Source: Escherichia phage vB_EcoS_ESCO41
DNA: 50,800 bases
Sequence record: NC_047820.1
Direction: 5' to 3' (one strand)
Part shown: one piece after another, positions 1-50,800 of the stretch
How positions within the stretch are numbered: the stretch's first letter is position 1
How the letters are laid out: each line of letters begins with the position of its first letter
Made by a program: the position numbers and the translations under genes
Notes under the pieces: generated by a model
Told to the model about the DNA's origin: nothing
The model's input: the letters and a program-made list of their open reading frames with translations, nothing else
Database searches by the model: none

Positions 1-100
1 TTGCAGCTATTGCAATGATTCACTTCACTATTGCGCATATAGCAATATTGCATCTATTGCAATGATGTTTTCGATTGTTGCGAATTGAGCAATGATTCAT
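1..100. repeat. iteron-like cluster of ~4 degenerate ~20-bp repeats built on the palindrome ATTGCAAT / GCAATGAT
   Basis: Direct reading: ttgcagctattgcaatgatt (1-20), ttgcgcatatagcaatattg (31-50), ctattgcaatgatg (54-67), ttgcgaattgagcaatgatt (78-97); no credible ORF. Confidence 0.5.
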
Positions 101-207
101 TGATGGGGGGAATGATGGAGTGATGGACTACCATACAAGTTGATTTTGATTCTGGCTGAGCCATTTTTTAGCCGACGCGTAATTGTGTGTAACTCATGTA
201 TAGGGCC

Positions 208-344
208 TGTATACTGTGTAACGATTTGGCATAAGCATACGCGGCATACGCATTTTTACGCATTAGTTACAATAAAATATCTATATATAACAACCCTTTA
301 TCTATATTATTATTATTATATATATCTATGTATACTGTGTAACG
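208..344. repeat. AT-rich element flanked by exact 16-bp direct repeat TGTATACTGTGTAACG (208-223, 329-344), with tandem GCATACGC (235-242, 244-251) and a (TTA)n/TATA tract; paralogous to 31036-31165
   Basis: Direct reading; about 90 bp aligns at roughly 85% with 31065-31160 (judged by eye). Confidence 0.55.
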
Positions 345-545
345 GATATCTAGGGGAGGCATCTGTCAAATTTGATAATATTGCCAACTAATATATAGGG
401 GAGCCATTCCGCCAGGATAATAGGGCCATATGCAGACAATCACCATTCAGTATGCGTTACATGATATACCGCCTACTTACATCAGGCGTAGCGAGGCCTC
501 CAGGGCAGAAATGTTTCCCGGCCTGTTTTTTACATGAGATTACTG

Positions 546-574
546 TTGACTTACGCGTTAACTCCATCCATAAT
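546..574 (+). promoter_or_regulatory. sigma70-type promoter TTGACT-N17-CATAAT upstream of the first early gene
   Basis: -35 TTGACT 546-551, 17-bp spacer, -10 CATAAT 569-574, about 40 nt before ATG 613. Confidence 0.5.
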
Positions 575-612
575 GACCTCACTTAAACGCAACAATCAAA
601 TGAGGTAGCGAG

Positions 613-1149
613 ATGGATAAGGTGACATTGGGTGATGTGATTCGTGAGATGGTCCGCCAGGCGATTAAGTCCGACAAGAAGCTATGCGTCGTTCCGGTCC
701 GCAAGATATTCAACCTGGTCAACGGGTATGATTATCCGGATGAAATCATCGACGAGGTGACGGGGGGGATAACTAGTCCAGGTCGTGAAATCGCAGGCCT
801 GAAAAGTTCATACATCTATAACACCGCAGCAAGAATGCAGGAGCTTCGCGATATTGATATGCACGTCAAGCATCGCTTTATCTGGCTGGCGTCAGGCGAG
901 GAAACGGCAGCTCGCAAGGTTGATGGCGATGGCGCGGACAAGAACCTCCTGATCCAGCTTGAGCCAGGCGCTCTTAAGCCGACCAAGCGCAAGGCTGCCG
1001 ATATTGAGAAAGAGGTAGCCACCATTGAAAGGTTCAAGGCAAGACTACTCAAGATCACGCCGAACATTATAGACCTGCAAGGCGAACAAAAAGAAGGCGC
1101 GCTTATCGCCCTGGCTCGCTACCATGAAATGATTAAGGAGACTAACTGA
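613..1149 (+). CDS. hypothetical protein (178 aa)
   Basis: Long ORF downstream of promoter; no recognised motif. Confidence 0.55.
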   Translation: MDKVTLGDVIREMVRQAIKSDKKLCVVPVRKIFNLVNGYDYPDEIIDEVTGGITSPGREIAGLKSSYIYNTAARMQELRDIDMHVKHRFIWLASGEETAARKVDGDGADKNLLIQLEPGALKPTKRKAADIEKEVATIERFKARLLKITPNIIDLQGEQKEGALIALARYHEMIKETN

Positions 1150-1673
1150 TGTTTAATTTTGACGAAGACAAACTGACTGATGAGCAGATTATGAATATTG
1201 CTATCCAGGATGGGCTACCGCCACTGCGGGTTGCAATCAATGCTAACGGGTATCGGCATGTTCAGCACCTATGGGGTCAGCCTGATGCATCTGAAGTCTA
1301 CAGAGATGAAGCGCTGGGCGTTCTGATTAAGTTGATCAGGAAGATGGCAAGGAACGGCAAGGGAGTGGTGGGTGTCAAGTCTCTATACGAAGGCGCGCGC
1401 AAGGTTAAACCGTTCGTAGGATGCTTTGATATCATGTTGCGCATCAAGGGTGGGCTCCCCGCTCTAGAGGAAATGAATCTCACGTGCCTCATTGGAGATA
1501 AGATTTATGTCCACCCGGCTATCATTGATGAGTACTGGAAACCAAACTTCAAAACTTACGAAGGTGAGTATGCTAGTAGACTACCATACCACTTACGGTA
1601 CGGTGAGGATGAGGTGGAGGCGGCGATCGAGTTCTACCGGAAAGCTAAATCACTCCTGAATGGTGAATATTAA
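1149..1673 (+). CDS. hypothetical protein; internally deleted paralog of the 527-aa P-loop ATPase at 46380..47963 (N- and C-terminal segments only)
   Basis: MFNFDEDKL..LPPLRVAINANGYR and NGKGVVGVKSLYEGARKVKPF..TCLIGDKIY match both termini of the 527-aa protein; ATGA overlap with upstream gene. Confidence 0.6.
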   Translation: MFNFDEDKLTDEQIMNIAIQDGLPPLRVAINANGYRHVQHLWGQPDASEVYRDEALGVLIKLIRKMARNGKGVVGVKSLYEGARKVKPFVGCFDIMLRIKGGLPALEEMNLTCLIGDKIYVHPAIIDEYWKPNFKTYEGEYASRLPYHLRYGEDEVEAAIEFYRKAKSLLNGEY

Positions 1674-1888
1674 TGCTTATAAAATGCGTGTATGTAAGGC
1701 AAGCAAATCAACAAAACCTTTCAGTTGTAAATGGCGGGATATACGTAGCTAAGCCAATACCTTGTTTTAATGGCTCATACTACATCAAGGTTGATGGCAG
1801 TGAGTACATAGTAAAGACGATAGGTGAAGCCCTTATGATAAAGAGTCTGGGTATCATAATGGCTAAATTCGAAATTGTTCGCAAATAG
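1673..1888 (+). CDS. hypothetical protein (71 aa)
   Basis: TAATG overlap with upstream gene; stop TAG lies inside cassette palindrome. Confidence 0.45.
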   Translation: MLIKCVYVRQANQQNLSVVNGGIYVAKPIPCFNGSYYIKVDGSEYIVKTIGEALMIKSLGIIMAKFEIVRK

Positions 1889-1928
1889 CACGAATTGCTA
1901 AACCAGTACCGCAAGGACGCGGTATAGT
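1886..1928 (+). promoter_or_regulatory. palindrome-promoter cassette: TAGCACGAATTGCTA + 22 bp + TATAGT
   Basis: Palindrome 1886-1900 overlaps stop codon; -10-like 1923-1928; leader CATCGAAACGAAACGAG 1934-1950. Confidence 0.6.
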
Positions 1929-1966
1929 TACTCCATCGAAACGAAACGAGTAATTGAGGATTTGAA

Positions 1967-2185
1967 ATGAGCAAGACAATCACGCTTGAGTGCCTTAAGA
2001 CAAACAACCCTGAGTTCCTTAAAGGTCACAAATATGTAGCAACGCTCGTTGATGGTAAGACCTGGGCCGTTAAGGGTGGGTTTAGTGATTACAAGTTCCC
2101 ACTTGATCACATACCTGGTGGAAACCTTGGTTTTGTTAGTGACTGTCGCTCAGTTAAGTTCGTGTTTGAAGTGGTAATGAAATAG
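1967..2185 (+). CDS. hypothetical protein (72 aa)
   Basis: ORF after cassette and leader; stop TAG inside next palindrome. Confidence 0.5.
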   Translation: MSKTITLECLKTNNPEFLKGHKYVATLVDGKTWAVKGGFSDYKFPLDHIPGGNLGFVSDCRSVKFVFEVVMK

Positions 2186-2225
2186 CACTTTTTGCTAAAC
2201 CTTCCGCAAGGCCATTTGATATAGT
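2183..2225 (+). promoter_or_regulatory. palindrome-promoter cassette: TAGCACTTTTTGCTA + 22 bp + TATAGT
   Basis: Palindrome 2183-2197 overlaps stop; -10-like 2220-2225 preceded by TGA. Confidence 0.6.
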
Positions 2226-2267
2226 GGCCTTGTTGAAGCAAAACAACCAATCACAGAGGATTTACAA

Positions 2268-2630
2268 ATGAAAGTTCGTTTACTTAACCCGTCAATCTAT
2301 GCAGGCATTAGCTACACCAAGCTCCACGAAAAGGAGACGAACCCGCGAGATCCTGGTTCATATCCGATCGTCGTAGAGGGTTTCTTTGATGGCACTGAAT
2401 TTAATAATACTTCAATCAAGGTTGGTGGTGACGAGCTTGATCGAGTATTCAAAAGCTATTTCAGTAGCGGAAAGCCAATGAACTCATGTTACGGTAGCGA
2501 AGCAGTTCTTGGTTGGTGGAACGATCCAGGCGAGCCTAAATCATGGGAACCTGTCGGGCCGTTCGATTACTGGAATAAGCTCAAGGCATCACGCGAAATT
2601 GGCGAGACGGTAGGGAAGGGTTACTTATGA
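2268..2630 (+). CDS. hypothetical protein (120 aa)
   Basis: ORF with RBS-like AGAGGA upstream. Confidence 0.55.
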   Translation: MKVRLLNPSIYAGISYTKLHEKETNPRDPGSYPIVVEGFFDGTEFNNTSIKVGGDELDRVFKSYFSSGKPMNSCYGSEAVLGWWNDPGEPKSWEPVGPFDYWNKLKASREIGETVGKGYL

Positions 2631-2806
2631 TTACTTTATGCATTCTGCTTTACATCCTGGGCGCAATTCCGGTTTATGCAATTGCAAAAGACGTTAGCAA
2701 TAGCGATAACAAATGGTACGACATGGTGATCGTTGCCGCTATCTGGCCCATTGCCATTGCTTTCGGGGTGGTTAATGGCATCTACCAAAAGTTGAAGGAG
2801 AAATAA
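2627..2806 (+). CDS. small hydrophobic protein (59 aa, below ORF-track cutoff)
   Basis: ATGA overlap with upstream stop; translation MITLCILLYILGAIPVYAIAK.. is membrane-like. Confidence 0.4.
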   Translation: MITLCILLYILGAIPVYAIAKDVSNSDNKWYDMVIVAAIWPIAIAFGVVNGIYQKLKEK

Positions 2807-2808
2807 TC

Positions 2809-3027
2809 ATGCAAGTCTACACTAACAGTAAAGGCATTGAGTTTTGTGCGGTAGGCGATGTTGTCCTGCGCACTGGTAGCGATGTCGGGGTTGTTAAAAT
2901 CTCACGCATCACACAGGATCAGTTGGTAAAGGGCATCCAGGCTGGAATCTTTACCTATCACTCATCGTTGACGGCTGATGATTACATCACACTTGATTCT
3001 GCGGTTCGCGTTGGGTTCATCGAATAG
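2809..3027 (+). CDS. hypothetical protein (72 aa)
   Basis: RBS GAAGGAG before ATG; stop TAG inside palindrome. Confidence 0.5.
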   Translation: MQVYTNSKGIEFCAVGDVVLRTGSDVGVVKISRITQDQLVKGIQAGIFTYHSSLTADDYITLDSAVRVGFIE

Positions 3028-3067
3028 CACTTTTTGTTAAAACTTGCTCGGAGACATTAGCTATAGT
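3025..3067 (+). promoter_or_regulatory. palindrome-promoter cassette: TAGCACTTTTTGTTA + 22 bp + TATAGT
   Basis: Palindrome 3025-3039 (G-T variant half-site), -10-like 3062-3067. Confidence 0.55.
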
Positions 3068-3108
3068 GCCTCCTGTCAAGTGAACACAAACCAACTGAGG
3101 AATCACAT

Positions 3109-3915
3109 ATGAACAGCATTAACCGTTATATCCCTGTGTCAGTGCCAACCAGCGTCAACATTCACGGTGTCGGAATGCAGGCCTGCGACGATGGGGTGTG
3201 GGTATCCTACGCGATGCATAAGCAAGAAATTGAGTCCTTACAGACACGTTTAAAGGCCTTAGAATCGACTCAAAAACATCAAATTTCTGCACCGTCGATT
3301 ATCGCTGACCATGTTGAGCAGGCAATCAAAGAAGCTGTAGGTAAGCTGGTGCACGAAGCATGTGAGCAATTGCTCAAGGATTTGCCTAAGTACAATGGCG
3401 ATCCGTGTCACAGCACTGTCGATGCGTTCGTGAATGATCTTGCGGCTGGCCCAGGTAAGACCATCATGGATGACACCTACAGCGTCGCAGGTGAATTGAC
3501 GAAGAACGCCAAGTTCACTTTCGGTAGCAATTTCGGTGAAGGCAAGGCGCTTACCATGTCAACCGCGAAAATGGAACCACGAAGCGGCGGTTACGGTTAT
3601 AGCAATCGTCACGCATGGGCGGTGGGTGAATGTGAATCAGCACGCGATCGCAAGGTGGCGGTTTGCTACCATGTTGGAGGCAATGAGTTTATCAATGGTT
3701 GCGAGTACGCGTATGAAATTGATGAATGCGAACCAGGATGTGAGCCGCGACTTATTCAAATCACGCAAGATGCCTTCTGCTCTGGATTAAAAGGTGATTA
3801 CCGTTGGGAAGCCAGGAGAATTGGTAATGTTATGAATGCCAAGGCAACGCTCGTTGACGCATACGCAATCATAAATCCTGATGGTGGCGTAGTGGCTCAG
3901 TTCTATATCAAATAG
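3109..3915 (+). CDS. hypothetical protein (268 aa), Cys-rich C-terminal half
   Basis: Long ORF; no recognised catalytic motif. Confidence 0.55.
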   Translation: MNSINRYIPVSVPTSVNIHGVGMQACDDGVWVSYAMHKQEIESLQTRLKALESTQKHQISAPSIIADHVEQAIKEAVGKLVHEACEQLLKDLPKYNGDPCHSTVDAFVNDLAAGPGKTIMDDTYSVAGELTKNAKFTFGSNFGEGKALTMSTAKMEPRSGGYGYSNRHAWAVGECESARDRKVAVCYHVGGNEFINGCEYAYEIDECEPGCEPRLIQITQDAFCSGLKGDYRWEARRIGNVMNAKATLVDAYAIINPDGGVVAQFYIK

Positions 3916-3955
3916 CACTTTTTGTTAAAAGGGGATTCATCCTGAGTGGTATAAT
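3913..3955 (+). promoter_or_regulatory. palindrome-promoter cassette: TAGCACTTTTTGTTA + 22 bp + TGGTATAAT
   Basis: Palindrome 3913-3927 overlaps stop; -10 TATAAT 3950-3955 with TG at -15/-14, inside hairpin GGGGATT..AATCCCC. Confidence 0.6.
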
Positions 3956-3988
3956 CCCCACATCAATCACACGAAAGGAAGTTAACAA

Positions 3989-4606
3989 ATGAATCAGATG
4001 TACACCATGATCAAGCATCACCTGAACACCGACGCAATCAATAAGACAGTATACTTGTTTGATTACGACGGCACTCTGTCGGACGGAACCCATCGCCTTC
4101 ATAAGCTGCCAACAAAGGATTTGCACCTTACTGAGTCATGGTCTGAGTTCAATCGACTATCAGAATATGATCAGCCTATCGAGTCAACCATTCAGGTAAT
4201 GAACAGCCTTTACAACTCCGGCGCGTTCATCATCATTCTAACAGGACGTTCAGACGAGGTGTGTGAGATTTCTACTCAGTGGCTTCATGATGCTGGAGCA
4301 AAATATAACGTTATGGTCATGCGCCAGGCTGATGACAACCGCAAGGACACCATCATCAAGGAGGAGTTTTTACGGTACATTGGCTTGCATCGCATCACGG
4401 CGGCATTTGATGACAGCCCTAGCGTAGTTGCTCACTTCCGAAGCCTCGGCATCACTACCTATCAGGTGTGTGACTATGGCGATAACGCGCACTCCGGCCT
4501 TAAGTCTCACGGCGTAGAAAAGGTTTGCGAGCACGAATTTAGCGATCCTCTACCTCCGCATGGTGTTCGCCAGTGCAAGAAATGCAATCTCGTAAGCGGT
4601 AAATAA
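3989..4606 (+). CDS. HAD-superfamily phosphatase-like protein
   Basis: FDYDGTLSDG matches the HAD DxDGT catalytic motif. Confidence 0.5.
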   Translation: MNQMYTMIKHHLNTDAINKTVYLFDYDGTLSDGTHRLHKLPTKDLHLTESWSEFNRLSEYDQPIESTIQVMNSLYNSGAFIIILTGRSDEVCEISTQWLHDAGAKYNVMVMRQADDNRKDTIIKEEFLRYIGLHRITAAFDDSPSVVAHFRSLGITTYQVCDYGDNAHSGLKSHGVEKVCEHEFSDPLPPHGVRQCKKCNLVSGK

Positions 4607-4655
4607 AACTAAACTTAACGGTCGAACATCTCGACCACTACTCAGGAATGTCAAA

Positions 4656-5273
4656 ATGTCAAAGATTATCATTCTCAACGGTCCGGCTGGTGTAGGTAAA
4701 GACACGATCGGCAACGCGCTCGCAGCGGATTACAATTGCATCCCGACCAGCTTCAAGCGTCCGATGTTTGAGATTGCCGCGTCAATCCTTGGTGTCAGGG
4801 CTTTTTCAATGTTCATCACCGCATACGACGACCGCGACCAGAAAGAGCATCCTCAGAGCTTTCTCGGTGGAAAGACCTGCCGCGAGTTCATGATCTGGAT
4901 TAGCGAAACAGTGGTCAAGCCGCTTTTTGGCAATCAGCAGTTCGGCAAATTGATGAGCGAACATATCCGTCTGTGTGATGAAGGATTCTGTTTTGTTTGC
5001 ACTGATGGCGGCTTCCCCGATGAAGTGATTCGACTCGTTGAAGATGGTCACGATGTTACCCTGGTCCGCTTGTTCATGGATGGCAAGACTTTCGCGGGAG
5101 ATAGCCGTGATTATATCCGCATCAAGGAATCGCATTTCCCTGATTACAAGAAATATAACGAACATGATGTGCATCTGGTGAATGGTGATATTGACGGCGG
5201 CGTCATAGCAGTTGTTCGCGCCTGCGGTATCCGTCCTGCAATCGACGAGTGGGCCGACGATATTCCTTGGTAA
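4656..5273 (+). CDS. P-loop nucleotide kinase, T4 gp1 (dNMP kinase)-like
   Basis: Walker A IIILNGPAGVGKDT resembles the T4 dNMP kinase N-terminus (recalled from memory). Confidence 0.55.
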   Translation: MSKIIILNGPAGVGKDTIGNALAADYNCIPTSFKRPMFEIAASILGVRAFSMFITAYDDRDQKEHPQSFLGGKTCREFMIWISETVVKPLFGNQQFGKLMSEHIRLCDEGFCFVCTDGGFPDEVIRLVEDGHDVTLVRLFMDGKTFAGDSRDYIRIKESHFPDYKKYNEHDVHLVNGDIDGGVIAVVRACGIRPAIDEWADDIPW

Positions 5274-5274
5274 A

Positions 5275-5317
5275 TAGCACGAATTGCTAAACCCGCTCCG
5301 GCGGGTTTTGTTATAGT
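5275..5317 (+). promoter_or_regulatory. palindrome-promoter cassette: TAGCACGAATTGCTA + 22 bp + TATAGT
   Basis: Palindrome 5275-5289 just after stop TAA; -10-like 5312-5317 preceded by TGT. Confidence 0.6.
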
Positions 5318-5346
5318 TAGTTCACACCAAACGACAGGAAAGCAAA

Positions 5347-5505
5347 ATGATTACTATCAACCTGTCAGACAAGCAAGCCGTCATTCTTAAGCAACTCCTG
5401 GCAACTCAGACTATGCAGTGCACAGACGATGAGTTCTCGGAGATGGTTAAAGAGGTTCGCACTCAGATCAACAATCAACAATTCGACGAAAACGAAGGGG
5501 AATAA
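5347..5505 (+). CDS. small hypothetical protein (52 aa, below ORF-track cutoff)
   Basis: ATG 5347 preceded by leader CACACCAAACGACAGGAAAG; ends TAA 5503-5505. Confidence 0.35.
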   Translation: MITINLSDKQAVILKQLLATQTMQCTDDEFSEMVKEVRTQINNQQFDENEGE

Positions 5506-5507
5506 CC

Positions 5508-5906
5508 ATGAAATTACGTTGCATCAAGATTAACGCTAATTGGGAGTCGATGATCAAAGATTACTTTCAGGTCGGTAAAGTGTATGAGGCAAAGTACGGT
5601 CGCAACATCTACATTGGCACGGTAGATGTTATTGATGATCGCGAAGGGCTTACCTGGTGCGCTATACAGAAAGGGAGCAAGTTCAACCTGAATCTTCCCA
5701 CTGGCCCAGCCGTCACTTTCGAACTTGTAACAGGTCCGCGCCGCCTGGTGGTAACTGAGAAGCGCGTAACTAACGTGTTAAACGACAAGCGTAAATTCCG
5801 CCGCATGTGCAGACAGTACGGTAAGCTTCGATTTACTGAGCCTGGGATGTTCTGCTTTATCGCCTTCGCGGCAATGAAAAAGAATGCACGCAATCACCAG
5901 CGATAG
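5508..5906 (+). CDS. hypothetical protein (132 aa), basic C-terminus
   Basis: ORF with RBS; stop TAG inside palindrome. Confidence 0.5.
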   Translation: MKLRCIKINANWESMIKDYFQVGKVYEAKYGRNIYIGTVDVIDDREGLTWCAIQKGSKFNLNLPTGPAVTFELVTGPRRLVVTEKRVTNVLNDKRKFRRMCRQYGKLRFTEPGMFCFIAFAAMKKNARNHQR

Positions 5907-5946
5907 CACTTTTTGTTAAAACTCATAATCGGGGTGACTGTATAGT
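5904..5946 (+). promoter_or_regulatory. palindrome-promoter cassette: TAGCACTTTTTGTTA + 22 bp + TATAGT
   Basis: Palindrome 5904-5918; -10-like 5941-5946; leader CATCGAAACGAACGAGG 5952-5968. Confidence 0.6.
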
Positions 5947-5976
5947 TACCCCATCGAAACGAACGAGGAAGCAGAA

Positions 5977-6189
5977 ATGAAAATTGAAATTATCGACGTG
6001 AATTATGCTACTGATGACGACTCCCTCACCTTAGAGGAGTGCGGGTTTAAATTTGGGGATGTTGTCGAGGTGTTCGGTCATTACATTGATGGCGACCTTT
6101 CAATCAGGGCCATCCGTGAAACAGAGTTTGTCACCGTTGGCGATGGGATCAGCATTAGCGAACATGAATATAAGGTAATCGAAGAATGA
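5977..6189 (+). CDS. hypothetical acidic protein (70 aa)
   Basis: ORF after cassette/leader/RBS. Confidence 0.5.
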   Translation: MKIEIIDVNYATDDDSLTLEECGFKFGDVVEVFGHYIDGDLSIRAIRETEFVTVGDGISISEHEYKVIEE

Positions 6190-6512
6190 TTTACATTCAC
6201 ACTTATGGCATTGGCAAATTTGGCAAAGAGATTCGCCGGACCGTTCACGAAACGAAGGAATTAGCAGAAGCGGCACAGAAAGTTCTCGGCGGTGAGTTCA
6301 AGGCTTACCGCGAAGCGGATGACTCGGTTGAATGCTGGCAGGTTGAGCGCATGCGTAACGTTCTGGAAAGTGAGGTGTCAGATCTTATCGATAACATGAC
6401 GAGTCACGGCCCTGGCGGACCATGGGAAGAGCCTGGCTCACCGGAATGGGATTGTGCCAAGGTTGACACAATGAACAAGATCAGCGAAATCATTGATGGG
6501 GTGTACGAATAA
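6186..6512 (+). CDS. hypothetical protein (108 aa)
   Basis: ATGA overlap with upstream gene. Confidence 0.5.
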   Translation: MIYIHTYGIGKFGKEIRRTVHETKELAEAAQKVLGGEFKAYREADDSVECWQVERMRNVLESEVSDLIDNMTSHGPGGPWEEPGSPEWDCAKVDTMNKISEIIDGVYE

Positions 6513-6685
6513 TGCTGACAATAATGATGGCTAATCTTGACCTATCATCTGATTTTAGCATTATCGCCTTCATCTTACCGATACTGCTACTACTGCCTTT
6601 CGCCTGTTACGTGGTAATAAAGGACCTGGCAGAATGGAAACGAATTGACAAAAAAATTAAACAAGCAACCTACAGGAATAAATAA
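6512..6685 (+). CDS. small membrane protein (57 aa, below ORF-track cutoff)
   Basis: TAATG overlap; hydrophobic core FSIIAFILPILLLLPFACYVV. Confidence 0.35.
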   Translation: MLTIMMANLDLSSDFSIIAFILPILLLLPFACYVVIKDLAEWKRIDKKIKQATYRNK

Positions 6686-6925
6686 ATGTTTGGATTAACC
6701 GATCCGCAGATGAACGCAGTAAAGGCCAAGGCCAAGCAATTAAACGCAGCGTATGCCACCCTAAGCAAGAAAGATCGCAAAGATGATAAGCTGGTTGCCT
6801 CAATTATTACCAAGCACCATGATGCCGTAGCGACCATTATATCGCGATCGCGTTTTATATGGATTGCAGGGTACATAGAGGGGAGGTGCGGAAAGCGTGA
6901 AAATGGGGAAAGTATCTATGAGTAA
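6686..6925 (+). CDS. hypothetical protein (79 aa)
   Basis: ORF immediately after previous stop. Confidence 0.45.
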   Translation: MFGLTDPQMNAVKAKAKQLNAAYATLSKKDRKDDKLVASIITKHHDAVATIISRSRFIWIAGYIEGRCGKRENGESIYE

Positions 6926-7112
6926 GATCAAGAAGGGTGACGTGATCAAGTGTATCGGCGCGCGCGGTTATGAGTTCTTTAATGGCTGCGAGTACACAGT
7001 GGAAAAAGTTGATTCCCAGGGATACGTTTATGTCTACAGCGACGAGGGGAACAAGGTCGCGATCGACTACCCTGTTTGCCAGACGTATGGAACTTTTAAA
7101 AAAGTTGATTGA
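6897..7112 (+). CDS. hypothetical protein; likelier start ATG 6918
   Basis: ORF-track frame; the ATG at 6918 has a GGGGAAAG RBS-like sequence. Confidence 0.4.
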   Translation: MKMGKVSMSKIKKGDVIKCIGARGYEFFNGCEYTVEKVDSQGYVYVYSDEGNKVAIDYPVCQTYGTFKKVD

Positions 7113-7137
7113 CAACCATCTCACTGACTGGTATCTT
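7109..7137 (+). promoter_or_regulatory. candidate sigma70 promoter TTGACA-N17-TATCTT upstream of tRNA genes
   Basis: -35 7109-7114, -10 7132-7137; weak -10. Confidence 0.3.
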
Positions 7138-7288
7138 TAATCTCGTAAACAGAAGAGGCCACCAAGTGGCAACGAGCGGTTCGTAATCCGCAAATTGAAA
7201 TAGCGCATCGCCAAAAGCAAAGTGTAAGTCGCAATACAATCGAGGCATTGTGAAAGCCTGCCGGATTCCGTAACCGGCCTTCATTTAA

Positions 7289-7366
7289 GCTCCGCTAGCT
7301 CAATTGGAAAGAAGCAACGACCTTCTAAGTCGTAGGTTACTGGTTCGAACCCAGTGCGGAGCGCCA
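7289..7366 (+). tRNA. tRNA-Arg (anticodon UCU)
   Basis: Acceptor GCTCCGC/GCGGAGC, anticodon stem ACGAC/GTCGT with loop CTTCTAA, T-arm ACTGG-TTCGAAC-CCAGT, encoded CCA; D-arm irregular. Confidence 0.75.
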
Positions 7367-7370
7367 ATTA

Positions 7371-7469
7371 CTCGGCGTTGCTAATATTGGCCTTAGGGTG
7401 GAGCTTATACCTCCATAAAGCAATCGACAGATAATCGATGTAATGCAGGTTCGATTCCTGCCGCCGAGA
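7371..7469 (+). tRNA. atypical tRNA-like gene (about 99 nt): anticodon-type loop CTTATAC (UAU) plus an extra 29-nt region with a second hairpin
   Basis: Acceptor CTCGGCG/CGCCGAG, T-arm GCAGG-TTCGATT-CCTGC, hairpins TGGAG-CTTATAC-CTCCA and ATCGA-CAGATAA-TCGAT; not a canonical class I or II fold. Confidence 0.4.
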
Positions 7470-7487
7470 CTAATAACGAGGTTTGAT

Positions 7488-7673
7488 ATGTTTGAGGTCA
7501 AGCTAACTATTTTGCTAATGGGGCGCACATGCGCATCTTGTAAGCAAAACTTTGAAGCAAAGGTTGAGGCCAGTAGCGCCGAAGAGGCCGTTTCAAAGGC
7601 AAAGAAAATGAGCGGAGTCGATACAACGACTCATAAATTTTTAGTTAATTATGTAAGGGGTATTTCATGCTGA
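7488..7673 (+). CDS. hypothetical protein (62 aa)
   Basis: ATG 7488 with RBS AACGAGG; the longer ORF-track start 7443 would overlap the tRNA-like gene. Confidence 0.4.
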   Translation: MFEVKLTILLMGRTCASCKQNFEAKVEASSAEEAVSKAKKMSGVDTTTHKFLVNYVRGISC

Positions 7674-7888
7674 CGTTTATTTATGGTTTTATTTTCGCTT
7701 TCGTCCTGATCATTTCGTTATCTTGCTCATGTGTAGCCAAGCTAATTAAGCGAGGTCAGTTCGCTCAAGCTCGATACGATGAGAAGAAAAAGCAGTGGCG
7801 CGTATCCGGCAAGTTTATCTCTGTGTTCAACGAGATTAACGACATTCGATCGGGGCGGAAGCCTGGGGCCATCAAATACGTTGACTGA
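7667..7888 (+). CDS. small membrane protein (73 aa)
   Basis: N-terminal hydrophobic segment FIYGFIFAFVLIISL. Confidence 0.4.
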   Translation: MLTFIYGFIFAFVLIISLSCSCVAKLIKRGQFAQARYDEKKKQWRVSGKFISVFNEINDIRSGRKPGAIKYVD

Positions 7889-7896
7889 TTCATTTA

Positions 7897-7921
7897 AGCA
7901 TCCTTTGGGGTGCTTTTTTTA
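7897..7921 (+). terminator. rho-independent terminator
   Basis: 7-bp stem AGCATCC/GGGGTGCT with G-U pair, then T7 run. Confidence 0.6.
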
Positions 7922-7932
7922 TGCCTGCAATC

Positions 7933-7941
7933 TGGTATAAT
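7933..7941 (+). promoter_or_regulatory. extended -10 element TGGTATAAT upstream of terminase genes
   Basis: Direct reading; no clear -35. Confidence 0.3.
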
Positions 7942-7970
7942 TCATTCCTATTCAACAAGGGGAAACAACT

Positions 7971-8489
7971 ATGAAAGACGAAAATTTCACCAGCCACGCG
8001 AACGAGAAGGTTCGAATCGGTAACTTCAAAGAGCTATACAATAAAAAGTATGGCGACATTGCCAACCTGAACCATCGTCACCCAATGACGCCTGAGACTG
8101 TATTCAACCTTGCGGTTAAATATTTCTCATGGGCCGAGGACCAGGCAATTAAGGCAATCGAAACGGCGAGCTTCCATGGTGTAGTTACTGAGAACCTAGT
8201 GCATAAGCCTCGCATTTTCACTTTAAACGGATTCTGCCTGTACTGCGGAGTTACAGCAAGCTCAATTCAGAGCTGGCGCGCATCACCTGGATTCGCGGAG
8301 GTAATGGAGTTCGTTGACTCTGTAATCCATGAGCAAAAATATCAGCTTGCTGCAGCCAATATCATCAATGCTGGGTTTGTAGGCAAGGAGATTGGAATCG
8401 ACAAGCCCGCCGAGGTCAACGTAAGTAATGTAGTGAATGATACTCAGACGATTGAGGATGCTGTGAAAAGCGTTCTTGATAAGATTTGA
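7971..8489 (+). CDS. putative terminase small subunit
   Basis: 172-aa ORF immediately upstream of the large terminase; assignment by position only. Confidence 0.45.
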   Translation: MKDENFTSHANEKVRIGNFKELYNKKYGDIANLNHRHPMTPETVFNLAVKYFSWAEDQAIKAIETASFHGVVTENLVHKPRIFTLNGFCLYCGVTASSIQSWRASPGFAEVMEFVDSVIHEQKYQLAAANIINAGFVGKEIGIDKPAEVNVSNVVNDTQTIEDAVKSVLDKI

Positions 8490-8516
8490 TAAACCTTTAG
8501 CTAGTTCACGTGGAGT

Positions 8517-10136
8517 ATGTGCACAATGGCAAGTAAAGACATTTTAATATGGGAAAATCTAACCGAGAAAGAGAAGTCGGTAGTGAAGGTGATGAGCGAA
8601 AGGTCTTTTAGTGATTTTATGCGCATATGGTTCGCTTTGATACAGGCTCAGAAGTTTAGGTCTAATTGGCACTTCAACTACCTTTGCTGGAAGGTTGAGC
8701 AGATAATCAACGGTGAGATACAAAACATCATATTCAACATTACCCCAGGCTCTGGCAAGACTGAGATCTTCTCCATTCACATGCCAGTGTATTGCATGTT
8801 CAGGAGCGAGAAGATAAGGAATCTTAACCTCTCATTCTCTGATAGTCTCGTTAAGGATAACGGGATCAGGACGCGTGAGATTATCGGGTCTGATGAGTTC
8901 CAGGAGCTTTGGCCCTGCAAACTAGCAAAGGCTTCAGGTGGTGACATTACCGCTCTAAACTCAAAGGAAAAGGCATGGTTAACTCTAACTTCACGTGCGA
9001 TCGGTGGTCAGGTAACTGGTAAGCGTGGCGGTTATATGGATGATGGCTTCACCGGAATGCTGACGCTTGATGACCCTGAGAAGCCGAAAGACCTATACTC
9101 AGCAGTAAAGAGAAAGGCTGGTCACACGCTGTTAAAGAACACCGTTCGATCGCGAAGAATGAATGACAAGACACCATGCGTTGTTGTTCAGCAGCGACTA
9201 CACGTAAACGACGCGACTTGGTTCCTGATGAATGGCGGTATGGGTGGGATGCAGTTTGAGCAGGTAATCATTCCGGCCCTGGTCACTGAGGAATACAGAG
9301 ACGCACTTCCTGACTGGTTGAAAGAAGAGTTTGACCGCGACGTTTTATCTTCTGAACCTGTCGAGATTGATGGTGTTAAGCATTATTCATTCTGGCCTGC
9401 AAAAGAAAGCGCAGAGAGCTTGCTTGCATTGCGGGAGGCCGACCTTTACACCTTTGAGTCTCAGTATCAGCAAAAGCCGATCGCGCTTGGTGGCAACGCG
9501 TTCAAGTCGGAATGGTTCCAGTATTACGGCGACGGCGAAAAAGCCAACATGCCAAAACCGGATCGCTTCGAATACCTCTTTACCACTGCGGACACCGCGC
9601 AGAAGGCTGAGGAAATTCACGACTACAGCGTATTTGTTCTGTGGGGTAAGTATAAGGATCGCGTGTATTTCATCGACGGCATTCGCGGTAAGTGGGAAGC
9701 GCCGGACCTTGAAACGATGGCTCTTAACTTTTACGGCAACTGCTTTAAGTGGGCGAAGGAGAACAAGACGTCATTACGCAAGGTTTACATTGAAGACAAG
9801 GCGAGCGGTACGGGCCTGATCCAGTCAATTAACAAGAAGCTCCCGATTGACATCACGCCAGTGCAGCGAGATACCGACAAGGTTACGCGTGCAATGGACG
9901 CAGCACCAATCATGAAAGCAGGGCGAATCGTTTTTCCTGAATCTCACCCAATGCTTACTGAAATGGAAGCGGAACTGGTAGGCTTCACCTTTGATGATAG
10001 CCATCCTCACGATGATATCGTGGATAACGTGGTTGATGCTGGTAACTTCGAGATGAACTTGCTTGATGATCCGGTGGCACGAATGAAAAAACTCGCAGGA
10101 CTCAGGAAAAGCACTAAAAGTCAAAACACGCCTTAG
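8517..10136 (+). CDS. terminase large subunit (likelier start ATG 8526)
   Basis: 539 aa, P-loop-like NITPGSGKTE, directly upstream of portal; GGAG 8512-8515 fits the 8526 start. Confidence 0.75.
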   Translation: MCTMASKDILIWENLTEKEKSVVKVMSERSFSDFMRIWFALIQAQKFRSNWHFNYLCWKVEQIINGEIQNIIFNITPGSGKTEIFSIHMPVYCMFRSEKIRNLNLSFSDSLVKDNGIRTREIIGSDEFQELWPCKLAKASGGDITALNSKEKAWLTLTSRAIGGQVTGKRGGYMDDGFTGMLTLDDPEKPKDLYSAVKRKAGHTLLKNTVRSRRMNDKTPCVVVQQRLHVNDATWFLMNGGMGGMQFEQVIIPALVTEEYRDALPDWLKEEFDRDVLSSEPVEIDGVKHYSFWPAKESAESLLALREADLYTFESQYQQKPIALGGNAFKSEWFQYYGDGEKANMPKPDRFEYLFTTADTAQKAEEIHDYSVFVLWGKYKDRVYFIDGIRGKWEAPDLETMALNFYGNCFKWAKENKTSLRKVYIEDKASGTGLIQSINKKLPIDITPVQRDTDKVTRAMDAAPIMKAGRIVFPESHPMLTEMEAELVGFTFDDSHPHDDIVDNVVDAGNFEMNLLDDPVARMKKLAGLRKSTKSQNTP

Positions 10137-10186
10137 CGTGCTTTGTATAATTTAGTGTAGATAAATAAAGTTAATGAGGTGTTAAG

Positions 10187-10735
10187 GTGAGATTCAGCGA
10201 TATTTTTACATACAAAAGCGGAGAGGTTTTCTGGAATGGAAGGCCAGAAAGTGATTTTAGTAAAATGAGTGCATATCACGCGTTTAATAGGATGGTTGGC
10301 AATACTGCTGGATACCTAGATAAATCAAACGGATACTGGTATGTGTGGATTACAATTGGCGGTATTGAAAAGAAAATACCACGATCACATATTGTGTGGT
10401 GTATTCACAATAATGCAGCCATCGTTCCAAAAGGGTTTGTTATTGATCATATAAACCACGTAAGAGATGATGATAGGATAGAAAACCTTGAACTTAAAAG
10501 CTATAGAGGAAACAACAGAAACCTTTCAATATCAAAAAGGAATAAAAGCGGTTGCGTAGGTGTTACATGGTATTCTCGCGATGAAATGTGGATGGCTTGC
10601 ATAATGGGTGATGACGGAAAGAACAAAAATCTTGGCAGGTATAATGACTGGTTTGATGCGGTTTGCGCAAGGAAGAGCGCGGAGCATGAGATTGGGTATC
10701 ACACAAACCACGGCAAGGATAGCGAGAATTGCTAA
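10187..10735 (+). CDS. HNH homing endonuclease (GTG start)
   Basis: IDHINHVRDDDRIENLEL matches the HNH/AP2-type motif; paralogous to 12823 and 40179 genes. Confidence 0.75.
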   Translation: MRFSDIFTYKSGEVFWNGRPESDFSKMSAYHAFNRMVGNTAGYLDKSNGYWYVWITIGGIEKKIPRSHIVWCIHNNAAIVPKGFVIDHINHVRDDDRIENLELKSYRGNNRNLSISKRNKSGCVGVTWYSRDEMWMACIMGDDGKNKNLGRYNDWFDAVCARKSAEHEIGYHTNHGKDSENC

Positions 10736-10748
10736 ACTCATGTATAAT

Positions 10749-10778
10749 GGCTAGGCTAACAACCTAGCCATTTTTATT
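10749..10778 (+). terminator. rho-independent terminator
   Basis: GGCTAGG-ctaacaa-CCTAGCC hairpin followed by ATTTTTATTT. Confidence 0.5.
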
Positions 10779-10790
10779 TGGAGAAAACAG

Positions 10791-12053
10791 ATGAGCAAAA
10801 AAAGCGTTAAGACCGACTCTTACAACAAGGTGTTTAAGGGTGAAGGCACGGCAGGCGGGGCGCTTGCATCGCTATATGATCAAATGTATGTGACTCAGTT
10901 TTACATTGATGATCCTATGGCTAAAAAGATTGTTGACGTAATACCAGAGGAGATGGTATTCCCTGGGTTCGGGCTGGACGGCGTGAAAGACGAGAAGGCA
11001 TTCAAATCACTATGGGATGGCCTAAAGCTGAACAAGCAGATCGTAGAGGCGTTCTCATGGGAGCGGCTATATGGCGGTTCAGCTATCGTTGCCGTCGTCC
11101 GTGATAACAGACTTCTGACATCACCAATCAAGGAAGGTGCTCAGCTTGAGTCAATCCGCGTCTACGAGAAAGAGCAGATCCGCATCAAGGACCGCGAGAA
11201 GAACGCACGAAATCCTCGCTATGGTATGCCGAAGATTTACACCATTAACCCTGGCGGCAGCGTACCGGAATACGACGTCCACTACACGCGAGTCTATGTT
11301 AACGGCGGCGAGCGTGTTCCTAACTCACTTCGTGCGCAGAATAACGATTGGGGCGCATCGGTGCTGAGCAAGGGCTTGATTGATGCCATTCTGGACTACA
11401 ACTACTGTGAGGAACTGGCGACTCAGCTATTGCGCCGTAAGCAGCAAGGCGTATGGAAAGCTAAAGGTCTGGCGGATTTGTGCGACGATGACGAAGGTCG
11501 TTACGCAGCACGGCTTCGATTAGCCCAGGTTGATGACAATAGCGGCGTAGGTCGTACAATTGGTATCGACGCCACCGACGAGGAATATGATGTTCTCAAC
11601 TCCGACATCAGCGGCGTAGACACCTTCCTTGATAAGAAAATGGACCGTATCGTGAACTACTCACAGATTCATGAAATTATCCTCAAGAATAAGAACGTAG
11701 GAGGCGTATCAGCGAGCCAGAATACAGCGCTTGAGACTTTCTATAAGATGATTGATCGTAAGCGTAACGAGTATTACAGGCCGCTTCTGGAGTGGTTAAT
11801 TCCAATGATGATTAATGAGGAAGAGTGGTCTGTACGCTTCGAGCCGTTATCAATGCCAAGCGAGAAAGAGCAATCTGAGACGCTGAAGAATAACGTCGAC
11901 TCAATCTCTAAGCTGGTTGCAGATCAGGTCATTGACCGTGACGAGGCGCGTGATACACTTGAGGCGATCGCAGACTTTATCAAGATTCAAGGACCGGCAC
12001 CGGAAATTGAAGTGATTGAACCAGCAGATCAACAGGTTAACAACGAGGAATAA
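10791..12053 (+). CDS. portal protein
   Basis: 420-aa ORF directly after terminase/HNH, acidic C-terminus; assignment by order and size. Confidence 0.7.
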   Translation: MSKKSVKTDSYNKVFKGEGTAGGALASLYDQMYVTQFYIDDPMAKKIVDVIPEEMVFPGFGLDGVKDEKAFKSLWDGLKLNKQIVEAFSWERLYGGSAIVAVVRDNRLLTSPIKEGAQLESIRVYEKEQIRIKDREKNARNPRYGMPKIYTINPGGSVPEYDVHYTRVYVNGGERVPNSLRAQNNDWGASVLSKGLIDAILDYNYCEELATQLLRRKQQGVWKAKGLADLCDDDEGRYAARLRLAQVDDNSGVGRTIGIDATDEEYDVLNSDISGVDTFLDKKMDRIVNYSQIHEIILKNKNVGGVSASQNTALETFYKMIDRKRNEYYRPLLEWLIPMMINEEEWSVRFEPLSMPSEKEQSETLKNNVDSISKLVADQVIDRDEARDTLEAIADFIKIQGPAPEIEVIEPADQQVNNEE

Positions 12054-12055
12054 TC

Positions 12056-12820
12056 ATGAAGGTTAACGGCATTGTAAATCAATGGAGTTACCCCGAAGCA
12101 AGCGAGCGGCAACTTAGCCGCTCATTGTCAACCTTCGCTGGTCAAATGGCTAAGAAGGCTGGCACGCTTACTGGTGGGATGAGGTTTGACGCTTCTGACG
12201 AGGAGATCAACAACGCAGAGGATGAGCTGGCGAAGTATGCCGCTGGGCTTATCGCGACTATCGTTGCTACACTTCCGGCACTGGCCATGGCAATCTATAA
12301 GTTCAACTCAAAGCAATTTCTAAACGTAGCGAAGAAGGCTGGAGGAAAGAATAATCAAGCGGTCATACTGCTTGGCGTGCTGGGGTCGAATGCTAGTGAG
12401 TCATGGTATCGTGAGAAGTCATCGCAATGGCGCGGTTCAGCTGAAGCAAGTATCCTGAAGCTATCAAACGACATCATCTCTGACTGGTCGCAAAACCTAC
12501 GCGTAGAAAATGTGCGCAATAAAACCAGCAAGCAGATTGACGAAGTTTTAAAGCAGCGTTACAAGGTGTATACTGGCTGGACCGTAAACCGATCTCGCGG
12601 CATCGTCTCCACCTGGAATAGCGTACTTATGCGCCAGCGCCTTGAAGATGCCGGGGTAACTCACTATTTCTGGCATGGTAAATTAGATGAGCGCGAGAGA
12701 TTGCAGCACGTAAAGTGGGAAGGTAAACGTATTGAGATCTCAGATGACCATCCGTTCCCTGGAGAGCCTTACGGTTGCCGATGCTGGGCTGTTCCATCAT
12801 TCGATAGCAATGGTAATTAA
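12056..12820 (+). CDS. head morphogenesis / minor head protein
   Basis: 254-aa ORF directly after portal; positional assignment. Confidence 0.55.
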   Translation: MKVNGIVNQWSYPEASERQLSRSLSTFAGQMAKKAGTLTGGMRFDASDEEINNAEDELAKYAAGLIATIVATLPALAMAIYKFNSKQFLNVAKKAGGKNNQAVILLGVLGSNASESWYREKSSQWRGSAEASILKLSNDIISDWSQNLRVENVRNKTSKQIDEVLKQRYKVYTGWTVNRSRGIVSTWNSVLMRQRLEDAGVTHYFWHGKLDERERLQHVKWEGKRIEISDDHPFPGEPYGCRCWAVPSFDSNGN

Positions 12821-12822
12821 CT

Positions 12823-13305
12823 ATGAATTTCAATGATTATTTTTATCATGTAGGAAAAGATCTCATCTGGAAAAATCCGACATCAGCAAGGGTTAAGGCT
12901 GGCGATATTGCTGGATGGAAGGATGAGGATGGATATATTTACGTTAGGATTATGGGTAGGCTAACTCCAGCCCATAGGGTAATATGGGAGATGCACCATG
13001 GCAAAATACCTGAAGGTATGGAGATTGATCATATAAACCACATCACGGATGATAACAGGATCGAAAACTTAAGGCTCGTAACCAGGCAAGAGAACTGCAA
13101 AAACGTCTCGATGAGTAAGTCAAACAAAAGCGGATTTGTCGGGGTTAGTTGGTGTAAGAGAACGAGCAAATGGTTTGCTTCAATAAGGGTGGACAAAAAG
13201 GAGCGGTTCCTTGGTAGATACGATATAAAAGATGACGCTGTGTACGCAAGAAAGGATGCAGAGACGAAATATAATTTTCACAAAAATCACGGGAGTAAAA
13301 AATGA
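12823..13305 (+). CDS. HNH homing endonuclease
   Basis: IDHINHITDDNRIENLRL motif; inserted between head genes. Confidence 0.75.
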   Translation: MNFNDYFYHVGKDLIWKNPTSARVKAGDIAGWKDEDGYIYVRIMGRLTPAHRVIWEMHHGKIPEGMEIDHINHITDDNRIENLRLVTRQENCKNVSMSKSNKSGFVGVSWCKRTSKWFASIRVDKKERFLGRYDIKDDAVYARKDAETKYNFHKNHGSKK

Positions 13306-14429
13306 CTACTAAGCAACGATATGACAGCGTTCCGATTAAGGCGCGATTCGATTCGAATGGTTTTCTGCATGACGAACCAGTCATCGCAAGAATCGGTATT
13401 CAGGAGTACATGCGTGCCGATGGAACAATGCAGCGAGAGTTCCGACCAGCGAACGAAGTGTTCAAGGCTGAGGCTATGGAGCTGTTCCGTGGAATGCCGA
13501 TCGTAGAGGGCCACCAGGAAGTAAGCACAAGCAACGCGCGAAAGATTGTTGTTGGCTCTCTTTCTGGCGCTGGCCGTCGAGACGGGATCGGCTTGAAGTG
13601 TCCGATCGTAATCCATGATAAGGAATCAATTGAATCAGCCAAGCGTGGCGACGCGGCTGAGTTGTCAGTTGGTTACAAGACCAATGACATTCACCGAGAA
13701 GGTTGGGGCAACGTTAACACTGGTGATTATGTTTTCAAGGATGACGCTGAAGGAATGGAGTCACGCTTCCCAAGCGGAACGGTAATGACCGACGAGTGGG
13801 AGGAGTTCGACGTACTGCAAACCAATATTGTCCCTAACCACGTCGCCAAGGTTAAGCACGGACGCGCAGGTATTGCCAGATTAAACCTTGACGGCTCAGA
13901 AGAAATTAAATATGATGAGCATGTTCAATTAACCAATGAGGAAAGTGAAATGACCGTAAAAATTAAAATTGACTCAGCTGAAGTGGAAGTATCAAAAGAC
14001 GTGGCAGACCACATCGGCAAGCTGCAAGCAAAAGCCGAACAAGCTGGCGCAAAGGTTGATGGCCTTCAAGCTGAATGCGACGCCCTGAAAGCTAAAGTTG
14101 ACAGCATTCCAGACCAGATCGAAGCAGCACTGAAAGAAGCAAAAGAAAAATCTGACGCGCTGGGCGCCGTTATCTCTTTTGCATCCGGCATCGGCATTAA
14201 GTGTGATGACCTGACTGAGAAAGAAATCAAGCTGGCGGTTATCGACGAAGTTCTCGGTATCGACGCGAAAGAAAAATCTGATGCATACATCAATCAGTCT
14301 TATGAAATCGCTCGTGATTCTGATAAGATGGCAGCTCAGCGAATCAAGGTTCATGGTGATAAGTCCGACGACAAAAACGATGGTGCAGACTCTGGAATCC
14401 CTGATCCTCAAGCTCGCTTCCGTAAGTAA
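13302..14429 (+). CDS. putative capsid scaffold / prohead maturation protein
   Basis: 375 aa; C-terminal Ala/Lys/Glu-rich coiled-coil-like region; lies between portal and capsid genes. Confidence 0.45.
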   Translation: MTTKQRYDSVPIKARFDSNGFLHDEPVIARIGIQEYMRADGTMQREFRPANEVFKAEAMELFRGMPIVEGHQEVSTSNARKIVVGSLSGAGRRDGIGLKCPIVIHDKESIESAKRGDAAELSVGYKTNDIHREGWGNVNTGDYVFKDDAEGMESRFPSGTVMTDEWEEFDVLQTNIVPNHVAKVKHGRAGIARLNLDGSEEIKYDEHVQLTNEESEMTVKIKIDSAEVEVSKDVADHIGKLQAKAEQAGAKVDGLQAECDALKAKVDSIPDQIEAALKEAKEKSDALGAVISFASGIGIKCDDLTEKEIKLAVIDEVLGIDAKEKSDAYINQSYEIARDSDKMAAQRIKVHGDKSDDKNDGADSGIPDPQARFRK

Positions 14430-14483
14430 TACAATCAGCGGTCGAAAGGCCGCTAACATATAAGTTGAAAAAGGAAAAATATC

Positions 14484-14996
14484 ATGGCACTAATCAAAGC
14501 ATCTTATACGGTTAACCGTTCAAAAGCATATGCAGGCCTGCTGGCTGACACCTCTCTCTACAACGTTGATGGAGCTTGTGCGGCGGCTAAAGAAATTAAG
14601 GTTGGCGTGGTAGTCGCCCTCGATCCTACTGGAAAGGTTGTTGATGGTCACAAAGTCGTAACTGACACCATCTCTGCAGAAACACCGAACCTGGTTGGCG
14701 TCGCAATCATGTCTCACGCGTACTCACCGGAAGGTGTATATGACGAAGGTTCTGCAACAAACGTGCTTACTCATGGTCGAGCATGGGTACTCTGTGCTAA
14801 AGACCTGCCTGAAGCGAACAAAGAGTTCAATAAGCAGGTGTTCTTGACCACTTCCGGCACTGTGGCGGCAACTGGTATTGGCACCGCGTACACCACTACT
14901 GGCGAATGGTTGAAGACTGATAATGAGAACTTCGACATTATCAAAATCCAGGTTACTCAAGCTCAATTCCAGCTTCCGGCAAGTCCGGCAGCTTAA
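14484..14996 (+). CDS. putative head structural/decoration protein
   Basis: 170-aa ORF with strong RBS, followed by terminator; positional. Confidence 0.35.
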   Translation: MALIKASYTVNRSKAYAGLLADTSLYNVDGACAAAKEIKVGVVVALDPTGKVVDGHKVVTDTISAETPNLVGVAIMSHAYSPEGVYDEGSATNVLTHGRAWVLCAKDLPEANKEFNKQVFLTTSGTVAATGIGTAYTTTGEWLKTDNENFDIIKIQVTQAQFQLPASPAA

Positions 14997-15013
14997 TAGC
15001 TGAACCATAATAT

Positions 15014-15036
15014 GGAGCCGAAAGGCTCCTTTTTTA
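15014..15036 (+). terminator. rho-independent terminator
   Basis: GGAGCC-gaaa-GGCTCC followed by T7; same hairpin as at 45841. Confidence 0.7.
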
Positions 15037-15074
15037 TTGCCAGGAATAGCTCAAGCGCTTAACACAAAAAGCTG

Positions 15075-15102
15075 TTGACCGTTTAACAAAAAATGCTATT
15101 AT
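15075..15102 (+). promoter_or_regulatory. sigma70-type promoter TTGACC-N16-TATTAT for the major capsid gene
   Basis: -35 15075-15080, -10 15097-15102. Confidence 0.55.
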
Positions 15103-15149
15103 AGACCCGTGAACTTAATCACGTCTTTCTAAACCAAAAGGAACAAATT

Positions 15150-16103
15150 ATGACTATGAAATTAGATTCTTTCGAGAAGAATATGATCACTAACGGCCTT
15201 CGCCAGCTCGGCATCAGCGGAAGCAAAGTCGATCAGATGGGTATCTGGACCGTTAACCAGATGACGCAACTTCTGAAGCGTCAATATGAAGAGGCGTACC
15301 CTGAAACTTCAGCGCTTGCTCTGTTCCCTGTCACCACAGAAATCAGCCCGACCGCTAACCTGTTCGAATACATGAAGTTGGACGGCGTGACCATGGCGAA
15401 GATTATCGCTGACTATAGCGACGACCTGCCGACCGTTGACGCTACTCACACCATGGAATCAGGTCGAGTTCACCGACTGGGTAACGCGTGGTTTATCTCC
15501 ATTGATGAGATCAAAACTGGAGCAGCTCTTGGTTCAAGCCTTTCTGACCGTAAAGCAACTCTGGCTCGCGAAGGTCACGAAACACTGGTTAATCAGCTGG
15601 TTTTCAAAGGCTCGAAGCCTCACAAGATCGTTTCGGTATTTGACCATCCGAACATTCCGCGAGTAAACTCTGTGGCTGGAGCGTGGGCTGACGCTGAAAA
15701 GGCAAGTGATGAACTGACCGACCTGATCGAGCAGATGGAATCAGTCACCAATGGTAAGCACAAAGTAACCGACATCGTAATTCCGCCGTCTCAGCGTAAA
15801 CTGCTGGCTAAGCGTATGCCGGAAACGACCATGAGTTATCTTGACTGGTTCAAGTCTCAGAACGGTGGCATTACCATCTCTTCCATTTCTGAACTGGAAG
15901 ACATCGACGGAGCAGGCACCAAAGCCGTACTGGCTTACGAAAAAGATCCGATGAACATGAGTATCGAGATCCCTGAGTCGTTCAACATGCTGCCAATGCA
16001 GCCGAAAGACTTGCACTTCAAAGTGCCGTGCACGTCAAAGACCACTGGCCTGATCGTGTATCGCCCACTTACCCTCATCCTCCTGGTTGGTGTGGGCAAG
16101 TAA
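15150..16103 (+). CDS. putative major capsid protein
   Basis: 317-aa ORF with own promoter, strong RBS AAAGGAACA and flanking terminators; positional. Confidence 0.6.
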   Translation: MTMKLDSFEKNMITNGLRQLGISGSKVDQMGIWTVNQMTQLLKRQYEEAYPETSALALFPVTTEISPTANLFEYMKLDGVTMAKIIADYSDDLPTVDATHTMESGRVHRLGNAWFISIDEIKTGAALGSSLSDRKATLAREGHETLVNQLVFKGSKPHKIVSVFDHPNIPRVNSVAGAWADAEKASDELTDLIEQMESVTNGKHKVTDIVIPPSQRKLLAKRMPETTMSYLDWFKSQNGGITISSISELEDIDGAGTKAVLAYEKDPMNMSIEIPESFNMLPMQPKDLHFKVPCTSKTTGLIVYRPLTLILLVGVGK

Positions 16104-16109
16104 AACAAA

Positions 16110-16137
16110 GCCCCTGATTAATTTCAGGGGTTTTTTT
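16110..16137 (+). terminator. rho-independent terminator
   Basis: CCCCTGA-ttaatt-TCAGGGG followed by T7. Confidence 0.7.
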
Positions 16138-16139
16138 GT

Positions 16140-16168
16140 TTGACTCATAGTCAAAAATGAATTAAATT
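16140..16168 (+). promoter_or_regulatory. candidate sigma70 promoter TTGACT-N17-TAAATT
   Basis: Direct reading; weak -10. Confidence 0.3.
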
Positions 16169-16210
16169 AGAACCTCAAAAGCTAATGCAACCAAGTAAGG
16201 AATATTAAAA

Positions 16211-16486
16211 ATGACTACCAAAACCGTTAAGATTAAAAATATTGGCGCTTGCCTGCTTCGCATCAACAAGACAAACGTATCCCCTGATGAATCAATTGAA
16301 GTTGATGAGTCAGAAATCAAGTCTCCTGCATTTAAGCACCTATTTATCTCTGGCGTCGTCGAGTTCGAAGATGAACCAAAGAAAACTCGTGAGATTATTG
16401 AAGGGTTCAAGTCAACCATGAAGACTAAGAAAAAGAAAGAGCCTAAGAGCATCGAAGAGCTGGAAACTGGCGCAGACATCAAATAA
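16211..16486 (+). CDS. hypothetical Lys-rich protein (91 aa)
   Basis: ORF between two terminators with RBS. Confidence 0.45.
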   Translation: MTTKTVKIKNIGACLLRINKTNVSPDESIEVDESEIKSPAFKHLFISGVVEFEDEPKKTREIIEGFKSTMKTKKKKEPKSIEELETGADIK

Positions 16487-16493
16487 ACCATAT

Positions 16494-16519
16494 GGGGCGC
16501 TAATGCGTCCCTTTTTTTT
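16494..16519 (+). terminator. rho-independent terminator
   Basis: GGGGCGC-taat-GCGTCCC followed by T8. Confidence 0.65.
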
Positions 16520-16537
16520 ATCAAGAGGAAATCAACC

Positions 16538-16951
16538 ATGAATGAAGATCAAATTAAGACGTTGGGGTTTATGCGACAGCTAGCTCCGGCACTCAAAAAA
16601 GTGGAAGATGAAGTTTTTACTGCATGGATAGCTCTGTCTGAGTCATTCGTATGCAAGAGCAAATTCGGCAATGATTACTACAAGGCTCTAGCCCTGTACA
16701 CAATGCACTTGATGTTTTTGGATGGTGCGATGAAGGGGGAAAATGAAAGCCTGGAAAACTACTCACGGCGAGTAACGTCATTCTCCCTGAGCGGTGAATT
16801 TTCCACTGGCTACGGCTCTGTAACGCAGAATACTGACGGTCGTCAGATTACTCAAACACCATGGGGTAAAATGTTCGACGTTCTCAACAAGAAGAAAGGC
16901 GGTGGCTTCGGCCTCATCTCTGGCATTCGGGCGCGGGGTTGTGTGCGATGA
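16538..16951 (+). CDS. putative head-tail connector/adaptor protein
   Basis: Position between capsid and tail genes. Confidence 0.35.
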
Positions 16952-17328
16952 TTGATTACAATGAAATCCAAAGGCTTACCAATCAGGGGATTAATGCTTT
17001 TTCTGGTAACGATGAGGTCGGGTTCGATATTATCATCACTGGTGGCGGCGTCCAAATGGTTGACGGTGAAGAGGTGAAAGTGCCGGAGGTTCGAGGTAAA
17101 GTGTTCGGCGCTGTGCGAGCGATCAACTATCACATGATTGATGGCGAATCTATCAAGCTGGGAGACAAGCGTGCGTTCTTCTCTAACGTTACACCGATTG
17201 AGAATGGGATGATTATCATCCTTGAGGGCCAGCACTGGCGAGTCGTTGACAATCGACCAGTTAACCCGACTCAATCTCACGTTATCGCATACCGTCCGAT
17301 CTTGCGTAAGGTAGCGGCACATGGCTAA
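16939..17328 (+). CDS. putative head-tail joining protein
   Basis: Overlapping, translationally coupled ORF in the structural operon. Confidence 0.35.
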
Positions 17329-17764
17329 CTATATCGTCAGGAAATTCCAGGGCGATATAGAGAAGTGGATTAAGCAGGTTAAATCGGGCCTTGATGACGT
17401 TATTCGTGAGTTCGTCAAGGCTGTACACGCCGATTTAGTTAAAGGCTCTCCAGTCGATACAGGGCGATTTAGAGCTAACTGGCAGATAACCTATAACCAC
17501 ATCCCAATGTACGCGCTGAATGAGTATGACAAAACGGGTGACAAAACCATCGCCGCAGGTATACGAACAGCTAACGCATTGCCGTTAGGTCGTGGCGGCG
17601 CGGTAACTACCATCTATTTTTCTAACATGCTGATCTATGCAAATGCTCTGGAGTACGGACATTCACAGCAAGCTCCCGCTGGCGTGCTTGGCCTGGTGGC
17701 TATCCGGTTGAGATCTTACATGGCAGAAGCAATTATTGAATCAAGGAATAAAAATGGTTTATGA
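17321..17764 (+). CDS. putative tail component
   Basis: Overlapping ORF in the structural operon. Confidence 0.35.
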   Translation: MANYIVRKFQGDIEKWIKQVKSGLDDVIREFVKAVHADLVKGSPVDTGRFRANWQITYNHIPMYALNEYDKTGDKTIAAGIRTANALPLGRGGAVTTIYFSNMLIYANALEYGHSQQAPAGVLGLVAIRLRSYMAEAIIESRNKNGL

Positions 17765-18155
17765 CGATTATGACCTGGCGGTCGCGGCGCGTAAGGCGCT
17801 ACATGGTGAGTTCGGAAGTCGATTCCCTATCATGCATGAGAACGTAGCGTTCACTGAGCCTGACGATGGCTCTACGTGGTTGAAGTTTGATTACATTCCG
17901 GCAGAGAAGACGTACAAATCTTTGAGCCGGAAGTGTATCAGGATTCGTGGCCTTGTCCAAATTGGCATTGTTTTCTCGCCTGATACTGGCATGGATGACG
18001 CGCGCAAACTAGCAAAAGAAATTGCTAATTTCTTCGAAGATGGTAAAATCCTTTCTGTAGGTTTTATTTTTGAAGGCGCGAGCCAAAAGCCCGTGCAGAA
18101 ATCACAACGAGGCTGGTTAATTCCAATCCGCTTCACAGTACAATACGACGAATAA
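17754..18155 (+). CDS. putative tail completion protein (start chosen at ATG 17754)
   Basis: RBS AAGGAATAAAA before ATG 17754; ORF-track start 17736 would overlap the upstream gene by 29 nt. Confidence 0.35.
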   Translation: MVYDDYDLAVAARKALHGEFGSRFPIMHENVAFTEPDDGSTWLKFDYIPAEKTYKSLSRKCIRIRGLVQIGIVFSPDTGMDDARKLAKEIANFFEDGKILSVGFIFEGASQKPVQKSQRGWLIPIRFTVQYDE

Positions 18156-18168
18156 AGGAGCATTAACT

Positions 18169-18843
18169 ATGGCACTTCCTAACGGTTCCCAAATCTTTAT
18201 TGAGCAGACCCGAGCAGCCACCGAAATCGAAGCAACCGCAGTGAGTAACGCGGAAAATCCGGTGGCGACTGTTGCGTCAACCACTGGCATTGTGAAAGGC
18301 GATTACGTCCTGGTGCTGGAAAGCGTATGGGCTGCATTTAAAAATCGCGTAATGCGAGTGAAAGAAGTAACCCTGGACGCATCAATCACGCTTGAAGGCG
18401 ACAAGAACACTTCCACGGCTGACCTTAACAAGTTCCCCGCTGGCGGCGCTTCCACCTTCGTTAAGATCGAAAGCTGGATTGAGATTCCATGCGTGAGCGA
18501 CATTGCAAAATCTGGCGGCGAGCAGCAGTTCTATACCAAGCAGTGCCTATCAGATGACCGAGAGAAGCAGATTCCGACCTTTAAATCTGCGACGTCCATC
18601 GCGTATACGTTCGACTTCGACTACTCCAACCCAATCACTCAGCTTCTGATTGGTTACGACGAAGACGGCAAGACGCGAGCTATGCGAATGTTCGTACCGA
18701 AGGCAAGCTATCCGATCCGCACCTTCTCTGGTACTCCATCTTTCGATGACATCCCTAACACGGTGATGAACGAAGATGAAACGACCATCCTGACCATCTC
18801 ACTTGATGGCAAATACACGCACATGAAAGAGTTTGTTGCGTAA
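18169..18843 (+). CDS. putative major tail protein
   Basis: 224-aa ORF with strong RBS AAGGAG, immediately before chaperone and tape-measure genes; terminator follows. Confidence 0.55.
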   Translation: MALPNGSQIFIEQTRAATEIEATAVSNAENPVATVASTTGIVKGDYVLVLESVWAAFKNRVMRVKEVTLDASITLEGDKNTSTADLNKFPAGGASTFVKIESWIEIPCVSDIAKSGGEQQFYTKQCLSDDREKQIPTFKSATSIAYTFDFDYSNPITQLLIGYDEDGKTRAMRMFVPKASYPIRTFSGTPSFDDIPNTVMNEDETTILTISLDGKYTHMKEFVA

Positions 18844-18849
18844 TGCAAA

Positions 18850-18872
18850 GGGGGCTATTGCCCCCCTTTTTC
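18850..18872 (+). terminator. rho-independent terminator
   Basis: GGGGGC-tatt-GCCCCC followed by T-run. Confidence 0.7.
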
Positions 18873-18917
18873 TATTTGTGATTTAATGTCACCAATTCAA
18901 ACAAAGAGGAAAACACC

Positions 18918-19235
18918 ATGAGCTTTAAAGTAACCCTATCAGAACGCCTACCAGACTTCCAATTGCCAGTTAAATTTGTATTACCGAACGGCGTGGAGGC
19001 TACATTTGCATTCACCGTCAAGGCGCTAACGTCATCCGAACTTAACGCTACGCTGAAAAATGCAGAAAAACAGACTGGCGCTCAGTTTGTAAAATCCCTG
19101 GCTAGTGGGTGGGAACTTGAGGACGAGTTCAATGATGAAAACATCAACAAGCTGGTTGACAGTTACCCTGCCGTTGTTGGTGGCCTTATCTCAACCTACA
19201 CTCAAGCGTTGGCTGGCTACCGAGTAAAAAACTAA
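18918..19235 (+). CDS. tail assembly chaperone (lambda G-like)
   Basis: 105-aa ORF directly upstream of tape measure, ending at slippery site A_AAA_AAC. Confidence 0.65.
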   Translation: MSFKVTLSERLPDFQLPVKFVLPNGVEATFAFTVKALTSSELNATLKNAEKQTGAQFVKSLASGWELEDEFNDENINKLVDSYPAVVGGLISTYTQALAGYRVKN

Positions 19236-19546
19236 AACGGGCGGTCGAGCTACTATTCAGGCGAACGCCCACCGACTCAGAATTAGAGGCATACGGATTA
19301 ACCCGTGAAGACTACGAAAACGAAGATCCTGAAATATTGCAGTTCGACGAGGAAACATACCAGTCATGGGAAGTATTCACCGCGATGCAAACTCAATGGA
19401 GATCTGCAGGAGCCGGAGCTTACGGGCTTGACTATAATGTCTTGCCTATGCTATTTCGAATCTATAAAATAGATTGTGAAGAAATGGCCTTAAATGATGT
19501 GCGTGTGATGGAAGCGGAAGCTCTTAAGCAAATGCACAAAAAATAA
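18918..19546 (+). CDS. tail assembly chaperone -1 frameshift product (lambda GT-like); shift at AAAAAAC 19226-19232
   Basis: The -1 frame stays open from 19232 to 19546 (I read every codon); heptamer is 3 nt before the zero-frame stop. Confidence 0.55.
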
Positions 19547-19547
19547 T

Positions 19548-19569
19548 AGCGCCTACGGGCGCTTTTTTC
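19548..19569 (+). terminator. hairpin plus T-run (possible attenuator)
   Basis: AGCGCC-tacg-GGCGCT followed by T6. Confidence 0.5.
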
Positions 19570-19582
19570 GTATGGGGGTTTT

Positions 19583-22489
19583 ATGACAGATAAATTTGCA
19601 GGGCTATCGCTTGGCGTTGACGTTTCCCAGGTTGACAGGGCGGTCAAGTCTCTTGATGAGCTGGCAAGCGCTAACAATAACGCAGGCAAGAGCTTCGACA
19701 ACTTCATTAATGCTGAGCAAGTCGCAAAGCAAAAAATGAAAGATTTAAACAACGAGGTCAAGCGCCAGAAGAAGGAGTTCTCTGAGGTAGAAAAGGTCAT
19801 CGACCCTACAGCGAACAAGATGCGCCAGCTGCAACAAGCAAGTGTAGATCTGGATAAACTCTGGAGTAAGGGCATGGTCCCTGATAAGGAGTTTTTTAAT
19901 CTTTCAAGCATGATTGAGACTCAGATTAACGCGCTTAATCGTTCGAAACTGGCTATGACCGAAGAGGGTCGGGCGGCACTGGAGAACTCAAAGGCAAAGG
20001 CCGCAGCAAAGAACAGTGCTGACTCATTCCTTAAGTCATTAAGGGATCAGGCGAACGCGGCTACCATGACAAAGCAGGAGCTATTGGAGCTGAGAGCCGC
20101 TGAGCTTGGCGTGACAGCTCAGGCCGCTCCATTTATCGCTGCAATGAACAAGCAGGCAAAGGCTACAAACGTAGCAGGGCTTTCTGTTGGTGAATACAAA
20201 AACGCAATGCGTATGCTACCAGCTCAGATAACTGACGTGGTTACTTCTCTTGCGTCAGGTATGCCTGTGTGGTTGGTTGCTGTTCAGCAGGGTGGGCAGA
20301 TCAAGGATTCATTCGGCGGCGTAGGAAATACGTTCAAAGTTCTGCTTTCATACCTGAACCCAGTAACCGTTGGGATGACTGCGATGGGTATTGCTCTTGC
20401 TGGCCTGGCAAAAGCTGGTTATGACTCCTACCGTTACATTACTGATATGCAAAACGCCTTGATTGAAACTGGTGGATTTTCAGCGGCTACCGCAGCTGAC
20501 CTTGATGCGATAGCAACAAAGATTGCTGACACCAGTAACGCGACTATCGGATCTGTTCGAGATATTGCTACTGAGCTTGCAAAGAGCGGGAAGTACACCC
20601 AGGACCAAATCAGGATTATTACTCGCGCCACTGCTGAATGGTCAGCCGCGACGGGTCGGGCAGCGAGCGATATTATCAGTGACTTTAGTAAGATTGCAGG
20701 TGATCCCGTAAAGGGTCTGGCAAAACTGAATGAGCAGTACAACTTCCTTGAAAAAGGACAGTTAACCTACATTAACGGAATCGCAAAGACTAGGGGAGAA
20801 ACCGAAGCAGTAACGGAAGCAACGAAATTATTTGCTGATGTCATGGAAGAAAGAATGAGCAAGATTGCAGGAACGGCGACACCACTTGAAAAGATGTGGA
20901 ATGACATTAAGAAATGGTCGTCTGATGCTTGGGGATGGGTTGGAGATCACACGCTAGGCGCACTAAACCTAATTATTGATGTGGTTAGCGGAACGGTAAT
21001 TCAGGTCAAGATGATTCTCGCCAAAGGTGATGAATACATTTCTAACTTTATCGCGTCGGCAATCAAGGCAACACAGTCTCTGCCTTTCGCAGAAGATTTC
21101 GGTAAGGACATTCTCGCAGGGCAGGAGAAGATCGCATCTGAGTCGAAAGCGACTTACGATGGACTTGCGAAAGATCTTGATGAGATTAACGCCAGGGTAG
21201 AAAAGGGAGAAATGGGGTACGTTAACGCCCTGAAGGAGCGGAGAGATCTTGAGAAGCAATACAGCAAAGAAACGAAGGACGCTGTAGAGAAAGAGGCAAA
21301 GGCCATTGAGGAAGCCAACAGGAAAAAGGGGGGCGCCAGGATAACAAAAGGGGCAACAGAACAGCTTGATAAAGAGCTTTACGTTCTCAAAGCCCAGCTT
21401 AAAACATTGCAAGAGCACACGTCTATTAACGACAAGATCTCAAGCCAGAGGAAAGCGCTATGGTCAACAGAAGCTCAGATCGCAATTCTGCAGGAGGCTC
21501 AGAGCAAACGCAAACTGACAAATGAGGAAAAGGCATTGCTCACCAGTCAGCAAAAGGTTCTCTCGCTAGCGAAGGAAAAGGCTGAAATTGGTGATCAGAT
21601 TGTTGCCCAGGAGAGAATAAACAAGCTGAATGATGATTCAATGAAGTTTATCATGCAGATGGACGCAGCCAGCAAGTCTCTGAACGAGACGAGGTCTATG
21701 GGTACTCGTGAAGCTGAAAGACAGCTTCAGCTTGAGAGAATTAAAGCTGATTACATGGCTAAAGGCGGCGGGGAGGATGACCAGGCGCTGAATAATATGC
21801 TTGATAAGCAGAAGGAGTATTATGCACAAGAGGATCAGCTTCGTGGAGATTGGCTGGCTGGTGCGCAGAAAGCATTTGCGGACTACGGAGATAGCGCAAC
21901 GGATATGTACGGAAACGTATATGACATCGCAACTAACTCCCTGAACGGTTTGTCAGACATGATGACTGAGTTCCTGATGACGGGGCAAGCTAACTTCGCA
22001 GACTTTGCAAAGAGCATTATCAGCCAGATCATTAAGATGATCACTCAGATGGTAATCTTCAACTCAATCTCTGGAATGATGGGCGGCTCGGCTGGCGGCA
22101 AGGGGTTCTCCTTCGCTAACTCAGGATGGTTCGCTACTGGCGGGTACACTGGCGACGGTGGAAAATATGAGCCTGCTGGAACAGTACACAAAGGTGAGTT
22201 TGTCATGACCAAGGAAGCGACAAAGCGAATTGGAGTCGATAACCTTTATCGAATGATGCGCGGTTATGCGAATGGCGGGATGGTTGGTGGAACTTCAAGC
22301 GGAGGCGGCGGCGCTGCAATCATGGCTGGCGGCGTGACAATTGGAAGCATCCCTGTTAGCATCAATAACGGTAGCGATCCGAAGGGTATGGAGCAAGGCG
22401 TGAAAATGATTTTCAAGCAAATGATTCAGGAATCATGCTCCCAGGGTGGCGAAGTTTACAATTACATCAACGGAAAAGCAGGAGCGTAA
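19583..22489 (+). CDS. tail tape measure protein
   Basis: 968 aa, Ala/Lys/Glu-rich helical sequence, Gly-rich C-terminal region, downstream of chaperone pair. Confidence 0.85.
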
Positions 22490-22492
22490 TAA

Positions 22493-22840
22493 ATGGCCCT
22501 AGACGTTTTCAAGTGGTGCGTACAGGTTCAGGATGGTGGCGGCGTGATGACCGTCACCAACAATGACAGGCAGGTGCAGTTTGGTAATGGATTCCGCCAG
22601 GTTGCATCGTCTGGCTACAACACTGAGCGACGAGAGTACGCAATCAGTTACGTTGGCAAGGACTGGAAAGAAGTGCGCGAATTTTTGCGATCGCACAGAC
22701 TGAAAGCCTTTGCCTTTACCCCACCGGAGGACAAGATCGGCGTCTTCCTATTGAAGCCTGACACGCTGAATACTCAGCCAATCGGTCGAGGTCTTCTTGT
22801 CGTAAAATGCACCATTGTAGAAACATTCACAGCGGTGTAG
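22493..22840 (+). CDS. minor tail protein (lambda M-like)
   Basis: 115-aa ORF immediately after tape measure. Confidence 0.55.
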   Translation: MALDVFKWCVQVQDGGGVMTVTNNDRQVQFGNGFRQVASSGYNTERREYAISYVGKDWKEVREFLRSHRLKAFAFTPPEDKIGVFLLKPDTLNTQPIGRGLLVVKCTIVETFTAV

Positions 22841-22845
22841 AATAA

Positions 22846-22869
22846 AGCCTCCTAGCGGGGGCTTTTTTA
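22846..22869 (+). terminator. rho-independent terminator
   Basis: AGCCTCC-tagc-GGGGGCT followed by T6. Confidence 0.55.
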
Positions 22870-22885
22870 TTGGAGGTGCGTGTAA

Positions 22886-23395
22886 ATGTTTAGGGTTTGT
22901 AAAAAATGCGGAGTTGAGAAACCTTTCGAGTTATTCTGCAAGCACAAGCAGTGCAAGAATGGGATAACTCATGAGTGCAAGGAGTGCAGTGAGGCCAGAA
23001 GGGTTCCATTAGACCCGAAAGAGAAGGCGGATTACGATAAGAGAAGGTACGAAAGAAGTAGGGACTCTCACCTTAAGATGATGAGTGAAAATAACGAGTT
23101 ATACAAAATGAGGCATTACATAGCAAGTGATAAAAAGAAAGGTTTTGTAAGTGATATAAACATTGAATATTGTATTATAAAAATGAATGAACCATGTCAC
23201 TACTGCGGTCACATTGACACACCAGCTAACGGCCTTGATAGAATAGACAACTCAATAGGTCACGTTAAATCAAACCTAGTTCCTTGCTGTCGATTATGCA
23301 ACATGACAAGGGGTGACAGGTGGAGCCATGAAGACTTTATCAAATACATATCGCCTTCAATTAAGCTTTTCAGGAGAGAAGAAAATGTCAGCTAA
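22886..23395 (+). CDS. HNH endonuclease with Cys-rich N-terminal zinc-finger-like region
   Basis: CKKCGVEK..CKEC and HYCGH..LDRIDN..NLVPCCRLCN motifs; inserted between M-like and L-like tail genes. Confidence 0.6.
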   Translation: MFRVCKKCGVEKPFELFCKHKQCKNGITHECKECSEARRVPLDPKEKADYDKRRYERSRDSHLKMMSENNELYKMRHYIASDKKKGFVSDINIEYCIIKMNEPCHYCGHIDTPANGLDRIDNSIGHVKSNLVPCCRLCNMTRGDRWSHEDFIKYISPSIKLFRREENVS

Positions 23396-24131
23396 ATTCG
23401 AAAACGTACTGCAGAGCCTGTTTCCGGGTGAGGTAATCACTCTAATTGAAATTGATGGAACTCGCTTTGGCGCTCAAATTTACAGAATGCACAACGAGAA
23501 CATCCAGTTTACGCCGGAAGAGATTCTTGCAGCAACACAGCCAGGCGGGAGCCTTAAGCCAAAAACAATCACCTTTCAGGGAAATGAATATGGCGCACGC
23601 CCATTCGGCATCTCTGGCATTGACTTAAATGGTAATGGCAAGGCCGGAAAGCCTCAGCTATCACTATCTAACCTTGATAGCCGCGTGTCGGCGCTTATCC
23701 GGTCCTACAACGGCATGATGCAGGCCAAGGTGACTATCTGGATAACCTCAAGAGAAATGCTCGGAAACAACGGAGAAGTCTCACCTGGCGACTTCAGAAA
23801 ATACGTTTACTACATTGAGCGACCGAACTTTGTCGATCAGAACGTTGCGAGATTTGACCTGACTTCACCATATGACATGGACGGAATCATGATTCCACCG
23901 CGAGTCACTCAGAGCGTTTGTTTTTGGGCGCAGCGCGGCTGGTACAGAAGCGGAAATGGGTGTGGTTATAATGGGAGCGCTATGTTTGATAAAGACAACA
24001 ATCCAGTAACCGATCCATCTCAGGACGTTTGCGCGGGAACTGTAACTGCCTGCAAGTTGAGATTCGGGGCTGAAAACGAATTGGACTTTGGCGGCTGCGC
24101 TGTCGCATCACTTGACAGGAAAAACCAATGA
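23386..24131 (+). CDS. minor tail protein (lambda L-like); start chosen at ATG 23386
   Basis: RBS AGGAGAGAAGAAA before ATG 23386; the ORF-track start 23313 is deep inside the HNH gene. Confidence 0.6.
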
Positions 24132-24853
24132 TTAACGGCAAAATTAAGATGGCAATCTTCGAGCATGCGAAATCAGTATACCCCAATGAATGTTGCGGGG
24201 TGGTGACTCAAAAGGGGCGGGTTCAGAAATACTGGCCCGTTGACAATGTTCACTCTGAGCCGGAAAAAGGATTCCAACTTGACCCTGTGCAATACGCCTG
24301 CATTGAGGGTAACGATGACCTAACCACGATTGCCATTGTTCACAGTCACACAGGAGACGGGGCTACGACCTTACCAAGCGCTCACGACCTGTGCGTATTG
24401 AACGAGATGGAGTTACCCTGGGTGATTGTAAGTCTACCGGAAGGTGACATGAGAGTTGTTCATCCTGAAGCCATGCCGCTGATTGGTCGGCCCTGGTCGC
24501 TTGGCTCTTTCGATTGCTGGGGGCTGATTATGGCATGGCACAAGGAGCGCGGCGTAATCCTGAATGACTTCCGAAAGCCTTACGAGTGGTGGAAGCCTGA
24601 ATATGGTGAGAATCTCTACCAGGATAACTACATTAAAGAGGGGTTTGTTGAAACCGGAAAGGATCCTGAACCTGGCGACATGATCATCATGAAATTACAA
24701 GCTGATGTATGGAACCATGCGGGGATTTACCTCGGAAAAAATCAAATTCTACATCACGCATTTGGTAAGCTGTCAAAGACGGATATTTACTCAGGATGGT
24801 TCCAGGATCACACGGTGATGGTATGTAGGCATAAGGAGTTAGAGAAATGTTAA
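24128..24853 (+). CDS. tail assembly protein (lambda K-like; JAMM/MPN plus NlpC/P60-type motifs)
   Basis: HSHTGDG metal-site-like motif and conserved Cys/His downstream; ATGA overlap with L-like gene. Confidence 0.65.
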   Translation: MINGKIKMAIFEHAKSVYPNECCGVVTQKGRVQKYWPVDNVHSEPEKGFQLDPVQYACIEGNDDLTTIAIVHSHTGDGATTLPSAHDLCVLNEMELPWVIVSLPEGDMRVVHPEAMPLIGRPWSLGSFDCWGLIMAWHKERGVILNDFRKPYEWWKPEYGENLYQDNYIKEGFVETGKDPEPGDMIIMKLQADVWNHAGIYLGKNQILHHAFGKLSKTDIYSGWFQDHTVMVCRHKELEKC

Positions 24854-25440
24854 AAACAATCAAGCTATCAGGTTCGCTTGGCCGCAGGTTCGGCGTTTTC
24901 CACAAATATGACGTTGACTCATACCCAGAGGCTATCCGAGCGCTATCATCTCAGGTTGCAGGGTTCAAGGAGTTCATGCAAAGCGAGATTGGCTCCCGTA
25001 TGCACTTTGCTGTGTTCGTGGATGGTAAGAACGTTGGGCCGCATGATGAATCGGCATTCAGTTGCGCTAAGGAGGTTCGAATTATACCGATCCCTACCGG
25101 TTCAAAAAATGGCGGCATGTTCCAGATTGTTGTTGGTGCTGTAATGATGGTGGCAGCATTCTACACTGGAGGCGCGTCACTGGCCCTCATGGGTACATTC
25201 GCAACGTCAGCATTTATGATGGGTGGCGCCATGGTTCTTGGCGGCGTGATGCAGATGATTTCACCGCAGCAAGGCGGCTCAAAGATGGAGGTTCAGAGCA
25301 GCAAAAACAAGCCTTCATATGCTTTCGGTGGCTCAGTTAACACAACGGCAGCGGGAAACCCGATCCCGGTCCCGTATGGTTACAGGACTGTAGGCGGGGC
25401 GACATTCTCAGCTTATAGCGTCGCAGAAGATATGGCATAA
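24847..25440 (+). CDS. tail assembly protein (lambda I-like)
   Basis: 197 aa with hydrophobic Gly-rich C-terminal half; position between K-like and J-like genes. Confidence 0.55.
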   Translation: MLKTIKLSGSLGRRFGVFHKYDVDSYPEAIRALSSQVAGFKEFMQSEIGSRMHFAVFVDGKNVGPHDESAFSCAKEVRIIPIPTGSKNGGMFQIVVGAVMMVAAFYTGGASLALMGTFATSAFMMGGAMVLGGVMQMISPQQGGSKMEVQSSKNKPSYAFGGSVNTTAAGNPIPVPYGYRTVGGATFSAYSVAEDMA

Positions 25441-25445
25441 CTTAA

Positions 25446-25469
25446 GACCCGCCTTGCGCGGGTTTTTTT
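25446..25469 (+). terminator. hairpin plus T-run
   Basis: CCCGC-cttgc-GCGGG followed by T7. Confidence 0.5.
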
Positions 25470-25474
25470 ACGCC

Positions 25475-25482
25475 TGTATAAT
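25475..25482 (+). promoter_or_regulatory. extended -10 element TGTATAAT upstream of the J-like gene
   Basis: Direct reading, 36 nt before ATG 25518. Confidence 0.35.
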
Positions 25483-25517
25483 GAAACATCTATAAATCGC
25501 ACTAAAGGCTAAACATC

Positions 25518-28500
25518 ATGATTAAAAATAGTGTAGTGACGGGCAGAAAGGGTGGAAGCAGTAAACCTCACACCCCACAAGAGATGGAAGATAACCTGAT
25601 CTCAATCAATAAGATTAAGGTTTTGCTCGCCGTTAGTGATGGTGAGGTTGACGCGAATTTCTCATTAAAGGACTTATATCTTAATGACGTACCTGTAATT
25701 GCACCCTCTGGAGAAGTTAACTATGAAGGCGTTAAGGCTGAATTTCGCCCAGGCACACAGACGCAGGACTACATCAAGGGATTTAACGACACGGCAGCTG
25801 AGTTCACCGTAGGTCGTGAATTGACGACTACGACTCCTTACGTGATCTCGGTAACGAATAAGCAGCTATCGGCCGTTCGCGTAAAAATCCTGATGCCTCG
25901 CGGCGTTACCACGAAAGAAAACGGCGATATGGTCGGCGTGGTCGTGAAGTGGGCCGTAGATATGGCGGTTGATGGAGGGAGCTACCAGGAAGTTTTGCTG
26001 GACACTATAGACGGGAAAACACTAAGCGGATATGACAAAACGAAGCGCATTGACTTGCCGTCGTTTAATAGCCAAGTCCTGCTTCGGGTTCGTCGTGTCA
26101 CTCCAGATTCTAATAATTCAAGAGTTGTTGACGCGATCAACATTCAGTCATATGCGGAAGTTATTGACGCTAAATTCCGTTATCCTCTGACTGGCCTTAT
26201 TTACGTTGAGTTTAACAGTGAGCTGTTCCCGCAGATCCCAAGCATTAGCACGAAAAAGAAATGGAAGATCATCAACGTTCCGAGCAACTACGACCCAGTG
26301 CTGAGAGAATACAGCGGCACATGGGATGGCAGTTTTAAAAAAGCGTGGTCAAATAACCCCGCTTGGGTGCTTTATGATTTGATTACCAATCAGAGATACG
26401 GGCTCGATCAACGTGAATTGGGGATCGCGGTCGATAAGTGGTCGCTCTATGACGCTGGGCAATACTGCGATCAGAAAGTTCCTGACGGTCACGGAGGGTT
26501 GGAGCCTCGCTACCTTTGCGATGTGGTGATCCAATCTCAGGTTGAAGCGTATAATCTGGTTCGAGATATTTGCTCAATCTTCCGAGGGATGAGCTTCTGG
26601 AACGGTGAGAGCCTTTCAATTGTCATCGACCGACCGAGAGAGGCTTCATACATTTTCACTAACGACAACGTCGTTGATGGCTCATTTGCCTACACGTTCG
26701 CGAGCGAAAAAAGCATGTACACAACTTGTAACGTCACGTTCGACGACGAGCAGAACATGTACAGCCAGGACATCGAGGGGGTATTCGACCTTAACGCTTC
26801 ATTACGATTCGGTCATAACCCAACGGCAATAACTGCAATCGGGTGTACTCGACGCAGTGAGGCTAACCGCCGAGGCCGCTGGGTTCTTAAAACAAACCTT
26901 CGAAGCACGACCGTGAGTTTTGCAACTGGCCTTGAGGGTATGATTCCGATGATTGGCGACGTAGTGGCTATCGCTGATAACTTTTGGTCAAGCAACCTGA
27001 CGCTTTCATTATCAGGTCGTGTCATGGAAGTATCTGGACTGCAAGTGTTCACTCACTTTAAAGTCGATGCTCGTGCTGGTGACTTTATTATCGTCAATAA
27101 GCCTGACGGTAATCCGGTTCGCCGTACTATTTCAAAGGTATCGGCAGACGGAAAGACGATTGAGCTTAATGTTGGTTTTGGTTTTGATGTTAAGCCCAAC
27201 ACTGTTTTCGCAATCGACAGAACTGACGTGGCTTTGCAGCAATACGTCGTAACTGGAATCACGAAGGGTGACGGTGATGATGAGTTCACATACAGCATCA
27301 CGGCGGTTGAGTATGATCCCAATAAATACGACGAGATCGACTACGGAGTAAATATTGATGACCGACCAACCAGTATTGTAGATCCTGACAACATGCAGCC
27401 ACCAAAAAACATTGTTGTTTCATCATACTCTCGAATCGTGCAGGGGATGAGCGTTGAGACAATGGTGGTAGGATGGGATAAAGTTCAGTACGCAAGCAAG
27501 TACGATGTGCAGTGGAGAAAGGATAACGGTAACTGGATGAACGTACCGCGTACAGCAAGCTCAGAGATTGAGGTTGAAGGGATTTATGCGGGTAATTATC
27601 ACGTACGCGTAAGGAGCATATCAAGCGGTGGAAACACGTCTCCATGGTCTGATGTTGTCAGCGTTGGGTTGACTGGTAAGATTGGGAAGCCAGATAAACC
27701 AACAGTCATAACCGCATCTGACGACCAGGTGTTTGGGATACGGGTTAAATGGGGATTTCCAGAAGGTTCTGGCGATACTGCATACACGGAGTTGCAGCAG
27801 ATACCAGATAATGGTGCTGGAGGTCACACTGGTGAGGAGAATGCGAGTCTATTAACAATGATTCCATACCCACAGTACGAGTACTGGCACTCGACACTGC
27901 CAGCAGGATATGTAAACTGGTACAGGGCAAGATTGGTAGACAGGATTGGTAACGCCTCTGACTGGTCTGACATTGTTCGCGGAATGGCAAGCGATGACGT
28001 TGAGTCCATCATTGGAGAAATAAAGGTTGATATCGAGAATTCCGATGGGTTTAAGTACCTACAGCAGAACGCCATTGAGTCAAACGGAGCTATTCAGGCG
28101 CAGGCGGAATCAATTCTTGAAAACGCACTTGCAAACGATACTGACGTGCGACGAATGACCAAGGAGAACGGCAAGAGAAAGGCTGAATACGTTCAGGCAG
28201 TGAATCTTATTGCCGATGAAACTCAGGCTCGCGTAGAGGCTCTCACGGCCCTTAAGGCGCAGATAGATGATGAAGTTGTAGCATCGATTACAGAAGTTCA
28301 GACTGCATTAGCCACAGAGACAGAAGCAAGGACTACAGCAGACACGGCTTTGAGCGCTCGACTTGGCGATACGCAGGCCTCGCTTAATGAAAAACTTGAC
28401 TCTTGGGTAGATGCGGAATCTGCTGGCGCTCAGTACGGCGTTAAGTTAGGACTCAAATACAATGGGGTTGAGTATAGCGCAGGGATGAGCATGGAACTTG

Positions 28501-28898
28501 TTGGAAGTGGTGCTGGCGTTAAGAGTCAGTTCATCTTTGACGCAAACAGATTCGCTATCAGTAACGGGATTGGATCTGGTTCCGGTCAGTGGGCATTGCC
28601 TTTTGTTGTTGAGAGCAACCAGGTGTTCATCCAGAGCGCGGTGATCAAGGATGGCTCAATCACTAATGCCAAGATTGGCAACAGGATTCAGTCAAACAAC
28701 TACGTGGCAGGTAGTGCTGGATGGGCGATTGACAAGAGTGGGGGTGCTGAACTCAATAGCGCAACAGTTCGCGGAAGCCTATATGCGAACAATGGTAACT
28801 TTGCGTTTAATGGAACAAACAATACTGTTCAGATTAACAACAATGGAATTACAGTAAACTTACCGAATGGAGGAAGGGTTGTAGTTGGAGTATGGTAA
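25518..28898 (+). CDS. central tail fibre / host specificity protein (lambda J-like)
   Basis: 1126 aa, last gene of the M/L/K/I/J-like array. Confidence 0.8.
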   Translation: MIKNSVVTGRKGGSSKPHTPQEMEDNLISINKIKVLLAVSDGEVDANFSLKDLYLNDVPVIAPSGEVNYEGVKAEFRPGTQTQDYIKGFNDTAAEFTVGRELTTTTPYVISVTNKQLSAVRVKILMPRGVTTKENGDMVGVVVKWAVDMAVDGGSYQEVLLDTIDGKTLSGYDKTKRIDLPSFNSQVLLRVRRVTPDSNNSRVVDAINIQSYAEVIDAKFRYPLTGLIYVEFNSELFPQIPSISTKKKWKIINVPSNYDPVLREYSGTWDGSFKKAWSNNPAWVLYDLITNQRYGLDQRELGIAVDKWSLYDAGQYCDQKVPDGHGGLEPRYLCDVVIQSQVEAYNLVRDICSIFRGMSFWNGESLSIVIDRPREASYIFTNDNVVDGSFAYTFASEKSMYTTCNVTFDDEQNMYSQDIEGVFDLNASLRFGHNPTAITAIGCTRRSEANRRGRWVLKTNLRSTTVSFATGLEGMIPMIGDVVAIADNFWSSNLTLSLSGRVMEVSGLQVFTHFKVDARAGDFIIVNKPDGNPVRRTISKVSADGKTIELNVGFGFDVKPNTVFAIDRTDVALQQYVVTGITKGDGDDEFTYSITAVEYDPNKYDEIDYGVNIDDRPTSIVDPDNMQPPKNIVVSSYSRIVQGMSVETMVVGWDKVQYASKYDVQWRKDNGNWMNVPRTASSEIEVEGIYAGNYHVRVRSISSGGNTSPWSDVVSVGLTGKIGKPDKPTVITASDDQVFGIRVKWGFPEGSGDTAYTELQQIPDNGAGGHTGEENASLLTMIPYPQYEYWHSTLPAGYVNWYRARLVDRIGNASDWSDIVRGMASDDVESIIGEIKVDIENSDGFKYLQQNAIESNGAIQAQAESILENALANDTDVRRMTKENGKRKAEYVQAVNLIADETQARVEALTALKAQIDDEVVASITEVQTALATETEARTTADTALSARLGDTQASLNEKLDSWVDAESAGAQYGVKLGLKYNGVEYSAGMSMELVGSGAGVKSQFIFDANRFAISNGIGSGSGQWALPFVVESNQVFIQSAVIKDGSITNAKIGNRIQSNNYVAGSAGWAIDKSGGAELNSATVRGSLYANNGNFAFNGTNNTVQINNNGITVNLPNGGRVVVGVW

Positions 28899-28904
28899 TA
28901 GATA

Positions 28905-28926
28905 AAGCCCCTTAATTGGGGCTTTT
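28905..28926. terminator. bidirectional terminator between convergent J-like and minus-strand genes
   Basis: AAGCCCC-ttaatt-GGGGCTT flanked by T-runs. Confidence 0.6.
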
Positions 28927-28929
28927 CTT

Positions 28930-29886
28930 TTAATACATGTTTGGGGTAAAAGGAAGTGCCATTGATATGTTTGTATCGAATGGAAATTGAGCACCTGATT
29001 GCGTTGAGTAGTTACCAATTACAGTTCCTGGGGCTGCTCTAACATTTCCACCTGACATACATATTCCCTTATACCTAAGATTGTTGTAACCTCCTGTCAC
29101 TCTTGTTGTTGCTCCACATCTAAGTATAGGAAAGAACCCACCAACATATTGCCAGTTGTTATTGATCTGAATGAACCCACCAAGGACAAATGGCCTCCTC
29201 ACACTTGAGAACACTATCTGCCCGGCGGGATTGCTCATTGTAATGCCAGGGCCAGCTGGCGGTGGTGAGTTGTTGAATATAACCAGATTCACATATGCAC
29301 TTGCCGCAACATCATCTGTACCTCCGTAGTTTATATCCCTACACCATATCGTTGAACCATCTGATTCAAGTGATACGTTTGGGTTATCCCACATGCCAAA
29401 AGGTATTCCAGGAACCGGAAGGCTTGCTGCACCGTTAACTTGCAAACCACCTACGTACGCCGCACTCATCAATCTCGCGTTGTTTGGTATGGCTGTAAAG
29501 TTCGTTGAGTTCTCTACAAGCAACCCCTGATTTCCAGCTGTAGCAGGTAGTATCTCAAAACAACTGCCGTAGAATCTTAATAGTCTACCATTCGAACCAT
29601 TGAAATTTCCGATCCCAATGCGCCCTACAGAATCGTTAACCTTTGAGAAGCTATTGAGGAAGTAGACCTCTGGAACAACATCAAAATCATCAACATACAC
29701 AGCCTGGCTTGGTAGGCAAAAAGCTGTTGAACCAGGTGTCATTGCCAATCCGAAGTCCCATGTTGAGTTAGCAGAATCAAACCCGTCAGCCTGAATTGCA
29801 CCTGACACGGCTGGCGCTCTTAATCCAGCCGTTATCTGCATAGGAGGTCTTCCGTCATTCAAGTCTATAAATATACCCTGAGGCAT
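28930..29886 (-). CDS. hypothetical Gly/Asn-rich protein (possible fibre or receptor-interaction protein); start ATG 29886
   Basis: 318 aa; RBS AAGGAG 7 nt upstream; TAATG overlap with the lipoprotein gene. Confidence 0.5.
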   Translation of the reverse strand: MPQGIFIDLNDGRPPMQITAGLRAPAVSGAIQADGFDSANSTWDFGLAMTPGSTAFCLPSQAVYVDDFDVVPEVYFLNSFSKVNDSVGRIGIGNFNGSNGRLLRFYGSCFEILPATAGNQGLLVENSTNFTAIPNNARLMSAAYVGGLQVNGAASLPVPGIPFGMWDNPNVSLESDGSTIWCRDINYGGTDDVAASAYVNLVIFNNSPPPAGPGITMSNPAGQIVFSSVRRPFVLGGFIQINNNWQYVGGFFPILRCGATTRVTGGYNNLRYKGICMSGGNVRAAPGTVIGNYSTQSGAQFPFDTNISMALPFTPNMY

Positions 29887-30128
29887 TATTTCCACTCCTT
29901 ACTACCGTGATCTGCAACGGAGCCGCCGTAACCTCCGCCATTGGCCTTAATTCCATCGTAGCGCACGTCAACTTCTCCAGCCGGCACAACCACACCATTT
30001 TTCCATTTAGCCACGCACACTCCGTTTGATTGCGTTGCACACCAACCATCAGGGCGAGGACCAGAAGAACAACCTACCATCATGATTGCTGCTGCGGCGA
30101 TGATTGAAAGTTTGATTAAGTTAGTCAT
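29886..30128 (-). CDS. small lipoprotein, Cor-like superinfection-exclusion candidate
   Basis: Signal peptide plus lipobox MVGC in [22 protein letters not shown]; about 80 aa; adjacent to tail-fibre genes as cor is in FhuA-dependent phages. Confidence 0.45.
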
Positions 30129-30168
30129 TTCTAATTCCTCATTAAGTGCGTTTCGTTTCGATGGAGTA

Positions 30169-30211
30169 ATAGTATCGCATCCTTGCGATCAGTGTTTAGC
30201 AATTAGTGCTA
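30169..30211 (-). promoter_or_regulatory. palindrome-promoter cassette (minus): TAGCACTAATTGCTA + 22 bp + TACTAT
   Basis: Palindrome (plus 30197-30211) overlaps the Rha-like stop; leader CCATCGAAACGAAACG at plus 30149-30164. Confidence 0.6.
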
Positions 30212-30856
30212 TTTCTTTTCCAGCAGCAGCTTGATATCAATGCCGAGATTATTCTCAATCAGTCCGGTCAGCGCATCAGTCTTTTCCTTAAGGGCGAAGC
30301 ATTGAGCTTCATATTTAAATCTTTCCTCCATCTCATCAGAACGACCGACCCAACACTGGCGAGCCTCACAAGCCAACATGTCGAGCTTTTCATCGGTATT
30401 CTTATCCATCAGCAGGATCTCATTTATTCTTTGCTCCGCAACAATGCGCTGGCTCAGGTGTGCATTTTGCGCATTAGCTACACCAAGCATCATGCGCGCC
30501 TCTTTTAGTTCATCAATACTTACCATCTGGCTGATTACCTCAGCTTGCTTTTTAACTAACACCTCAAGCTCATGAAGCCTACGGATAACTTTGTGGCGAA
30601 GCAAGACGCTGTAGCCAGTGATTAGCGTTTCGGTGAGCTCCTTGTCTAGAAGAATCTCAGAATTATAACCTCGACCATCTTTAAGTATCTGATATTGCTT
30701 ATCATCCAAAACTGGATGATCGTTATATTGTAACAACTCATTGATCATATCCCTTGCATCCCTCATTACGTGGAAGTGCTCCTTTCCAGTTAATCCAGCG
30801 ATTTCCTTTGTGCTCATCATGGTTTTTGGTTGTTCTTTGTACGCTTTAATGTTCAT
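30209..30856 (-). CDS. Rha-family phage regulatory protein (antirepressor-like); start ATG 30856
   Basis: MMSTKEIAGLTGKEHFHVMRDARDMI resembles the Rha N-terminal domain; RBS GAGAGATTAAA before 30856; longer ORF-track N-terminus is probably 5' UTR. Confidence 0.5.
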   Translation of the reverse strand: MNIKAYKEQPKTMMSTKEIAGLTGKEHFHVMRDARDMINELLQYNDHPVLDDKQYQILKDGRGYNSEILLDKELTETLITGYSVLLRHKVIRRLHELEVLVKKQAEVISQMVSIDELKEARMMLGVANAQNAHLSQRIVAEQRINEILLMDKNTDEKLDMLACEARQCWVGRSDEMEERFKYEAQCFALKEKTDALTGLIENNLGIDIKLLLEKK

Positions 30857-30926
30857 TTTAATCTCTCTATATGTTTTGACTGCGAAAATTTCGTATTCAA
30901 ACGGCACCATCGCCGCCATGCGCCTA

Positions 30927-30969
30927 AATATACCCAGATATAGCCAGTTGTCTTTAGCAATTCGTGCCA
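30927..30969 (-). promoter_or_regulatory. palindrome-promoter cassette (minus): TGGCACGAATTGCTA + 22 bp + TATATT
   Basis: Plus 30955-30969 palindrome with one half-site mismatch; -10 at plus 30927-30932. Confidence 0.5.
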
Positions 30970-31035
30970 TTTATCGCCAATTCCACCATAAATCACGGTT
31001 ACACGTAACCGATGTAACTCGATGTATACAATCTC

Positions 31036-31165
31036 TTCCGCGAAAAATGATATACGCGCTGTTACGCTGATTTACGCAATGGTTACATTAAAATATCTAT
31101 ATATATCAACCTTTTACTCTTATTATTATTATTATATATATTACTGTGTATATCATGTAACTACT
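31036..31165. repeat. AT-rich element paralogous to 252-344: ATACGC-type repeats, (TTA)n tract, TACTGTGTA motif
   Basis: Aligned by eye to the left-end element; lies between divergent transcription units. Confidence 0.55.
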
Positions 31166-31366
31166 TCTATAGAGTGTTCCGATTATAAATTTCTAATATG
31201 TACATTTATACAGTATTTAATCATACGTATACCAATGCACCATCCGATGAAAATGATATACACGATATACGCGACGTTTACATTGAGCTATAGCTGGTCC
31301 GGACAGTCATTTTATGTAACTACTAACTATGTATACACCAAGTTACAGATATATACGCGTAACCTA

Positions 31367-31394
31367 TTGACTAATGCAACCAATAGCGTATAGT
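31367..31394 (+). promoter_or_regulatory. sigma70-type promoter TTGACT-N16-TATAGT for the recombination operon
   Basis: -35 31367-31372, -10 31389-31394, then leader CATCAACAACGAACGAGG and ATG 31428. Confidence 0.55.
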
Positions 31395-31427
31395 CAGCCA
31401 CATCAACAACGAACGAGGATTAAAGAG

Positions 31428-32468
31428 ATGACCAAACCACTGTTTCAATATTTCACTTCAGAAGAAATGAGCAACGACTTTTATCACAGTAAAGATGAAT
31501 GGACTGCCGAGTATGTCTCTGGTTCATCGTTAAGCAAGATTCACAGCACATGCCCTGCGGCGTGGAAGTTCGAAATGAACTCTACGACTAAGGCTCTTGT
31601 TTTCGGCACGCAGTCACACACAAACTTTGAGAGTAAGGCTCTTTTTGAACGTCAATATCGCCGCGCACCGAAAGAAAGCGAGATTGAAAACGTGATAACA
31701 AGCCAGGCGGCATTGGCAGCTAAGTTAAAATCATTTGGCCTGACTGGTACAAGCGGAAAGCAATATCCAGAGTTGATTAAAATGATGGTTGATTGCGGCG
31801 AAGACCTTAACGTCATGTGGCTGATTGACATGATCGCACAATGTCAGGCGTGGGCCGACGGAGTGGAACTGGTTAAGGCTGAGGACTACGACGCCTGCGT
31901 CAGTATGCGCCAGGTTCTTGAGATGATTCCTGAACATAACGCCTGCATGAACAGTGAGACTGCATTCCGTGAGTATTCATTGTTTGGCGTGATTTGTGGC
32001 GTTAAAGTTAAGGTGCGACTTGACCATGTTGACATCGTTAAGGATCTAGAGGCAATACGGCGCATGGGCTACGATCCTGAGATTCACCCTGAAATTGTCG
32101 TCATCACTGATTACAAAACGACAATGAGCGCTAACCCGACCGAGTTCCCTCGCCTGGCGTTCAATCATGGCTACTACCTCAAGATGGCATTGCAGCGTGA
32201 CTTGTTCGTTAAATGCTTTGAAGAAACGCGACCTGTGGTTGTGCGCTTGCTGGCCCAGGAGAAGAAAGAACCTTACTTGCCTATGGCGTACCGGATGAGC
32301 GGCGATCAGCTTAAGATTGGGCGTGCTCAGTATATGAGCGTTATTCATACTTTCTCAATGTGCGAAGCGAATGACGTATGGCCTTCATACAGCAACGGCG
32401 AGCCAGAGATTGAGCTTGAGACTCCTGATTGGATTAAAAAGCAGTTCAATCACATTTTGGAATCGTAG
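31428..32468 (+). CDS. PD-(D/E)xK-family recombination exonuclease-like protein; start ATG 31428
   Basis: Motif IVVITDYKTT with acidic residues upstream; directly upstream of Erf-like and SSB genes; ORF-track start 31374 lies inside the promoter. Confidence 0.5.
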   Translation: MTKPLFQYFTSEEMSNDFYHSKDEWTAEYVSGSSLSKIHSTCPAAWKFEMNSTTKALVFGTQSHTNFESKALFERQYRRAPKESEIENVITSQAALAAKLKSFGLTGTSGKQYPELIKMMVDCGEDLNVMWLIDMIAQCQAWADGVELVKAEDYDACVSMRQVLEMIPEHNACMNSETAFREYSLFGVICGVKVKVRLDHVDIVKDLEAIRRMGYDPEIHPEIVVITDYKTTMSANPTEFPRLAFNHGYYLKMALQRDLFVKCFEETRPVVVRLLAQEKKEPYLPMAYRMSGDQLKIGRAQYMSVIHTFSMCEANDVWPSYSNGEPEIELETPDWIKKQFNHILES

Positions 32469-32507
32469 CACTTTTTGCTAAACACGAATGCGGTGATTTG
32501 CTATAAT
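32466..32507 (+). promoter_or_regulatory. palindrome-promoter cassette: TAGCACTTTTTGCTA + 21 bp + TGCTATAAT
   Basis: Palindrome 32466-32480 overlaps stop; extended -10 32499-32507 within hairpin CGGTGA..TCACCG. Confidence 0.6.
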
Positions 32508-32544
32508 CACCGTAAATCAAACGAAGTAAACAAAGGTATATATA

Positions 32545-33201
32545 ATGCGTACATCAGAGAAGTTTTCGAATGTTTCATCCGCTCTAATTGCAGCTAAAAA
32601 GCAGTTTGCCATCGCAAAAAAATCAGGCTATAACACTCACCTAAAAACTCACTACTCAAACCTGACGGACGTTTTGGAGGCGGTAGAGCCAGCACTGAAA
32701 GAACATGACCTTATGGTTATCCAGTCAAATCTGGACACGTCAACCGAAAAGGTGATGCACATTGAAACGCTCATCCTTCACAGTTCCGGCGAGTGGCTTG
32801 CTTTCCAGTACAATATGCCGATTGAGAAAATTAGCGCCCAGGCATACGGCTCTACGACTTCATACGGTCGCCGTTACGCATTATGCGCGGCACTTGGTAT
32901 TACTCAGAGCGATGACGACGCAGAGATCGCAAAGCGTACGGCAGCAGATTACAAAAAGCTGATCACCAACTGTGATAAGCTGGAAGACCTACAGGTGATT
33001 TATAAGAGCGCAAAGTGTTCACTTGGCGCGGCGGAATGGAAGATCGCAGAAGACCACTTGCAGAAGCGCAAGGCTGAGCTTAGCATTGGTAACGCTCGCG
33101 GATTCCAGCCAGCAAAAAAGGCTGACAATCAAAAGGTTGAGGATAAGGTTGCAAATGCACCTTCTGAACCTGTACAATCTGAATCCATCGAGCAATTCTA
33201 A
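32545..33201 (+). CDS. Erf-like single-strand annealing protein (putative)
   Basis: 218 aa between exonuclease and SSB; functional assignment by module context. Confidence 0.45.
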   Translation: MRTSEKFSNVSSALIAAKKQFAIAKKSGYNTHLKTHYSNLTDVLEAVEPALKEHDLMVIQSNLDTSTEKVMHIETLILHSSGEWLAFQYNMPIEKISAQAYGSTTSYGRRYALCAALGITQSDDDAEIAKRTAADYKKLITNCDKLEDLQVIYKSAKCSLGAAEWKIAEDHLQKRKAELSIGNARGFQPAKKADNQKVEDKVANAPSEPVQSESIEQF

Positions 33202-33239
33202 TTAACGGGGCTTCGGCCCCATCAAAAAAGGAAAATATA

Positions 33240-33683
33240 ATGCCACACGTAATCACTGGCCAGATCCGTAAATCACCATTCACTAAAGAAGGAAGCAACA
33301 ACAACGGACGTTGGAAAATGTATGCCGTCGAACTTTCTGAGCGCATGAAGATTCGAAATCAGAATGGCGAGGATGAGACGGTTTATAGCAACTACCGCGC
33401 TACATTCTTCGCAAAAGAAAACGTTATGCAGTGGTATGATGAAGCGTTCCAGGAGGGAAAGGTTGTTTCAATTTCTGCCGACACTCTTCATTTATCGTCT
33501 CGACAGGGTAATGATGGAACCGTTTACGTCACCGCTGAAATGATCCGGCCTCAGCTGCAATTCAGCCAGCGCGAACAAGCGCAGAAGCAGAGTCAAGGAC
33601 AACAACAGCATCAGCAGAATCAGAGACATCAGCAGCAGCAGCCACAACAACAAAAACAATTCGAAGACGATATACCGTTCTAA
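33240..33683 (+). CDS. ssb: single-stranded DNA-binding protein
   Basis: 147 aa; Gln/Gly-rich linker and canonical acidic tail ..QQKQFEDDIPF. Confidence 0.8.
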   Translation: MPHVITGQIRKSPFTKEGSNNNGRWKMYAVELSERMKIRNQNGEDETVYSNYRATFFAKENVMQWYDEAFQEGKVVSISADTLHLSSRQGNDGTVYVTAEMIRPQLQFSQREQAQKQSQGQQQHQQNQRHQQQQPQQQKQFEDDIPF

Positions 33684-33687
33684 AGAT

Positions 33688-33713
33688 AAGGCCCCTTTCG
33701 GGGCCTTTTTTGT
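33688..33713. terminator. bidirectional terminator
   Basis: AAGGCCCC-tttc-GGGGCCTT with T-runs; separates convergent SSB and tail-fibre genes. Confidence 0.65.
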
Positions 33714-33717
33714 TTGG

Positions 33718-36123
33718 TTAAATCAATCCATAAATAACATTGTGTAACGTAAGGGAGCCAATGGATGGTCCTACGTTAAAGTTTATCTCGGCTCTATATG
33801 CACCCTGAGGAACTGTTGATATAAGAGCGTAAAAAGAGAAGCTACCACCTTGCGGTATGTAGTAACCTACAGATTCCTCAACGGCATTACCAGAAATATC
33901 TAAAAATCTAATACTTGCTAATGCTGTTGTTGTGCTCATGGCCCAAAAGCCGAACTGGAAGTATCTACCCGGTTCGCAATCATAAGCATTAGTGGTAAAG
34001 TTAGCTGATGAGTTTAAGTCCGGTACATTCAAAAGGAATGACCTATCAAACTGAGCAGCTACACCTGTAGGCGCCTGCGAGACACTAGAGACAGCAACCG
34101 ATCCAGAAGAAGTTTGCGACAGTGACCAGTTGGAAGTATTCTGAAACTGGCCGCTGCCATTGCTTAGGCTGTTAATGTAAGGGCTAACAATTGATCCCTT
34201 GCTCCAATCACCAACAGGGAATCCAGCTCTCGGAAAGCACCCTCTCGCGATAACCTTTTTACTAGACCCGCCGACAACTTGCCTTGCTGGGAAACCAGAA
34301 GCAATTGTGGTACTTCCGTATAGGGGAAGCGAACAATTATTCAAGATTACAACGCCATCATCATTACTTACGATTGGAACAGACGTAAAACCATCTGGAA
34401 CAAGAATGGTGGTGTCTTTTATGCTTAATCTCGAACTTCCTGTGACCAGGAATGATACGAAGTTCTGACCTGGCTGATACTCTATATTTCCATTTGAGAA
34501 AACTACCGTCGCGTTATCGGACAGATTTACTGTGGGGTCAAAATAGCCACTCTTTTTACCTGCCGGTAATGAGCATGAATCAAAAATAAACTGACCATTC
34601 TCAAAGGTGATTGGTCCTCCGTTATCTACAATCCAGCAGTGATTAAACTTCATAACTTCACCAGAGTTAGCTCTCGACCTAAAAGTTATTGTCTCATTAA
34701 AACTCCTGCTTATTGCGCATTTATCAAAAAGAATCCTATATGAGTTGTCTAAGAACTCAATTCCACCAGTTGATATGATTCCGCAGTTCTCGATTCTTAA
34801 TTCGCCAGTCTCACCAGATGTTGCTCCACCTATACAGAACTTGCGGGCTCCAAGGCCAATAAATGAAACTCCAGATATCAATGATGTTGATGATATCGAG
34901 TCTCTATCAACATAATCAGTATTTGAGTTGAATATGTTGATGAAATATTCACCAACAGCACCGGGGGACTCTTTAATATTGCACTTGTTCTCGCCTATCA
35001 ATGAACCTTTTGATACGTCTATGTTTATCTGTGATTGCACAAGGCCATCTACAGGCACAACGCAGTCAAGGCCAGCCATGTTTACTGAGTTTATTGGCGC
35101 AGCTATATCACCATCACCAGTGTAACCAGCATCATATACTGTTGCTCTTCTACCGTTAAGTTTACGCCTCCATGTGACGCCGTCTCCTGCAAAAACAGTT
35201 ACATTATTAACCTGAAGTGATGCATCTGACGCGATAAGAGTACCGCCGCCTAGGTTGAATCCAGCCACATAAGACTCAAGCTCAATCGTAGTAATACCAA
35301 TCTCACCTGACAAACTAGATAACTCTGAAACTGATTTAACCTTACCGATTGAGCTTAAACCATCGTAATCAAACAAGTTTGAGTCATAAACCTTAACCCA
35401 TGAATCTACACCAACTCCACCCGTTGAATCTGGCGTAGAGCCTGCTGGAATCGTCTTTGGGAATGACCCAGTCCAGACATAAGACTTAACATCACTTCCA
35501 TTGATGTATAAAACCTGCTGATTTGTAGACTCTACCGTTCCTCCATCTGAGAAGTTTAAAGTTAATGTTCCAGACACAGAGTTTGCCGCTGCCTCTGCTC
35601 TATCGGCGGAAGATGATGCATTGGTGGCGTTAATTTGTGATGATGATGCATCACTTGAAACCTGTTCTGCAATCGTAACAATATCACCGTACTTCGTGTT
35701 TACCTGCTCTGCAATCGTAACAACATCACCGTGCTGCGTGTTTACCTGCGTTACCTTTGATTCAAAATCAGCATAGTCAAAATTGTTAAATGCATCAATA
35801 GCATCTGCAACTTCTGTTTCACGAGACTGATAGTAACGAAGTGTTTCTGCAACATCCTGAGCTAAGCCCTGAACGGTAATCCCATCGTGAGCAAGAATCG
35901 CGTAACCAGTTCCGGCAGGAACAGTTTCAGAATTAGGGTTATAAACATTAATATGCGTATCGCTGATAATTTCTGAGATAGTGTAAATCTGTACTGGTTC
36001 AGTTTTGAAAACAATGGTAGCACCAACGCGAATCAGTGTAAGCGGTGCTTTCCATGTCGTCCCGACGCCAGTAACCTCGCCATTTGCGGCTAGCGATGCT
36101 GTTCCTAAGTCATAAATTGCCAT
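33718..36123 (-). CDS. tail fibre / tailspike protein; start ATG 36123
   Basis: 801 aa; N-terminus MAIYDLGTASLAANGEVTGVGTTW is a phage-fibre-type anchor (recalled from memory); Gly/Asn/Ser-rich body; RBS AGGAG. Confidence 0.65.
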   Translation of the reverse strand: MAIYDLGTASLAANGEVTGVGTTWKAPLTLIRVGATIVFKTEPVQIYTISEIISDTHINVYNPNSETVPAGTGYAILAHDGITVQGLAQDVAETLRYYQSRETEVADAIDAFNNFDYADFESKVTQVNTQHGDVVTIAEQVNTKYGDIVTIAEQVSSDASSSQINATNASSSADRAEAAANSVSGTLTLNFSDGGTVESTNQQVLYINGSDVKSYVWTGSFPKTIPAGSTPDSTGGVGVDSWVKVYDSNLFDYDGLSSIGKVKSVSELSSLSGEIGITTIELESYVAGFNLGGGTLIASDASLQVNNVTVFAGDGVTWRRKLNGRRATVYDAGYTGDGDIAAPINSVNMAGLDCVVPVDGLVQSQINIDVSKGSLIGENKCNIKESPGAVGEYFINIFNSNTDYVDRDSISSTSLISGVSFIGLGARKFCIGGATSGETGELRIENCGIISTGGIEFLDNSYRILFDKCAISRSFNETITFRSRANSGEVMKFNHCWIVDNGGPITFENGQFIFDSCSLPAGKKSGYFDPTVNLSDNATVVFSNGNIEYQPGQNFVSFLVTGSSRLSIKDTTILVPDGFTSVPIVSNDDGVVILNNCSLPLYGSTTIASGFPARQVVGGSSKKVIARGCFPRAGFPVGDWSKGSIVSPYINSLSNGSGQFQNTSNWSLSQTSSGSVAVSSVSQAPTGVAAQFDRSFLLNVPDLNSSANFTTNAYDCEPGRYFQFGFWAMSTTTALASIRFLDISGNAVEESVGYYIPQGGSFSFYALISTVPQGAYRAEINFNVGPSIGSLTLHNVIYGLI
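35661..35744 (-). repeat. intragenic 42-bp tandem repeat (2 copies, 4 mismatches) in the tail-fibre gene, encoding VNTQHGDVVTIAEQ / VNTKYGDIVTIAEQ
   Basis: Direct comparison of 35661-35702 with 35703-35744. Confidence 0.7.
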
Positions 36124-36148
36124 AATAATCAACTCCTATATTGTTGTT

Positions 36149-36163
36149 TAGCACGAATTGCTA
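36149..36163. promoter_or_regulatory. isolated TAGCACGAATTGCTA palindrome 26 bp upstream of the tail-fibre start, with no -10 at the usual distance
   Basis: Direct reading. Confidence 0.4.
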
Positions 36164-36189
36164 AAGCGCATTGTATCATAACAAAGGAA

Positions 36190-36212
36190 TAAAAAAACCC
36201 GCCGTAGCGGGT
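36190..36212 (-). terminator. rho-independent terminator (minus strand) after the primase-like gene
   Basis: ACCCGC-tacg-GCGGGT followed by T7 on the minus strand. Confidence 0.65.
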
Positions 36213-36217
36213 AATTG

Positions 36218-37159
36218 TCATGAATACTTATCTATCAGATCCTGCGGCGTATATAGCTTTCGCTCAAGGCCCATCTTGAAGTTTCCACCGTTCGGCACGA
36301 CGACCTTCAAATCTCTCTCATCAGCCATGTAAAGCGTTCTCAAATCGTCAGCCGGACAAGCTACGCGCAACTCTCGATCTCCACGATAACGATAAGCAAC
36401 TATCTCAAGATTCTCAGGAGAGAAAGTAACCCAGACTTCCTGAATGGTCGCCATCTTCACACGATAACCATCAATCAGATCGCTTGTCATATATATAGCT
36501 GCATCAGCCTCGCCACTCCCCAGCTTAACCACTGAGCCGCGAGAATAATCACGCGCAAGGAAAGTGTATTCGCCATTATCATAAGCAAACATGACGTTAC
36601 ACATATCCTCATCAATTCCGTCATGGTGGACCATGTAGCACGGTAGTGCGTGTATTAGCTCCTCAGTGCCATTCTGACGCACTTTTACGCCAACATCATA
36701 CGAATCCTCAGTTAGGCACTCATACACGCTTAAATCGGTGCTCTCGCGCTTTTCTGTGCGTTCCATTACAGCTACACACGACTCATGATCCGCCATCTTG
36801 CCTAGGCCTTTCTCCGGTACGCGTGACGCCCTGCGGTAAGCTTTGGCTTTGTAATCCTGTGGCACTTTGCCAAGGAATCGACCGAGAATATTAATCACTT
36901 CACTGTAAGGCTCACCAGTCAGCTTCATCATCCAGCCAACACCGGAGTCGTTACCGCACTGATTACAGATTGCCCCACCGTCACCAGGGGAGTTAATGTT
37001 ATCAGTCCAGCGGAAGCGATCCGATCCTCCACAATACGGACAAGCCTGGTGCTTCTTATTAAAAACTCCAGACTGTAAGCCACATATCGACTGCAAGGCT
37101 TCTCGCCATAACCCCTTCATATATGGCAGAACTTCTTCTTTCCGATACATCTCATTCAC
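36218..37159 (-). CDS. primase-like zinc-binding protein (putative; GTG start)
   Basis: CPYCGGSDRFRW..CNQCG zinc-finger-like pairs near N-terminus; 313 aa; replication-module context. Confidence 0.45.
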   Translation of the reverse strand: MNEMYRKEEVLPYMKGLWREALQSICGLQSGVFNKKHQACPYCGGSDRFRWTDNINSPGDGGAICNQCGNDSGVGWMMKLTGEPYSEVINILGRFLGKVPQDYKAKAYRRASRVPEKGLGKMADHESCVAVMERTEKRESTDLSVYECLTEDSYDVGVKVRQNGTEELIHALPCYMVHHDGIDEDMCNVMFAYDNGEYTFLARDYSRGSVVKLGSGEADAAIYMTSDLIDGYRVKMATIQEVWVTFSPENLEIVAYRYRGDRELRVACPADDLRTLYMADERDLKVVVPNGGNFKMGLERKLYTPQDLIDKYS

Positions 37160-37174
37160 TTTGATTACTCCAAT

Positions 37175-37204
37175 AAAAAAGGTTGCACCAATTATGGCAC
37201 AACC
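37175..37204 (-). terminator. hairpin plus T-run (minus strand) that also carries the -10 of a degenerate cassette
   Basis: GGTTGCACC..GGCACAACC hairpin with plus-strand A6 (minus T6) tract. Confidence 0.45.
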
Positions 37205-37233
37205 TTAATTTTACTCTTTAGCTTTTCGTGCCA
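37191..37233 (-). promoter_or_regulatory. degenerate palindrome-promoter cassette (minus): TGGCACGAAAAGCTA + 22 bp + CATAAT
   Basis: Same spacing as canonical cassettes; -10 lies in the hairpin loop. Confidence 0.4.
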
Positions 37234-37234
37234 T

Positions 37235-37423
37235 CTAAACAACAAAGTGATGAGTCATTCTCCGCGACAAAAAAGACTCAAGATATCTTTCAATTACTTC
37301 CTTTTTACCAGTTTTTTTGTTGTAGGCGTATGGAGTTCCGCTGGTGTTGTCAACTTTACCAACAAATTTGTCGCCATCAACGTTAAAGATTGCTACGAAT
37401 TTACATTTAGGTAATTTGTTCAT
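37235..37423 (-). CDS. hypothetical protein (62 aa)
   Basis: ORF preceded by leader CACATCGAAAGCAGG and RBS. Confidence 0.45.
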   Translation of the reverse strand: MNKLPKCKFVAIFNVDGDKFVGKVDNTSGTPYAYNKKTGKKEVIERYLESFLSRRMTHHFVV

Positions 37424-37465
37424 TTTGTATATCCTCGTTTGGTTTGCCTGCTTTCGATGTGGTCA

Positions 37466-37508
37466 ATCATACCTCATCAATGAGAAATGTCTTTAGCTTT
37501 TCGTGCCG
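37466..37508 (-). promoter_or_regulatory. degenerate palindrome-promoter cassette embedded in the 3' end of the HTH gene: CGGCACGAAAAGCTA + 22 bp + TATGAT
   Basis: Plus 37494-37508 palindrome-like, -10 at plus 37466-37471, then leader and gene 37235..37423. Confidence 0.45.
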
Positions 37509-37959
37509 CATCGTTAGCGGCCTTAATCTTGCGCCATGAACGACACTCTGGCTTAGTGGCTAGTTCAGCCTCGGTGACGACGCGCAGCATGTGACGCTTT
37601 TTGCAACGCAGCGTTAGCGGCTTACCGTTCCCGTCGAATTGCAGATCCGGTCGGCAGAACGTAGCGCGGAATCCCTCTCCAGTTCGTTTGTATCGGTTAT
37701 GAGCCAGCTGAGCGCCACGGGCCGACATCATGCCGCGCTTAAACCATTCCTCAACGGCCTGGCGACTAACTTTCAGTTGCTTTGCGATATTTGCCTTCGT
37801 TCCGTAGAAGTCGAGAACCATTTCCAGTCGCGCCCGAAGCCCCGCCTTTACTTCATCTTTTAAAACGTAGTAACCTGAAGGTCGTTTTCGTTGCTTTTTG
37901 TCTTCAGTGCGGACTGTTCCGTTGTTACCGTTAATAGTTCGCTTGTCAACTGCTTTCAT
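37477..37959 (-). CDS. basic DNA-binding protein with helix-turn-helix (candidate transcription regulator)
   Basis: HTH-like TKANIAKQLKVSRQAVEEWFKRG; Lys/Arg-rich; divergent from the helicase gene with a palindrome in between. Confidence 0.5.
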   Translation of the reverse strand: MKAVDKRTINGNNGTVRTEDKKQRKRPSGYYVLKDEVKAGLRARLEMVLDFYGTKANIAKQLKVSRQAVEEWFKRGMMSARGAQLAHNRYKRTGEGFRATFCRPDLQFDGNGKPLTLRCKKRHMLRVVTEAELATKPECRSWRKIKAANDAARKAKDISH

Positions 37960-37972
37960 TTTATCACCTCAA

Positions 37973-38015
37973 TAGCATTTTTTGTTAAAAGTCATTACGA
38001 TTTGATGGTAGTATT
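37973..38015 (+). promoter_or_regulatory. palindrome-promoter cassette: TAGCATTTTTTGTTA + 21-22 bp + TAGTAT
   Basis: Palindrome 37973-37987 sits 14 bp upstream of the divergent HTH gene start and upstream of the helicase gene. Confidence 0.5.
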
Positions 38016-38060
38016 GTACCAAATTAAACGCTACAAGACAATTTTTATAGGAATTTAGAT

Positions 38061-39242
38061 ATGTTGCCTATCGAGAAGTTGGTTGCGAACTTCGATAAAG
38101 AAAGAATCAAACAAATTCAGAGAGATTATCAGTTTGGCGAGATAACCCCTTACGAATTCCAGTGCGTTACATTTGATGCAATTGGAAAGGCTATTGGGAA
38201 GTATGAGGCCCCATTTATAGCAGACCTTTCCGTTTCTGCGGGTAAGACAATTATTCTTGCCATGATTGGTAAGCGCATGGAGCAATTAGGGTTGCCTTAT
38301 ATGGTTCTTTCTCGCCAGTCAGAGATAATCAGCCAGAACTCAGAAGAGCTCCGTAATTTCGGTATCCGTAACAGCGTATATTGCGCTGGCCTTAACGTTA
38401 AATCAGTTTACTACCCAACCATAGTGGCTAGTGAGGGTACGGCAGCCAATGGCTTATTTAAGGGGCTTGGTGACTATGTTCCTGCGGTTATCGCTATAGA
38501 TGAATGTCACATGCTTGATACCATAGATATTGTGGAAGCCGAAGAGAATGAAGAAACATTTGAGCAAATGAGCACAAAGAAAGGCGAGATGGTTTTTAAG
38601 GATGGCGTTAATACTGGATTGCTTGGTACTGGTCGTGCGCAGTACACGCTAATAATCACTGAGATGAAGCGTCGCTGCCGTGAAAAATACGGGCGGGAGC
38701 TTCGTATATTCGGCCTTACTGGTAGCCCTTATCGAAACAATGACCATATCGTCGTTAGCAATCCAAACATCCGTGGGTTCTGGCGAAAAACTGTGATTCA
38801 GGTTCCAACAAATTACCTTGTTGATTTGGGATTCGTGGTTCCTACTGTTTATGGCGAGGTTGGCGATTTAGGTTATGACCTTAGCGAGTTTGAGCCTGAC
38901 GGAAGCGATGGTGTGAAAGATTTCAGCAAGAAAGAAATGGATGCGATGGCTGCAAAGATTCACGACAATCAGTCAATGACTCAAAAAATAATGGGGTTTG
39001 TTGTAAAAATACTAGAGACTCGTAACGCCGCGCTGGTTACATGCGCTGGCAAGTTGCACTGCAGTGAAGCGGCTGCCGCACTGCCTGATGGATACCCTTA
39101 CGCAATCATTACTGATTCTACTGGCGAGAAAAAACGACGTGAGATTCTATCTGATTGCCAGACAGGTAAGTACAAAATAATATTCCAAATTGGGTGTCTA
39201 ACTACGGGCGTTTCGGTCCCGCCCTTACGCAATCATTACTGA
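38061..39242 (+). CDS. SF2 helicase, N-terminal part (reading frame broken by 127-bp tandem duplication)
   Basis: Walker A SVSAGKTI, DEAD-box-like AIDECHM; ORF stops 21 nt into the second repeat copy. Confidence 0.65.
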   Translation: MLPIEKLVANFDKERIKQIQRDYQFGEITPYEFQCVTFDAIGKAIGKYEAPFIADLSVSAGKTIILAMIGKRMEQLGLPYMVLSRQSEIISQNSEELRNFGIRNSVYCAGLNVKSVYYPTIVASEGTAANGLFKGLGDYVPAVIAIDECHMLDTIDIVEAEENEETFEQMSTKKGEMVFKDGVNTGLLGTGRAQYTLIITEMKRRCREKYGRELRIFGLTGSPYRNNDHIVVSNPNIRGFWRKTVIQVPTNYLVDLGFVVPTVYGEVGDLGYDLSEFEPDGSDGVKDFSKKEMDAMAAKIHDNQSMTQKIMGFVVKILETRNAALVTCAGKLHCSEAAAALPDGYPYAIITDSTGEKKRREILSDCQTGKYKIIFQIGCLTTGVSVPPLRNHY

Positions 39243-39348
39243 TTCTACTGGCGAGAAAAAACGACGTGAGATTCTATCTGATTGCCAGACAGGTAAGTAC
39301 AAAATAATATTCCAAATTGGGTGTCTAACTACGGGCGTTTCGGTCCCG
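39095..39348 (+). repeat. perfect tandem duplication, 2 x 127 bp (39095-39221 and 39222-39348), inside the helicase gene
   Basis: Base-by-base comparison; 127 is not a multiple of 3; deleting one copy restores a single ORF 38061..40182. Confidence 0.85.
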
Positions 39349-39369
39349 CCGTGGGACACAAGCGTTGTA

Positions 39370-40182
39370 TTGAGAAAGATTGGTAGCTTAACTCTCATGA
39401 TTCAGCTTCTTGGGCGAGGCATGCGAATTCTAAAGAAAAAGCATATAGAAATGGGGATGAAAAAAGATGATCACCTTGTTCTAGACTTCGCCGGCGCACT
39501 TGACGATATGGCCGAACTTTACTTTGACCCAATCATTGAAGAAATTCAGGCTGAGAAGTTCAAGTCCTCAAGGAAAGGTGGTGATGAGGTCCGGCAGTGC
39601 CCGCAGTGTGGATATGAGAACTCACCATTTGCTCGACGCTGTAGCAACAAGATTGATGGAAAGCGCTGTGAGCACTTTTTCAGCTTTACGGTTTGTGAAG
39701 ATATTACTGACCCACAAACAAAGTCCGTCATCAAGAAAGGTTGCGGTACTCGCAACGACATAGCAGCAAAGGTTTGTCGTGAATGCGGAGAAATGCTTAA
39801 AGACCCTAATGCTAATCTAACCGGTAAGATGTATCGTCGTGGTGATTACCTCCGAGTTTATGATTTTCAAGTTGGTTTAAGTAAGAACCAGACTGGAATA
39901 GTTGTTAAATACAACATCATGGCGCATAACGGAGAGCGGTTTAATGCTTGGGAGTTCTTTAATCCAGAATCAGACCATCGAGTTTGCAGCGTGCTTTGGA
40001 AAAATTTCTGCCTATCCCATATTGAGAATCGCACAGAAGCAGCACGAATTGCTAAACTTCGCAGCGCAAAAATGATTATGATGAACGTAGATAAATTCCG
40101 TGCTCCTGTGCAGGTAACTCACAGAAAGAATGGCAAAGGAAAGGACATAATAGCTTTTAAGAATTTTGGAGAATTATTATGA
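39370..40182 (+). CDS. SF2 helicase, C-terminal part (motif VI plus Cys-rich zinc-finger-like region); possibly a pseudogene fragment
   Basis: QLLGRGMR helicase motif VI; CPQCG..RRCSNK..CEHF and CGTRND..CRECG; frame continuous with upstream ORF if one repeat copy is removed. Confidence 0.55.
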   Translation: MRKIGSLTLMIQLLGRGMRILKKKHIEMGMKKDDHLVLDFAGALDDMAELYFDPIIEEIQAEKFKSSRKGGDEVRQCPQCGYENSPFARRCSNKIDGKRCEHFFSFTVCEDITDPQTKSVIKKGCGTRNDIAAKVCRECGEMLKDPNANLTGKMYRRGDYLRVYDFQVGLSKNQTGIVVKYNIMAHNGERFNAWEFFNPESDHRVCSVLWKNFCLSHIENRTEAARIAKLRSAKMIMMNVDKFRAPVQVTHRKNGKGKDIIAFKNFGELL

Positions 40183-40655
40183 ATTGGAATGAGTGTTTTT
40201 ACTATGACAATGGCGTTTTGAGGTGGAAAATCCGCAGGGCTAATTGCGTTAAAATTGGTGACGAGGTCGGATTTAAACACGAGAGAGAGGGTTATAGGTT
40301 TTTCTGTAGGGACAGAAAACAATACTCTACACACAGAGTAATATGGGAAATGTTTTACGGACCAATACCGAAGGGCATGGAGATAGATCACATTAATCAC
40401 GTTAGGGATGACAATAGAATAGAAAACCTTAGACTTGTAAGTAAGCAATCAAATATGGAGAACAAATCGAAATACAAGAACAACAAAAGCGGATTTACTG
40501 GAGTGAGCTTCGAAAGTAAGTCTGGTCGGTGGTCTGTGAGTGTTGGGTCAAAAAGATACGGAAGATTCGATAACATCGAGCACGCAAAAATATGCGCAAT
40601 GATAGTTAGGGCTGAACTTGGATACCACGATAACCATGGGGATTATTTCCAGTGA
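40179..40655 (+). CDS. HNH homing endonuclease
   Basis: IDHINHVRDDNRIENLRL motif; paralog of 10187 and 12823 genes. Confidence 0.75.
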   Translation: MNWNECFYYDNGVLRWKIRRANCVKIGDEVGFKHEREGYRFFCRDRKQYSTHRVIWEMFYGPIPKGMEIDHINHVRDDNRIENLRLVSKQSNMENKSKYKNNKSGFTGVSFESKSGRWSVSVGSKRYGRFDNIEHAKICAMIVRAELGYHDNHGDYFQ

Positions 40656-41071
40656 ATATTACAGATAAGGTTGATTACATTGAGTTTTACCCGGGCCCTG
40701 TTAAATCATGCCCAAAGGAGGATGACGAACAAATATTTTGCTCTGATTGGGTTAAGTATAACTATCCAGAGATGGTATTTTTCCACTGCGTGAATGAGGG
40801 TAAGAAAACCATTGGACAAGCAAGAAAGGACCAGGCTAAAGGATTGCTTAAGGGGGTTTCGGACTGCTTATTCCTGATGCCTGAATCGCTGCGTGGCAAA
40901 TACCCTTTCGGTGCCATAGAGCTAAAGAGAGCAGGAAAAACCCAAGCAAGCCCAGTCAGTGACGAACAGAAGTCATTCCTTAAAAGCGTAAGGGAATCAG
41001 GAGGTTTTGCTGGGGTTGCCTACGGGCGTGAAGGTTTTCTTGCGGCATTTAAAGAGATGATTTCAAAATAG
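40652..41071 (+). CDS. VRR-NUC-like nuclease domain protein (putative)
   Basis: PD-(D/E)xK-like pattern around ..FLMPE..GAIELKRAGK..; low-certainty motif reading. Confidence 0.4.
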   Translation: MNITDKVDYIEFYPGPVKSCPKEDDEQIFCSDWVKYNYPEMVFFHCVNEGKKTIGQARKDQAKGLLKGVSDCLFLMPESLRGKYPFGAIELKRAGKTQASPVSDEQKSFLKSVRESGGFAGVAYGREGFLAAFKEMISK

Positions 41072-41111
41072 CACGAATTGATAAAGACTAATCGGTGAGG
41101 TGGTGTATTAT
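41069..41111 (+). promoter_or_regulatory. palindrome-promoter cassette: TAGCACGAATTGATA + 22 bp + TATTAT
   Basis: Palindrome 41069-41083 overlaps stop; -10-like 41106-41111 in loop of GAGGTG..CACCTC hairpin; leader CATCGAAACGAAG. Confidence 0.55.
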
Positions 41112-41150
41112 CACCTCATCGAAACGAAGTAACCAACCAAGGAAATCAAA

Positions 41151-41423
41151 ATGAAAAAGTCAATCATCGCTCTACTGGCAGTTGTGGCAATGGCAGGTTG
41201 TGCAGAAGATACCAAGTTTTACGATTGCGGCAAGGAATCCTTCACAGTAACCAAGTCACAGATTGTTTCAGATAAGGGCGTTGTTATTGAGCGTGAAGGC
41301 GATCACTACGAACTGCAAACTTTCTTAGGGAAGGCAGTTTACAACGTGACTGAAAGTCAGGTCAAAGTTAGCGTCGGCGGGTTCGTCGCTGTGAATAACT
41401 GCAAAGTTACCGAGGTTAAATGA
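41151..41423 (+). CDS. small lipoprotein (90 aa)
   Basis: MKKSIIALLAVVAMAGCAED: signal peptide plus lipobox. Confidence 0.55.
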   Translation: MKKSIIALLAVVAMAGCAEDTKFYDCGKESFTVTKSQIVSDKGVVIEREGDHYELQTFLGKAVYNVTESQVKVSVGGFVAVNNCKVTEVK

Positions 41424-41424
41424 G

Positions 41425-42153
41425 ATGATCGACTCAAATGACAAAGATACCCATGACGCATTCGTTAGCTTTGAACAGATCGAGCGTGAAAACTTTGTTA
41501 CCAATGCGCTTGTTCCTGGGAACGGTCATTACCAGGCGGTCAAGCCTGATACCTTCTATCAGGTAACTGGAAACCGATATGCCGGAAGCAAGACGCCTGA
41601 CGCAGTTCGTGACCTATGGGCCACTGACAGAGAAGTAATCTCATGGATGGAGCTTCGTTATGGGAAGTATGACATTGACGCCGCCGACAGCGCTAACAAT
41701 GCTGTTTGCGAAAAGTTCTACAGCGAACAAGTGAACTGCCTAAAAATCTGGTGGGGTAGCAATAAGCACATCTGGCTTAATCCGCCGTACTCACATCCAG
41801 ATCCTTTCGTGAAGAAAGCGATTGAACAAATGGAGCACAACAATCAGATTGATATGTTGCTTCCTGGTGATAACTCTACGGCATGGTTTGCCGAGGCCAG
41901 ACGCAACGCGGCTGAAATCATCTGGATTGAGGCGGACATCACAGAGATTGACAGTCAGGAATATTGCCGGACGGGGCGGTTGGCATTCATCTCTGGACTG
42001 ACCGGAAAGCCTGTCGATGGCAACAATAAAGGTAGCGTTATTTTTGTCATGCGAAAACTGCAAGAAGGCGAGACGCAGAAAACGACATACGTTAGCGTTG
42101 CCGATATTTGTCCTGGCGTAAGCCGCAAGAAACCACGTAAGCGGAGTGTTTAA
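41425..42153 (+). CDS. DNA N6-adenine methyltransferase (Dam-like)
   Basis: Catalytic NPPY motif in IWLNPPYSHPD; 242 aa. Confidence 0.65.
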   Translation: MIDSNDKDTHDAFVSFEQIERENFVTNALVPGNGHYQAVKPDTFYQVTGNRYAGSKTPDAVRDLWATDREVISWMELRYGKYDIDAADSANNAVCEKFYSEQVNCLKIWWGSNKHIWLNPPYSHPDPFVKKAIEQMEHNNQIDMLLPGDNSTAWFAEARRNAAEIIWIEADITEIDSQEYCRTGRLAFISGLTGKPVDGNNKGSVIFVMRKLQEGETQKTTYVSVADICPGVSRKKPRKRSV

Positions 42154-42385
42154 GATGGAAAAGTTGCAATTTGATTTAACTGAGCAGGGGCAATTCCTTT
42201 TATTTCGCGGCCTTGTTTGCACGGCTCTTACAATGGCTGGGTTCAAGGGTGATGCTTGGGTATTCTCAAATCTTGACATGTCATTTGAAGAGGTCCAAGG
42301 CACTCCATTTGAATCATGGTCAAGATCAATAGCAAAAGATCTCGCAGACTATAAGCGCGATTGCCCTGAAGATTTTAACCAATAG
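42146..42385 (+). CDS. hypothetical protein (79 aa)
   Basis: Overlaps methylase stop; own stop inside palindrome. Confidence 0.45.
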   Translation: MFKMEKLQFDLTEQGQFLLFRGLVCTALTMAGFKGDAWVFSNLDMSFEEVQGTPFESWSRSIAKDLADYKRDCPEDFNQ

Positions 42386-42425
42386 CACGAATTGCTAAAC
42401 ATACCCGCCGCCGTGCGGGTATACT
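42383..42425 (+). promoter_or_regulatory. palindrome-promoter cassette: TAGCACGAATTGCTA + 22 bp + TATACT
   Basis: Palindrome 42383-42397; -10-like 42420-42425; leader CACACCAAAGAAACGAGG. Confidence 0.55.
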
Positions 42426-42455
42426 TCTTTCACACCAAAGAAACGAGGAATCACC

Positions 42456-42689
42456 ATGAAAAAGCAACCTTTTAGCACTTACAACCAGCAGGCATACCGT
42501 AAAAATATTTTACTGCCGCACCTGCTTCGCATGGCTAATGAGTGCGCAAGTGAAGCGCTGTCGCTTGGTAAGGACGGCGGTCTTGACGAAGTGATTGCCG
42601 TTACTTATCTCAAGGGCGCTTATGGTCACTTGCCGATCGCAGACTATCAAGCTATGTCAGGGAGCTTTGACATTTATGGTAACTGTTGA
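42456..42689 (+). CDS. hypothetical protein (77 aa)
   Basis: ORF after cassette/leader/RBS. Confidence 0.45.
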   Translation: MKKQPFSTYNQQAYRKNILLPHLLRMANECASEALSLGKDGGLDEVIAVTYLKGAYGHLPIADYQAMSGSFDIYGNC

Positions 42690-42921
42690 GGTAGGTCGTC
42701 AGGCTGTTTGGGATCACTGCAAGGAGGCGGGCATAAGTGATGATATTGCTCTTATAGCAAAGTATTTCGATATTAAAGATATATGCGTCATTTTCAACGG
42801 AAAGATGACGTATATACACGAAAGGCCACGTAAGCTGATCAGGGTTCCGGCAAATTCGGTGAAGATTGACTACAGGGCCTGCATTCAAGCAACGAAAGAC
42901 GCAGCGAGAAGATATAAATGA
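42676..42921 (+). CDS. hypothetical protein (81 aa); start chosen at ATG 42676
   Basis: ATG overlaps upstream stop by 14 nt; ORF-track start 42595 would overlap by 95 nt. Confidence 0.4.
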   Translation: MVTVEVGRQAVWDHCKEAGISDDIALIAKYFDIKDICVIFNGKMTYIHERPRKLIRVPANSVKIDYRACIQATKDAARRYK

Positions 42922-43169
42922 ACTTACCAGGCCTTGATTTTGACGCTGACAAATATCCGACTTGCAGCAACAACAATGAGACGTTCGCAATCATCCCTTT
43001 CTCTGACTGGTTACCTTCTGACTTCGAAGATGTGCCATGTTCGCGCGGCGGCGGGTATCGCCTGATGTATTTTAGCCCGTCAACTGGTATGATGGCTCCC
43101 AGCGAATCAGAGGAAGCAGGTGAGGCGGTTGAGCCAAATACTTTAACAACATGGTTGAAAAAGATTTGA
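42918..43169 (+). CDS. hypothetical acidic protein (83 aa)
   Basis: ATGA overlap with upstream gene. Confidence 0.45.
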   Translation: MNLPGLDFDADKYPTCSNNNETFAIIPFSDWLPSDFEDVPCSRGGGYRLMYFSPSTGMMAPSESEEAGEAVEPNTLTTWLKKI

Positions 43170-43250
43170 TGCGCTGCTTAATTGCTGTATTATTACCGCC
43201 GATAACTGGCTTTATTATCATATACTTAATAACACGATAAGGATTTAAAA

Positions 43251-44381
43251 ATGGCTATTCAGAAAATTAGTGACGAACAATTCATTGCAGAACGTGAAGC
43301 TGGTAAAACACTTCGTCAAATTTCCCAGGAATACGGAATGAACATCCGCACCGTAGAGCAACGCTCAAGCAACCTGGCCAAGAGAGGTCACGGACACGGT
43401 AACAAAGCTGTTGCTAAATATGTTCCTGATGGATTCGCTGTAAAAGGCACGTCAACCATGATTGATGCGGAAGGTAACGAGAAGATTCGGTGGGTTAAGA
43501 CCTCAATTGATAATGAGCGCCTTGAGGTTCTGATGGAGCAGGCTCGCGAGGCATTCTGCTCAGAGTTGCCGAAGGCAGATGTGGTAATCCATTCAGGCAA
43601 TGAGGTCAACTCTGAATTAATGACTCTTTACCCTATTTTCGATATCCATATTGGCATGATGGCACATCGCCATGAATCTGGTGAGAATTATGACACTAAC
43701 ACGGCAGAGAAATTAATGTGGTCATATTTTGACCATGCAATCTCTGTATCACCAGCCTCAGAGAAAGCTGTGATTTTAGTTGGTGGAGACTTCCTCCACT
43801 CCGATGGGTTGGAGGCGGTAACTCCAGCAAGCGGACACTGCCTTGATCAGGATAGCCGATATGCTAAGTTAGTTTATGTTGCGATTCGCTCAATTCGTGG
43901 TGCCGTAGGGAAGATGCTTAAGAAGCATAAAAATGTCGAGATTCAGATTATAGAGGGAAATCATGACCAAAGTGGTATGATTTGGCTTCGCGCGGCAATG
44001 GCTGCATTTTATGAAGACGAGAGTAGAGTGTTTGTTGATACCAGTCCGGCAATCATGCACAAAACACGATTTGGTTCAACACTACTTGGTTACACGCACG
44101 GTCACACGATGAAGAAAGCTGAGGGTCGACTTGCAGCAATGGCGACCGACTACCGCAAAGACTTTGGTGAATGTGAGTTTGTTTACTGCCACTCCGGCCA
44201 TTTCCATCATGCAACTGTTACAGAGTGCACTCTTGGGATTGACGAGGTTCACCCAGCGCTGGCTAGCAAGGATGCATATGCCGCTCGAGGAGGGTGGCGA
44301 TCATATCGTCAAGCTGCTGCAATCATCTATCACAAGGATTTCGGTGAGGTCGGTAGACACATTTATCGCCCAGGTATGTAA
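43251..44381 (+). CDS. calcineurin-like metallophosphoesterase with N-terminal HTH-like segment
   Basis: GGDFLHSD and GNHD phosphoesterase motifs; N-terminal GKTLRQISQEYGMNIRTVEQ. Confidence 0.55.
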   Translation: MAIQKISDEQFIAEREAGKTLRQISQEYGMNIRTVEQRSSNLAKRGHGHGNKAVAKYVPDGFAVKGTSTMIDAEGNEKIRWVKTSIDNERLEVLMEQAREAFCSELPKADVVIHSGNEVNSELMTLYPIFDIHIGMMAHRHESGENYDTNTAEKLMWSYFDHAISVSPASEKAVILVGGDFLHSDGLEAVTPASGHCLDQDSRYAKLVYVAIRSIRGAVGKMLKKHKNVEIQIIEGNHDQSGMIWLRAAMAAFYEDESRVFVDTSPAIMHKTRFGSTLLGYTHGHTMKKAEGRLAAMATDYRKDFGECEFVYCHSGHFHHATVTECTLGIDEVHPALASKDAYAARGGWRSYRQAAAIIYHKDFGEVGRHIYRPGM

Positions 44382-44382
44382 G

Positions 44383-44426
44383 TAGCACTTTTTGCATAAC
44401 ACTATAGCGCCGAAAGGCGCTATATT
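44383..44426 (+). promoter_or_regulatory. palindrome-promoter cassette (variant half-site): TAGCACTTTTTGCAT + 23 bp + TATATT
   Basis: Starts 2 nt after stop TAA; hairpin AGCGCC-gaaa-GGCGCT in spacer. Confidence 0.5.
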
Positions 44427-44453
44427 CATATCTCACCCACAGAGGATTCAATC

Positions 44454-44627
44454 ATGGTTAAATTATTTTGCGTTAAGAACACATCTAAAACCCTTCCTTT
44501 CACTGTTAACAATCCGTACAGCGCCGAGTATCAAGGTGACGGTAACTACAAGATTTACGGCGACGATATGACGTGGATTTTTGCGCCGATTGATGGTGCG
44601 CTGGTTGAATTTATTATCGCTGACTAG
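44454..44627 (+). CDS. small hypothetical protein (57 aa, below ORF-track cutoff)
   Basis: ATG 44454 preceded by CACAGAGGATTCAATC RBS; ends TAG 44625-44627. Confidence 0.35.
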   Translation: MVKLFCVKNTSKTLPFTVNNPYSAEYQGDGNYKIYGDDMTWIFAPIDGALVEFIIAD

Positions 44628-44654
44628 CGCAATAAAAACATAACGTTAAGCACG

Positions 44655-44680
44655 GGGAGCCTTTAGGCTCCCTTTTTTTT
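44655..44680 (+). terminator. rho-independent terminator before the lysis cassette
   Basis: GGGAGCC-ttta-GGCTCCC followed by T8. Confidence 0.7.
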
Positions 44681-44759
44681 CGCTTCTTTTTCATACCATG
44701 CTAATGTATTATGTTTTTTACTAACTGAGATATTGACAAATACATAAAAGGTGGATCAC

Positions 44760-44975
44760 ATGAGAGAGGTAATTAACGCCGCTACAGCGTCAACTGGCGG
44801 GGCTGCGGTAACTGGAGCGGCAACTGGTCAAGTGACCATAGCAATAATCAGCCTTATCGCTCTAATCATTTTTGGTGCGTGGGGTGCTTACTGGAAGTTT
44901 AAGGATAGCCAGGCGATTAGGCGCGCTCTTGAATCAGGAGACTTAAAAACAGCAATCAAGATAAGGAGCAAGTAA
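44760..44975 (+). CDS. putative holin (pinholin-like); start ATG 44760
   Basis: 71 aa with one hydrophobic segment VTIAIISLIALIIFGAWGAYW and charged C-terminus; RBS GGTGG; immediately upstream of endolysin. Confidence 0.5.
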   Translation: MREVINAATASTGGAAVTGAATGQVTIAIISLIALIIFGAWGAYWKFKDSQAIRRALESGDLKTAIKIRSK

Positions 44976-45461
44976 ATGAAGCAGAAGTTGTTAATTAGTG
45001 CGGCTACAGCTGCGGCAATATACATAGCAGCGCCGCTTATTGAGCTTGTCGAGGGTGTGGAGAACAGGCCTTACATTGACATTGCTGGAGTGAAAACAGT
45101 TTGTTCAGGGATCACTGGCCCAGACGTAGTTTGGGGTAAAGCTTACAGTAACAGGGAGTGCCGGAACCTGCTGGAGAAATACATTCAGATTCATGGCAAG
45201 TATGTTCAGAACGCCGTCACCTACCCAATCGCACCAGAGACAAGGGCGGCTTTAATCAGCTTTAGCTACAACGTTGGCGGTTCAGCAATGAGGAAATCCA
45301 CTGCTATTAAGTTGATTAATCAGGGTAAGATTGAGCAGGGTTGCAAGGCTCTGGGGATGTGGAACAAAGCTACCGTTAATGGAAAAAAGGTTGTCGTTAA
45401 GGGTTTGGTGAATCGCAGGAATGAGGAGATTAAATTATGTTTAAGCGGAATTGGAAAGTAG
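44976..45461 (+). CDS. endolysin, phage lysozyme family with N-terminal SAR-like hydrophobic segment
   Basis: LVEGVENRPYIDIAGVKTVCSGITG and ISFSYNVGGSA resemble phage 21 R / P1 Lyz (Glu-Asp-Thr catalytic triad region), recalled from memory. Confidence 0.75.
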   Translation: MKQKLLISAATAAAIYIAAPLIELVEGVENRPYIDIAGVKTVCSGITGPDVVWGKAYSNRECRNLLEKYIQIHGKYVQNAVTYPIAPETRAALISFSYNVGGSAMRKSTAIKLINQGKIEQGCKALGMWNKATVNGKKVVVKGLVNRRNEEIKLCLSGIGK

Positions 45462-45838
45462 TCGCATCGGCAGTATTGCTGTCCATTTTTTTAACGGGTT
45501 GTTCGGCAACATCTGCTCTGACTGGTTTGATTGGCAGCAAGCCAGAAATTAGCGCACAGGCTGGGGCCGAAAACGTGAAGCAAACGGTAGGCGTTACCGG
45601 AAAGGTGGATAAGTCAAACGACAACGACACCACTATCAAAGATTCAAAGGTAGGAAAGGTTGATACGTCAAACGGGAAGTCTGTCAGCACATCAAGCATC
45701 AAGGCTGACACCATCATCGCTGATAAGATTGAGATCAGGAATGACTCAAAAGGCAATCTGATTGCTGGACTGGTATTCCTGTTCATCGGTATTCTGATGG
45801 TAATTTTCTATCTATGGCTGGAACGACGCAAAAAATAA
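45437..45838 (+). CDS. unimolecular spanin (T1 gp11-type)
   Basis: N-terminal lipoprotein signal with lipobox LTGC and C-terminal transmembrane segment in a single 133-aa protein; overlaps endolysin 3' end. Confidence 0.65.
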   Translation: MFKRNWKVVASAVLLSIFLTGCSATSALTGLIGSKPEISAQAGAENVKQTVGVTGKVDKSNDNDTTIKDSKVGKVDTSNGKSVSTSSIKADTIIADKIEIRNDSKGNLIAGLVFLFIGILMVIFYLWLERRKK

Positions 45839-45840
45839 AA

Positions 45841-45864
45841 GGAGCCGAAAGGCTCCCTTTTTTT
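45841..45864. terminator. bidirectional terminator
   Basis: GGAGCC-gaaa-GGCTCC with T-runs on both sides; identical hairpin to 15014. Confidence 0.7.
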
Positions 45865-46057
45865 ATCCAAATCTTTGCACCAGCAGCAACAATTCACCTT
45901 CATTATTGCACAGTGTATGCTCATCACGACGTCCGGCACGCATGGATGAGTTAAGAATTGAAAGAAGGGCTTGATTAATCCCATCCTCACTGATGCCATT
46001 CTCAGAACTGCATCTGATTATCGCGTCGATTACAACCTGGCTTTCCGAATAACTCAT
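45863..46057 (-). CDS. hypothetical protein (64 aa); uncertain
   Basis: ORF overlapping the 3' end of the upstream gene by 56 nt; weak RBS. Confidence 0.3.
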   Translation of the reverse strand: MSYSESQVVIDAIIRCSSENGISEDGINQALLSILNSSMRAGRRDEHTLCNNEGELLLLVQRFG

Positions 46058-46376
46058 TATCGCTCATCTTCTCTATGTTCATCATCTCCCATGTATAGCT
46101 ATCGTTCTCACCGCCATAGCACCTGAAATGAAATTCAAATGGCCTTTTTTGCGCCCCTTTGGACCAGTACCAGTTGTTCACGCCGTCAAGGTATCCTTCG
46201 CCCATGCATCTTGCTATGAACTCCTTTGATGCTGATGATGCGAAGTAGCGAGGCGTAACTCCGGCAGCCTTCGCCAGTCGCTCGCACTCCCTATGCTTGT
46301 ATATGAATACCGCCAGGTGCTGACGATTGAACTTTTTATATCCTTCACAAAACCGGTACACGTCGAGCAGGAACAT
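46002..46376 (-). CDS. hypothetical protein (124 aa)
   Basis: ORF directly downstream of the ATPase gene on the minus strand. Confidence 0.45.
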   Translation of the reverse strand: MFLLDVYRFCEGYKKFNRQHLAVFIYKHRECERLAKAAGVTPRYFASSASKEFIARCMGEGYLDGVNNWYWSKGAQKRPFEFHFRCYGGENDSYTWEMMNIEKMSDNELFGKPGCNRRDNQMQF

Positions 46377-46379
46377 TGT

Positions 46380-47963
46380 TTACCCCAGCAATCTCGGATT
46401 AATGTAAATTTTATCACCAATCAGGCACGTATAGTTCTTCTCATCCAACATAGGGATTAGGTGATCCTTGATGCGAGTCATCACACCAGCTTGCCCTTCA
46501 AAGGGTTTGACCTTACGCGCAGCTTCATATAGGGATCGGACACCTACAACGCCTTTCCCGTTCTTGCCTTGCTTGATCAGTATGTCTATCAGCTTGTTCA
46601 TCTCCGCATGGTCGCCAGCGTGACCAGCGGCGTTGGCAGATGACAGATAAGTCTTACTCAGTTCCTGGAACATAATTACCGCTTCCTGCATTGTGTCAAG
46701 CTCAATCTCTCTGGACTTCTGCGGACTCCCGCCATTGGGATTAAACCAGTTACGCACAGTGTGAAGAACAGCCGCGATCCTGATAGCCTGCTTATCAAAC
46801 TTACCAAGCGCGCCGCGAAGCATTGTGTGTGAATACTTCCCGCCGTCCGCAAGGTGAGGCTCCATATCCTGACGCGCACGGTTGAGATATTTCATCGCCG
46901 ACGTGCTCACTGTCAGGTTTACTTCGTGTTCGCTCATGATCTCATGGACCAGACGGAAGTAGTCCGCCTTGAGTCCGCCATCAATCGGCTCATATGTTGA
47001 TTCGCCTTTCTCATCTACGAACACACGCTCACCAAGGAATGACTTCTCACGCACAAGCAGGAAACGCTCGGATACACCGATACCACGCGCGCCAGCGTTC
47101 ATGATCGCGTTTATCGTTTCATCCTGTGCAATTACAGAGATGCAACCCATCGCAATAAAGCTCATGTTATTGTCTGCGTTCGCACGGGCGATAGATACGT
47201 TACCAGCATCCCACGCCTTAAGCACAAGCTCGCTGTTCGTTTTCTTTGAGCCGTCACCATAGGTCATGCCTAACAGTGAGTTCACGCTCGTTGCTTCATC
47301 CGAGATAACTGCAAAGTTGCCCTGGCGGTTGTTGATTCGCGCAAGACCTTCCGGCGTGGTGTCGGATACGGGGAAAACGATGTCACAGAGTCGTTCAAGT
47401 TTTTCTTCAAGCTCCTCTTTCTCCTCAAACAGAGCCGCCATATCAGATGGTGATTTTTCCTGCTTCATCTCCTTGGATAGAGCGGAGAGCTTAGCCATAA
47501 TCTTCTTGCGGTCACGCTTTCGGATCTCGTTGAGTCGCTCAGTCTCTGCGATCATTGGGGCCAGAGAAAGTGAGTTGATGGCTGATTTACCTGTCGATGG
47601 CGGCTGACTGGTTACGACGTAAAGAGCGGTCGGCTGTTGTGTTCCGTGATACTCAACCGTAAATCGGCCCAGCATGGCGGCTGATATGCATCCGAGGAAA
47701 TGCATGTAAGCGGACGACTCTGGGAACTGAACAGAACGAGCGGCATTGCTTGACAGTTTACCAACGACATCATAATCGTTACCAAGTGAGATAACCGGAT
47801 ATTTGTCACCGCCTGAGTCAATCTCTGTTGGGGCTTTCCAGAACGACTGGCTTTGCCTGTATCCGTTCGCATTGATGGCAACGCGCAGAGGCGGGAGGTT
47901 ATCGGCGGCGGCGACAGCCATGACCTGATCGATTGACAATTTATCTTCGTTGAAATCAAACAT
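46380..47963 (-). CDS. P-loop NTPase, putative replication ATPase/helicase (SF3-like)
   Basis: Walker A SQPPSTGKSA, Walker B FAVISDEA; 527 aa; termini homologous to the 174-aa protein at 1149..1673. Confidence 0.55.
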   Translation of the reverse strand: MFDFNEDKLSIDQVMAVAAADNLPPLRVAINANGYRQSQSFWKAPTEIDSGGDKYPVISLGNDYDVVGKLSSNAARSVQFPESSAYMHFLGCISAAMLGRFTVEYHGTQQPTALYVVTSQPPSTGKSAINSLSLAPMIAETERLNEIRKRDRKKIMAKLSALSKEMKQEKSPSDMAALFEEKEELEEKLERLCDIVFPVSDTTPEGLARINNRQGNFAVISDEATSVNSLLGMTYGDGSKKTNSELVLKAWDAGNVSIARANADNNMSFIAMGCISVIAQDETINAIMNAGARGIGVSERFLLVREKSFLGERVFVDEKGESTYEPIDGGLKADYFRLVHEIMSEHEVNLTVSTSAMKYLNRARQDMEPHLADGGKYSHTMLRGALGKFDKQAIRIAAVLHTVRNWFNPNGGSPQKSREIELDTMQEAVIMFQELSKTYLSSANAAGHAGDHAEMNKLIDILIKQGKNGKGVVGVRSLYEAARKVKPFEGQAGVMTRIKDHLIPMLDEKNYTCLIGDKIYINPRLLG

Positions 47964-47995
47964 CTTATTCTCTCTCGTTGTTATCGATGGGTATA

Positions 47996-48039
47996 AATAT
48001 ACCCGCCGAAGCGGGTATTGTCATTAACAAAAAGTGCTA
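47996..48039 (-). promoter_or_regulatory. palindrome-promoter cassette (minus): TAGCACTTTTTGTTA + 22-23 bp + TATATT
   Basis: Plus 48025-48039 palindrome overlaps upstream stop; hairpin ACCCGC-ttcg-GCGGGT; leader CATCGATAACAACGAGAG. Confidence 0.55.
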
Positions 48040-48246
48040 TTTTTTGAAGTGCCCTGGCGCATAGCATTTTCCATCCTTCTTATGCAAAACCCACCCAGCA
48101 GATTTAAGTTGCCTTGCACAATCAGAAAAGTTCTCGCCAGCAGCGTCCGTATAGTGTGGCATAAAATAATGCCCATCATCATTTGACTCAGTTGAGCACT
48201 TCTTGCAGTCGCAATAAACAGCGATGGAATAACCTGAAATAATCAT
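48037..48246 (-). CDS. hypothetical Cys-containing protein (69 aa)
   Basis: ATGA overlap with upstream gene. Confidence 0.45.
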   Translation of the reverse strand: MIISGYSIAVYCDCKKCSTESNDDGHYFMPHYTDAAGENFSDCARQLKSAGWVLHKKDGKCYAPGHFKK

Positions 48247-48596
48247 TTGTAAGCCGCCTCAAACTTATACATCCCATAACCAACATCATATCCAACCTCA
48301 TCATCGCGAGTGAGTTGCCAGCCGTCGCCGTCATTGTCGTAGATGTAGCCGGCATTACGACCTAATCCAGCGTGCATGGAGATCTGATAGCGCTTTCCTT
48401 CAGTGAATGATTTCTTAAGTGGATTGCTGTGGTCAACTTTTGTACATAGCAGGGTTTTGGTCTTAATGTAGCGCCCCTTGACGTCCAGGTTAACCCACTT
48501 GCCATCAACCTTGATTTGCTCTACATCATCTTTCACTCGAGCTTTAAAGAGTTTATTGTCTGAACTCACGAAGTTCTTTGTCAGTGTGGTAGCCAT
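48243..48596 (-). CDS. hypothetical protein (117 aa); start ATG 48596
   Basis: Leader CATCGAAACGAAACACACC and RBS AAGGAAA precede ATG 48596; ORF-track start 48668 falls in the cassette. Confidence 0.5.
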   Translation of the reverse strand: MATTLTKNFVSSDNKLFKARVKDDVEQIKVDGKWVNLDVKGRYIKTKTLLCTKVDHSNPLKKSFTEGKRYQISMHAGLGRNAGYIYDNDGDGWQLTRDDEVGYDVGYGMYKFEAAYK

Positions 48597-48634
48597 GATT
48601 ATTTTCCTTTGGTGTGTTTCGTTTCGATGAGATG

Positions 48635-48677
48635 AATATACAGGAAAAGCCCCGAAGGGCTTTAGCAATTAGTGCTA
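48635..48677 (-). promoter_or_regulatory. palindrome-promoter cassette (minus): TAGCACTAATTGCTA + 22 bp + TATATT
   Basis: Plus 48663-48677 palindrome overlaps stop of methyltransferase-like gene; hairpin AGCCC-ttcg-GGGCT. Confidence 0.6.
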
Positions 48678-49343
48678 TTTGTTACTTTCATATAGTGCGC
48701 GAGCAAACCCCTCAGGTGTTAATGATCGGAGTACTTTTGTCTTTGCAGACTTTCCGCCGCAGTATTTCCAGGCCCAGAAGAACCCAATGCTCTCGACTGG
48801 CTTTTTAATCGGTTCAACAAATCCATTCCCACACCAAATACATGTCTTTTTATTATAGGCGTTACGAGGGGGCATCCTGGGGTGATAAACTTCATCATGT
48901 TCAACGTAACCGCCATAATCGCAAGGGTGAAAATAGAAGTCAGGCTTACGCCACAGGCTTGAAAGCTTGCCTACCGGATTCTCGACCATCCAGGGTGCCT
49001 GGAAGTGATTTCCGACTTCCTCGACGAGCTTCGCATTAGCCAAGGCATACGCCAGTTCATCCTCACTGCGCTCATGCTGTGATCCAGACTGAGAGAACAG
49101 CGTGCAATCAGGGAATCCGATAACCATCTGCGCCGGAGGCAGGCCGAGTAATTCACACTTGGTGATGAAATCCTTGTCAATCCACATATTGACGTAGTGG
49201 ATGTTCTCATGCTTCATCTTGATATGGTATTCGCCATGATTACCAGAGTCCGCGTTGAAACAGTAGACGGTGTGACCATCTTCCGCCCATGGCAGGCCAG
49301 CGATGCCGGATCCGTCAAAAAGACAATAAATTACCTTTTTCAT
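48675..49343 (-). CDS. compact C5-cytosine methyltransferase-like protein (putative)
   Basis: Motif I-like LFDGSGIAG, motif IV-like GFPDCTLFSQSG (Pro-Cys), motif VI-like ENPVG; only 222 aa, no obvious target-recognition region. Confidence 0.4.
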   Translation of the reverse strand: MKKVIYCLFDGSGIAGLPWAEDGHTVYCFNADSGNHGEYHIKMKHENIHYVNMWIDKDFITKCELLGLPPAQMVIGFPDCTLFSQSGSQHERSEDELAYALANAKLVEEVGNHFQAPWMVENPVGKLSSLWRKPDFYFHPCDYGGYVEHDEVYHPRMPPRNAYNKKTCIWCGNGFVEPIKKPVESIGFFWAWKYCGGKSAKTKVLRSLTPEGFARALYESNK

Positions 49344-49498
49344 TTCTTCTTTTCCTTCTCAATTGCTTTCTGTGTGATTTCGTAACTGCTTTGCAAGTCT
49401 TCAACCTGAGCGCTGGTGCTCCATGGATACCATCCTTGACCTGAGAGCTTCGCGATCGTGTCGTTGTCGTAGTAGTTCAAATCGGATGGCTTGAGCAT
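49340..49498 (-). CDS. small hypothetical protein (52 aa, below ORF-track cutoff)
   Basis: RBS GAGGTGAAATA before ATG; TAATG overlap upstream and ATGA overlap downstream. Confidence 0.3.
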   Translation of the reverse strand: MLKPSDLNYYDNDTIAKLSGQGWYPWSTSAQVEDLQSSYEITQKAIEKEKKK

Positions 49499-49737
49499 TA
49501 TTTCACCTCATCAAACGTTGCGATGCCAGGGATGAACATTCCGACCTTCCATCCTGCGATAGCAATCCAGCCAGAATCGTGCTTGTGCGGTCGCTCAGCG
49601 CCATTAATTACCCACTCGTTCGGGATTGTCTTACCTTTAATGATTAGCGGCTCAGCGTCGTATACAGAGCCTTTTACGAACGGTGTCAAAACTTTCTTGT
49701 CGGTGCTGGTGATGCAATTTGTGCATATTACTTTCAT
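49498..49737 (-). CDS. hypothetical protein (79 aa)
   Basis: ORF with RBS, in coupled gene chain. Confidence 0.45.
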   Translation of the reverse strand: MKVICTNCITSTDKKVLTPFVKGSVYDAEPLIIKGKTIPNEWVINGAERPHKHDSGWIAIAGWKVGMFIPGIATFDEVK

Positions 49738-49746
49738 GTTATCGCC

Positions 49747-49962
49747 TTAGAACGGTATTCCGTCGTCAAATTTTAAGCGGTAGTCGAAATCATCACCGAT
49801 TCCGTCGACTGACTGGTTGCTCTCGCTTTCCAGATCCATATCCATAATGCCGAGAGCGTCATCAAGTTCTATACATCCATAAGCTACCTTGAGCGCCCAC
49901 TCTTCATTAAGTCCGGCTTCAAGTGCCGCGCGGTGGCGGCTCCAGAAATTATCTTGATGCAC
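49747..49962 (-). CDS. small acidic protein ending in SSB-like tail ..FDDGIPF (GTG start)
   Basis: 71 aa, highly acidic; C-terminal DDGIPF mirrors the SSB tail DDIPF of 33240..33683. Confidence 0.4.
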   Translation of the reverse strand: MHQDNFWSRHRAALEAGLNEEWALKVAYGCIELDDALGIMDMDLESESNQSVDGIGDDFDYRLKFDDGIPF

Positions 49963-49964
49963 TG

Positions 49965-50189
49965 TTAGCTCCAGGAATTGATGTAAAGTGAATTGTCGTT
50001 TAACAGGTTGACCATCTCAGCACGGGTAAGGCTACGGATGATTGAGCCTGGATGAGTGCCAACAACGTAGCGGTCGAACTCACGGCGCGTAATGGTTATT
50101 TGGCTTACGCCTGCGGCGCGGTCCAGCTTGACGATTGCACGGCCTTTTGCTTCGATGTGTGCTACTACGTTCTGAGCTTTAACTGACAT
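49965..50189 (-). CDS. hypothetical protein (74 aa)
   Basis: Strong RBS AAGAGGAAG after cassette and leader. Confidence 0.5.
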   Translation of the reverse strand: MSVKAQNVVAHIEAKGRAIVKLDRAAGVSQITITRREFDRYVVGTHPGSIIRSLTRAEMVNLLNDNSLYINSWS

Positions 50190-50227
50190 TTTTACTTCCT
50201 CTTTGTGTACTTCGTTTCGATGAAATT

Positions 50228-50270
50228 ATTATGCCTCAATCCGTGAGGCTTCGTTTAGCAATTCGTGCTA
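50228..50270 (-). promoter_or_regulatory. palindrome-promoter cassette (minus): TAGCACGAATTGCTA + 22 bp + CATAAT
   Basis: Plus 50256-50270 palindrome immediately after upstream stop TAA; leader TTCATCGAAACGAAG. Confidence 0.6.
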
Positions 50271-50271
50271 T

Positions 50272-50703
50272 TTAACGATTTTTTGGTGGTCGTTTATAGT
50301 GAGAATAAAACGGCGTTGGCGGAAAGCATGGCTGATAACCAGTCAGGTTCTGACGTGCCGCTTTACCGAGCGCAACAGCCGCATTTTGCTGAACTCTGGC
50401 AATCTCACCATTGCGGAACAACCGCTCTTTACTGAACCGTCGCCCCATGAACTCAACGGCAAGGTAGTCAATAGGATCTAGCGCCACGCGTTTTTCCATG
50501 AATACCTTTCGGCTTGATGCCAGGAATACTTTGCTGCCTTTCTTGCCGACTGCTGAGCGAATAAGTCTATAGGTTGAATCGACGAACTGGTAATAGAAGC
50601 GCCATGCTCCATAGGACCACACATACATCCGGCCTGACGGAGTAATGAATCTGGTCTTGCCGTCAGCAATGCCCTTATAGATAACTCCGTAAACAATGCT
50701 CAT
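50272..50703 (-). CDS. hypothetical protein (143 aa)
   Basis: ORF with RBS AAGGAGAAATAA. Confidence 0.5.
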   Translation of the reverse strand: MSIVYGVIYKGIADGKTRFITPSGRMYVWSYGAWRFYYQFVDSTYRLIRSAVGKKGSKVFLASSRKVFMEKRVALDPIDYLAVEFMGRRFSKERLFRNGEIARVQQNAAVALGKAARQNLTGYQPCFPPTPFYSHYKRPPKNR

Positions 50704-50736
50704 TTATTTCTCCTTATCTCTCGTTTCTATGAGGTA

Positions 50737-50780
50737 ATAATAGCGAATCCACCATGACTGGTCATTAGCAAAAAGTGCTA
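50737..50780 (-). promoter_or_regulatory. palindrome-promoter cassette (minus): TAGCACTTTTTGCTA + 23 bp + TATTAT
   Basis: Plus 50766-50780 palindrome; leader CATAGAAACGAGAG. Confidence 0.5.
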
Positions 50781-50800
50781 TTCGTTGGATTTATGGATTG

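Follow-up and report, generated by a model that had tools for sequence, protein, structure and literature searches.

Escherichia phage vB_EcoS_ESCO41 is a T1-like phage of the genus Nouzillyvirus (family Drexlerviridae), and its RefSeq entry is the type-species genome. The window analysed here, i.e. the whole 50,800-nt ESCO41 sequence, contains four nuclease genes, namely HNH-1, HNH-2, HNH-3, and nuclease-4, all of which are already annotated in the public record. A preliminary description of this DNA had reported four nuclease open reading frames (ORFs), and all were found at exactly the positions listed in Table 1. Its account of the neighbouring genes also agrees with the annotation of relatives and with Pfam matches on homologous contigs: HNH-1 lies between the large terminase (TerL) and portal genes, HNH-2 between the minor capsid and protease/scaffold genes, nuclease-4 between tail genes M and L, and HNH-3 between the helicase and VRR-NUC genes. 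The GC content of all four nuclease genes is 39–40%, compared with 46.1% for the genome. A tblastn search of the 50,800-nt sequence with all four proteins (E ≤ 10) revealed no further copies or remnants, and none of ten other ESCO41 ORFs was assigned to a nuclease family by PHROGs. NCBIfam provided nothing useful for any of the four nucleases. In promoter scans, the number of matches was at chance level, and cassette-specific promoters were not established.

Table 1. Nuclease genes of ESCO41 and the genes and hairpins adjoining them.
Feature	Position	Strand	Remarks
Large terminase gene (TerL)	8517..10136	+	Annotation of relatives; last ~16 codons (from ~10089) are those of the HNH-bearing allele
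HNH-1, 182 aa	10187..10735	+	Starts with GTG; Shine-Dalgarno sequence (GAGGT) located 6 nt upstream; HNH_3 and AP2-like
Terminator-like hairpin, conserved	10746..10772	+	Just right of the HNH-1 insert; upstream of portal
Portal gene	10791..12053	+	Downstream neighbour of HNH-1
Minor capsid/head-morphogenesis gene	12056..12820	+	Final ~10 codons (from ~12790) vary together with the presence of the HNH gene
HNH-2, 160 aa	12823..13305	+	I-HmuI-like HNH and AP2 domain (predicted)
Protease/scaffold gene	13302..14429	+	Downstream neighbour of HNH-2
Tail gene M (Phage_min_tail)	22493..22840	+	Pfam/relatives
Terminator-like hairpin, conserved	22844..22865		Directly after the M gene
Nuclease-4, 169 aa	22886..23395	+	PacI-like His-Me finger (predicted); two Cys4 motifs
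Tail gene L (Phage_tail_L)	23385..24131	+	True start ATG 23385
DNA helicase gene	38061..40182	+	Split in the ESCO41 record by a tandem duplication
HNH-3, 158 aa	40179..40655	+	I-HmuI-like HNH and AP2-like domain (predicted)
VRR-NUC family protein gene, 139 aa	40652..41071	+	Downstream neighbour of HNH-3

HNH-1, HNH-2, and HNH-3 match the Pfam family HNH_3 (PF13392) with E-values of 3e-9, 1e-23, and 6e-24 and scores of 36.7, 83.1, and 83.8 bits, respectively, all exceeding the gathering cut-off of 24.8. They also match phrog_99 ('HNH endonuclease'; E = 6e-46 to 1e-63), and the matches to both families are far beyond chance. The motif noted earlier in these proteins, IDHINH(V/I)(R/T)DD(D/N)RIENL, is present verbatim in each. 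Four residues (D69, H70, N82, and N94 in HNH-2) show no variation across 21 aligned HNH proteins, including all three ESCO41 copies, and line up with the DH...N...N catalytic motif of I-HmuI, a nicking homing endonuclease of the HNH type encoded in an intron of Bacillus phage SPO1 (PDB 1U3E). An I-HmuI-like fold was predicted for all three proteins, as was a C-terminal AP2 fold (a three-stranded sheet plus a helix); with the AP2 profile (PF00847), the C-terminal segments alone scored 13.9–17.7 bits (E = 0.0045–0.07) and did not reach the gathering score of 33.3. On the basis of the predicted folds, the three proteins are classified as I-HmuI-like HNH nucleases with an added C-terminal AP2 domain. 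Unlike I-HmuI, they are encoded by free-standing genes located between other genes rather than in introns; in sequence, they resemble I-HmuI only marginally (E = 0.15), and nicking is a predicted activity.

The ESCO41 genome was compared with those of 10 Nouzillyvirus relatives sharing approximately 87% nucleotide identity (TH30, TH27, TH21, BUCT-XGG-1, P817, P818, PH1062, XT34, p111, and CJ19), giving a set of 11 genomes. In total, 34 phrog_99-type HNH ORFs are present in this set, distributed to at least 14 junctions. In the HNH tree, most copies cluster by junction, and no clade consists of the copies of one genome. HNH lineages common to several genomes at one junction are 85–100% identical, and three further junctions, besides the TerL/portal and helicase/next-gene junctions, hold HNHs that are mutually only 39–44% identical. 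According to the preliminary description, its reading would be contradicted if related phages carried these genes at the same positions and no empty sites existed; instead, empty sites were found at all four junctions, and presence/absence varies sporadically at each of these defined sites within the group of close relatives. The junction alignments revealed clean cassette boundaries at stop or start codons together with recoded flanking codons, and the C-termini of TerL and the minor capsid protein and the N-terminus of L differ between occupied and empty alleles. Apart from 22878..23381, all ESCO41-specific segments are 350 bp or shorter. Empty sites, clean boundaries, recoded flanks, and clustering by junction support the repeated homing-endonuclease invasion proposed earlier, while the presence/absence patterns alone could also come from deletion.

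HNH-2 starts 2 nt past the upstream stop codon, and its own stop codon overlaps the ATG of the protease/scaffold gene. This junction is empty in 6 of the 10 relatives (PH1062, TH27, P818, XT34, p111, and P817), and orthologues with 85–90% amino acid identity are found in the other four (TH30, BUCT-XGG-1, CJ19, and TH21). The minor capsid protein terminates with ...VPSFDSNGN* in ESCO41 and with a near-identical tail in HNH-bearing relatives; it terminates with ...IPDMSTSKQSQLIT* in PH1062, where the site is empty, and with similar, non-identical sequences in the other empty relatives. No co-conversion signal was detected around HNH-2. Among carriers, the gene and its flanks are no more similar than the genome average, and HNH-2 may thus be a long-established resident that has been inherited vertically.

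HNH-3 follows the helicase gene, as had been described, with an ATGA overlap at the helicase stop codon and a GTGA overlap at the start of the VRR-NUC gene, which begins with GTG in ESCO41 and with ATG in XT34 and P818. The helicase gene itself required correction: the split in the record results from a perfect 127-bp × 2 tandem duplication at 39095..39350, which is probably an assembly artefact, and removal of one copy yields a 664-aa ORF. The helicase/next-gene junction is empty in 7 of the 10 relatives. The HNHs found there are 43% identical and represent different lineages, and BUCT-XGG-1 carries a decayed HNH copy. The exact HNH-3 protein is located at the helicase/VRR-NUC junction on all three contigs listed, of at least 23 that carry this protein, and a 53% homologue occupies the matching slot in phage BEK7.

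The insert containing nuclease-4 spans approximately 22878..23384. Nuclease-4 takes over the old ribosome-binding site of L (GGAGGT), and the cassette brings a new ribosome-binding site and start codon for L. The preliminary description placed this gene correctly between M and L, overlapping the L start; the start of L was moved from the mechanically assigned GTG at 23313 to the ATG given in Table 1, and the overlap is accordingly 11 nt. The N-terminus of L is MSAKFEN in ESCO41 as opposed to MTPKFEN in 9 of the 10 relatives, with TH27 differing. The M/L junction is empty in all 10 relatives, and nuclease-4 homologues (54–60% and ≥90% identical) occur at M/L in phage MM01 and in metagenome contigs. 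As judged from these sequences, the nuclease-4 family appears to be faithful to the M/L site across subfamilies.

The HNH-1 insert spans approximately 10089..10740. TerL terminates with ...MKKLAGLRKSTKSQNTP in ESCO41, in contrast to ...MKRLAGMRK in relatives with an empty site, and the hairpin upstream of the portal gene occurs in occupied and empty alleles alike. An extended -10-like sequence, TGTATAAT, is present at both ends of the insert. HNH-1 shares 98% amino acid identity with the PH1062 gene at the same junction, and the two genomes are 99.1% identical over 9735..10770, compared with 86.7% genome-wide. This shared tract points to a recent transfer and represents a candidate co-conversion tract. 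The near-identical TerL 3' tract is, however, also found in BUCT-XGG-1, which has an empty site, so part of the tract could reflect general mosaicism instead of homing.

Taken together, the four genes are very probably free-standing homing-endonuclease genes, i.e. selfish cassettes residing in short junctions between conserved genes; we infer their nuclease activity, target sites, and homing from sequence. During co-infection with a relative lacking the cassette, the enzyme would nick or cut the empty junction, and repair by recombination from the cassette-bearing genome would copy the gene and some flanking DNA into the recipient, a process known as 'intronless homing' with co-conversion or marker exclusion. 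Replacement or recoding of the adjacent target codons by the cassette would protect the carrier. Skunavirus offers a parallel, with I-HmuI-like HNH genes that differ in number and location, group according to insertion site, and exert marker exclusion (PMC12724721); the Nouzillyvirus copies likewise vary in number and position and mostly cluster by insertion site. Like the Seg and Mob free-standing homing endonucleases of T4-like phages (PMC2988022, PMC2790892), the ESCO41 genes lie between conserved genes, show polymorphism between relatives, and are accompanied by gene conversion and by changes in the flanking sequence. The protein families differ from those of the T4-like phages (Seg proteins are GIY-YIG and MobE is HNH), and homing by the ESCO41 genes is a candidate function.

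It is conceivable, but rather unlikely, that the cassettes are kept mainly as a competitive aid, e.g. for cutting co-infecting relatives (marker exclusion), with some copies perhaps being inactive relics. The occurrence of distinct lineages at one junction is reminiscent of competing endonucleases, the Skunavirus I-HmuI-like enzymes have been shown to cause marker exclusion (PMC12724721), HNH-2 resembles an old resident, and the copy at the BUCT-XGG-1 helicase junction is decayed. However, none of the four ESCO41 copies is truncated, their catalytic residues are intact, and competition overlaps mechanistically with homing to an extent that sequence cannot separate the two.

The suggestion that the terminase-adjacent copy could instead be a DNA-packaging cofactor fared less well. 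In this reading, HNH-1 would act with terminase like HK97 gp74, the staphylococcal phage HNH protein, and Skunavirus HrdP. HNH-1 does lie directly between TerL and portal, 5 of the 10 relatives also carry an HNH gene there, and packaging HNH proteins adjoining terminase genes are well documented (PMC3592412; PMC12967558). The other five relatives (TH30, TH27, TH21, BUCT-XGG-1, and P817), which are viable isolates, nevertheless have only a spacer of approximately 51 bp at this junction, and four of the HNH-bearing relatives possess a different HNH that is just 43–44% identical to HNH-1, giving two lineages (types A and B) at one site. HNH-1 is also a member of the I-HmuI/AP2 family whose copies are spread over at least 14 junctions. 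As an HNH_3 member with an AP2-like domain and no Cys4 motif, HNH-1 differs from HK97 gp74 and HrdP and is not the small [CxxC]2 HNH described beside cos sites (PMC3592412). Its position is between TerL and portal rather than beside a cos site, and it is not conserved across Nouzillyvirus, whereas HrdP is universal in Skunavirus. Packaging as the main role of HNH-1 was rejected and appears very improbable, because the site is empty in half of the relatives, four others carry a divergent HNH, and the protein is of the homing rather than the packaging subtype. In addition, T1-like phages package DNA by a headful (pac) mechanism, whereas the descriptions of HNH cofactors concern cos cleavage.

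The fourth gene had been described as a zinc-finger-type HNH; two Cys4 motifs are indeed present, but the canonical HNH histidine is absent, and the protein is PacI-like. No Pfam match was obtained for nuclease-4, and precomputed Pfam domains are likewise absent from all of its 16 closest homologues. A search of solved structures with the single sequence gave marginal HNH matches only, and a family profile was needed to reach PacI (PDB 3LDY/3M7K; E = 0.002), in which GLDRIDNSIGH..N..CC.LCN is aligned with GvDRsDsfeGY..N..CfiCN. The predicted fold, a beta-beta-alpha-metal core flanked by two Cys4 zinc motifs, is similar to that of PacI. In the classification of His-Me fingers, PacI-type nucleases form group 20 (PMC5714182); in PacI the canonical catalytic His is absent and an omega-loop Tyr is the general base (PMC5714182, PMC4081073). 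The nuclease-4 family has the motif D-R ... G-[Y/H] ... CxxC-N, and the canonical His position is occupied, as in PacI, by Arg in 213 of 214 motif instances. At the position of the PacI Tyr that we take to be the general base, identified by alignment only, the family has Tyr in 162 and His in 48 of the 214 instances, and nuclease-4 has His126 where PacI has Tyr. These residues are consistent with PacI-like chemistry using an alternative base, and nuclease-4 is best assigned by sequence to the PacI-type His-Me fingers lacking the canonical catalytic histidine. PacI is a bacterial restriction enzyme, whereas nuclease-4 is a polymorphic cassette between phage tail genes.

Nuclease-4 is named endonuclease VII in the public record and matches phrog_1035, labelled 'endonuclease VII' (E = 1e-30), which would make it a Holliday-junction resolvase serving phage recombination or packaging instead of a mobile element. 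Its motif is D118-R119-I120-D121, the D, H, H, R, and N residues of T4 Endo VII are not all present, and the family alignment contains no invariant histidine; the resolvase reading, rejected on catalytic residues and fold, is thus very improbable. Nuclease-4 resembles F-CphI and the Endo VII 'DHHRN' homing family (PMC6083498) in being a free-standing phage His-Me finger labelled 'endonuclease VII' but differs in having D-R-I-D rather than D-H-D-H. When the phage collection was searched by tblastn (E ≤ 1e-5), only 66 records contained matches, with no cyanophage genus among the ten listed. Among clusters formed at 50% identity, the family profile matched 44,287 with a threshold of E ≤ 1e-3 and 16,598 with one of E ≤ 1e-10. 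We tentatively propose that nuclease-4 represents a very large, essentially uncharacterized PacI-type His-Me branch, whose members in tailed phages may act as site-specific free-standing homing endonucleases, tied to M/L across Drexlerviridae subfamilies and using Tyr or His as the general base.

The three AP2-type genes had also been called paralogs. Their pairwise identity is just 35–44%, which indicates separate acquisitions rather than the recent duplication within the genome that the term implied, and each ESCO41 copy groups with genes of other genomes or other junctions. Despite the common architecture and identical 16-residue motif, an origin of the three genes by within-genome duplication without independent invasions is hardly credible and was rejected on the tree and the pairwise identities, as no ESCO41 copy groups with another ESCO41 copy, HNH-1 (98%) and HNH-2 (85–90%) are matched by same-junction genes of other genomes, and metagenome contigs carry the identical HNH-3 protein at the HNH-3 junction.

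These four insertions represent ordinary phage biology, and their significance is mostly one of housekeeping. The four genes would be mobile passengers rather than parts of the packaging, head, tail, or replication machinery, and together with their recoded flanks they should be masked in Drexlerviridae phylogenies and species comparisons. The 127-bp duplication flags a probable error in the RefSeq type-species genome, and the database label 'endonuclease VII' is corrected by reclassifying this gene as PacI-type. The map of at least 14 junctions in 11 Nouzillyvirus genomes supplies ready occupied/empty pairs for homing or marker-exclusion tests, and nuclease-4 draws attention to a large, unmodelled family of nucleases in which new sequence-specific enzymes might be discovered.

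All four nuclease ORFs of the preliminary description were found in the window at the coordinates given there, and the flanking genes that it named agree with the annotation of relatives and with Pfam matches on homologous contigs (Phage_min_tail and Phage_tail_L around M–L; Helicase_C and VRR_NUC around HNH-3). The motif ascribed to the three AP2-type genes, HNH-1, HNH-2, and HNH-3, is present verbatim in their translations (IDHINHVRDDDRIENL, IDHINHITDDNRIENL, and IDHINHVRDDNRIENL). These proteins match Pfam HNH_3 (E = 3e-9, 1e-23, and 6e-24, respectively) and phrog_99 'HNH endonuclease' in PHROGs, and share 40, 44, and 35% identity in pairwise alignments. The fourth protein, nuclease-4, has no match in Pfam and matches phrog_1035 'endonuclease VII' (E = 1e-30). 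Exact look-ups identified all four proteins in the ESCO41 GenBank/RefSeq record, i.e. AQY55277 ('hypothetical protein'; UniRef name 'HNH nuclease domain-containing protein'), AQY55280 ('HNH endonuclease'/'AP2 domain protein'), AQY55293 ('endonuclease VII'), and AQY55310 ('HNH endonuclease'); the genes are thus already annotated and the genome published. The GC content of all four genes is 39–40% (genome, 46.1%), which places them no higher than the 5th percentile of 500-bp windows. A permissive tblastn search of the window yielded neither additional copies nor remnants.

A megablast search with 8000..24500 matched Nouzillyvirus coliphages (Drexlerviridae) at about 84–88% identity. Occupancy was scored in ten relatives (TH30, PH1062, XT34, p111, TH27, TH21, BUCT-XGG-1, P818, P817, and CJ19) using the flanking proteins as anchors, and this comparison, suggested in the preliminary description, revealed empty alleles at all four junctions; because each is empty in some relatives, at no junction are empty sites lacking. 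The PH1062 copy of HNH-1 is annotated from an internal ATG (147 aa), though its N-terminal 35 residues are conserved. The HNH gene at TerL–portal in XT34 is labelled 'histidinol-phosphate aminotransferase' in GenBank, an evident misannotation.

Features of the window and of other phages, with the occupancy of the four junctions in ten relatives
Feature	Position	Location	Occupied in	Empty in
HNH-1	10187..10735	TerL–portal	window and PH1062 (same gene, 98% aa); XT34, p111, P818, CJ19 (different HNH)	TH30, TH27, TH21, BUCT-XGG-1, P817 (spacer about 51 bp)
HNH-2	12823..13305	minor capsid–protease	window, TH30, TH21, BUCT-XGG-1, CJ19 (85–90% aa orthologues)	PH1062, TH27, P818, XT34, p111, P817
Nuclease-4	22886..23395	M–L	window only (of 11 genomes)	10/10 relatives (M-to-L distance 42–47 bp)
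HNH-3	40179..40655	helicase–next gene	window; XT34 (43% identical HNH); BUCT-XGG-1 (frameshifted copy)	other seven relatives
Extended -10-like copies	10141..10150; 10741..10750	both ends of HNH-1 insert		
Exchanged tract	9735..10770	TerL 3' end and HNH-1		
Terminator-like hairpin	22844..22865	M–L		
Window-specific insert	22878..23384	M–L		
L start	23385			
Helicase gene	38061..40182			
127-bp tandem duplication	39095..39350	inside helicase gene		
VRR-NUC family nuclease	40652..41071	directly after HNH-3		
Helicase + VRR-NUC	38061..41071			
Junctions with HNH only in relatives	~4606, ~6513, 8489/8517, 24131, 32468/32545, 37159/37477, 41071, ~43169, ~44381, 45461, ~48668			window
XT34 HNH	10795..11244	TerL–portal		
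TH27 nuclease-4 homologue	24901..25377	downstream of L (23440..24183)		
ESh4 (ON528718.1) nuclease-4 homologue	21128..21646	over/adjoining tail gene K		

The insertion boundaries are sharpest at M–L, where homology extends through the conserved hairpin and the RBS GGAGGT and, after an insert of ~507 bp that is the largest window segment matching no relative, picks up again inside L. The old RBS of L now serves nuclease-4, and the 3' end of nuclease-4 provides a new RBS and start for L, giving the overlap with the L start noted earlier (11 nt). L itself begins with recoded codons, the window having ATGTCAGCTAAATTCGAAAAC where PH1062 and P818 have ATGACACCTAAGTTTGAGAAC. At TerL–portal, the break lies within the last TerL codons, which end in MKKLAGLRKSTKSQNTP in the window vs MKRLAGMRK in empty alleles, and on the right the insert stops just short of a conserved hairpin that precedes portal. 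The 3' end of the minor capsid gene (~10 codons) likewise varies by allele, the window reading VPSFDSNGN and PH1062 IPDMSTSKQSQLIT ahead of the stop, and the HNH-2 stop codon overlaps the protease ATG. At the helicase junction, the window and XT34 agree in their flanks and in the opening 14 nt of the HNH gene (ATGAATTGGAATGA), beyond which the two genes differ, as if one cassette had been swapped for another. If the conserved codons next to the cassettes form the endonuclease target, their recoding would be expected. The extended -10-like sequence TGTATAAT occurs right after the TerL stop and again right before the portal hairpin, and could be a duplicated promoter element or a cassette homology boundary.

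ORF extraction and blastp identified 34 phrog_99-type HNH ORFs in the 11 genomes, occupying at least 14 distinct junctions (flanks mapped onto the window), with one to six per genome. In a neighbour-joining tree, HNHs of one junction across genomes form tight clades (85–100% identity), no clade unites the copies of a single genome, and HNH-1, HNH-2, and HNH-3 fall into three separate clades. TerL–portal holds two lineages, A and B, which branch as sister clades (43–44% identity), and primase–regulator, helicase–next gene, about 44381, and lysin–spanin each carry two HNHs that are only 39–43% identical and do not group together. Relatives carry I-HmuI/AP2-type HNH genes at 11 more junctions, including TerS–TerL (p111), L–K (XT34), exonuclease–Erf (BUCT-XGG-1 and TH27), primase–regulator (four phages), and lysin–spanin (XT34 and P817). 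The tract spanning the TerL 3' end and HNH-1 is 99.1% identical between the window and PH1062 (genome-wide, 86.7%), indicating that this segment was exchanged recently; general mosaicism contributes, because BUCT-XGG-1, with an empty site, matches the TerL part just as closely.

Site fidelity reaches beyond Nouzillyvirus. The closest homologue of HNH-3 in the phage collection (53%; Hanrivervirus BEK7) lies between the helicase gene and the following 139-aa protein gene, and the exact HNH-3 protein is present on at least 23 metagenome contigs, on three of which, those listed, it is flanked by an intact 664-aa helicase and VRR-NUC. Homologues of nuclease-4 (54–60% and at least 90% identical) in phage MM01 (Rogunavirinae) and metagenome contigs are all at M–L. 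More distant homologues in TH27 (44%) and Shigella phage ESh4 (37%) lie elsewhere in the tail module, which suggests that sub-lineages of nuclease-4 may have different tail-module targets.

PacI is a His-Me finger enzyme without the catalytic histidine, an omega-loop tyrosine taking that role (PMC5714182; PMC4081073). Arg replaces the canonical His in 213 of 214 motif instances from 163 representatives of the nuclease-4 family, and 213 keep the metal-binding Asn. Where the PacI Tyr aligns, 162 instances have Tyr and 48 have His, as does nuclease-4 (His126). The family is very large, its profile matching 44,287 clusters at E <= 1e-3 (16,598 at E <= 1e-10). The DHHRN residues that define the Endo VII/F-CphI homing family (PMC6083498) are missing from it, so that the database label 'endonuclease VII' is imprecise and an Endo VII-type resolvase was rejected.

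The helicase gene contains a perfect 127-bp x 2.0 tandem duplication that frameshifts it into two ORFs (393 and 270 aa). Deleting one copy restores a 1,995-nt, 664-aa ORF, the helicase length in XT34, P818, and metagenome contigs with identical HNH-3. Since 127 is a common maximum assembler k-mer, the duplication in the public ESCO41 record is probably an untrimmed circular-contig overlap (k = 127), not biology. Overlap with the HNH-3 stop codon (CAGTGA) gives the VRR-NUC gene (Pfam match on identical-context contigs) a GTG start in the window, where XT34 and P818 have ATG. Helicase and VRR-NUC form two deeply divergent alleles within the genus, with amino acid identities to the window of about 91% in XT34 and about 50% in PH1062, TH30, p111, TH27, TH21, BUCT-XGG-1, P817, and CJ19; the replication module appears to have been swapped independently of the HNH cassettes.

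The presence/absence polymorphism, the boundaries and recoded flanks, the lineages tied to junctions, the intact motifs, and the base composition support the repeated homing-endonuclease invasion proposed earlier, and four free-standing homing-endonuclease cassettes, with putative activity, targets, and homing, are the best-supported reading. During co-infection, endonuclease-triggered recombination would spread the cassettes, as established for the T4 Seg/Mob genes (PMC2988022, PMC2790892) and described, with marker-exclusion assays, for Skunavirus I-HmuI-like HNH genes (PMC12724721), whose number and position likewise differ between genomes and which also group according to insertion site. 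The cassettes may also confer a competition or marker-exclusion benefit, which is inseparable from homing by sequence alone. The earlier alternative of HNH-1 as a packaging cofactor of the adjacent terminase is weak: half of the relatives have no gene at TerL–portal, whereas all Skunavirus phages carry their packaging HNH, and HNH-1 belongs with the dispersed homing HNHs rather than with the [CxxC]2 HNH type beside cos sites (PMC3592412). In-genome duplication of the three AP2-type genes was rejected, given their three different clades and 35–44% identity.

Homing-endonuclease infestation is routinely noted in phage genomes (e.g. PMC8594841), and the cassettes of ESCO41 would represent ordinary phage biology; what is modestly new is the map of junction occupancy across the genus, the recoding at the junctions, and the placement of nuclease-4 among PacI-type enzymes.

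Follow-up and report, generated by a model that had tools for sequence, protein, structure and literature searches.

We propose that three short hairpins in the genome of a T1-like siphovirus, two of them identical, are probably Rho-independent terminators that use one favoured, generic hairpin sequence held by purifying selection, with no segment duplicated. The proposal draws on the anatomy, predicted folding, position and conservation of the three sites and on the over-representation of the hairpin; termination in vivo, and its efficiency at each site, are predictions made from these sequence features. The window, meaning the whole 50.8-kb stretch of DNA that was analysed, is a complete T1-like siphovirus genome (Drexlerviridae, Nouzillyvirus-like) and constitutes the entire IMG/VR contig IMGVR_UViG_2974610512_000001.

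The 16-nt sequence GGAGCCGAAAGGCTCC occurs in exact form at sites 1 and 3 of the whole window (15014–15029 and 45841–45856, both on the + strand), each copy being followed by a T-run (TTTTTTATT and CTTTTTTTAT, respectively). A sequence search thereby recovers the repeat reported in the initial annotation, and the GAAA loop fits the GNRA type that was assigned to it there. A third family member, absent from that annotation, is found at site 2, where the same stem carries a TTTA loop (GGGGAGCC-TTTA-GGCTCCCT, then T8). All three hairpins fall within the dimensions of intrinsic terminators, which have a G+C-rich stem of ∼5–14 bp and a loop of 3–8 nt: sites 1 and 3 have a 6-bp stem (5 of the pairs G-C) and a 4-nt loop, and site 2 has an 8-bp stem. 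The U-tracts (TTTTTTATT, CTTTTTTTAT and TTTTTTT(T)) begin within 0–2 nt of the stem, and each hairpin is intergenic, in the sense orientation and just 3′ of a stop codon, at a distance of 17 nt at site 1 (stop at 14996), 26 nt at site 2 (44627) and 2 nt at site 3 (45838). The predicted folding energies are −12.4 kcal/mol for site 1, −16.0 kcal/mol for site 2, and −12.6 and −15.3 kcal/mol for the + and − strands of site 3, with z-scores of about −3 relative to shuffled sequences at every site (−3.5 at site 1). The terminator function previously suggested for the two exact copies thus remains a prediction, now with a full intrinsic-terminator anatomy at both. An Rfam search of the window returned no family at the three hairpin sites, its sole match being a tRNA gene at 7289–7363 (RF00005, 57.7 bits); a tRNA-Arg is annotated in the early region of the relative ETEP102, upstream of the terminase genes. 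Canonical terminator candidates number about 15 in the window, and their stems vary. Scan-listed hairpins at 5289 and 42401 were left out of the count of plain terminators because they sit inside modules composed of a direct repeat, a hairpin and TATAGT.

Table 1. Positions of the three hairpin sites and of the neighbouring genes and signals in the window.
Feature	Position	Strand	Sequence or basis
170-aa head structural/decoration gene	14484..14996	+	phrog_1989, 6e-52; phrog_563 'virion structural protein'
Site 1 hairpin	15014..15029	+	Stem GGAGCC/GGCTCC, 6 bp, GAAA tetraloop; terminator-like in scan
Site 1 U-tract	15030..15038	+	TTTTTTATT; from sequence, conserved in relatives
Sigma-70-like major-capsid promoter	15075..15102	+	TTGACC-16-TGcTATTAT; consensus scan 10/12, extended −10
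Major head protein gene, downstream of site 1	15150..16103	+	phrog_264, 2e-97
Site 2 hairpin	44654..44673	+	GGGGAGCC-TTTA-GGCTCCCT; core stem as at sites 1 and 3, 8 pairs; predicted fold −16.0
Site 2 U-tract	44674..44680	+	From sequence
Lysis cassette, bracketed by sites 2 and 3	44751..45838	+	PHROGs
Holin gene	44751..44975	+	PHROGs, 5e-37
Endolysin gene	44976..45461	+	PHROGs, 7e-46
u-Spanin gene	45437..45838	+	PHROGs Rz-like spanin, 6e-48
Site 3 A-tract	45830..45840	+	AAAAAATAAAA; invariant in 12 relatives
Site 3 hairpin, same as site 1	45841..45856	both	+ GGAGCC-GAAA-GGCTCC; − AAAGGGAGCC-UUUC-GGCUCCUUUU, 10 pairs
Site 3 U-tract	45857..45866	+	CTTTTTTTAT; overlaps stop codon of convergent gene (45863–45865)
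Convergent 64-aa gene ending at site 3	45863..46057	−	phrog_9539, 8e-33; annotated CDS in relatives

The gene that ends before site 1 (TAA stop codon at 14994–14996) encodes a 170-aa protein whose homologue is annotated as a capsid decoration protein in ETEP102 and KLB19. The placement of the hairpin 'after the head gene' in the initial annotation is imprecise. The gene upstream is this head structural gene, and the major head gene lies downstream with its own promoter; site 1 is located 45 nt upstream of that major-capsid promoter, a strong sigma-70-like signal that is conserved across distant T1-like phages. The stem of site 1 is short (6 bp) and no A-tract precedes it, so this predicted terminator may be leaky. 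A module comprising the decoration gene together with its terminator (14484–15074 in the window) is exchanged in the Nouzillyvirus relatives PH1062 and P817. Their decoration gene belongs to a different module with a TTCG hairpin, and homology to the window restarts only at the capsid promoter, which indicates that the terminator travels with the upstream gene. The right junction of this swap is the conserved capsid promoter/direct-repeat motif and not the hairpin.

Site 2 lies between a 57-aa open reading frame and the holin gene. At the other end of the lysis cassette is the spanin gene, homologues of which were found in 1171 phage records, and site 3 fills the 24-nt gap between the convergent stop codons of this gene (+) and of the 64-aa gene (−). 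The A-tract on the 5′ side of site 3 consists of the last two lysine codons and the TAA stop codon (45836–45838) of the spanin gene, and it doubles as the source of the U-tract for a minus-strand transcript. The site therefore combines an A-tract 5′, a U-tract 3′, convergent genes and a predicted fold on both strands, and in its anatomy it agrees with the bidirectional terminator that had been proposed after the spanin gene. An intergenic motif, AAAACATA(A/G)CGTTA, is present just 5′ of the site 2 hairpin (44635–44648) and is conserved even in distant Rtp-like phages.

The mechanism of intrinsic termination is established general knowledge, and its application to the three sites would be as follows. 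The E. coli RNA polymerase of the host would read all three hairpins as intrinsic terminators, the nascent RNA folding into a G+C-rich stem of 6–8 bp with a stable tetraloop (C-GAAA-G) as the polymerase pauses on the U-tract, and the hairpin would weaken the rU:dA hybrid, leading to release of the transcript. Site 1 would close the protease/decoration transcript 45 nt short of the major-capsid promoter, which it would thereby insulate, site 2 would shield the lysis cassette from upstream transcription, and site 3 would terminate both of the converging transcripts. The near-identity of the three would then reflect a generic compact design, comprising a 6-bp G+C-rich stem, a GNRA loop closed by C-G and a U-tract, that has been fixed by purifying selection.

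Close relatives for comparison were drawn from the phages in GenBank, where the nearest are Nouzillyvirus phages (Drexlerviridae) with 84–91% nucleotide identity; a search of IMG/VR with the capsid protein returned the window itself at 100% and all others at ≤70%. All seven relatives with the decoration gene (GaoY1-9D, TH27, TH30, CJ19, 50EP, XT34 and p111) carry the exact 16-mer at site 1. Klebsiella phage KLB19 (Vilniusvirus) and IMG/VR contig 2706796100 have it as well, with a decoration protein that is only ∼66% identical. At site 3 it is found in 12 of the 12 relatives examined. No hairpin column varies, whereas variation affects 33 of the 161 flanking columns of site 1 and 37 of the 101 of site 3 (combined Fisher p∼0.001, a count in which one nominally variable hairpin column is an artefact of gap placement), and no hairpin copy varies in the eight genomes that hold both sites. 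The loop is as perfectly kept as the stem, down to the ∼66% amino-acid identity of KLB19, and this exceeds the structural need. The oldest hairpin is that of site 2, which distant Rtp-like and Braunvirinae phages share. Among its 11 distinct orthologous sequences, 98.9% of cells are paired and all of the stem substitutions produce G·U pairs in the + strand RNA; hence, site 2 fits a hairpin that acts in the sense-strand RNA. Other lineages have GGGGC-TTCG-GCCCC at the site 1 position or lack a hairpin there. Distant relatives have AGCCTCC-TAAT-GGAGGCT at site 3, with one compensatory variant in which AGCCTCC/GGAGGCT is changed to AGCCCCC/GGGGGCT. Structure is thus kept by selection in the relatives, through invariance at sites 1 and 3, G·U-only change at site 2 and compensatory change in the alternative allele of site 3.

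The hairpin is also used far beyond these relatives. At least 120 stretches in IMG/VR contain the exact 16-mer, including contigs of about 168 kb, a length usual among T4-like phages, and among 135 listed occurrences 90 have a T-run downstream and a further 9 have an A-run upstream, placing 99 (73%) in a terminator context. A non-pairing 16-mer of identical composition was found in only 10 stretches and never in a terminator context, and a pairing hairpin with a permuted stem was found in 75 stretches, with 42% in a terminator context. Unrelated phage contigs carry the exact hairpin three to seven times with differing flanks (for example, IMGVR_UViG_3300027649_000291, 5966–8848). One unrelated contig has seven copies within 3 kb, and some contigs add GCAA or GAGA loop variants of the stem. 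In E. coli K-12 MG1655 the exact 16-mer lies inside the 42 nt that separate ivy from fadE, two convergent genes, and a published primer beside ivy contains the hairpin sequence (PMC3458809). In other T1-like contigs it follows an SSB-like gene (five contigs) or a tail-tip gene (two contigs), positions at which the window carries different hairpins. The finding is therefore real but ordinary, since many unrelated phages and the host, E. coli, have the same hairpin. The suggestion, made at the outset, of selection for one optimal terminator fits these data: the hairpin is invariant where its flanks vary, and the 16-mer recurs in a terminator context in unrelated phages and in E. coli.

The other origin suggested initially was duplication, and as the copying of a segment this fails, because the copies share only the hairpin and T-run when ±60 nt around the three sites are aligned (including the reverse complement of site 3); every site is, moreover, conserved in its own context across the relatives. 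Copying of the hairpin alone is a narrower proposal, according to which short-patch gene conversion or microhomology-mediated recombination copied a terminator of ∼16–30 nt from one intergenic site to another, non-homologous one. The copies would then be identical by descent, and the sites would still function as terminators. We consider this a possible but unlikely account. The phage does encode an exonuclease, a recombinase and an SSB-like protein, and site 2 read on the + strand differs from site 3 read on the − strand only at loop position 4. The 16-mer occupies five different terminator positions among T1-like phages, according to lineage, and its reuse within genomes far exceeds its sharing between them: among the matches listed, ∼11 of ∼112 contigs have 2–7 copies, the corresponding figure for the permuted-stem control being 1 of 75. 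Among other terminator hairpins, identity was seen in 6 of 68 pairs from the same contig and in 12 of 3502 pairs from different contigs, with unrelated flanks, and loop variants of the target stem (GCAA, GTGA, GAGA or TAAC) occurred in contigs with the target (9/85, compared with 0/28 in control loci), both samples being small and made up of loci picked for the seeded hairpin. On the other side, flanking sequence was not co-transferred, no genome has both copies changed together, as there is no variation in which concerted change could show, and independent origin would seem easy, given that E. coli and unrelated phage families share the hairpin. A T-run followed by AT is no mark of copying either, since most terminators in the window have such a tail. 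Purifying selection on a generic terminator remains our preferred reading; independent convergence alone may not be the whole story, however, and some copying of the hairpin alone may contribute, because the 16-mer recurs within single contigs beyond the level of the permuted-stem control. It is quite unlikely that the hairpin is more than this, namely a 'terminator allele' that spreads by short-patch recombination among non-homologous intergenic sites within and between Drexlerviridae and in wider phages. Single genomes would thereby acquire families of terminators that are identical or differ in the loop, and these might provide microhomology for the exchange of modules such as the lysis cassette with its inverted, near-identical pair.

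Chance coincidence of two unrelated terminators is extremely improbable, even though by our own arithmetic ∼0.3 exact 16-nt direct repeats are expected in a random 50.8-kb sequence. It is for this reason that the weight of the observation lies in the perfect hairpins and T-runs at gene ends and not in the length of the match. The repertoire of G+C-rich stems is also restricted, the window having CCCGC/GCGGG three times and AGCCCC/GGGGCT twice. Nevertheless, none of 100 dinucleotide-preserving shuffles of the window contained a match to GGAGCCGAAAGGCTCC, even with up to two mismatches allowed, and coincidence is further opposed by the stem common to all three members, by the lack of change in both copies across the relatives and by the reuse seen again in other genomes. 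Also very improbable is a main purpose other than termination, whether as an mRNA 3′ stabiliser or processing site, as the target of an RNA-binding protein (for instance a boxB-like antitermination hairpin) or as a mobile or REP-like repeat. It would accord with the conservation of the loop along with the stem, GNRA-like loops being protein and RNA docking motifs, and with the inverted pair of 45 nt (44636–44680 and 45832–45876, 73% complementary) that flanks the lysis cassette. This complementarity, however, arises from the hairpin together with the homopolymer tracts, and the arrangement is absent from more distant relatives. The Rfam result at the three sites also speaks against such a purpose, and 3′ stabilisation is a normal by-product of terminator hairpins and no rival function. 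A lambda-type nut site (boxA with boxB) was rejected because no boxA is nearby and U-tracts are present: the closest boxA-like match is >1.7 kb away, the four boxA-like matches compared with 2.1 expected are at the level of chance, and a U-tract, which nut/boxB sites do not have, directly follows every copy. A REP- or MITE-like repeat was likewise rejected because terminal repeats are absent and the copy number is low, with three copies in unrelated flanks and no flanking repeats or target-site duplications.

Several other repeats were observed in the window. An 18-nt direct repeat, ATAGCACnnnTTGnTAAA, is present in 21 copies compared with 0.4 expected, mostly oriented along local transcription, at sites that include 1885, 2182, 3024, 3912, 5274, 5903, 30195(−), 36148, 41068, 42382, 48661(−) and 50254(−). 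Its core is the inverted repeat TAGCA-N5-TGCTA, and PMC11447400 already describes the element in phage TLS, with 21 copies. A variant, ATAGCATTTTTTGTTAAA, occurs at 15082–15099 (−) and 37972–37989 (+), in both cases against the local gene direction. The former copy is inside the spacer of the major-capsid promoter and is conserved across very distant T1-like phages, and the latter directly precedes the ribosome-binding site of the gene at 37477–37959 (−). The direct repeat, a small G+C hairpin and TATAGT/TATACT together form a 58-nt module that is present four times (1878–1935, 5267–5324, 41061–41118 and 42375–42432). An 88-nt, very A+T-rich repeat with 82% identity occupies two distant intergenic places (247–334 and 31063–31150). 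A perfect 127-nt tandem duplication (39095–39348) splits the helicase gene into open reading frames at 38061–39242 and 39370–40182; removal of one copy restores a single 664-aa helicase open reading frame, and the split reflects either an error of assembly or a genuine frameshift. Three paralogous HNH homing-endonuclease genes (open reading frames 10187–10735, 12823–13305 and 40179–40655) share stretches with 70–80% identity (10427–10566, 13009–13148 and 40368–40507). Relatives have HNH insertions elsewhere; in XT34 and P817, for instance, one separates the endolysin gene from the spanin gene.

For annotation of the phage, the three sites fix where the protease/decoration unit ends, where the lysis unit starts and where the convergent junction beyond it lies. 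The compact 16-nt hairpin with its U-tract would also make a sensible small terminator for engineering phages or coli, since nature reuses it in E. coli and its phages. The finding carries little weight for biology at large. Of broader interest is that identical terminator hairpins were much commoner within single phage genomes than between genomes and, if copying is real, terminators would join the small regulatory cassettes that move within phage genomes.

Comparison with known systems places the three sites among ordinary intrinsic terminators. Those of E. coli, such as the one between ivy and fadE in K-12, are alike in their G+C-rich stem, stable tetraloop, U-tract and position at gene ends, and in that case the 16-mer is identical. 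Nothing essential differs, although the phage stems are among the short ones (6 bp) and site 3 packs its parts unusually tightly, both stop codons being overlapped by its A- and U-tracts. The terminator after gene VIII of M13/fd has 6-nt arms, GGCTCC and GGAGCC, a 4-nt loop and a T-run; relative to the hairpin of the window, the order of the arms is opposite and the loop is TTTT. Ju and colleagues reportedly found in 2019 that bidirectional intrinsic terminators between convergent genes are pervasive in bacteria, and site 3 shares with these the hairpin, the A- and T-tracts, the convergent genes and predicted folds on both strands. The PeSLs of T4-like phages are composite promoter/stem-loop cassettes that mediate modular shuffling and are proposed to provide recombination homology (PMC2839356, PMC4122927). 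They resemble the sites described here in being short regulatory stem-loops repeated at intergenic positions. The hairpins of the window differ in having no common promoter part and only three copies, and a PeSL-like cassette was rejected on the former ground and because, in the one module swap examined, the PH1062/P817 junction is at the capsid promoter/direct-repeat motif, with the hairpin going with the upstream gene. The 58-nt module resembles the T4-like PeSLs, and the 21-copy ATAGCAC...TAAA repeat is a better analogue of them than are the hairpins.

A further close system is the set of 'transcriptons' of T1 and TLS, which belong to the same phage family. According to Roberts et al. (2004), as cited in PMC11447400, their late modules are flanked by rho-independent terminators with sigma-70 promoters, and 21 terminators are predicted in TLS in the same source. 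In their accessible text, these papers do not report the reuse of one hairpin sequence at several sites, and TLS has no hairpin at the site 1 position. ETEP102, in turn, has an annotated terminator after its decoration gene, as at site 1. The layout of a terminator followed by a promoter is the same as that from site 1 to the capsid promoter, and the ∼15 varied terminator candidates of the window match the transcripton picture of T1 and the 21 predicted terminators of TLS (PMC11447400).

Follow-up and report, generated by a model that had tools for sequence, protein, structure and literature searches.

The window analysed here, a stretch of 50,800 nucleotides from Escherichia phage vB_EcoS_ESCO41 (NC_047820.1) that corresponds to the IMG/VR contig IMGVR_UViG_2974610512_000001, belongs to a T1-like E. 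coli siphophage of the family Drexlerviridae, and its tail module is collinear with that of phage T1. Pfam and PHROG assignments give the gene order tail completion protein, tail terminator, tube, G, T and tape measure, of which the portion from tail terminator to tape measure runs collinear with T1 gp42 to gp38. The nearest relatives, the E. coli siphophages TH21, vB_EcoM-p111 and vB-EcoS-XT34, share about 94% DNA identity with the window over positions 18169–19600 and annotate the G and T ORFs as two separate hypothetical proteins.

The upstream neighbour is the major tail (tube) protein gene at 18169–18843 (+), recognized by the Pfam family Phage_tail_3 (1.4e-47) and by phrog_584 (major tail protein) and collinear with T1 gp41. 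It is followed by the G ORF at 18918–19235 (+), which starts with ATG and encodes a tail assembly (tape measure) chaperone of 105 residues and 11.5 kDa. Residues 1–105 of G align with profile positions 1–124 of 124 in PF08748 (Phage_TAC_4) with an E-value of 1.4e-23 and 83.9 bits against a gathering cut-off of 21.1, and the protein also falls into phrog_569. A Shine-Dalgarno-like GAGG lies at 18906–18909 (+), 8 nt 5' of the ATG, as read directly from the sequence aaagaggaaaacaccATG. The downstream neighbour at 19583–22489 (+) encodes a tape measure protein of 968 residues (TMP_2, 1.1e-65; Tape_meas_lam_C, 3.8e-23; phrog_24).

A consensus scan placed a terminator-like GC hairpin followed by a T run at 18850–18865 (+), in the gap between the tube gene and G, and a second terminator-like hairpin with a T run at 19548–19563 (+), between T and the tape measure gene. 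T1 has a terminator annotated equivalently to the first (18770–18796) and another corresponding to the second (19508–19527), the latter also being annotated at the same place in Klebsiella phage Sin4. These two elements bracket the G and T frames and, as leaky terminators, may lower expression stepwise from the tube protein through the chaperone to the tape measure protein.

The slip site and its conservation

The G frame ends in the codons CGA GTA AAA AAC TAA AAC GGG, in which the heptamer A_AAA_AAC occupies 19226–19232 (+) in the X_XXY_YYZ phase of G. The codon AAC at 19230–19232 is both the last codon of the heptamer and the last sense codon of G, and the stop codon TAA at 19233–19235 (+) adjoins it directly and is possibly part of the recoding signal. 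This heptamer is the only phased one in the stretch where G and the -1 frame overlap (19160–19235). The initial annotation had correctly put A_AAA_AAC at 19226–19232 of a G-like ORF, but its spacing of 3 nt before the stop is incorrect, since the heptamer abuts the TAA. It had likewise stated that the -1 frame continues open to 19546, as we also find, for another 105 codons, a figure that is reached only by counting the stop codon together with the 104 sense codons.

None of the parts of this site is exceptional when taken singly. The string AAAAAAC occurs six times on the + strand of the window, where about six occurrences are expected, and at least 100 open -1 codons follow the stop in 13 of 74 crude genes of the window, in most cases through overlap with the following gene. 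The frequency of phased XXXYYYZ heptamers is 0.003 per codon. The combination of a terminal phased heptamer with a long startless -1 ORF is found only at G among the 74 crude genes. Two other crude genes, at 28930–29895 (-) and 50272–50703 (-), carry phased heptamers near their 3' ends (CCCAAAC and AAAAAAT), with -1 extensions of 34 and 6 codons, respectively, and these are probably due to chance. The decisive support for the site is its comparative conservation.

The ten bases AAAAAACTAA, comprising the heptamer and the TAA, are invariant in all 27 close relatives compared, which share 63–83% identity in T and include T1, Hafnia phage Pocis76, tunus, Ec_L1 and Dhillonvirus, whereas the flanking sequences diverge. 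A tblastn search with the conceptual 209-residue fusion of G and T returned 1155 phage records, at least 80% of the query being covered in 1009 of them, and the full-length matches among those listed each consisted of two pieces, as expected from two reading frames. More distant relatives, at roughly 30–55% identity, keep the two-frame layout with either G_GGA_AAC or A_AAA_AAC, as illustrated by Pseudomonas phage phiPMW, Stenotrophomonas phage SBP4phi2, Acinetobacter phage Silvergun, Vibrio phage Marilyn and a Ralstonia phage, in which G_GGA_AAC is combined with TAA, TGA or TAG.

The distant relatives were sampled as 80 IMG/VR loci (L039–L118) with a DUF1799-type T, which correspond to 50 distinct junctions. 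A phased heptamer is present in 45 of these and ends exactly at the stop codon in 44 (29 with G_GGA_AAC and 15 with A_AAA_AAC), as it does in 27/27 close relatives, while the remaining one lies one codon before the stop; the other five junctions (L056, L071, L112, L114 and L118) were left unparsed by the junction script. Over all 50 junctions the stop is TGA in 35, TAA in 14 and TAG in one. None of the heptamers reported by the scan of the 50 distant junctions had AAT as its last codon, and AAT in this position would likewise preserve the leucine that follows. A slip site positioned one codon before the stop was found in Sin4, phiKp_7-1, ATCEA23 and locus L115. In Sin4 (L027, 707–718) the sequence is gcA_AAA_Gtt TAA, without a canonical heptamer, and the CDS is nevertheless joined in GenBank; a slip at this site would have to be a single-tRNA shift on A_AAA. 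Sin4 was the one member examined of the large Webervirus group, to which 435 Klebsiella records belong by tblastn. Both phiKp_7-1 and ATCEA23 have a non-canonical cA_AAG one codon 5' of the stop. Programs that detect such frameshifts automatically could profit from the family-wide rule by which an AAC immediately followed by the stop codon closes the slip site.

Candidate stimulatory elements on either side of the heptamer were less persuasive. The minimum free energy fold contains a candidate weak hairpin at 19239–19270 (+), beginning 6 nt past the heptamer, in which GGGCG (19239–19243) pairs with CGCCC (19266–19270). The stem comprises 5–6 bp and its single-sequence fold score is not significant (z = -1.49). 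Across the relatives 81% of the cells pair and two pairs are compensatory, with three sequences (L017, L018 and L022) breaking the stem, and RNAalifold predicted no consensus structure downstream of the slip site in the relatives. The conservation of the stem is in any case confounded because its arms are coding, one for a conserved Arg-Ala and the other for a conserved Pro-Pro. An upstream Shine-Dalgarno-like stimulator of the dnaX type was considered and rejected: the anti-Shine-Dalgarno duplex of -3.3 kcal/mol is within the background (mean -1.8, 10th percentile -5.9 kcal/mol) and inconsistent across 30 relatives. An Rfam scan of the window gave no frameshift element, its single match being a tRNA elsewhere. 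At the level of sequence and predicted folding, then, no convincing stimulatory RNA element was found at the G/T junction. The tRNA is a tRNA-Arg gene (anticodon TCT) at 7289–7366 (+), found by both Rfam and ARAGORN, and it has no connection with the Lys and Asn codons at which the slip would occur; by contrast, none is reported in the genome note of the T1-like phage U136B.

The T segment and the predicted fusion

The open stretch of the -1 frame extends from 19160 to 19546. The T segment as it would be read after a slip occupies 19232–19546 (+), with 104 sense codons at 19232–19543 followed by a stop at 19544–19546. Its translation matches PF08809 (DUF1799) with an E-value of 3.4e-14 and 53.3 bits against a cut-off of 26, residues 22–101 of T aligning with profile positions 2–80 of 80, and it is also matched by phrog_680. 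In phrog_17368, a single profile of 213 positions, G aligns with positions 4–107 and T with positions 109–211. Joined conceptually, with C19232 read twice, the two segments give a GT fusion of 209 residues and 23.8 kDa.

A search for ATG, GTG and TTG in the T frame between 19160 and 19336 found none. The first in-frame start is the TTG at 19337, which is codon 36 of T, and the first ATG, at 19385, is codon 52. The 35 codons that precede the TTG are under purifying selection, with a pooled pN/pS of 0.39 between the window and its relatives. Synonymous differences in adjacent T-frame codons, pooled over the same comparison, are near saturation at about 0.73 per site, and against this divergence the ten bases of the slip site and stop stay unchanged. 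The residues LKRAV immediately after the slip are invariant in all Drexlerviridae relatives examined. As far as the sequence tells, T could not be made in full from a start of its own.

Protein databases reflect the same division. A search with the fusion as query spanned 1.84 billion cluster representatives, and in the 150 representatives compared G-type proteins end at query residue 105, whereas T-type proteins are fragments with called starts scattered over query residues 99–157, the pattern left when gene callers guess at a start codon that is not there. A word-indexed protein search with the fusion returned three matches only, all of them T-only. Two sequences at first resembled natural fusions and were set aside. 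The protein P0022 (L038, 173–793; ENA contig NODE_101157) carries Phage_TAC_4 and DUF1799 in one ORF without a frame break, and it looks like a deletion of the G end and slip site (...VYL-LRAAV...) in a contig whose 2.6x coverage is too low to rely on. P0118 spans the junction and later loses the frame, and looks like the product of a sequencing error.

Modelled with AlphaFold2 from 17 homologous conceptual fusions, GT gives a confident structure (pLDDT 88, pTM 0.74), in which one continuous helix is predicted from residue 85 to residue 113, running across the junction at 105/106. Its best match in BFVD is the 210-residue fused 'tape measure chaperone' of Klebsiella phage Solomon, with a TM score of 0.90, and other matches include the fused chaperones of Scapp, Shivani, Loki and CcrColossus. 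No relative of either the G or the T half was found in the PDB by sequence or by fold.

Proposed mechanism and alternative readings

We consider it about 90% probable that the locus uses a programmed -1 ribosomal frameshift of the lambda G/GT type and yields an 11.5 kDa G and a 23.8 kDa GT. Most ribosomes would terminate at the TAA and produce abundant G of 105 residues, while a small fraction would slip by -1 on A_AAA_AAC as they decode AAA AAC, the tRNA-Lys moving from AAA to AAA and the tRNA-Asn from AAC to AAA. The slipped ribosomes would miss the TAA, read CUA from 19232 and go on for 104 codons, giving the junction ...YRVKN-LKRAVE.... The peptide expected across this junction after Glu-C digestion is NINKLVDSYPAVVGGLISTYTQALAGYRVKNLKRAVE, whereas trypsin would give only NLK. 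The G/GT arrangement that the initial annotation had proposed for the tail chaperone gene agrees with the phased site, the gene order, the domains of both halves, the startless T and the conservation; its wording that the arrangement was confirmed directly from the sequence was too strong, as the fusion protein itself, like its low abundance, is something that we infer.

The -1 frameshift between gpG and gpGT of lambda was described by Levin et al. 1993 and by Xu et al. 2004 and 2013, as cited in PMC5009743. [quoted passage not shown] With the definition of a G/GT pair taken from Xu et al. 2004, the present locus resembles lambda in having two overlapping ORFs between the major tail and tape measure genes, a phased X_XXY_YYZ heptamer near the end of G, a -1 ORF without a start, and an expected short abundant and rare long product. 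By analogy with lambda, the G part would bind the tape measure protein and the T part, with its DUF1799 domain, would recruit the tail tube protein; these roles are assigned by analogy because neither half has a relative in the PDB. A low GT:G ratio from a weakly slippery site is, by the same analogy, probably needed for correct tail assembly.

The pair in the window and that of lambda also differ. A Pfam scan at E ≤ 0.01 returned PF08748 and PF08809 only and none of the lambda G or T families, and on sequence grounds the pair is analogous to the lambda pair and not a member of its families. The lambda slip site is G_GGA_AAG, and unlike in lambda the A_AAA_AAC of ESCO41 adjoins the stop codon. 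The E. coli dnaX cassette, in which frameshifting is efficient at about 50%, combines A_AAA_AAG with an upstream Shine-Dalgarno-like element and a downstream hairpin. The window shares with it an A-rich heptamer, decoding by tRNA-Lys and an E. coli host, but its final codon is AAC and not AAG and it is without the upstream element, and a low frameshift efficiency is expected, unlike that of dnaX. In E. coli A_AAA_AAC is much less shift-prone than A_AAA_AAG (PMC5009743). The yield of GT could for this reason be very low, and a weak slip site accords with a long product that has to be rare.

That the stop codon adjoins the heptamer almost everywhere suggests that pausing at termination may help the slip, and a variant of the mechanism with the same product is possible, though less likely than not, in which the peptidyl-tRNA-Asn sits on AAC in the P site, the TAA in the A site is decoded slowly and this lone tRNA slips to AAA. 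Such a 'shifty stop' accords with the heptamer remaining at the stop in nearly all junctions while the stop itself varies among TAA, TGA and TAG, and with the finding of no other stimulator, and stop-adjacent shift sites are an established concept (Weiss et al. 1987, cited in PMC5009743). On the other hand, the first three bases of the heptamer (AAA or GGG) are kept as well, which tandem slippage needs and a pure P-site model does not; the adjacency could merely reflect the invariant leucine codon (CTR) that opens T; and the sites of Sin4, phiKp_7-1, ATCEA23 and L115 are displaced by a codon. Slippage of one or of two tRNAs would give the same protein, and the two are indistinguishable from sequence alone. 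By way of speculation, X_XXA_AAC and the adjacent stop might form a fixed ten-base recoding unit across the Phage_TAC_4/DUF1799 chaperones, in which slow termination aids a weak slip on the Asn codon and so sets the ratio of G to GT. If that were true, RNA structure would not be required, although in the T1 group the weak downstream hairpin could contribute as well. The adjacency rule in any event raises the question of whether the stop codon helps to set the frameshift efficiency.

Three other explanations dispense with ribosomal frameshifting. The six A residues at 19226–19231 could allow RNA polymerase to add one A, giving the junction ...VKK-LKR..., although the runs on which slippage is efficient in bacteria are longer than six. 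Fusions of this kind are known to arise by transcriptional slippage as well (PMC5009743), but this route is very unlikely here because most distant homologues (29 of 50 junctions) use GGGAAAC, which has three A and no long homopolymer, is incompatible with polymerase slippage and fits ribosomal slippage instead. It is scarcely credible that T is translated separately, with no fusion, from the internal TTG at 19337 or ATG at 19385. T1 gp39 and several relatives are annotated in this manner and gene callers have produced many T-only proteins; however, the starts called in those relatives are arbitrary, the first 35 codons of T are startless and yet conserved as protein, the DUF1799 match begins upstream of both candidate starts, sequence reading gives no clear Shine-Dalgarno element before TTG 19337, and the invariance of the slip site would be left unexplained. 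A sequencing or assembly error, or a pseudogene in which the true gene runs continuously from G into T, might be suspected from the 811-bp metagenome contig that encodes P0022, a continuous protein of 206 residues, but the same break, heptamer and stop recur in more than a thousand phage genomes sequenced independently of one another, and this explanation is effectively refuted.

Prior annotation of the chaperone family

Frameshifting in this chaperone family is already known, and the window provides one more textbook instance of it. Across the fusion the window is about 53–68% identical to the chaperones of the Drexlerviridae T1, Pocis76, Sin4, Skenny, Solomon and U136B, all of them direct homologues with the same genome position, and T1 and Pocis76 have an identical AAAAAAC-TAA. 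For the T1-like phages Skenny, Solomon and U136B the frameshift appears in published genome notes, and our search of the literature for experimental detection of a GT fusion in any Drexlerviridae (T1-like) phage returned prediction-level statements only. Acinetobacter phage Loki likewise has AAAAAAC directly next to the chaperone stop in gp12/gp13, as a prediction (PMC5313236), and is a structural match in BFVD, but it infects a distant host and is only 15% identical.

The value of the present case lies mainly in annotation, the locus being best recorded as one chaperone gene with a ribosomal-slippage product, GT, joined from 18918–19232 and 19232–19546. GenBank already joins the G and T ORFs into one CDS in Hafnia phage Pocis76 and Klebsiella phage Sin4. 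The type phage has an annotation gap at this point: the T1 RefSeq record NC_005833 (L025, 18872–19506) lists gp40 and a truncated gp39 of 55 residues that begins at an internal ATG, each under the name 'tail length tape measure protein', with AAAAAAC-TAA present at 19180–19189.

Follow-up and report, generated by a model that had tools for sequence, protein, structure and literature searches.

A predicted LptD-directed host-recognition and exclusion module with an adjoining Rha-like cassette in the virulent coliphage vB_EcoS_ESCO41

Introduction

At the end of the tail operon of Escherichia phage vB_EcoS_ESCO41, three genes on the minus strand face the gene of a gpJ-like tail-tip protein. What does this unit contribute to infection, and why does it include an Rha-type regulator? 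ESCO41 is a virulent T1-like coliphage (Drexlerviridae, Nouzillyvirus), and the window analyzed here is its whole genome sequence of 50,800 nucleotides (NC_047820.1). A first-pass annotation of this DNA had described the three genes as translationally linked, equipped with their own cassette promoters and coding for an Rha-like regulator, a Cor-like superinfection-exclusion lipoprotein and a Gly/Asn-rich protein that may bind the receptor. The regulator was considered unexpected in an apparently virulent genome.

Results

Organization of the locus

The tail-tip gene, the shared terminator and the three minus-strand genes are arranged as follows.

25518-28898, plus strand: gpJ-like central tail fiber/tail-tip protein, 1126 aa (Pfam and PHROG matches)
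28904-28925, both strands: bidirectional intrinsic terminator of the tail operon and the minus-strand unit (terminator scan, RNA folding)
28930-29886, minus strand: receptor-binding protein (RBP), 318 aa, DUF6453, predicted binder of the extracellular LptD face (PF20051, 9rpt_C, AF2)
29886-30128, minus strand: putative superinfection-exclusion outer-membrane lipoprotein, 80 aa, Rtp45 family (PF24052, 9rps_D)
30209-30856, minus strand: accessory Rha-domain protein, 215 aa (Phage_pRha, phrog_8235, AF2)

The gpJ-like protein matched the Pfam families FNIII-A_GpJ, Phage_Tail_Tip and Phage-tail_3 and phrog_31 ('central tail fiber J'). All three minus-strand genes (28930-30856) converge on its gene, so that the unit does face the end of the tail operon as first described. 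The gpJ and RBP stop codons are 31 nt apart, and the hairpin between them serves as terminator for both sides: on the plus strand it was called by the terminator scan, and for the minus-strand RNA folding gave -15.4 kcal/mol (z = -3.9). The same convergent gpJ/RBP/lipoprotein layout is present in Rtp, OzMSK, G8, XT34 and GaoY1-9D. An Rfam scan of positions 28500-31700 at E <= 1 gave no match, and neither did NCBIfam and PADLOC searches with the RBP, the lipoprotein and the Rha-like protein.

The proposed translational linkage held for two of the three genes. The lipoprotein gene overlaps the RBP start in a TAATG, in which the last A of the TAA is the first A of the ATG, and AAGGAG is located 8 nt upstream. 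In contrast, 80 nt lie between the stop codon of the Rha-like gene and the lipoprotein ATG, and this gap houses a promoter-like cassette. Judged from these junctions, translational coupling is limited to the lipoprotein and RBP genes.

Promoter-like motif cassettes

The gap cassette and a second one upstream of the Rha-like gene share the same architecture.

30129-30212, minus strand: promoter-like cassette preceding the lipoprotein gene (motif at 30212-30192; hairpin in the 17-nt spacer; TACTAT at 30174-30169)
30927-30970, minus strand: promoter-like cassette preceding the Rha-like gene (motif at 30970-30950, direct repeat D1; 17-nt spacer; TATATT at 30932-30927)

In both cassettes, a -10-like hexamer follows the motif after exactly 17 nt, and with these copies the idea of separate cassette promoters for the Rha-like and the lipoprotein genes was borne out as far as promoter-like sequence goes. 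The 21-nt motif, ATAGCACGAATTGCTAAAsnn, had nine matches in the genome at <=3 mismatches (0 expected by chance), and a looser core of it had 16 (0.6 expected); altogether the ESCO41 genome carries at least 13 copies. Behind the TACTAT of the lipoprotein cassette, a conserved leader (CATCGAAACGAAAC) and then the ribosome-binding site follow, and the same promoter-like element precedes the lipoprotein gene in Rtp, XT34, OzMSK and G8.

The motif contains the inverted repeat TAGCA-N5-TGCTA, but at the 17-nt position, where a canonical -35 hexamer would be expected, it has AAAsnn. It may therefore act as an activator or UP-like site rather than as a -35 element. Two other readings were discarded. 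At a distance of 22 nt, TTGCTA within the motif is too remote from the -10 for a -35 hexamer, and a sigma-54 -24/-12 reading of TGGCACGAATTGCT fails because GG and GC stand 2 nt too close to each other and because a -10 of the sigma-70 type sits at a fixed 17 nt. A literature search with the motif sequence returned only chance matches in unrelated papers.

The Rha-like gene is an optional cassette

The presence of an Rha domain in the third gene was confirmed, albeit marginally. Phage_pRha (PF09669) scored 30.1 bits against a cut-off of 29.9, with residues 14-98 covering profile positions 1-90 of 91; for the 253-aa version of the open reading frame the score was 29.8 bits. This longer version is the mechanical open reading frame to 30970 and is also annotated for ESCO41. 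We disfavor it, since most homologs have 215 aa, the PHROG profile begins at its residue 38, and its start codon, the ATG at 30970, falls within the promoter-like motif, ahead of the -10. Against phrog_8235 ('anti-repressor') the protein matched at 1e-85.

Behind the Rha domain, a long-helix C-terminal domain extends from about residue 100 to 215, and the AF2 model shows helices at 84-149 and 152-204. When this model was compared with the PDB by Foldseek, no significant match was obtained. The N-terminal domain weakly resembled winged-helix regulators, every E-value being above 0.1 (MarR, RacA and Xis at E > 0.4). The protein is probably a DNA-binding protein of winged-helix type, and oligomerization through the long helical hairpin is to be expected.

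N-terminal domains of the Rha type are known from hundreds of other phage records. The C-terminal helical domain of about 115 aa, which has no Pfam family, is confined to T1-like and related small siphophages (about 60 records). Alignment showed that the Rha domain can be swapped for an unrelated one (annotated KilA) on a C-terminus that remains 85-100% identical. The gene lies in a segment with sharp boundaries.

30170-30999, minus strand: 830-bp Rha cassette bounded by two motif copies (blastn breakpoints, junction alignment)

This segment is missing from XT34, GaoY1-9D and Rtp according to blastn breakpoints, and the cassette is likewise missing in OzMSK. In p111, the Rha-like gene stands beside a lipoprotein gene and an RBP gene of Rtp-type length, the RBP clade being inferred here from gene length only. 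In IME253 and ZL19 it stands beside a locus of another gene organization, which excludes that the cassette is specific to LptD-type loci. Because close relatives do without the cassette and because it is also found beside different RBP alleles and locus types, it is accessory and its presence in a virulent phage is not surprising. The surprise voiced in the first-pass annotation was thus unfounded: the gene is an optional cassette carried by about 60 T1-like and related small siphophage records.

One alternative is that the Rha-like protein is functionally tied to its neighbors, for instance as a dedicated timing regulator of the exclusion/RBP operon. In every record cross-checked for this neighborhood (G8, CEB_EC3a, TR2, p111, MK9072xx series) the gene lies directly upstream in the same orientation, and the inverted repeat of the motif could be an operator. 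However, the four close relatives that lack the gene (GaoY1-9D, OzMSK, Rtp, XT34) carry the same RBP and lipoprotein, the motif is distributed genome-wide and is found in phages without the gene, and its association with the differently organized locus of IME253 and ZL19 and the free exchange of its DNA-binding domain also speak against such a tie, which we consider unlikely. The Rha-like gene is dispensable for receptor binding and exclusion, and its most likely role is that of an accessory early regulator of host, prophage or phage transcription.

The 318-aa protein belongs to a family of LptD-specific receptor-binding proteins

Counted from the ATG, the RBP gene encodes 318 aa (321 aa as mechanical open reading frame from a GTG), with 12.3% Gly and 9.1% Asn. 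Residues 7-298 span the entire profile of PF20051 (DUF6453; positions 1-291 of 291) at E = 7e-139 (462.6 bits, cut-off 25). A full-length phmmer match (E = 8e-66) was obtained with chain C of PDB 9rpt, which is the RBP of phage Oekolampad on open LptDE. Sequence identity was 75% to OzMSK_038, 42% to the Oekolampad RBP and 39% to Rtp44. Structure prediction, which the first-pass annotation had suggested for this protein, gave an AF2 model (pLDDT 83.3, pTM 0.82) whose sole PDB match was again 9rpt_C (E = 2.5e-20, TM 0.91 normalized to target, rmsd 2.5 A). These data support the earlier suspicion of receptor binding and identify the 318-aa protein, on grounds of homology and predicted fold, as a putative tail-tip RBP. 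The PHROG labels 'membrane protein' and 'moron' for this protein are regarded as misannotations.

The predicted target is the extracellular face of LptD. The record annotation of OzMSK_038 cites experimental LptD evidence, and the OzMSK paper describes lptD-linked resistance and an engineered LptD deletion strain; for this RBP the link to LptD comes from host genetics rather than from binding assays. In all tested small siphophages, without exception, DUF6453-type loci downstream of gpJ match LptD specificity (PMC8594841; 10.64898/2026.04.02.716166). Certain LptD phages require a second receptor via gpJ, such as NupG in Bas01 (10.64898/2026.04.02.716166). The last ~40 aa of the ESCO41 gpJ are identical to those of OzMSK and G8, and for residues -300 to -100 XT34 is closest (95%). 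In these alignments the gpJ tip co-varies with the RBP clade, its last ~40 residues matching phages that carry the same clade.

The 80-aa lipoprotein is a close homolog of Rtp45

The small lipoprotein scored 134.6 bits on PF24052 (cut-off 27) and matched Rtp45 in PDB 9rps_D at E = 3e-41; its PHROG family (phrog_4281) is of unknown function. Identity to Rtp45 amounts to 69/79 residues (87%), and residues 1-60 differ at just two positions. The signal sequence ends in MMVG-C20-SS with the lipobox MVGC, and the +2 residue is Ser and not Asp, as expected for sorting to the outer membrane. Cys30 and Cys38, the disulfide pair of Rtp45, are retained. In the strand that pairs with LptD (residues 30-35), CATQSN replaces CATQAS, so that four of the six residues are identical (A34S, S35N), and the C-terminal tail carries a 4-residue Gly-rich insertion. 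The structure of Rtp45 has been solved on the periplasmic face of LptDE (PDB 9rps) and a mechanism has been given (Dunbar et al. 2025, 10.1101/2025.07.07.663478). The notion of a small lipoprotein working as superinfection-exclusion factor beside the tail-tip gene is well supported by this family membership.

Could the RBP and the lipoprotein be directed at some outer-membrane protein different from LptD, with an RBP body that diverged while the DUF6453 fold was conserved? The RBPs for which LptD as receptor has direct support from genetics or structure (Rtp44/Bas01 clade, Oekolampad) share only 39-42% identity with that of ESCO41, and RBP loci are horizontally exchanged and diversify fast (PMC8594841). 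Against this stand the close relation of the lipoprotein to Rtp45, the 75%-identical OzMSK RBP tied to LptD and the exceptionless match between family and receptor. Such a different target is quite improbable, and LptD remains the predicted one.

The assignment of the lipoprotein to the Cor type could not be upheld; it belongs to the PF24052/Rtp45 family. A Cor-type protein blocking FhuA would fit the size, lipobox, genomic position and orientation known from T1 cor, and the G8 record names its homolog 'Cor superinfection exclusion protein'. However, T1 Cor missed the PF24052 cut-off of 27 bits with a score of 17.7 and aligned with the ESCO41 protein in BLASTP over 51 residues only (31% identity), signal peptide included. 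Moreover, homologs of ST31 and ST32, the FhuA-type recognition genes of T1, were not present after gpJ, where the DUF6453 RBP is encoded instead, and the lipoprotein is nearly identical to one solved on LptD. We give a FhuA-blocking protein hardly any chance. Most likely, as judged by analogy, the lipoprotein is a functional and positional counterpart of Cor and Llp with LptD rather than FhuA as target.

A present or past temperate lifestyle, in which the Rha-like protein would serve a lysogeny switch as anti-repressor, is suggested by the names 'Rha' and 'anti-repressor' and by N-terminal homologs in Pseudomonas prophages and temperate Salmonella phages, but is extremely doubtful, since integrase and excisionase are reported absent from ESCO41 (PMC10269720), the annotation of the collinear XT34, of the same genus, lists no integrase, excisionase or repressor, the Drexlerviridae backbone is virulent, and many phage records annotate the same domain merely as DNA-binding protein. 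The genome is thus virulent, as it had appeared at first sight.

Discussion

We are rather confident that the ESCO41 locus is a module for host recognition and exclusion in a virulent T1-like phage, and that an unrelated accessory cassette has been inserted alongside it. The present analysis establishes the homologies and folds, the coupling of the genes, the limits of the modules and the fact that the Rha cassette is dispensable; LptD binding, the exclusion mechanism and the location in the virion we infer from published work on homologs.

The following sequence of events can be proposed. Host RNA polymerase would start at the promoter-like cassette around 30212-30169 and transcribe the lipoprotein gene together with the RBP gene, in a single coupled message that ends at the terminator common to gpJ; the Rha-like gene, as an optional cassette apart from these two, would be served by a promoter copy of its own. 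The RBP would sit non-covalently on the C-terminal tip of the gpJ-like protein and insert into the extracellular face of the LptDE lipopolysaccharide translocon as terminal receptor, and this insertion would trigger irreversible adsorption. The lipoprotein, once exported and lipidated at Cys20, would end up in the inner leaflet of the outer membrane, where it could bind the periplasmic side of LptD between LptE and LptM. Its hairpin, pushed up the lumen, would displace extracellular loop 4 of LptD and shut out LptD-dependent RBPs, and progeny or competing phages would therefore not attach to debris or to cells already infected.

For the type species of Nouzillyvirus, a phage used in an anti-APEC cocktail, this provides a sequence-based receptor call. 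With LptD as predicted receptor, mutations in lptD loops are the expected route to resistance, and cross-exclusion is to be expected when such phages are combined. Within this one genus, gpJ tip plus RBP body, lipoprotein plus RBP N-terminus, and Rha cassette differ from one another in their closest relatives. This modularity is useful for engineering receptor swaps. The biology of the RBP and the lipoprotein is already published, and what is new to test is confined to two things, the promoter-hairpin cassettes and the orphan domain at the C-terminus of the Rha/KilA proteins; we regard the cassettes as the more interesting by-product.

Comparison with known systems

The LptD-specific RBPs (Oekolampad/Bas18 9rpt, Rtp44/Bas01, OzMSK_038) share with the ESCO41 RBP full-length homology, the predicted fold, the convergent site right after gpJ and about 25 conserved N-terminal residues. 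The ESCO41 protein differs from the solved or genetically validated clades at 39-42% identity and falls into a 318-320-aa clade (OzMSK, Rogue1, e4/1c, Shfl1, GaoY1-9D) with 75-95% identity within it.

With Rtp45 of phage Rtp, the ESCO41 lipoprotein has in common the PF24052 family at 87% identity, the Cys20 lipobox, the Cys30-Cys38 pair, and the gene position with a 1-nt overlap with the downstream RBP gene. Rtp45 has 76 aa, four fewer than the ESCO41 protein with its Gly-rich insertion near the C-terminus, and the latter is paired with another RBP clade (39% identity to Rtp44). Cor (T1, phi80, N15) and Llp (T5) are also small outer-membrane lipoproteins at the host-recognition locus, T1 cor matching in position and strand, and they block the phage's own receptor from the periplasmic side, as is predicted for ESCO41. 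By the curated threshold they are a separate family, and they target FhuA instead of LptD. The published mechanism of the Rtp45 type is steric loop displacement, in contrast to the long-range allostery of Cor and Llp.

The Rha-like protein resembles the phage DNA-binding proteins of the Rha/Ant/KilA-N/Bro-N type, whose domain shuffling Iyer, Koonin and Aravind reportedly described in 2002, in its N-terminal Rha domain over the whole profile and in the N-terminal exchange on a near-identical C-terminus. It differs in its threshold score and lacks a KilAC/ANT C-terminal domain.

The motif cassettes recall the PeSL ('promoter-early stem-loop') elements, mobile regulatory cassettes of T4-type phages that Arbiol and colleagues are said to have reported in 2010. 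Both combine a repeated intergenic promoter-like sequence with a stem-loop and flank optional small genes at indel boundaries, but the ESCO41 cassettes are unrelated in sequence, belong to another phage family and carry the hairpin inside the spacer of the putative promoter. A 62-aa open reading frame at 37235-37423, also in such a cassette, found no match in PADLOC. As a tentative proposal, to which we assign somewhat less than even weight, the motif-hairpin--10 units may be mobile regulatory cassettes of Drexlerviridae comparable to PeSL, which would act as promoters and as short patches of homology where the ExoVIII/Erf recombination system encoded by the phage itself inserts, deletes and swaps accessory genes; the Rha-like gene (30170-30999) and the 62-aa open reading frame would then be captured cassettes, with the helical C-terminus of the Rha/KilA proteins as effector module.

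Gene organization and genomic context

The sequence of the window is that of the T1-like siphophage vB_EcoS_ESCO41 (ESCO41). ORF reading located the three minus-strand genes of the unit where the first-pass annotation had placed them, in convergent orientation to the gpJ homolog:

25518-28898, plus strand: gpJ homolog, 1126 aa (central tail fibre or tail-tip protein)
28904-28925: GC-rich hairpin between the gpJ and RBP (receptor-binding protein) stops
ATG 29886 to stop 28930, minus strand: 318-aa protein
30128-29886, minus strand: 80-aa lipoprotein
ATG 30856 to stop 30209, minus strand: Rha-like protein, 215 aa

The gpJ homolog matches Pfam FNIII-A_GpJ, Phage_Tail_Tip and Phage-tail_3 as well as phrog_31. 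The hairpin was scored as a plus-strand terminator in our scan and its minus-strand fold amounts to -15.4 kcal/mol (z = -3.9). Translational linkage, which had been proposed for all three genes, holds for the lipoprotein and the 318-aa protein (TAATG overlap, AAGGAG 8 nt upstream) but not for the Rha-like and lipoprotein genes, which are separated by 80 nt from stop to start.

ESCO41 is the type species of Nouzillyvirus (Drexlerviridae), under which XT34, GaoY1-9D and p111 are also classed, and its left 25 kb are about 87% identical to the E. coli phages TH30, PH1062, XT34 and p111. Integrase and excisionase have been reported to be lacking in ESCO41 (PMC10269720) and no lysogeny genes are annotated in the collinear relative XT34.

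The 318-aa protein and the receptor

At its core, the minus-strand unit corresponds to the module for LptD recognition and exclusion already known from small siphophages. Sequence and structural modeling both classify the 318-aa protein (12.3% Gly, 9.1% Asn) as a predicted tail-tip receptor-binding protein, as had been suspected before. It covers the entire profile of Pfam DUF6453 (E = 7e-139) and matches over its full length chain C of PDB 9rpt (E = 8e-66), which is the RBP of phage Oekolampad (Bas18) on open-state LptDE. The structure prediction that had been proposed for this protein was carried out with AlphaFold2 (37 homologs; mean pLDDT 83.3, pTM 0.82), and 9rpt_C was the sole match of the model in the PDB (E = 2.5e-20, target-normalised TM 0.91, rmsd 2.5 A), the second-ranked structure having an E-value of 0.22. 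Pairwise identity amounts to 95% with the GaoY1-9D protein, to about 76-78% with those of Rogue1, e4/1c, C119 and Shfl1 and to 75% with OzMSK_038, and drops to 42% for the Oekolampad RBP and to 39% for Rtp44, the RBP of phage Rtp.

The record of OzMSK_038 describes an LptD-binding RBP on experimental grounds, and the corresponding paper describes strains that had become resistant spontaneously as well as an engineered strain with an LptD deletion (PMC13035648). According to Maffei et al., the terminal receptor can be predicted from the allele at the "bona fide RBP locus" that follows gpJ, and the allele type found here pairs with LptD (PMC8594841). A 2026 screen of 255 phages confirmed four unrelated RBP families (FhuA, BtuB, LptD, YncD), with identity above 30% as the definition of each (10.64898/2026.04.02.716166). 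LptD is thus very probably the receptor of ESCO41. This assignment is based on homology, and we found no published receptor assignment for this phage.

Invariant columns of the family alignment are located in the N-terminal 25 residues or so and around residues 111-130. Model confidence is lowest at residues 117-134 and low across the first 20 residues or so, and the tail-proximal part is poorly ordered in the published RBP-LptDE structure (9rpt). From these three observations, we infer that the conserved but poorly modelled segments form the gpJ-docking surface.

DUF6453 homologs with 44-49% identity are also encoded in Citrobacter, Salmonella and E. coli, on chromosomal contigs of megabase size (database hits P0145-P0176), where they are presumably located in prophages; the LptD-type RBP family therefore extends beyond virulent phages.

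The 80-aa lipoprotein: Rtp45 or Cor

On sequence criteria, the 80-aa lipoprotein (lipobox MVGC, Cys20, Ser at +2) is assigned to the family of Rtp45, the exclusion lipoprotein of phage Rtp, and not to the Cor family. Its Pfam PF24052 score is 134.6 bits (cut-off 27), and it shares 69 of 79 residues with Rtp45, residues 1-60 differing only at A34S and S35N. In the solved complex (9rps), Rtp45 binds LptDE from the periplasmic side and lies between LptE and LptM. A disulphide links its Cys30 and Cys38, and the strand formed by its residues 30-35 pairs with LptD 318-323. Its hairpin extends up through the lumen and shifts extracellular loop 4 by as much as 20 A, so that the RBP can no longer bind. 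Cys30, Cys38 and four of the six residues of the 30-35 strand are kept in the ESCO41 protein.

The gene of T1 Cor occupies the equivalent position and strand in T1, but the Cor alignment with the ESCO41 lipoprotein spans just 51 residues at 31% identity, signal peptide included, and T1 Cor reaches only 17.7 bits on PF24052, below the cut-off. The label "Cor-like", given in the first-pass annotation, was therefore right for role and location and wrong for family and target, the homolog being LptDE-bound; the exclusion role suggested there was a good guess, to which homology with the Rtp45 family points.

Rtp45-family homologs (40-51% identity, E 1e-9 to 1e-6) also occur in podophages of the Gordonclarkvirinae/Kuravirus group with genomes of about 75-78 kb, e.g. 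SU10 (KM044272), ES17 (NC_070984), Bas87 (PQ850594), Bas90 (PQ850626) and Bas91 (PQ850614). [quoted passage not shown] In Klebsiella T1-like phages, e.g. vB_KpnS_FZ10 (NC_049840 / MK521904), homologs of the DUF6453 RBP (about 31% identity) and of the Rtp45-like lipoprotein (about 65%) are uncoupled and lie about 10 kb apart.

Module boundaries

Nucleotide homology to Rtp, XT34 and p111 covers 29825-30170, i.e. the lipoprotein gene and about the first 20 RBP codons, and is lost across the RBP body. For gpJ residues -300 to -100 from the C-terminus, the nearest relative is same-genus XT34 (95%). For the last 100 residues OzMSK and G8 are nearer (86% vs 79%), and the final 40 residues or so are identical to both. 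From these breakpoints, two blocks can therefore be distinguished: the gpJ tip, terminator and RBP body are contiguous and form the first, and the RBP N-terminus and lipoprotein gene, with different nearest relatives, form the second. This division fits a gpJ C-terminal tip bearing specificity-associated features (10.64898/2026.04.02.716166).

The Rha-like gene is an optional cassette

The Rha-like gene forms an optional cassette of its own. Its 215-aa product matches the whole Pfam Rha profile with residues 14-98 (30.1 bits, cut-off 29.9; margin reported as 0.1 bit) and phrog_8235 "anti-repressor" at 1e-85. In the AF2 model (pLDDT 72.8), a small alpha/beta domain at the N-terminus leads into two very long helices (84-149, 152-204), and Foldseek returned winged-helix resemblances alone, all non-significant. 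Among homologs, the C-terminal 115 residues or so are 85-100% identical and the N-terminus holds a Rha-type domain or an unrelated one annotated KilA; in AugustePiccard, the Rha domain is joined to another C-terminus. These exchanges are a textbook case of domain shuffling.

Rtp, OzMSK, XT34 and GaoY1-9D lack the gene, and in OzMSK a DNA methylase occupies its place.

Rha-like gene and RBP in Nouzillyvirus (RBP clade of p111 and XT34 judged mainly by gene length and missing nucleotide homology over the RBP body)
ESCO41: Rha gene present; 318-aa RBP
GaoY1-9D: Rha gene absent; RBP clade as in ESCO41
XT34: Rha gene absent; 311-aa RBP
p111: Rha gene present; 76-aa lipoprotein, RBP of Rtp-type length

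IME253 and ZL19 carry a homolog at the equivalent genome position, adjoining a locus of other gene organization. From this context and the patchy presence across RBP types, it follows that the Rha-like gene is tied to position and not to LptD recognition; calling such a regulator unexpected in a virulent genome was thus overstated. Compared with XT34, GaoY1-9D and Rtp, ESCO41 has an 830-bp insertion (30170-30999), the ends of which fall at a directly repeated 21-23-nt element, present in two copies. The database annotation ("anti-repressor", 253 aa, start 30970) is probably 38 codons too long, because ATG 30970 lies within the promoter-like motif and most homologs have 215 aa (window 30857-30970).

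Next to the cassette, divergent units are separated by about 395 bp of non-coding, AT-rich sequence (30973-31366). The conservation of this stretch is about 90% in comparison with Rtp, XT34 and GaoY1-9D despite differing flanking genes; the stretch contains direct repeats (31037-31063 / 31243-31278; 31150-31165 / 31309-31324) and gave no Rfam match. A near-consensus sigma-70 promoter candidate (TTGACT-16-TATAGT; 31367-31394, plus strand) overlaps ATG 31374, the first start codon in the exonuclease VIII ORF. The true start of that ORF is probably ATG 31428, in agreement with the 346-aa XT34 homolog.

Promoter-like motif cassettes

The "cassette promoters" noted earlier correspond to a repeated promoter-like element with a -10-like hexamer, present upstream of the lipoprotein and Rha-like genes. 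Its motif, ATAGCACGAATTGCTAAAsnn, has 9 matches in the window at up to 3 mismatches (none expected by chance), and a looser core has 16 (0.6 expected).

Starts of the 21-nt motif
Plus strand: 1885, 2182, 5274, 32465, 40039, 41068, 42382
Minus strand: 30212, 30970, 37234, 37509, 48678, 50271

All copies are oriented along local transcription, and 13 of them are followed by a -10-like hexamer (TATAGT, TATATT, TACTAT, CATAAT or similar) at a distance of exactly 17 nt (16 nt once). The spacer region usually contains a 5-8-bp GC-rich hairpin (summed MFE -100.9 vs -43.7 kcal/mol in shuffles). Many copies run into a conserved leader, CATCGAAACGAAAC, followed by an RBS and the ATG. A canonical -35 hexamer is missing where one would be expected, and although the element looks like a sigma-54 site, its spacing does not fit one.

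In Rtp, XT34, OzMSK and G8, the element is likewise located ahead of the lipoprotein gene, and further copies occur elsewhere in their genomes. As with the Rha cassette, two motif copies (37509 and 37234) exactly bound a second insertion relative to XT34 (37232-37490), which contains a 62-aa ORF (37235-37423, minus strand); a gene replacement starts just downstream of copy 41068. In T4-type phages, PeSL are regulatory cassettes, and the motif cassettes of ESCO41 resemble them.

Follow-up and report, generated by a model that had tools for sequence, protein, structure and literature searches.

A two-heptad tandem duplication in the probable coiled-coil neck of a chimeric Drexlerviridae tailspike

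The window, a stretch of 50,800 nucleotides from Escherichia phage vB_EcoS_ESCO41 (NC_047820.1), carries a lateral tailspike gene at 33718..36123(-) that encodes a protein of 801 aa plus stop. The reading frame opens with the ATG at 36123, and annotated homologues begin likewise (MAIYD...). The gene shows 98.7% nucleotide identity to that of the 'tail fibers protein' of phage vB_EcoM-p111. Its position between the primase and SSB genes is conserved. The genome is nevertheless a mosaic relative to p111, since its helicase region had no match in a local blastn with the p111 helicase and is instead 87% identical to that of vB_EcoS_FP.

A comparison with sequences of solved structures (phmmer against the PDB) divides the protein into two overlapping parts. 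Residues 1-183 match the depolymerases Depo32 and DpK2 (7VYV, 7VZ3, 7LZJ) with an E-value of about 1e-35, and residues 160-801 match 5W6H, the structure of CBA120 TSP4, with an E-value of 1.5e-247 up to the last residue. The gene at 33718..36123(-) therefore reads as a chimera, in which a Drexlerviridae anchor and neck are joined to a CBA120-TSP4-like receptor-binding body. The first-pass annotation had spoken of a fibre; the match to 5W6H identifies a tailspike with an enzymatic beta-helix body instead.

The N-terminal virion-anchor domain (aa 1-83; 35875..36123(-)) is beta-rich and conserved across Drexlerviridae. AlphaFold2 (AF2) places strands at aa 3-77, and the domain includes invariant columns in an alignment of 35 sequences. 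The corresponding region of Depo32 has been termed 'N-terminal anchor domain' (PMC10581125), and conservation in these proteins was described as being limited to the far N-terminus (PMC8594841). A first helix follows (aa 84-113 in the AF2 model; 35785..35874(-)), which carries the invariant AQDVAETLRYYQS motif within the alignment columns 86-100, invariant in all 35 sequences. Next comes the long neck helix (aa 117-184; 35572..35775(-)), which spans ten heptads and contains the repeat. The protein thus possesses the Drexlerviridae N-terminal module of anchor and helical neck, including the AQDVAETLRYYQS motif and the helices after it, a module with homologues in 1519 library proteins at E<=1e-3. 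The remainder shows the domain order of CBA120 TSP4: a Tail_spike_N domain (aa 188-245; 35389..35562(-); Pfam PF18668, E 7.9e-16), and then the homologous beta-helix and C-terminal receptor-binding/enzymatic body (aa 250-801; 33721..35376(-)). When the N-terminal AF2 model was compared with the PDB by Foldseek, matches were confined to the Tail_spike_N domain, which resembles the N-domains of CBA120 TSP1, TSP3 and TSP4 and of G7C gp63.1; for the anchor and the neck no solved match appeared. The PDB entries 9LNA and 9VVR gave sequence matches that overlapped the repeat region, but these were convincing only in the Tail_spike_N part.

The closest known relative of the N-terminal part (aa 1-183) is formed by Depo32 of phage GH-K3 (Webervirus, Drexlerviridae; 7VYV/7VZ3) together with the depolymerase of 7LZJ. 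These proteins are trimers and share the order of anchor, helical segment, short neck or connection domain and beta-helix body, and their helical segment is likewise made of heptad-type repeats, AKTSETN-like in their case. The segment differs, however, in sequence and length, with an 11-residue alignment gap at the second repeat unit, and the receptor-binding body is unrelated, targeting the K2 capsule there and being TSP4-like here. The authors of the Depo32 study named the homologous segment a 'helical-bundle domain' and did not see it in their cryo-EM map, because of which there is no structural template for the neck (PMC10581125). The body, in turn, is related to TSP4 of the Ackermannviridae myovirus CBA120 (orf213, PDB 5W6H), with the likeness extending end to end over aa 160-801 and including the Tail_spike_N domain. 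The N-terminus of TSP4 comprises a baseplate-anchor and TSP-assembly region of 335 residues (PMC8825819), which is replaced here by the Drexlerviridae anchor and the repeat-bearing neck. TSP4 cleaves the O78 O-antigen of E. coli (PMC8825819). The body shares 63.5% amino-acid identity with CBA120 orf213 and 65-68% with tailspikes of phages isolated on O78 hosts, and an O78 specificity of the present tailspike is plausible on the basis of these similarities. An O157 specificity, considered because of the TSP4-like body, was rejected given the O78 target of TSP4 (PMC8825819).

Within the neck, Tandem Repeats Finder detects a single array (35660..35749) with a period of 42, 2.1 copies, 91% matches, no indels and a score of 152. 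Its two 42-nt units directly follow one another on the minus strand, lie in frame within the tailspike gene and are identical at 38 of 42 positions. Both the program and the direct comparison of the units agree with the first-pass description of two adjacent 42-bp units with four mismatches. The coordinates given there, 35661-35744, identify the tandem repeat correctly and are one base off the codon phase, which is immaterial for a tandem repeat. In codon phase, unit 1 lies at 35704..35745(-) (aa 127-140, VNTQHGDVVTIAEQ; GTAAAC...GAGCAG) and unit 2, the extra copy, at 35662..35703(-) (aa 141-154, VNTKYGDIVTIAEQ), so that the earlier reading holds, according to which a 14-residue module is repeated in the N-proximal region of the 801-residue protein. 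From unit 1 to unit 2 there are three non-synonymous differences, all at the first codon position (Q>K, H>Y and V>I), and one synonymous difference (GAG>GAA); this non-synonymous share of 3/4 is based on numbers too small to bear on selection. Chance similarity can be dismissed: the probability of at least 38 matches out of 42 is approximately 7e-19 per position, or approximately 2e-11 expected occurrences over the window for periods of 10-500, and period-42 matching reaches 39/42 at the best offset against 25/42 for the best of 100 shuffles. An assembly artefact was ruled out as well, because the copies are imperfect and are found in two independently sequenced GenBank phages in addition to the present genome. 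In this respect the repeat differs from a nearby perfect 127-bp duplication within 39095-39350, which we take to be an assembly artefact; the two can thus be told apart, and the 42-bp duplication is genuine.

Structure prediction of the repeat region, proposed in the first-pass annotation as a check, yielded a structured helix. The AF2 model (monomer, from the 35-sequence alignment) has one continuous helix over aa 117-184, with pLDDT values of 93-94 over aa 121-170, and the repeat (aa 127-154) falls in the middle of it. The sequence displays an a/d pattern that continues unbroken through ten heptads (F120-V183): the residues at a (V124, H131, A138, Y145, A152...) and at d (V127, V134, V141, I148, V155...) are hydrophobic or small, and the hydrophobic periodicity has its peaks at 3.5 and 2.3 residues. 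Each repeat unit corresponds to exactly two heptads. Of the three substitutions that separate the units, two (H>Y at a and V>I at d) affect core positions and are conservative. The solved homologues 5W6H, 7VYV and 7LZJ are trimeric, with three chains each. Considering these homologous trimers together with the monomer model, the neck is probably a parallel trimeric coiled coil. Most of its a positions are occupied by Ala, so that the bundle could be thin or irregular in places.

In both units a Gly-Asp pair occupies heptad positions b/c (G132/D133 and G146/D147), an uncommon feature in a canonical coiled coil. Glycine-containing modules of about 14-15 residues are typical of the beta-structured shafts of viral fibres, and both the Gly-Asp pair and the module length would suit a shaft repeat of the adenovirus or T4 fibre type with no coiled coil at all. 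Such an arrangement is, however, extremely improbable. The model is helical throughout aa 117-184 with a pLDDT of about 93 and has no strands or turns there, the sequence has a clear a/d pattern and 3.5-residue periodicity, and neck lengths in the family are quantised by seven rather than by 14 or 15.

This quantisation became apparent when neck length was counted from the YYQS motif to the end of the helix, which was measurable in 98 family proteins. Necks of the Tail_spike_N class are 72, 79 or 86 residues long (39/39 in one phase), and those of the YAASLD class 82, 89, 96, 103 or 194 residues (59/59 in one phase). The phase modulo 7 is thus kept in all 98 measurable members and insertions and deletions comprise whole heptads, as expected for a coiled coil, which shows that the neck acts as a register-constrained spacer. 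In addition, the best tandem repeats in the necks of the family have periods of 7, 14, 21, 28, 35 or 42 aa in 98 of 105 cases. The nine-heptad state has been reached by different routes: via the present duplication, via a duplication of LSGALIS in IME253 and via an extra heptad in Opt-79.

With its two heptads, unit 2 contributes about 2 nm to the predicted helix, whose length is roughly 10 nm. Compared with the nearest single-copy relatives, the neck is longer by just one heptad (about 1 nm), because one heptad is missing downstream. According to the DNA alignment and the heptad parsing, a single VSSDASS heptad (aa 155-161; 35641..35661(-)) occupies the site of two AxQVSxD-type heptads in the single-copy relatives; the first 15 nt of its DNA correspond to TR3 heptad A and the last 6 nt to TR3 heptad B. 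We read this as a 21-nt loss that occurred in the same lineage as the duplication. The earlier proposal that the repeat alters the length of the protein is therefore borne out insofar as a structured neck element has been resized; ongoing expansion or contraction is not in evidence.

Among the relatives examined, two copies are present only in this phage, in vB_EcoM-p111 and in P817, whereas there is a single copy in all 16 of the other phage genes retrieved and in the closest metagenomic proteins. Scans with exact and codon-degenerate junction patterns matched only the source contig IMGVR_UViG_2974610512_000001 in IMG/VR and revealed no other carrier in the JGI metagenome contigs, and word-indexed as well as exhaustive representative protein searches found no two-unit protein beyond the known GenBank phages. 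No allele with at least three copies was encountered in GenBank phages, IMG/VR or JGI metagenomes. The comparison of copy number across relatives, also suggested at first pass, thus did uncover variation, limited to one or two copies. The DNA of unit 2 is identical in all three carriers, and in unit 1 the present phage is separated from p111 and P817 by 1-2 nt. Given that all carriers have exactly two copies with identical unit 2 DNA, the two-copy state has been stably inherited.

These data bear directly on the idea put forward in the first-pass annotation, namely that the repeat is a contingency (VNTR-like) locus, at which frequent changes in copy number would modify the length or flexibility of the fibre and thereby host range. 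There are at least two head-to-tail copies (2.1 copies, 91% match) which, being 88-95% identical, could in principle slip; moreover, neck length varies across the family and tandem heptad repeats are common there. Yet copy number is not polymorphic in the manner of such loci: the unit is known in two states only, with two copies in all carriers and one in the other relatives, the carriers share an identical unit 2, and neither IMG/VR nor the JGI metagenome contigs contain a further instance of the junction pattern, even in its codon-degenerate form. Furthermore, it is the C-terminal domains that determine specificity in this family (PMC8594841, PMC8825819). The receptor-binding bodies of the present phage and p111 are TSP4-like, and P817 has the duplication with a different, unrelated body that includes a T5-pb1-like C-terminal domain; the duplication is therefore not tied to specificity. 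We see no sign of a contribution to host range and regard a contingency locus as very unlikely.

What the data do support is the view that the repeat is a recent, in-frame and register-preserving duplication of two heptads that is probably close to neutral, a reading in which we have good though not full confidence. Within the carriers the two units are 2-5 nt apart, while the nearest single-copy orthologue is at least 7 nt from unit 1 and at least 11 nt from unit 2. Since the units are closer to each other than to any single-copy orthologue, the duplication appears to have occurred in situ in a common ancestor of the carriers, with unit 1 the probable orthologue of the single unit of the relatives. 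The neck DNA has a quasi-period of 21 nt: CAG|GT, which encodes Gln-Val at heptad positions c/d, recurs in 21-nt steps in the relatives and may serve as microhomology, and the unit itself is flanked by CAGGTA and CAGGTT. A misalignment of 42 nt between two CAG|GT microhomologies would yield the extra unit, most likely through replication slippage, or else through unequal crossing-over between co-infecting relatives. The 21-nt loss just downstream belongs to the same lineage. Since both events are multiples of 21 nt, the a/d hydrophobic seam would run on without interruption and the receptor-binding body would keep its azimuth with respect to the anchor. Structurally, nothing would change except that the neck exceeds that of the closest relatives by one heptad (about 1 nm). 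Most likely this extra length is neutral or adjusts reach slightly, rather than determining specificity.

Alternatively, the repeat could be a scar of module shuffling, left by an out-of-register unequal homologous crossover of two heptads between the necks of co-infecting phages while receptor-binding modules were being exchanged, with unit 1 from one parent and unit 2 onward from the other. Homology between relatives indeed breaks in the neck: ETEP102 is 98% identical over nt 1-300 and 76% thereafter; in the case of P817, identity is 93-99% through the neck and falls to 81% in Tail_spike_N, and from there on the sequences are unrelated. Moreover, single-copy alleles are likewise polymorphic for H/Y and V/I, which distinguish the units, and the three carriers differ in unit 1 but not in unit 2. 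However, the two units share synonymous codons (ACG ATT GCA GA) that are absent from every single-copy relative, their separation of 2-5 nt against at least 7 nt to the orthologues fits an intramolecular duplication better, and no candidate second parent with a K-Y-I unit was found. We consider a shuffling scar unlikely for this particular repeat.

Length-variable stalks are known from other systems, such as T4 fibritin, the T7 gp17 shaft, trimeric autotransporter adhesins and the adenovirus fibre shafts with their variable number of repeats. Like the present neck, they are rods that space a binding head from an anchor and keep register by changing length in whole units; to our knowledge none of them is related to it in sequence. 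In adenovirus and some trimeric autotransporter adhesins the differences in length are large and have measured functional effects, whereas here a single heptad is concerned. Collagen-like repeats flank the variable host-specificity region in Streptococcus thermophilus phages, and there too short periodic coding repeats lie beside an exchangeable receptor-binding module as possible sites of in-frame recombination. Those are GXY rather than heptad repeats in other phages, and there is no sign of repeat-mediated exchange here.

More speculatively, the neck of Drexlerviridae tailspikes might constitute a 'recombination ladder', in which the 21-nt periodic CAG|GT DNA permits module swaps and neck resizing only in register. 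Although we think this quite improbable, duplications of the present kind would then be by-products of a system selected for structurally safe module exchange, and the number of heptads in the neck might be matched to the receptor-binding body or to the thickness of the surface glycan. On its own the repeat is a minor feature, one more case of a coiled-coil stalk resized by whole heptads. The analysis does re-annotate a 'tail fibre' as a chimeric tailspike that presents a TSP4-like, plausibly O78-directed body on a T1-like phage. In addition, it provides a design rule for engineered chimeric receptor-binding proteins of the Drexlerviridae, whose necks should be resized or joined solely by multiples of seven residues.

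The 42-bp tandem repeat with four mismatches that the first-pass annotation had described in a tail-fibre gene was recovered by Tandem Repeats Finder as an array at 35660..35749 (period 42, 2.1 copies, 91% matches, 0 indels, score 152), the two units of which indeed differ at 4 of 42 positions. The chance expectation for such a repeat in the window is ~2e-11, and 100 shuffled controls gave no period-42 match better than 25/42; a chance origin is excluded. The original placement, 35661-35744, was right as to the site and off by one base, immaterially, as to codon phase. In phase, unit 1 covers 35745..35704 (VNTQHGDVVTIAEQ, aa 127-140) and unit 2 35703..35662 (VNTKYGDIVTIAEQ, aa 141-154), both on the minus strand and in frame with ORF 33718..36123, and the claimed 14-residue module is thus truly repeated within a protein of 801 aa, the ATG start of which is the same as in its homologues. 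Of the four differences between the units, three fall at first codon positions and are non-synonymous (Q>K, H>Y, V>I); the fourth is synonymous.

The gene occupies the lateral-tail-fibre slot that is conserved in 19 relatives, with primase on one side and SSB/Erf genes on the other. The protein itself is, by homology, an enzymatic tailspike rather than the fibre it had been taken for. Residues 160-801 align end-to-end with tailspike protein 4 (TSP4, orf213) of phage CBA120 (5W6H; E 1.5e-247, 63.5% identity), aa 188-245 form a Tail_spike_N domain (PF18668, E 7.9e-16), and the receptor-binding body (33721-35376, minus strand) is homologous to TSP4 over its full length. Since TSP4 cleaves the O78 O-antigen (PMC8825819), the glycan target is probably O78 or a related one. 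The closest relatives of the body are tailspikes of phages from E. coli O78 hosts (65-68% identity), and a host of this avian-pathogenic type is predicted. By contrast, aa 1-183 match the Webervirus depolymerases Depo32 (7VYV, 7VZ3) and 7LZJ (E ~1e-35). The protein is a chimera: its N-terminal module is of the Depo32 type, an anchor-plus-helical-bundle family already known from Drexlerviridae, and its body is of the TSP4-like tailspike family. The window phage is T1-like, a member of the Drexlerviridae and a siphovirus, whereas CBA120 is a myovirus, and the TSP4-like body therefore reflects a cross-family module transfer.

An AlphaFold2 model (35-sequence alignment, mean pLDDT 80.7) has four elements. 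A beta-rich anchor (aa 3-77) is followed by a first helix (aa 84-113), a long and uninterrupted neck helix (aa 117-184; pLDDT 93-94 over aa 121-170) and the Tail_spike_N domain, which is of beta structure. At aa 127-154, the repeat is predicted to form the middle of the long helix, and the structure prediction that had been proposed thus yields a continuous helix. A heptad register runs without a break from F120 to V183, with V124, H131, A138, Y145, A152, A159, A166, A173 and A180 at position a, and F120, V127, V134, V141, I148, V155, S162, A169, A176 and V183 at position d; the hydrophobic periodicity has its maxima at 3.5 and 2.3 residues. One unit equals exactly two heptads, and two of the three amino acid differences between the units, H>Y (position a) and V>I (position d), are conservative core substitutions. 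A structural search returned no template for the neck, and no solved structure spans it. We infer that the helix at aa 117-184 may assemble as a parallel trimeric coiled coil because the solved homologues are trimers and the equivalent segment of Depo32, although invisible in that map, was named a "helical-bundle domain" (PMC10581125).

Comparison with 19 related phage genes showed two copies only in the window, vB_EcoM-p111 (p111) and P817, and one copy in each of the 17 other relatives (P818, TR3, Rtp, IME253, XT34, RobRod40, BEK2, SU57, AugustePiccard, Rogue1, Opt-79, JK06, TH27, A110b, JulesPiccard, ETEP102 and DTL). In the wider family (n=211; 191 proteins from two protein searches plus 20 phage genes), 92 proteins contain a single unit-like motif, the same three carriers contain two, and no protein contains three. 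The unit-to-unit junction, sought in IMG/VR and JGI metagenome contigs as exact DNA and as codon-degenerate patterns, matched only the source contig IMGVR_UViG_2974610512_000001. Since P817 has the duplication together with an unrelated receptor-binding body, which gave no match to the TSP4 beta-helix and ends in a domain of the T5-pb1/endosialidase type, the duplication is uncoupled from any particular specificity. The first-pass annotation is right in that the repeat changes the length of a structured element; given copy numbers of one or two and the unrelated body of P817, the proposed contribution of expansion and contraction to host-range variation is not supported, and nothing points to changed host recognition.

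The DNA of unit 2 is identical in the three carriers, that of unit 1 differs by 1-3 nt, and the distance between the two units is 2 nt in P817, 4 nt in the window and 5 nt in p111, whereas the nearest single-copy orthologue is at least 7 nt from unit 1 and at least 11 nt from unit 2. The duplication therefore appears to have arisen in situ, recently, in the common ancestor of the carriers' N-terminal module. In an alignment, the neck DNA of all relatives is a run of 21-nt quasi-repeats, and CAG|GT (Gln-Val, heptad positions c/d) recurs where they meet; CAGGTA and CAGGTT stand on either side of the duplicated unit. If such CAGGT microhomologies paired 42 nt out of step, the extra unit could have been produced. 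Downstream, the carrier lineage has a single heptad (VSSDASS) where the close single-copy relatives TR3 and P818 have two, and the surviving 21 nt resemble the first 15 nt of TR3 heptad one plus the last 6 nt of heptad two. The two-heptad gain is thus reduced to a net +7 residues against the nearest single-copy relatives (471 nt versus 450 nt).

The tailspike gene has p111 (genus Nouzillyvirus) as its best GenBank relative (98.7% nt identity, whole gene), but the neighbouring helicase (38061-40182) was not matched by megablast to the 2103-nt helicase of p111 and is closest to the 1995-nt type of vB_EcoS_FP (87% identity); relative to p111, its nearest GenBank relative, the window genome is thus mosaic. 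Within the helicase gene lies a perfect (100%) 127-bp tandem duplication (39095..39350); the frameshift that it causes splits the gene into ORFs 38061..39242 and 39370..40182. The segment is single in relatives (848 query bases onto 721 bases), and removal of one copy restores a 664-aa ORF. As 127 is the maximum k-mer of SPAdes, this duplication is very probably an assembly artefact, a retained end overlap of a circular assembly. Two further repeats were also seen, an imperfect 27-nt one (33574-33642; 2.6 copies at 76% match), from which the Gln-rich tail (QQQHQQNQRHQQQQPQQQKQ) at the C-terminus of SSB-like ORF 33240..33683 is translated, and a weak 24-nt one (1973-2022; 2.1 copies, 80% match, score 65).

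Neck length, counted in residues from the YYQS motif, which is invariant, to the helix-ending motif, was measurable in 98 proteins (from P0001-P0191 and L001-L019, the family proteins and related phage genes). It is 72 (n=1), 79 (n=25) or 86 (n=13) in the Tail_spike_N class, and 82 (n=52), 89 (n=1), 96 (n=1), 103 (n=2) or 194 (n=3), the last exceeding the norm by 16 heptads, in the class with a 'YAASLD' downstream module; within each class the phase modulo 7 is constant (98/98). The nine-heptad state was reached by several separate routes, including the window-lineage duplication, IME253, an Opt-79-like extra heptad and other cases. Compared with Rtp (L004), IME253 (L005) has an independent 21-nt tandem duplication (LSGALIS twice, gene nt ~540-585), by which its neck helix has gained a single heptad C-terminally. 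Moreover, the best neck tandem repeat has a period of 7, 14, 21, 28, 35 or 42 residues in 98 of 105 cases, the period-7 count being inflated by the Ala/Ser-rich low-complexity composition of the neck. Homology among relatives breaks at several neck positions (ETEP102, 98% identity over nt 1-300 and 76% afterwards; P817, 93-99% along the neck and 81% in Tail_spike_N, with unrelated sequence after that domain), which fits the report that only the far N-terminus is conserved in these proteins (PMC8594841).

Most likely, the neck acts as a rigid spacer that holds the enzyme away from the anchor and is constrained in its register. An alpha-helix rises ~1.5 Å per residue; 14 residues would lengthen it by ~2.1 nm, and the net gain of one heptad would add ~1 nm to a helix of ~10 nm. 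Whole-heptad steps would keep the hydrophobic seam continuous and would not turn the receptor-binding body with respect to the anchor, which would explain why multiples of seven alone are seen. T4 fibritin, the stalks of trimeric autotransporter adhesins and adenovirus fibre shafts also change length by whole structural repeats, and the neck resembles them in this behaviour. The duplication is a new instance of an already known kind of event, most likely neutral or a slight tuning of reach, and the restriction of neck length to steps of seven throughout the family is tidy and to be expected; as a rule for neck length, it is of practical use in engineering chimeric receptor-binding proteins.
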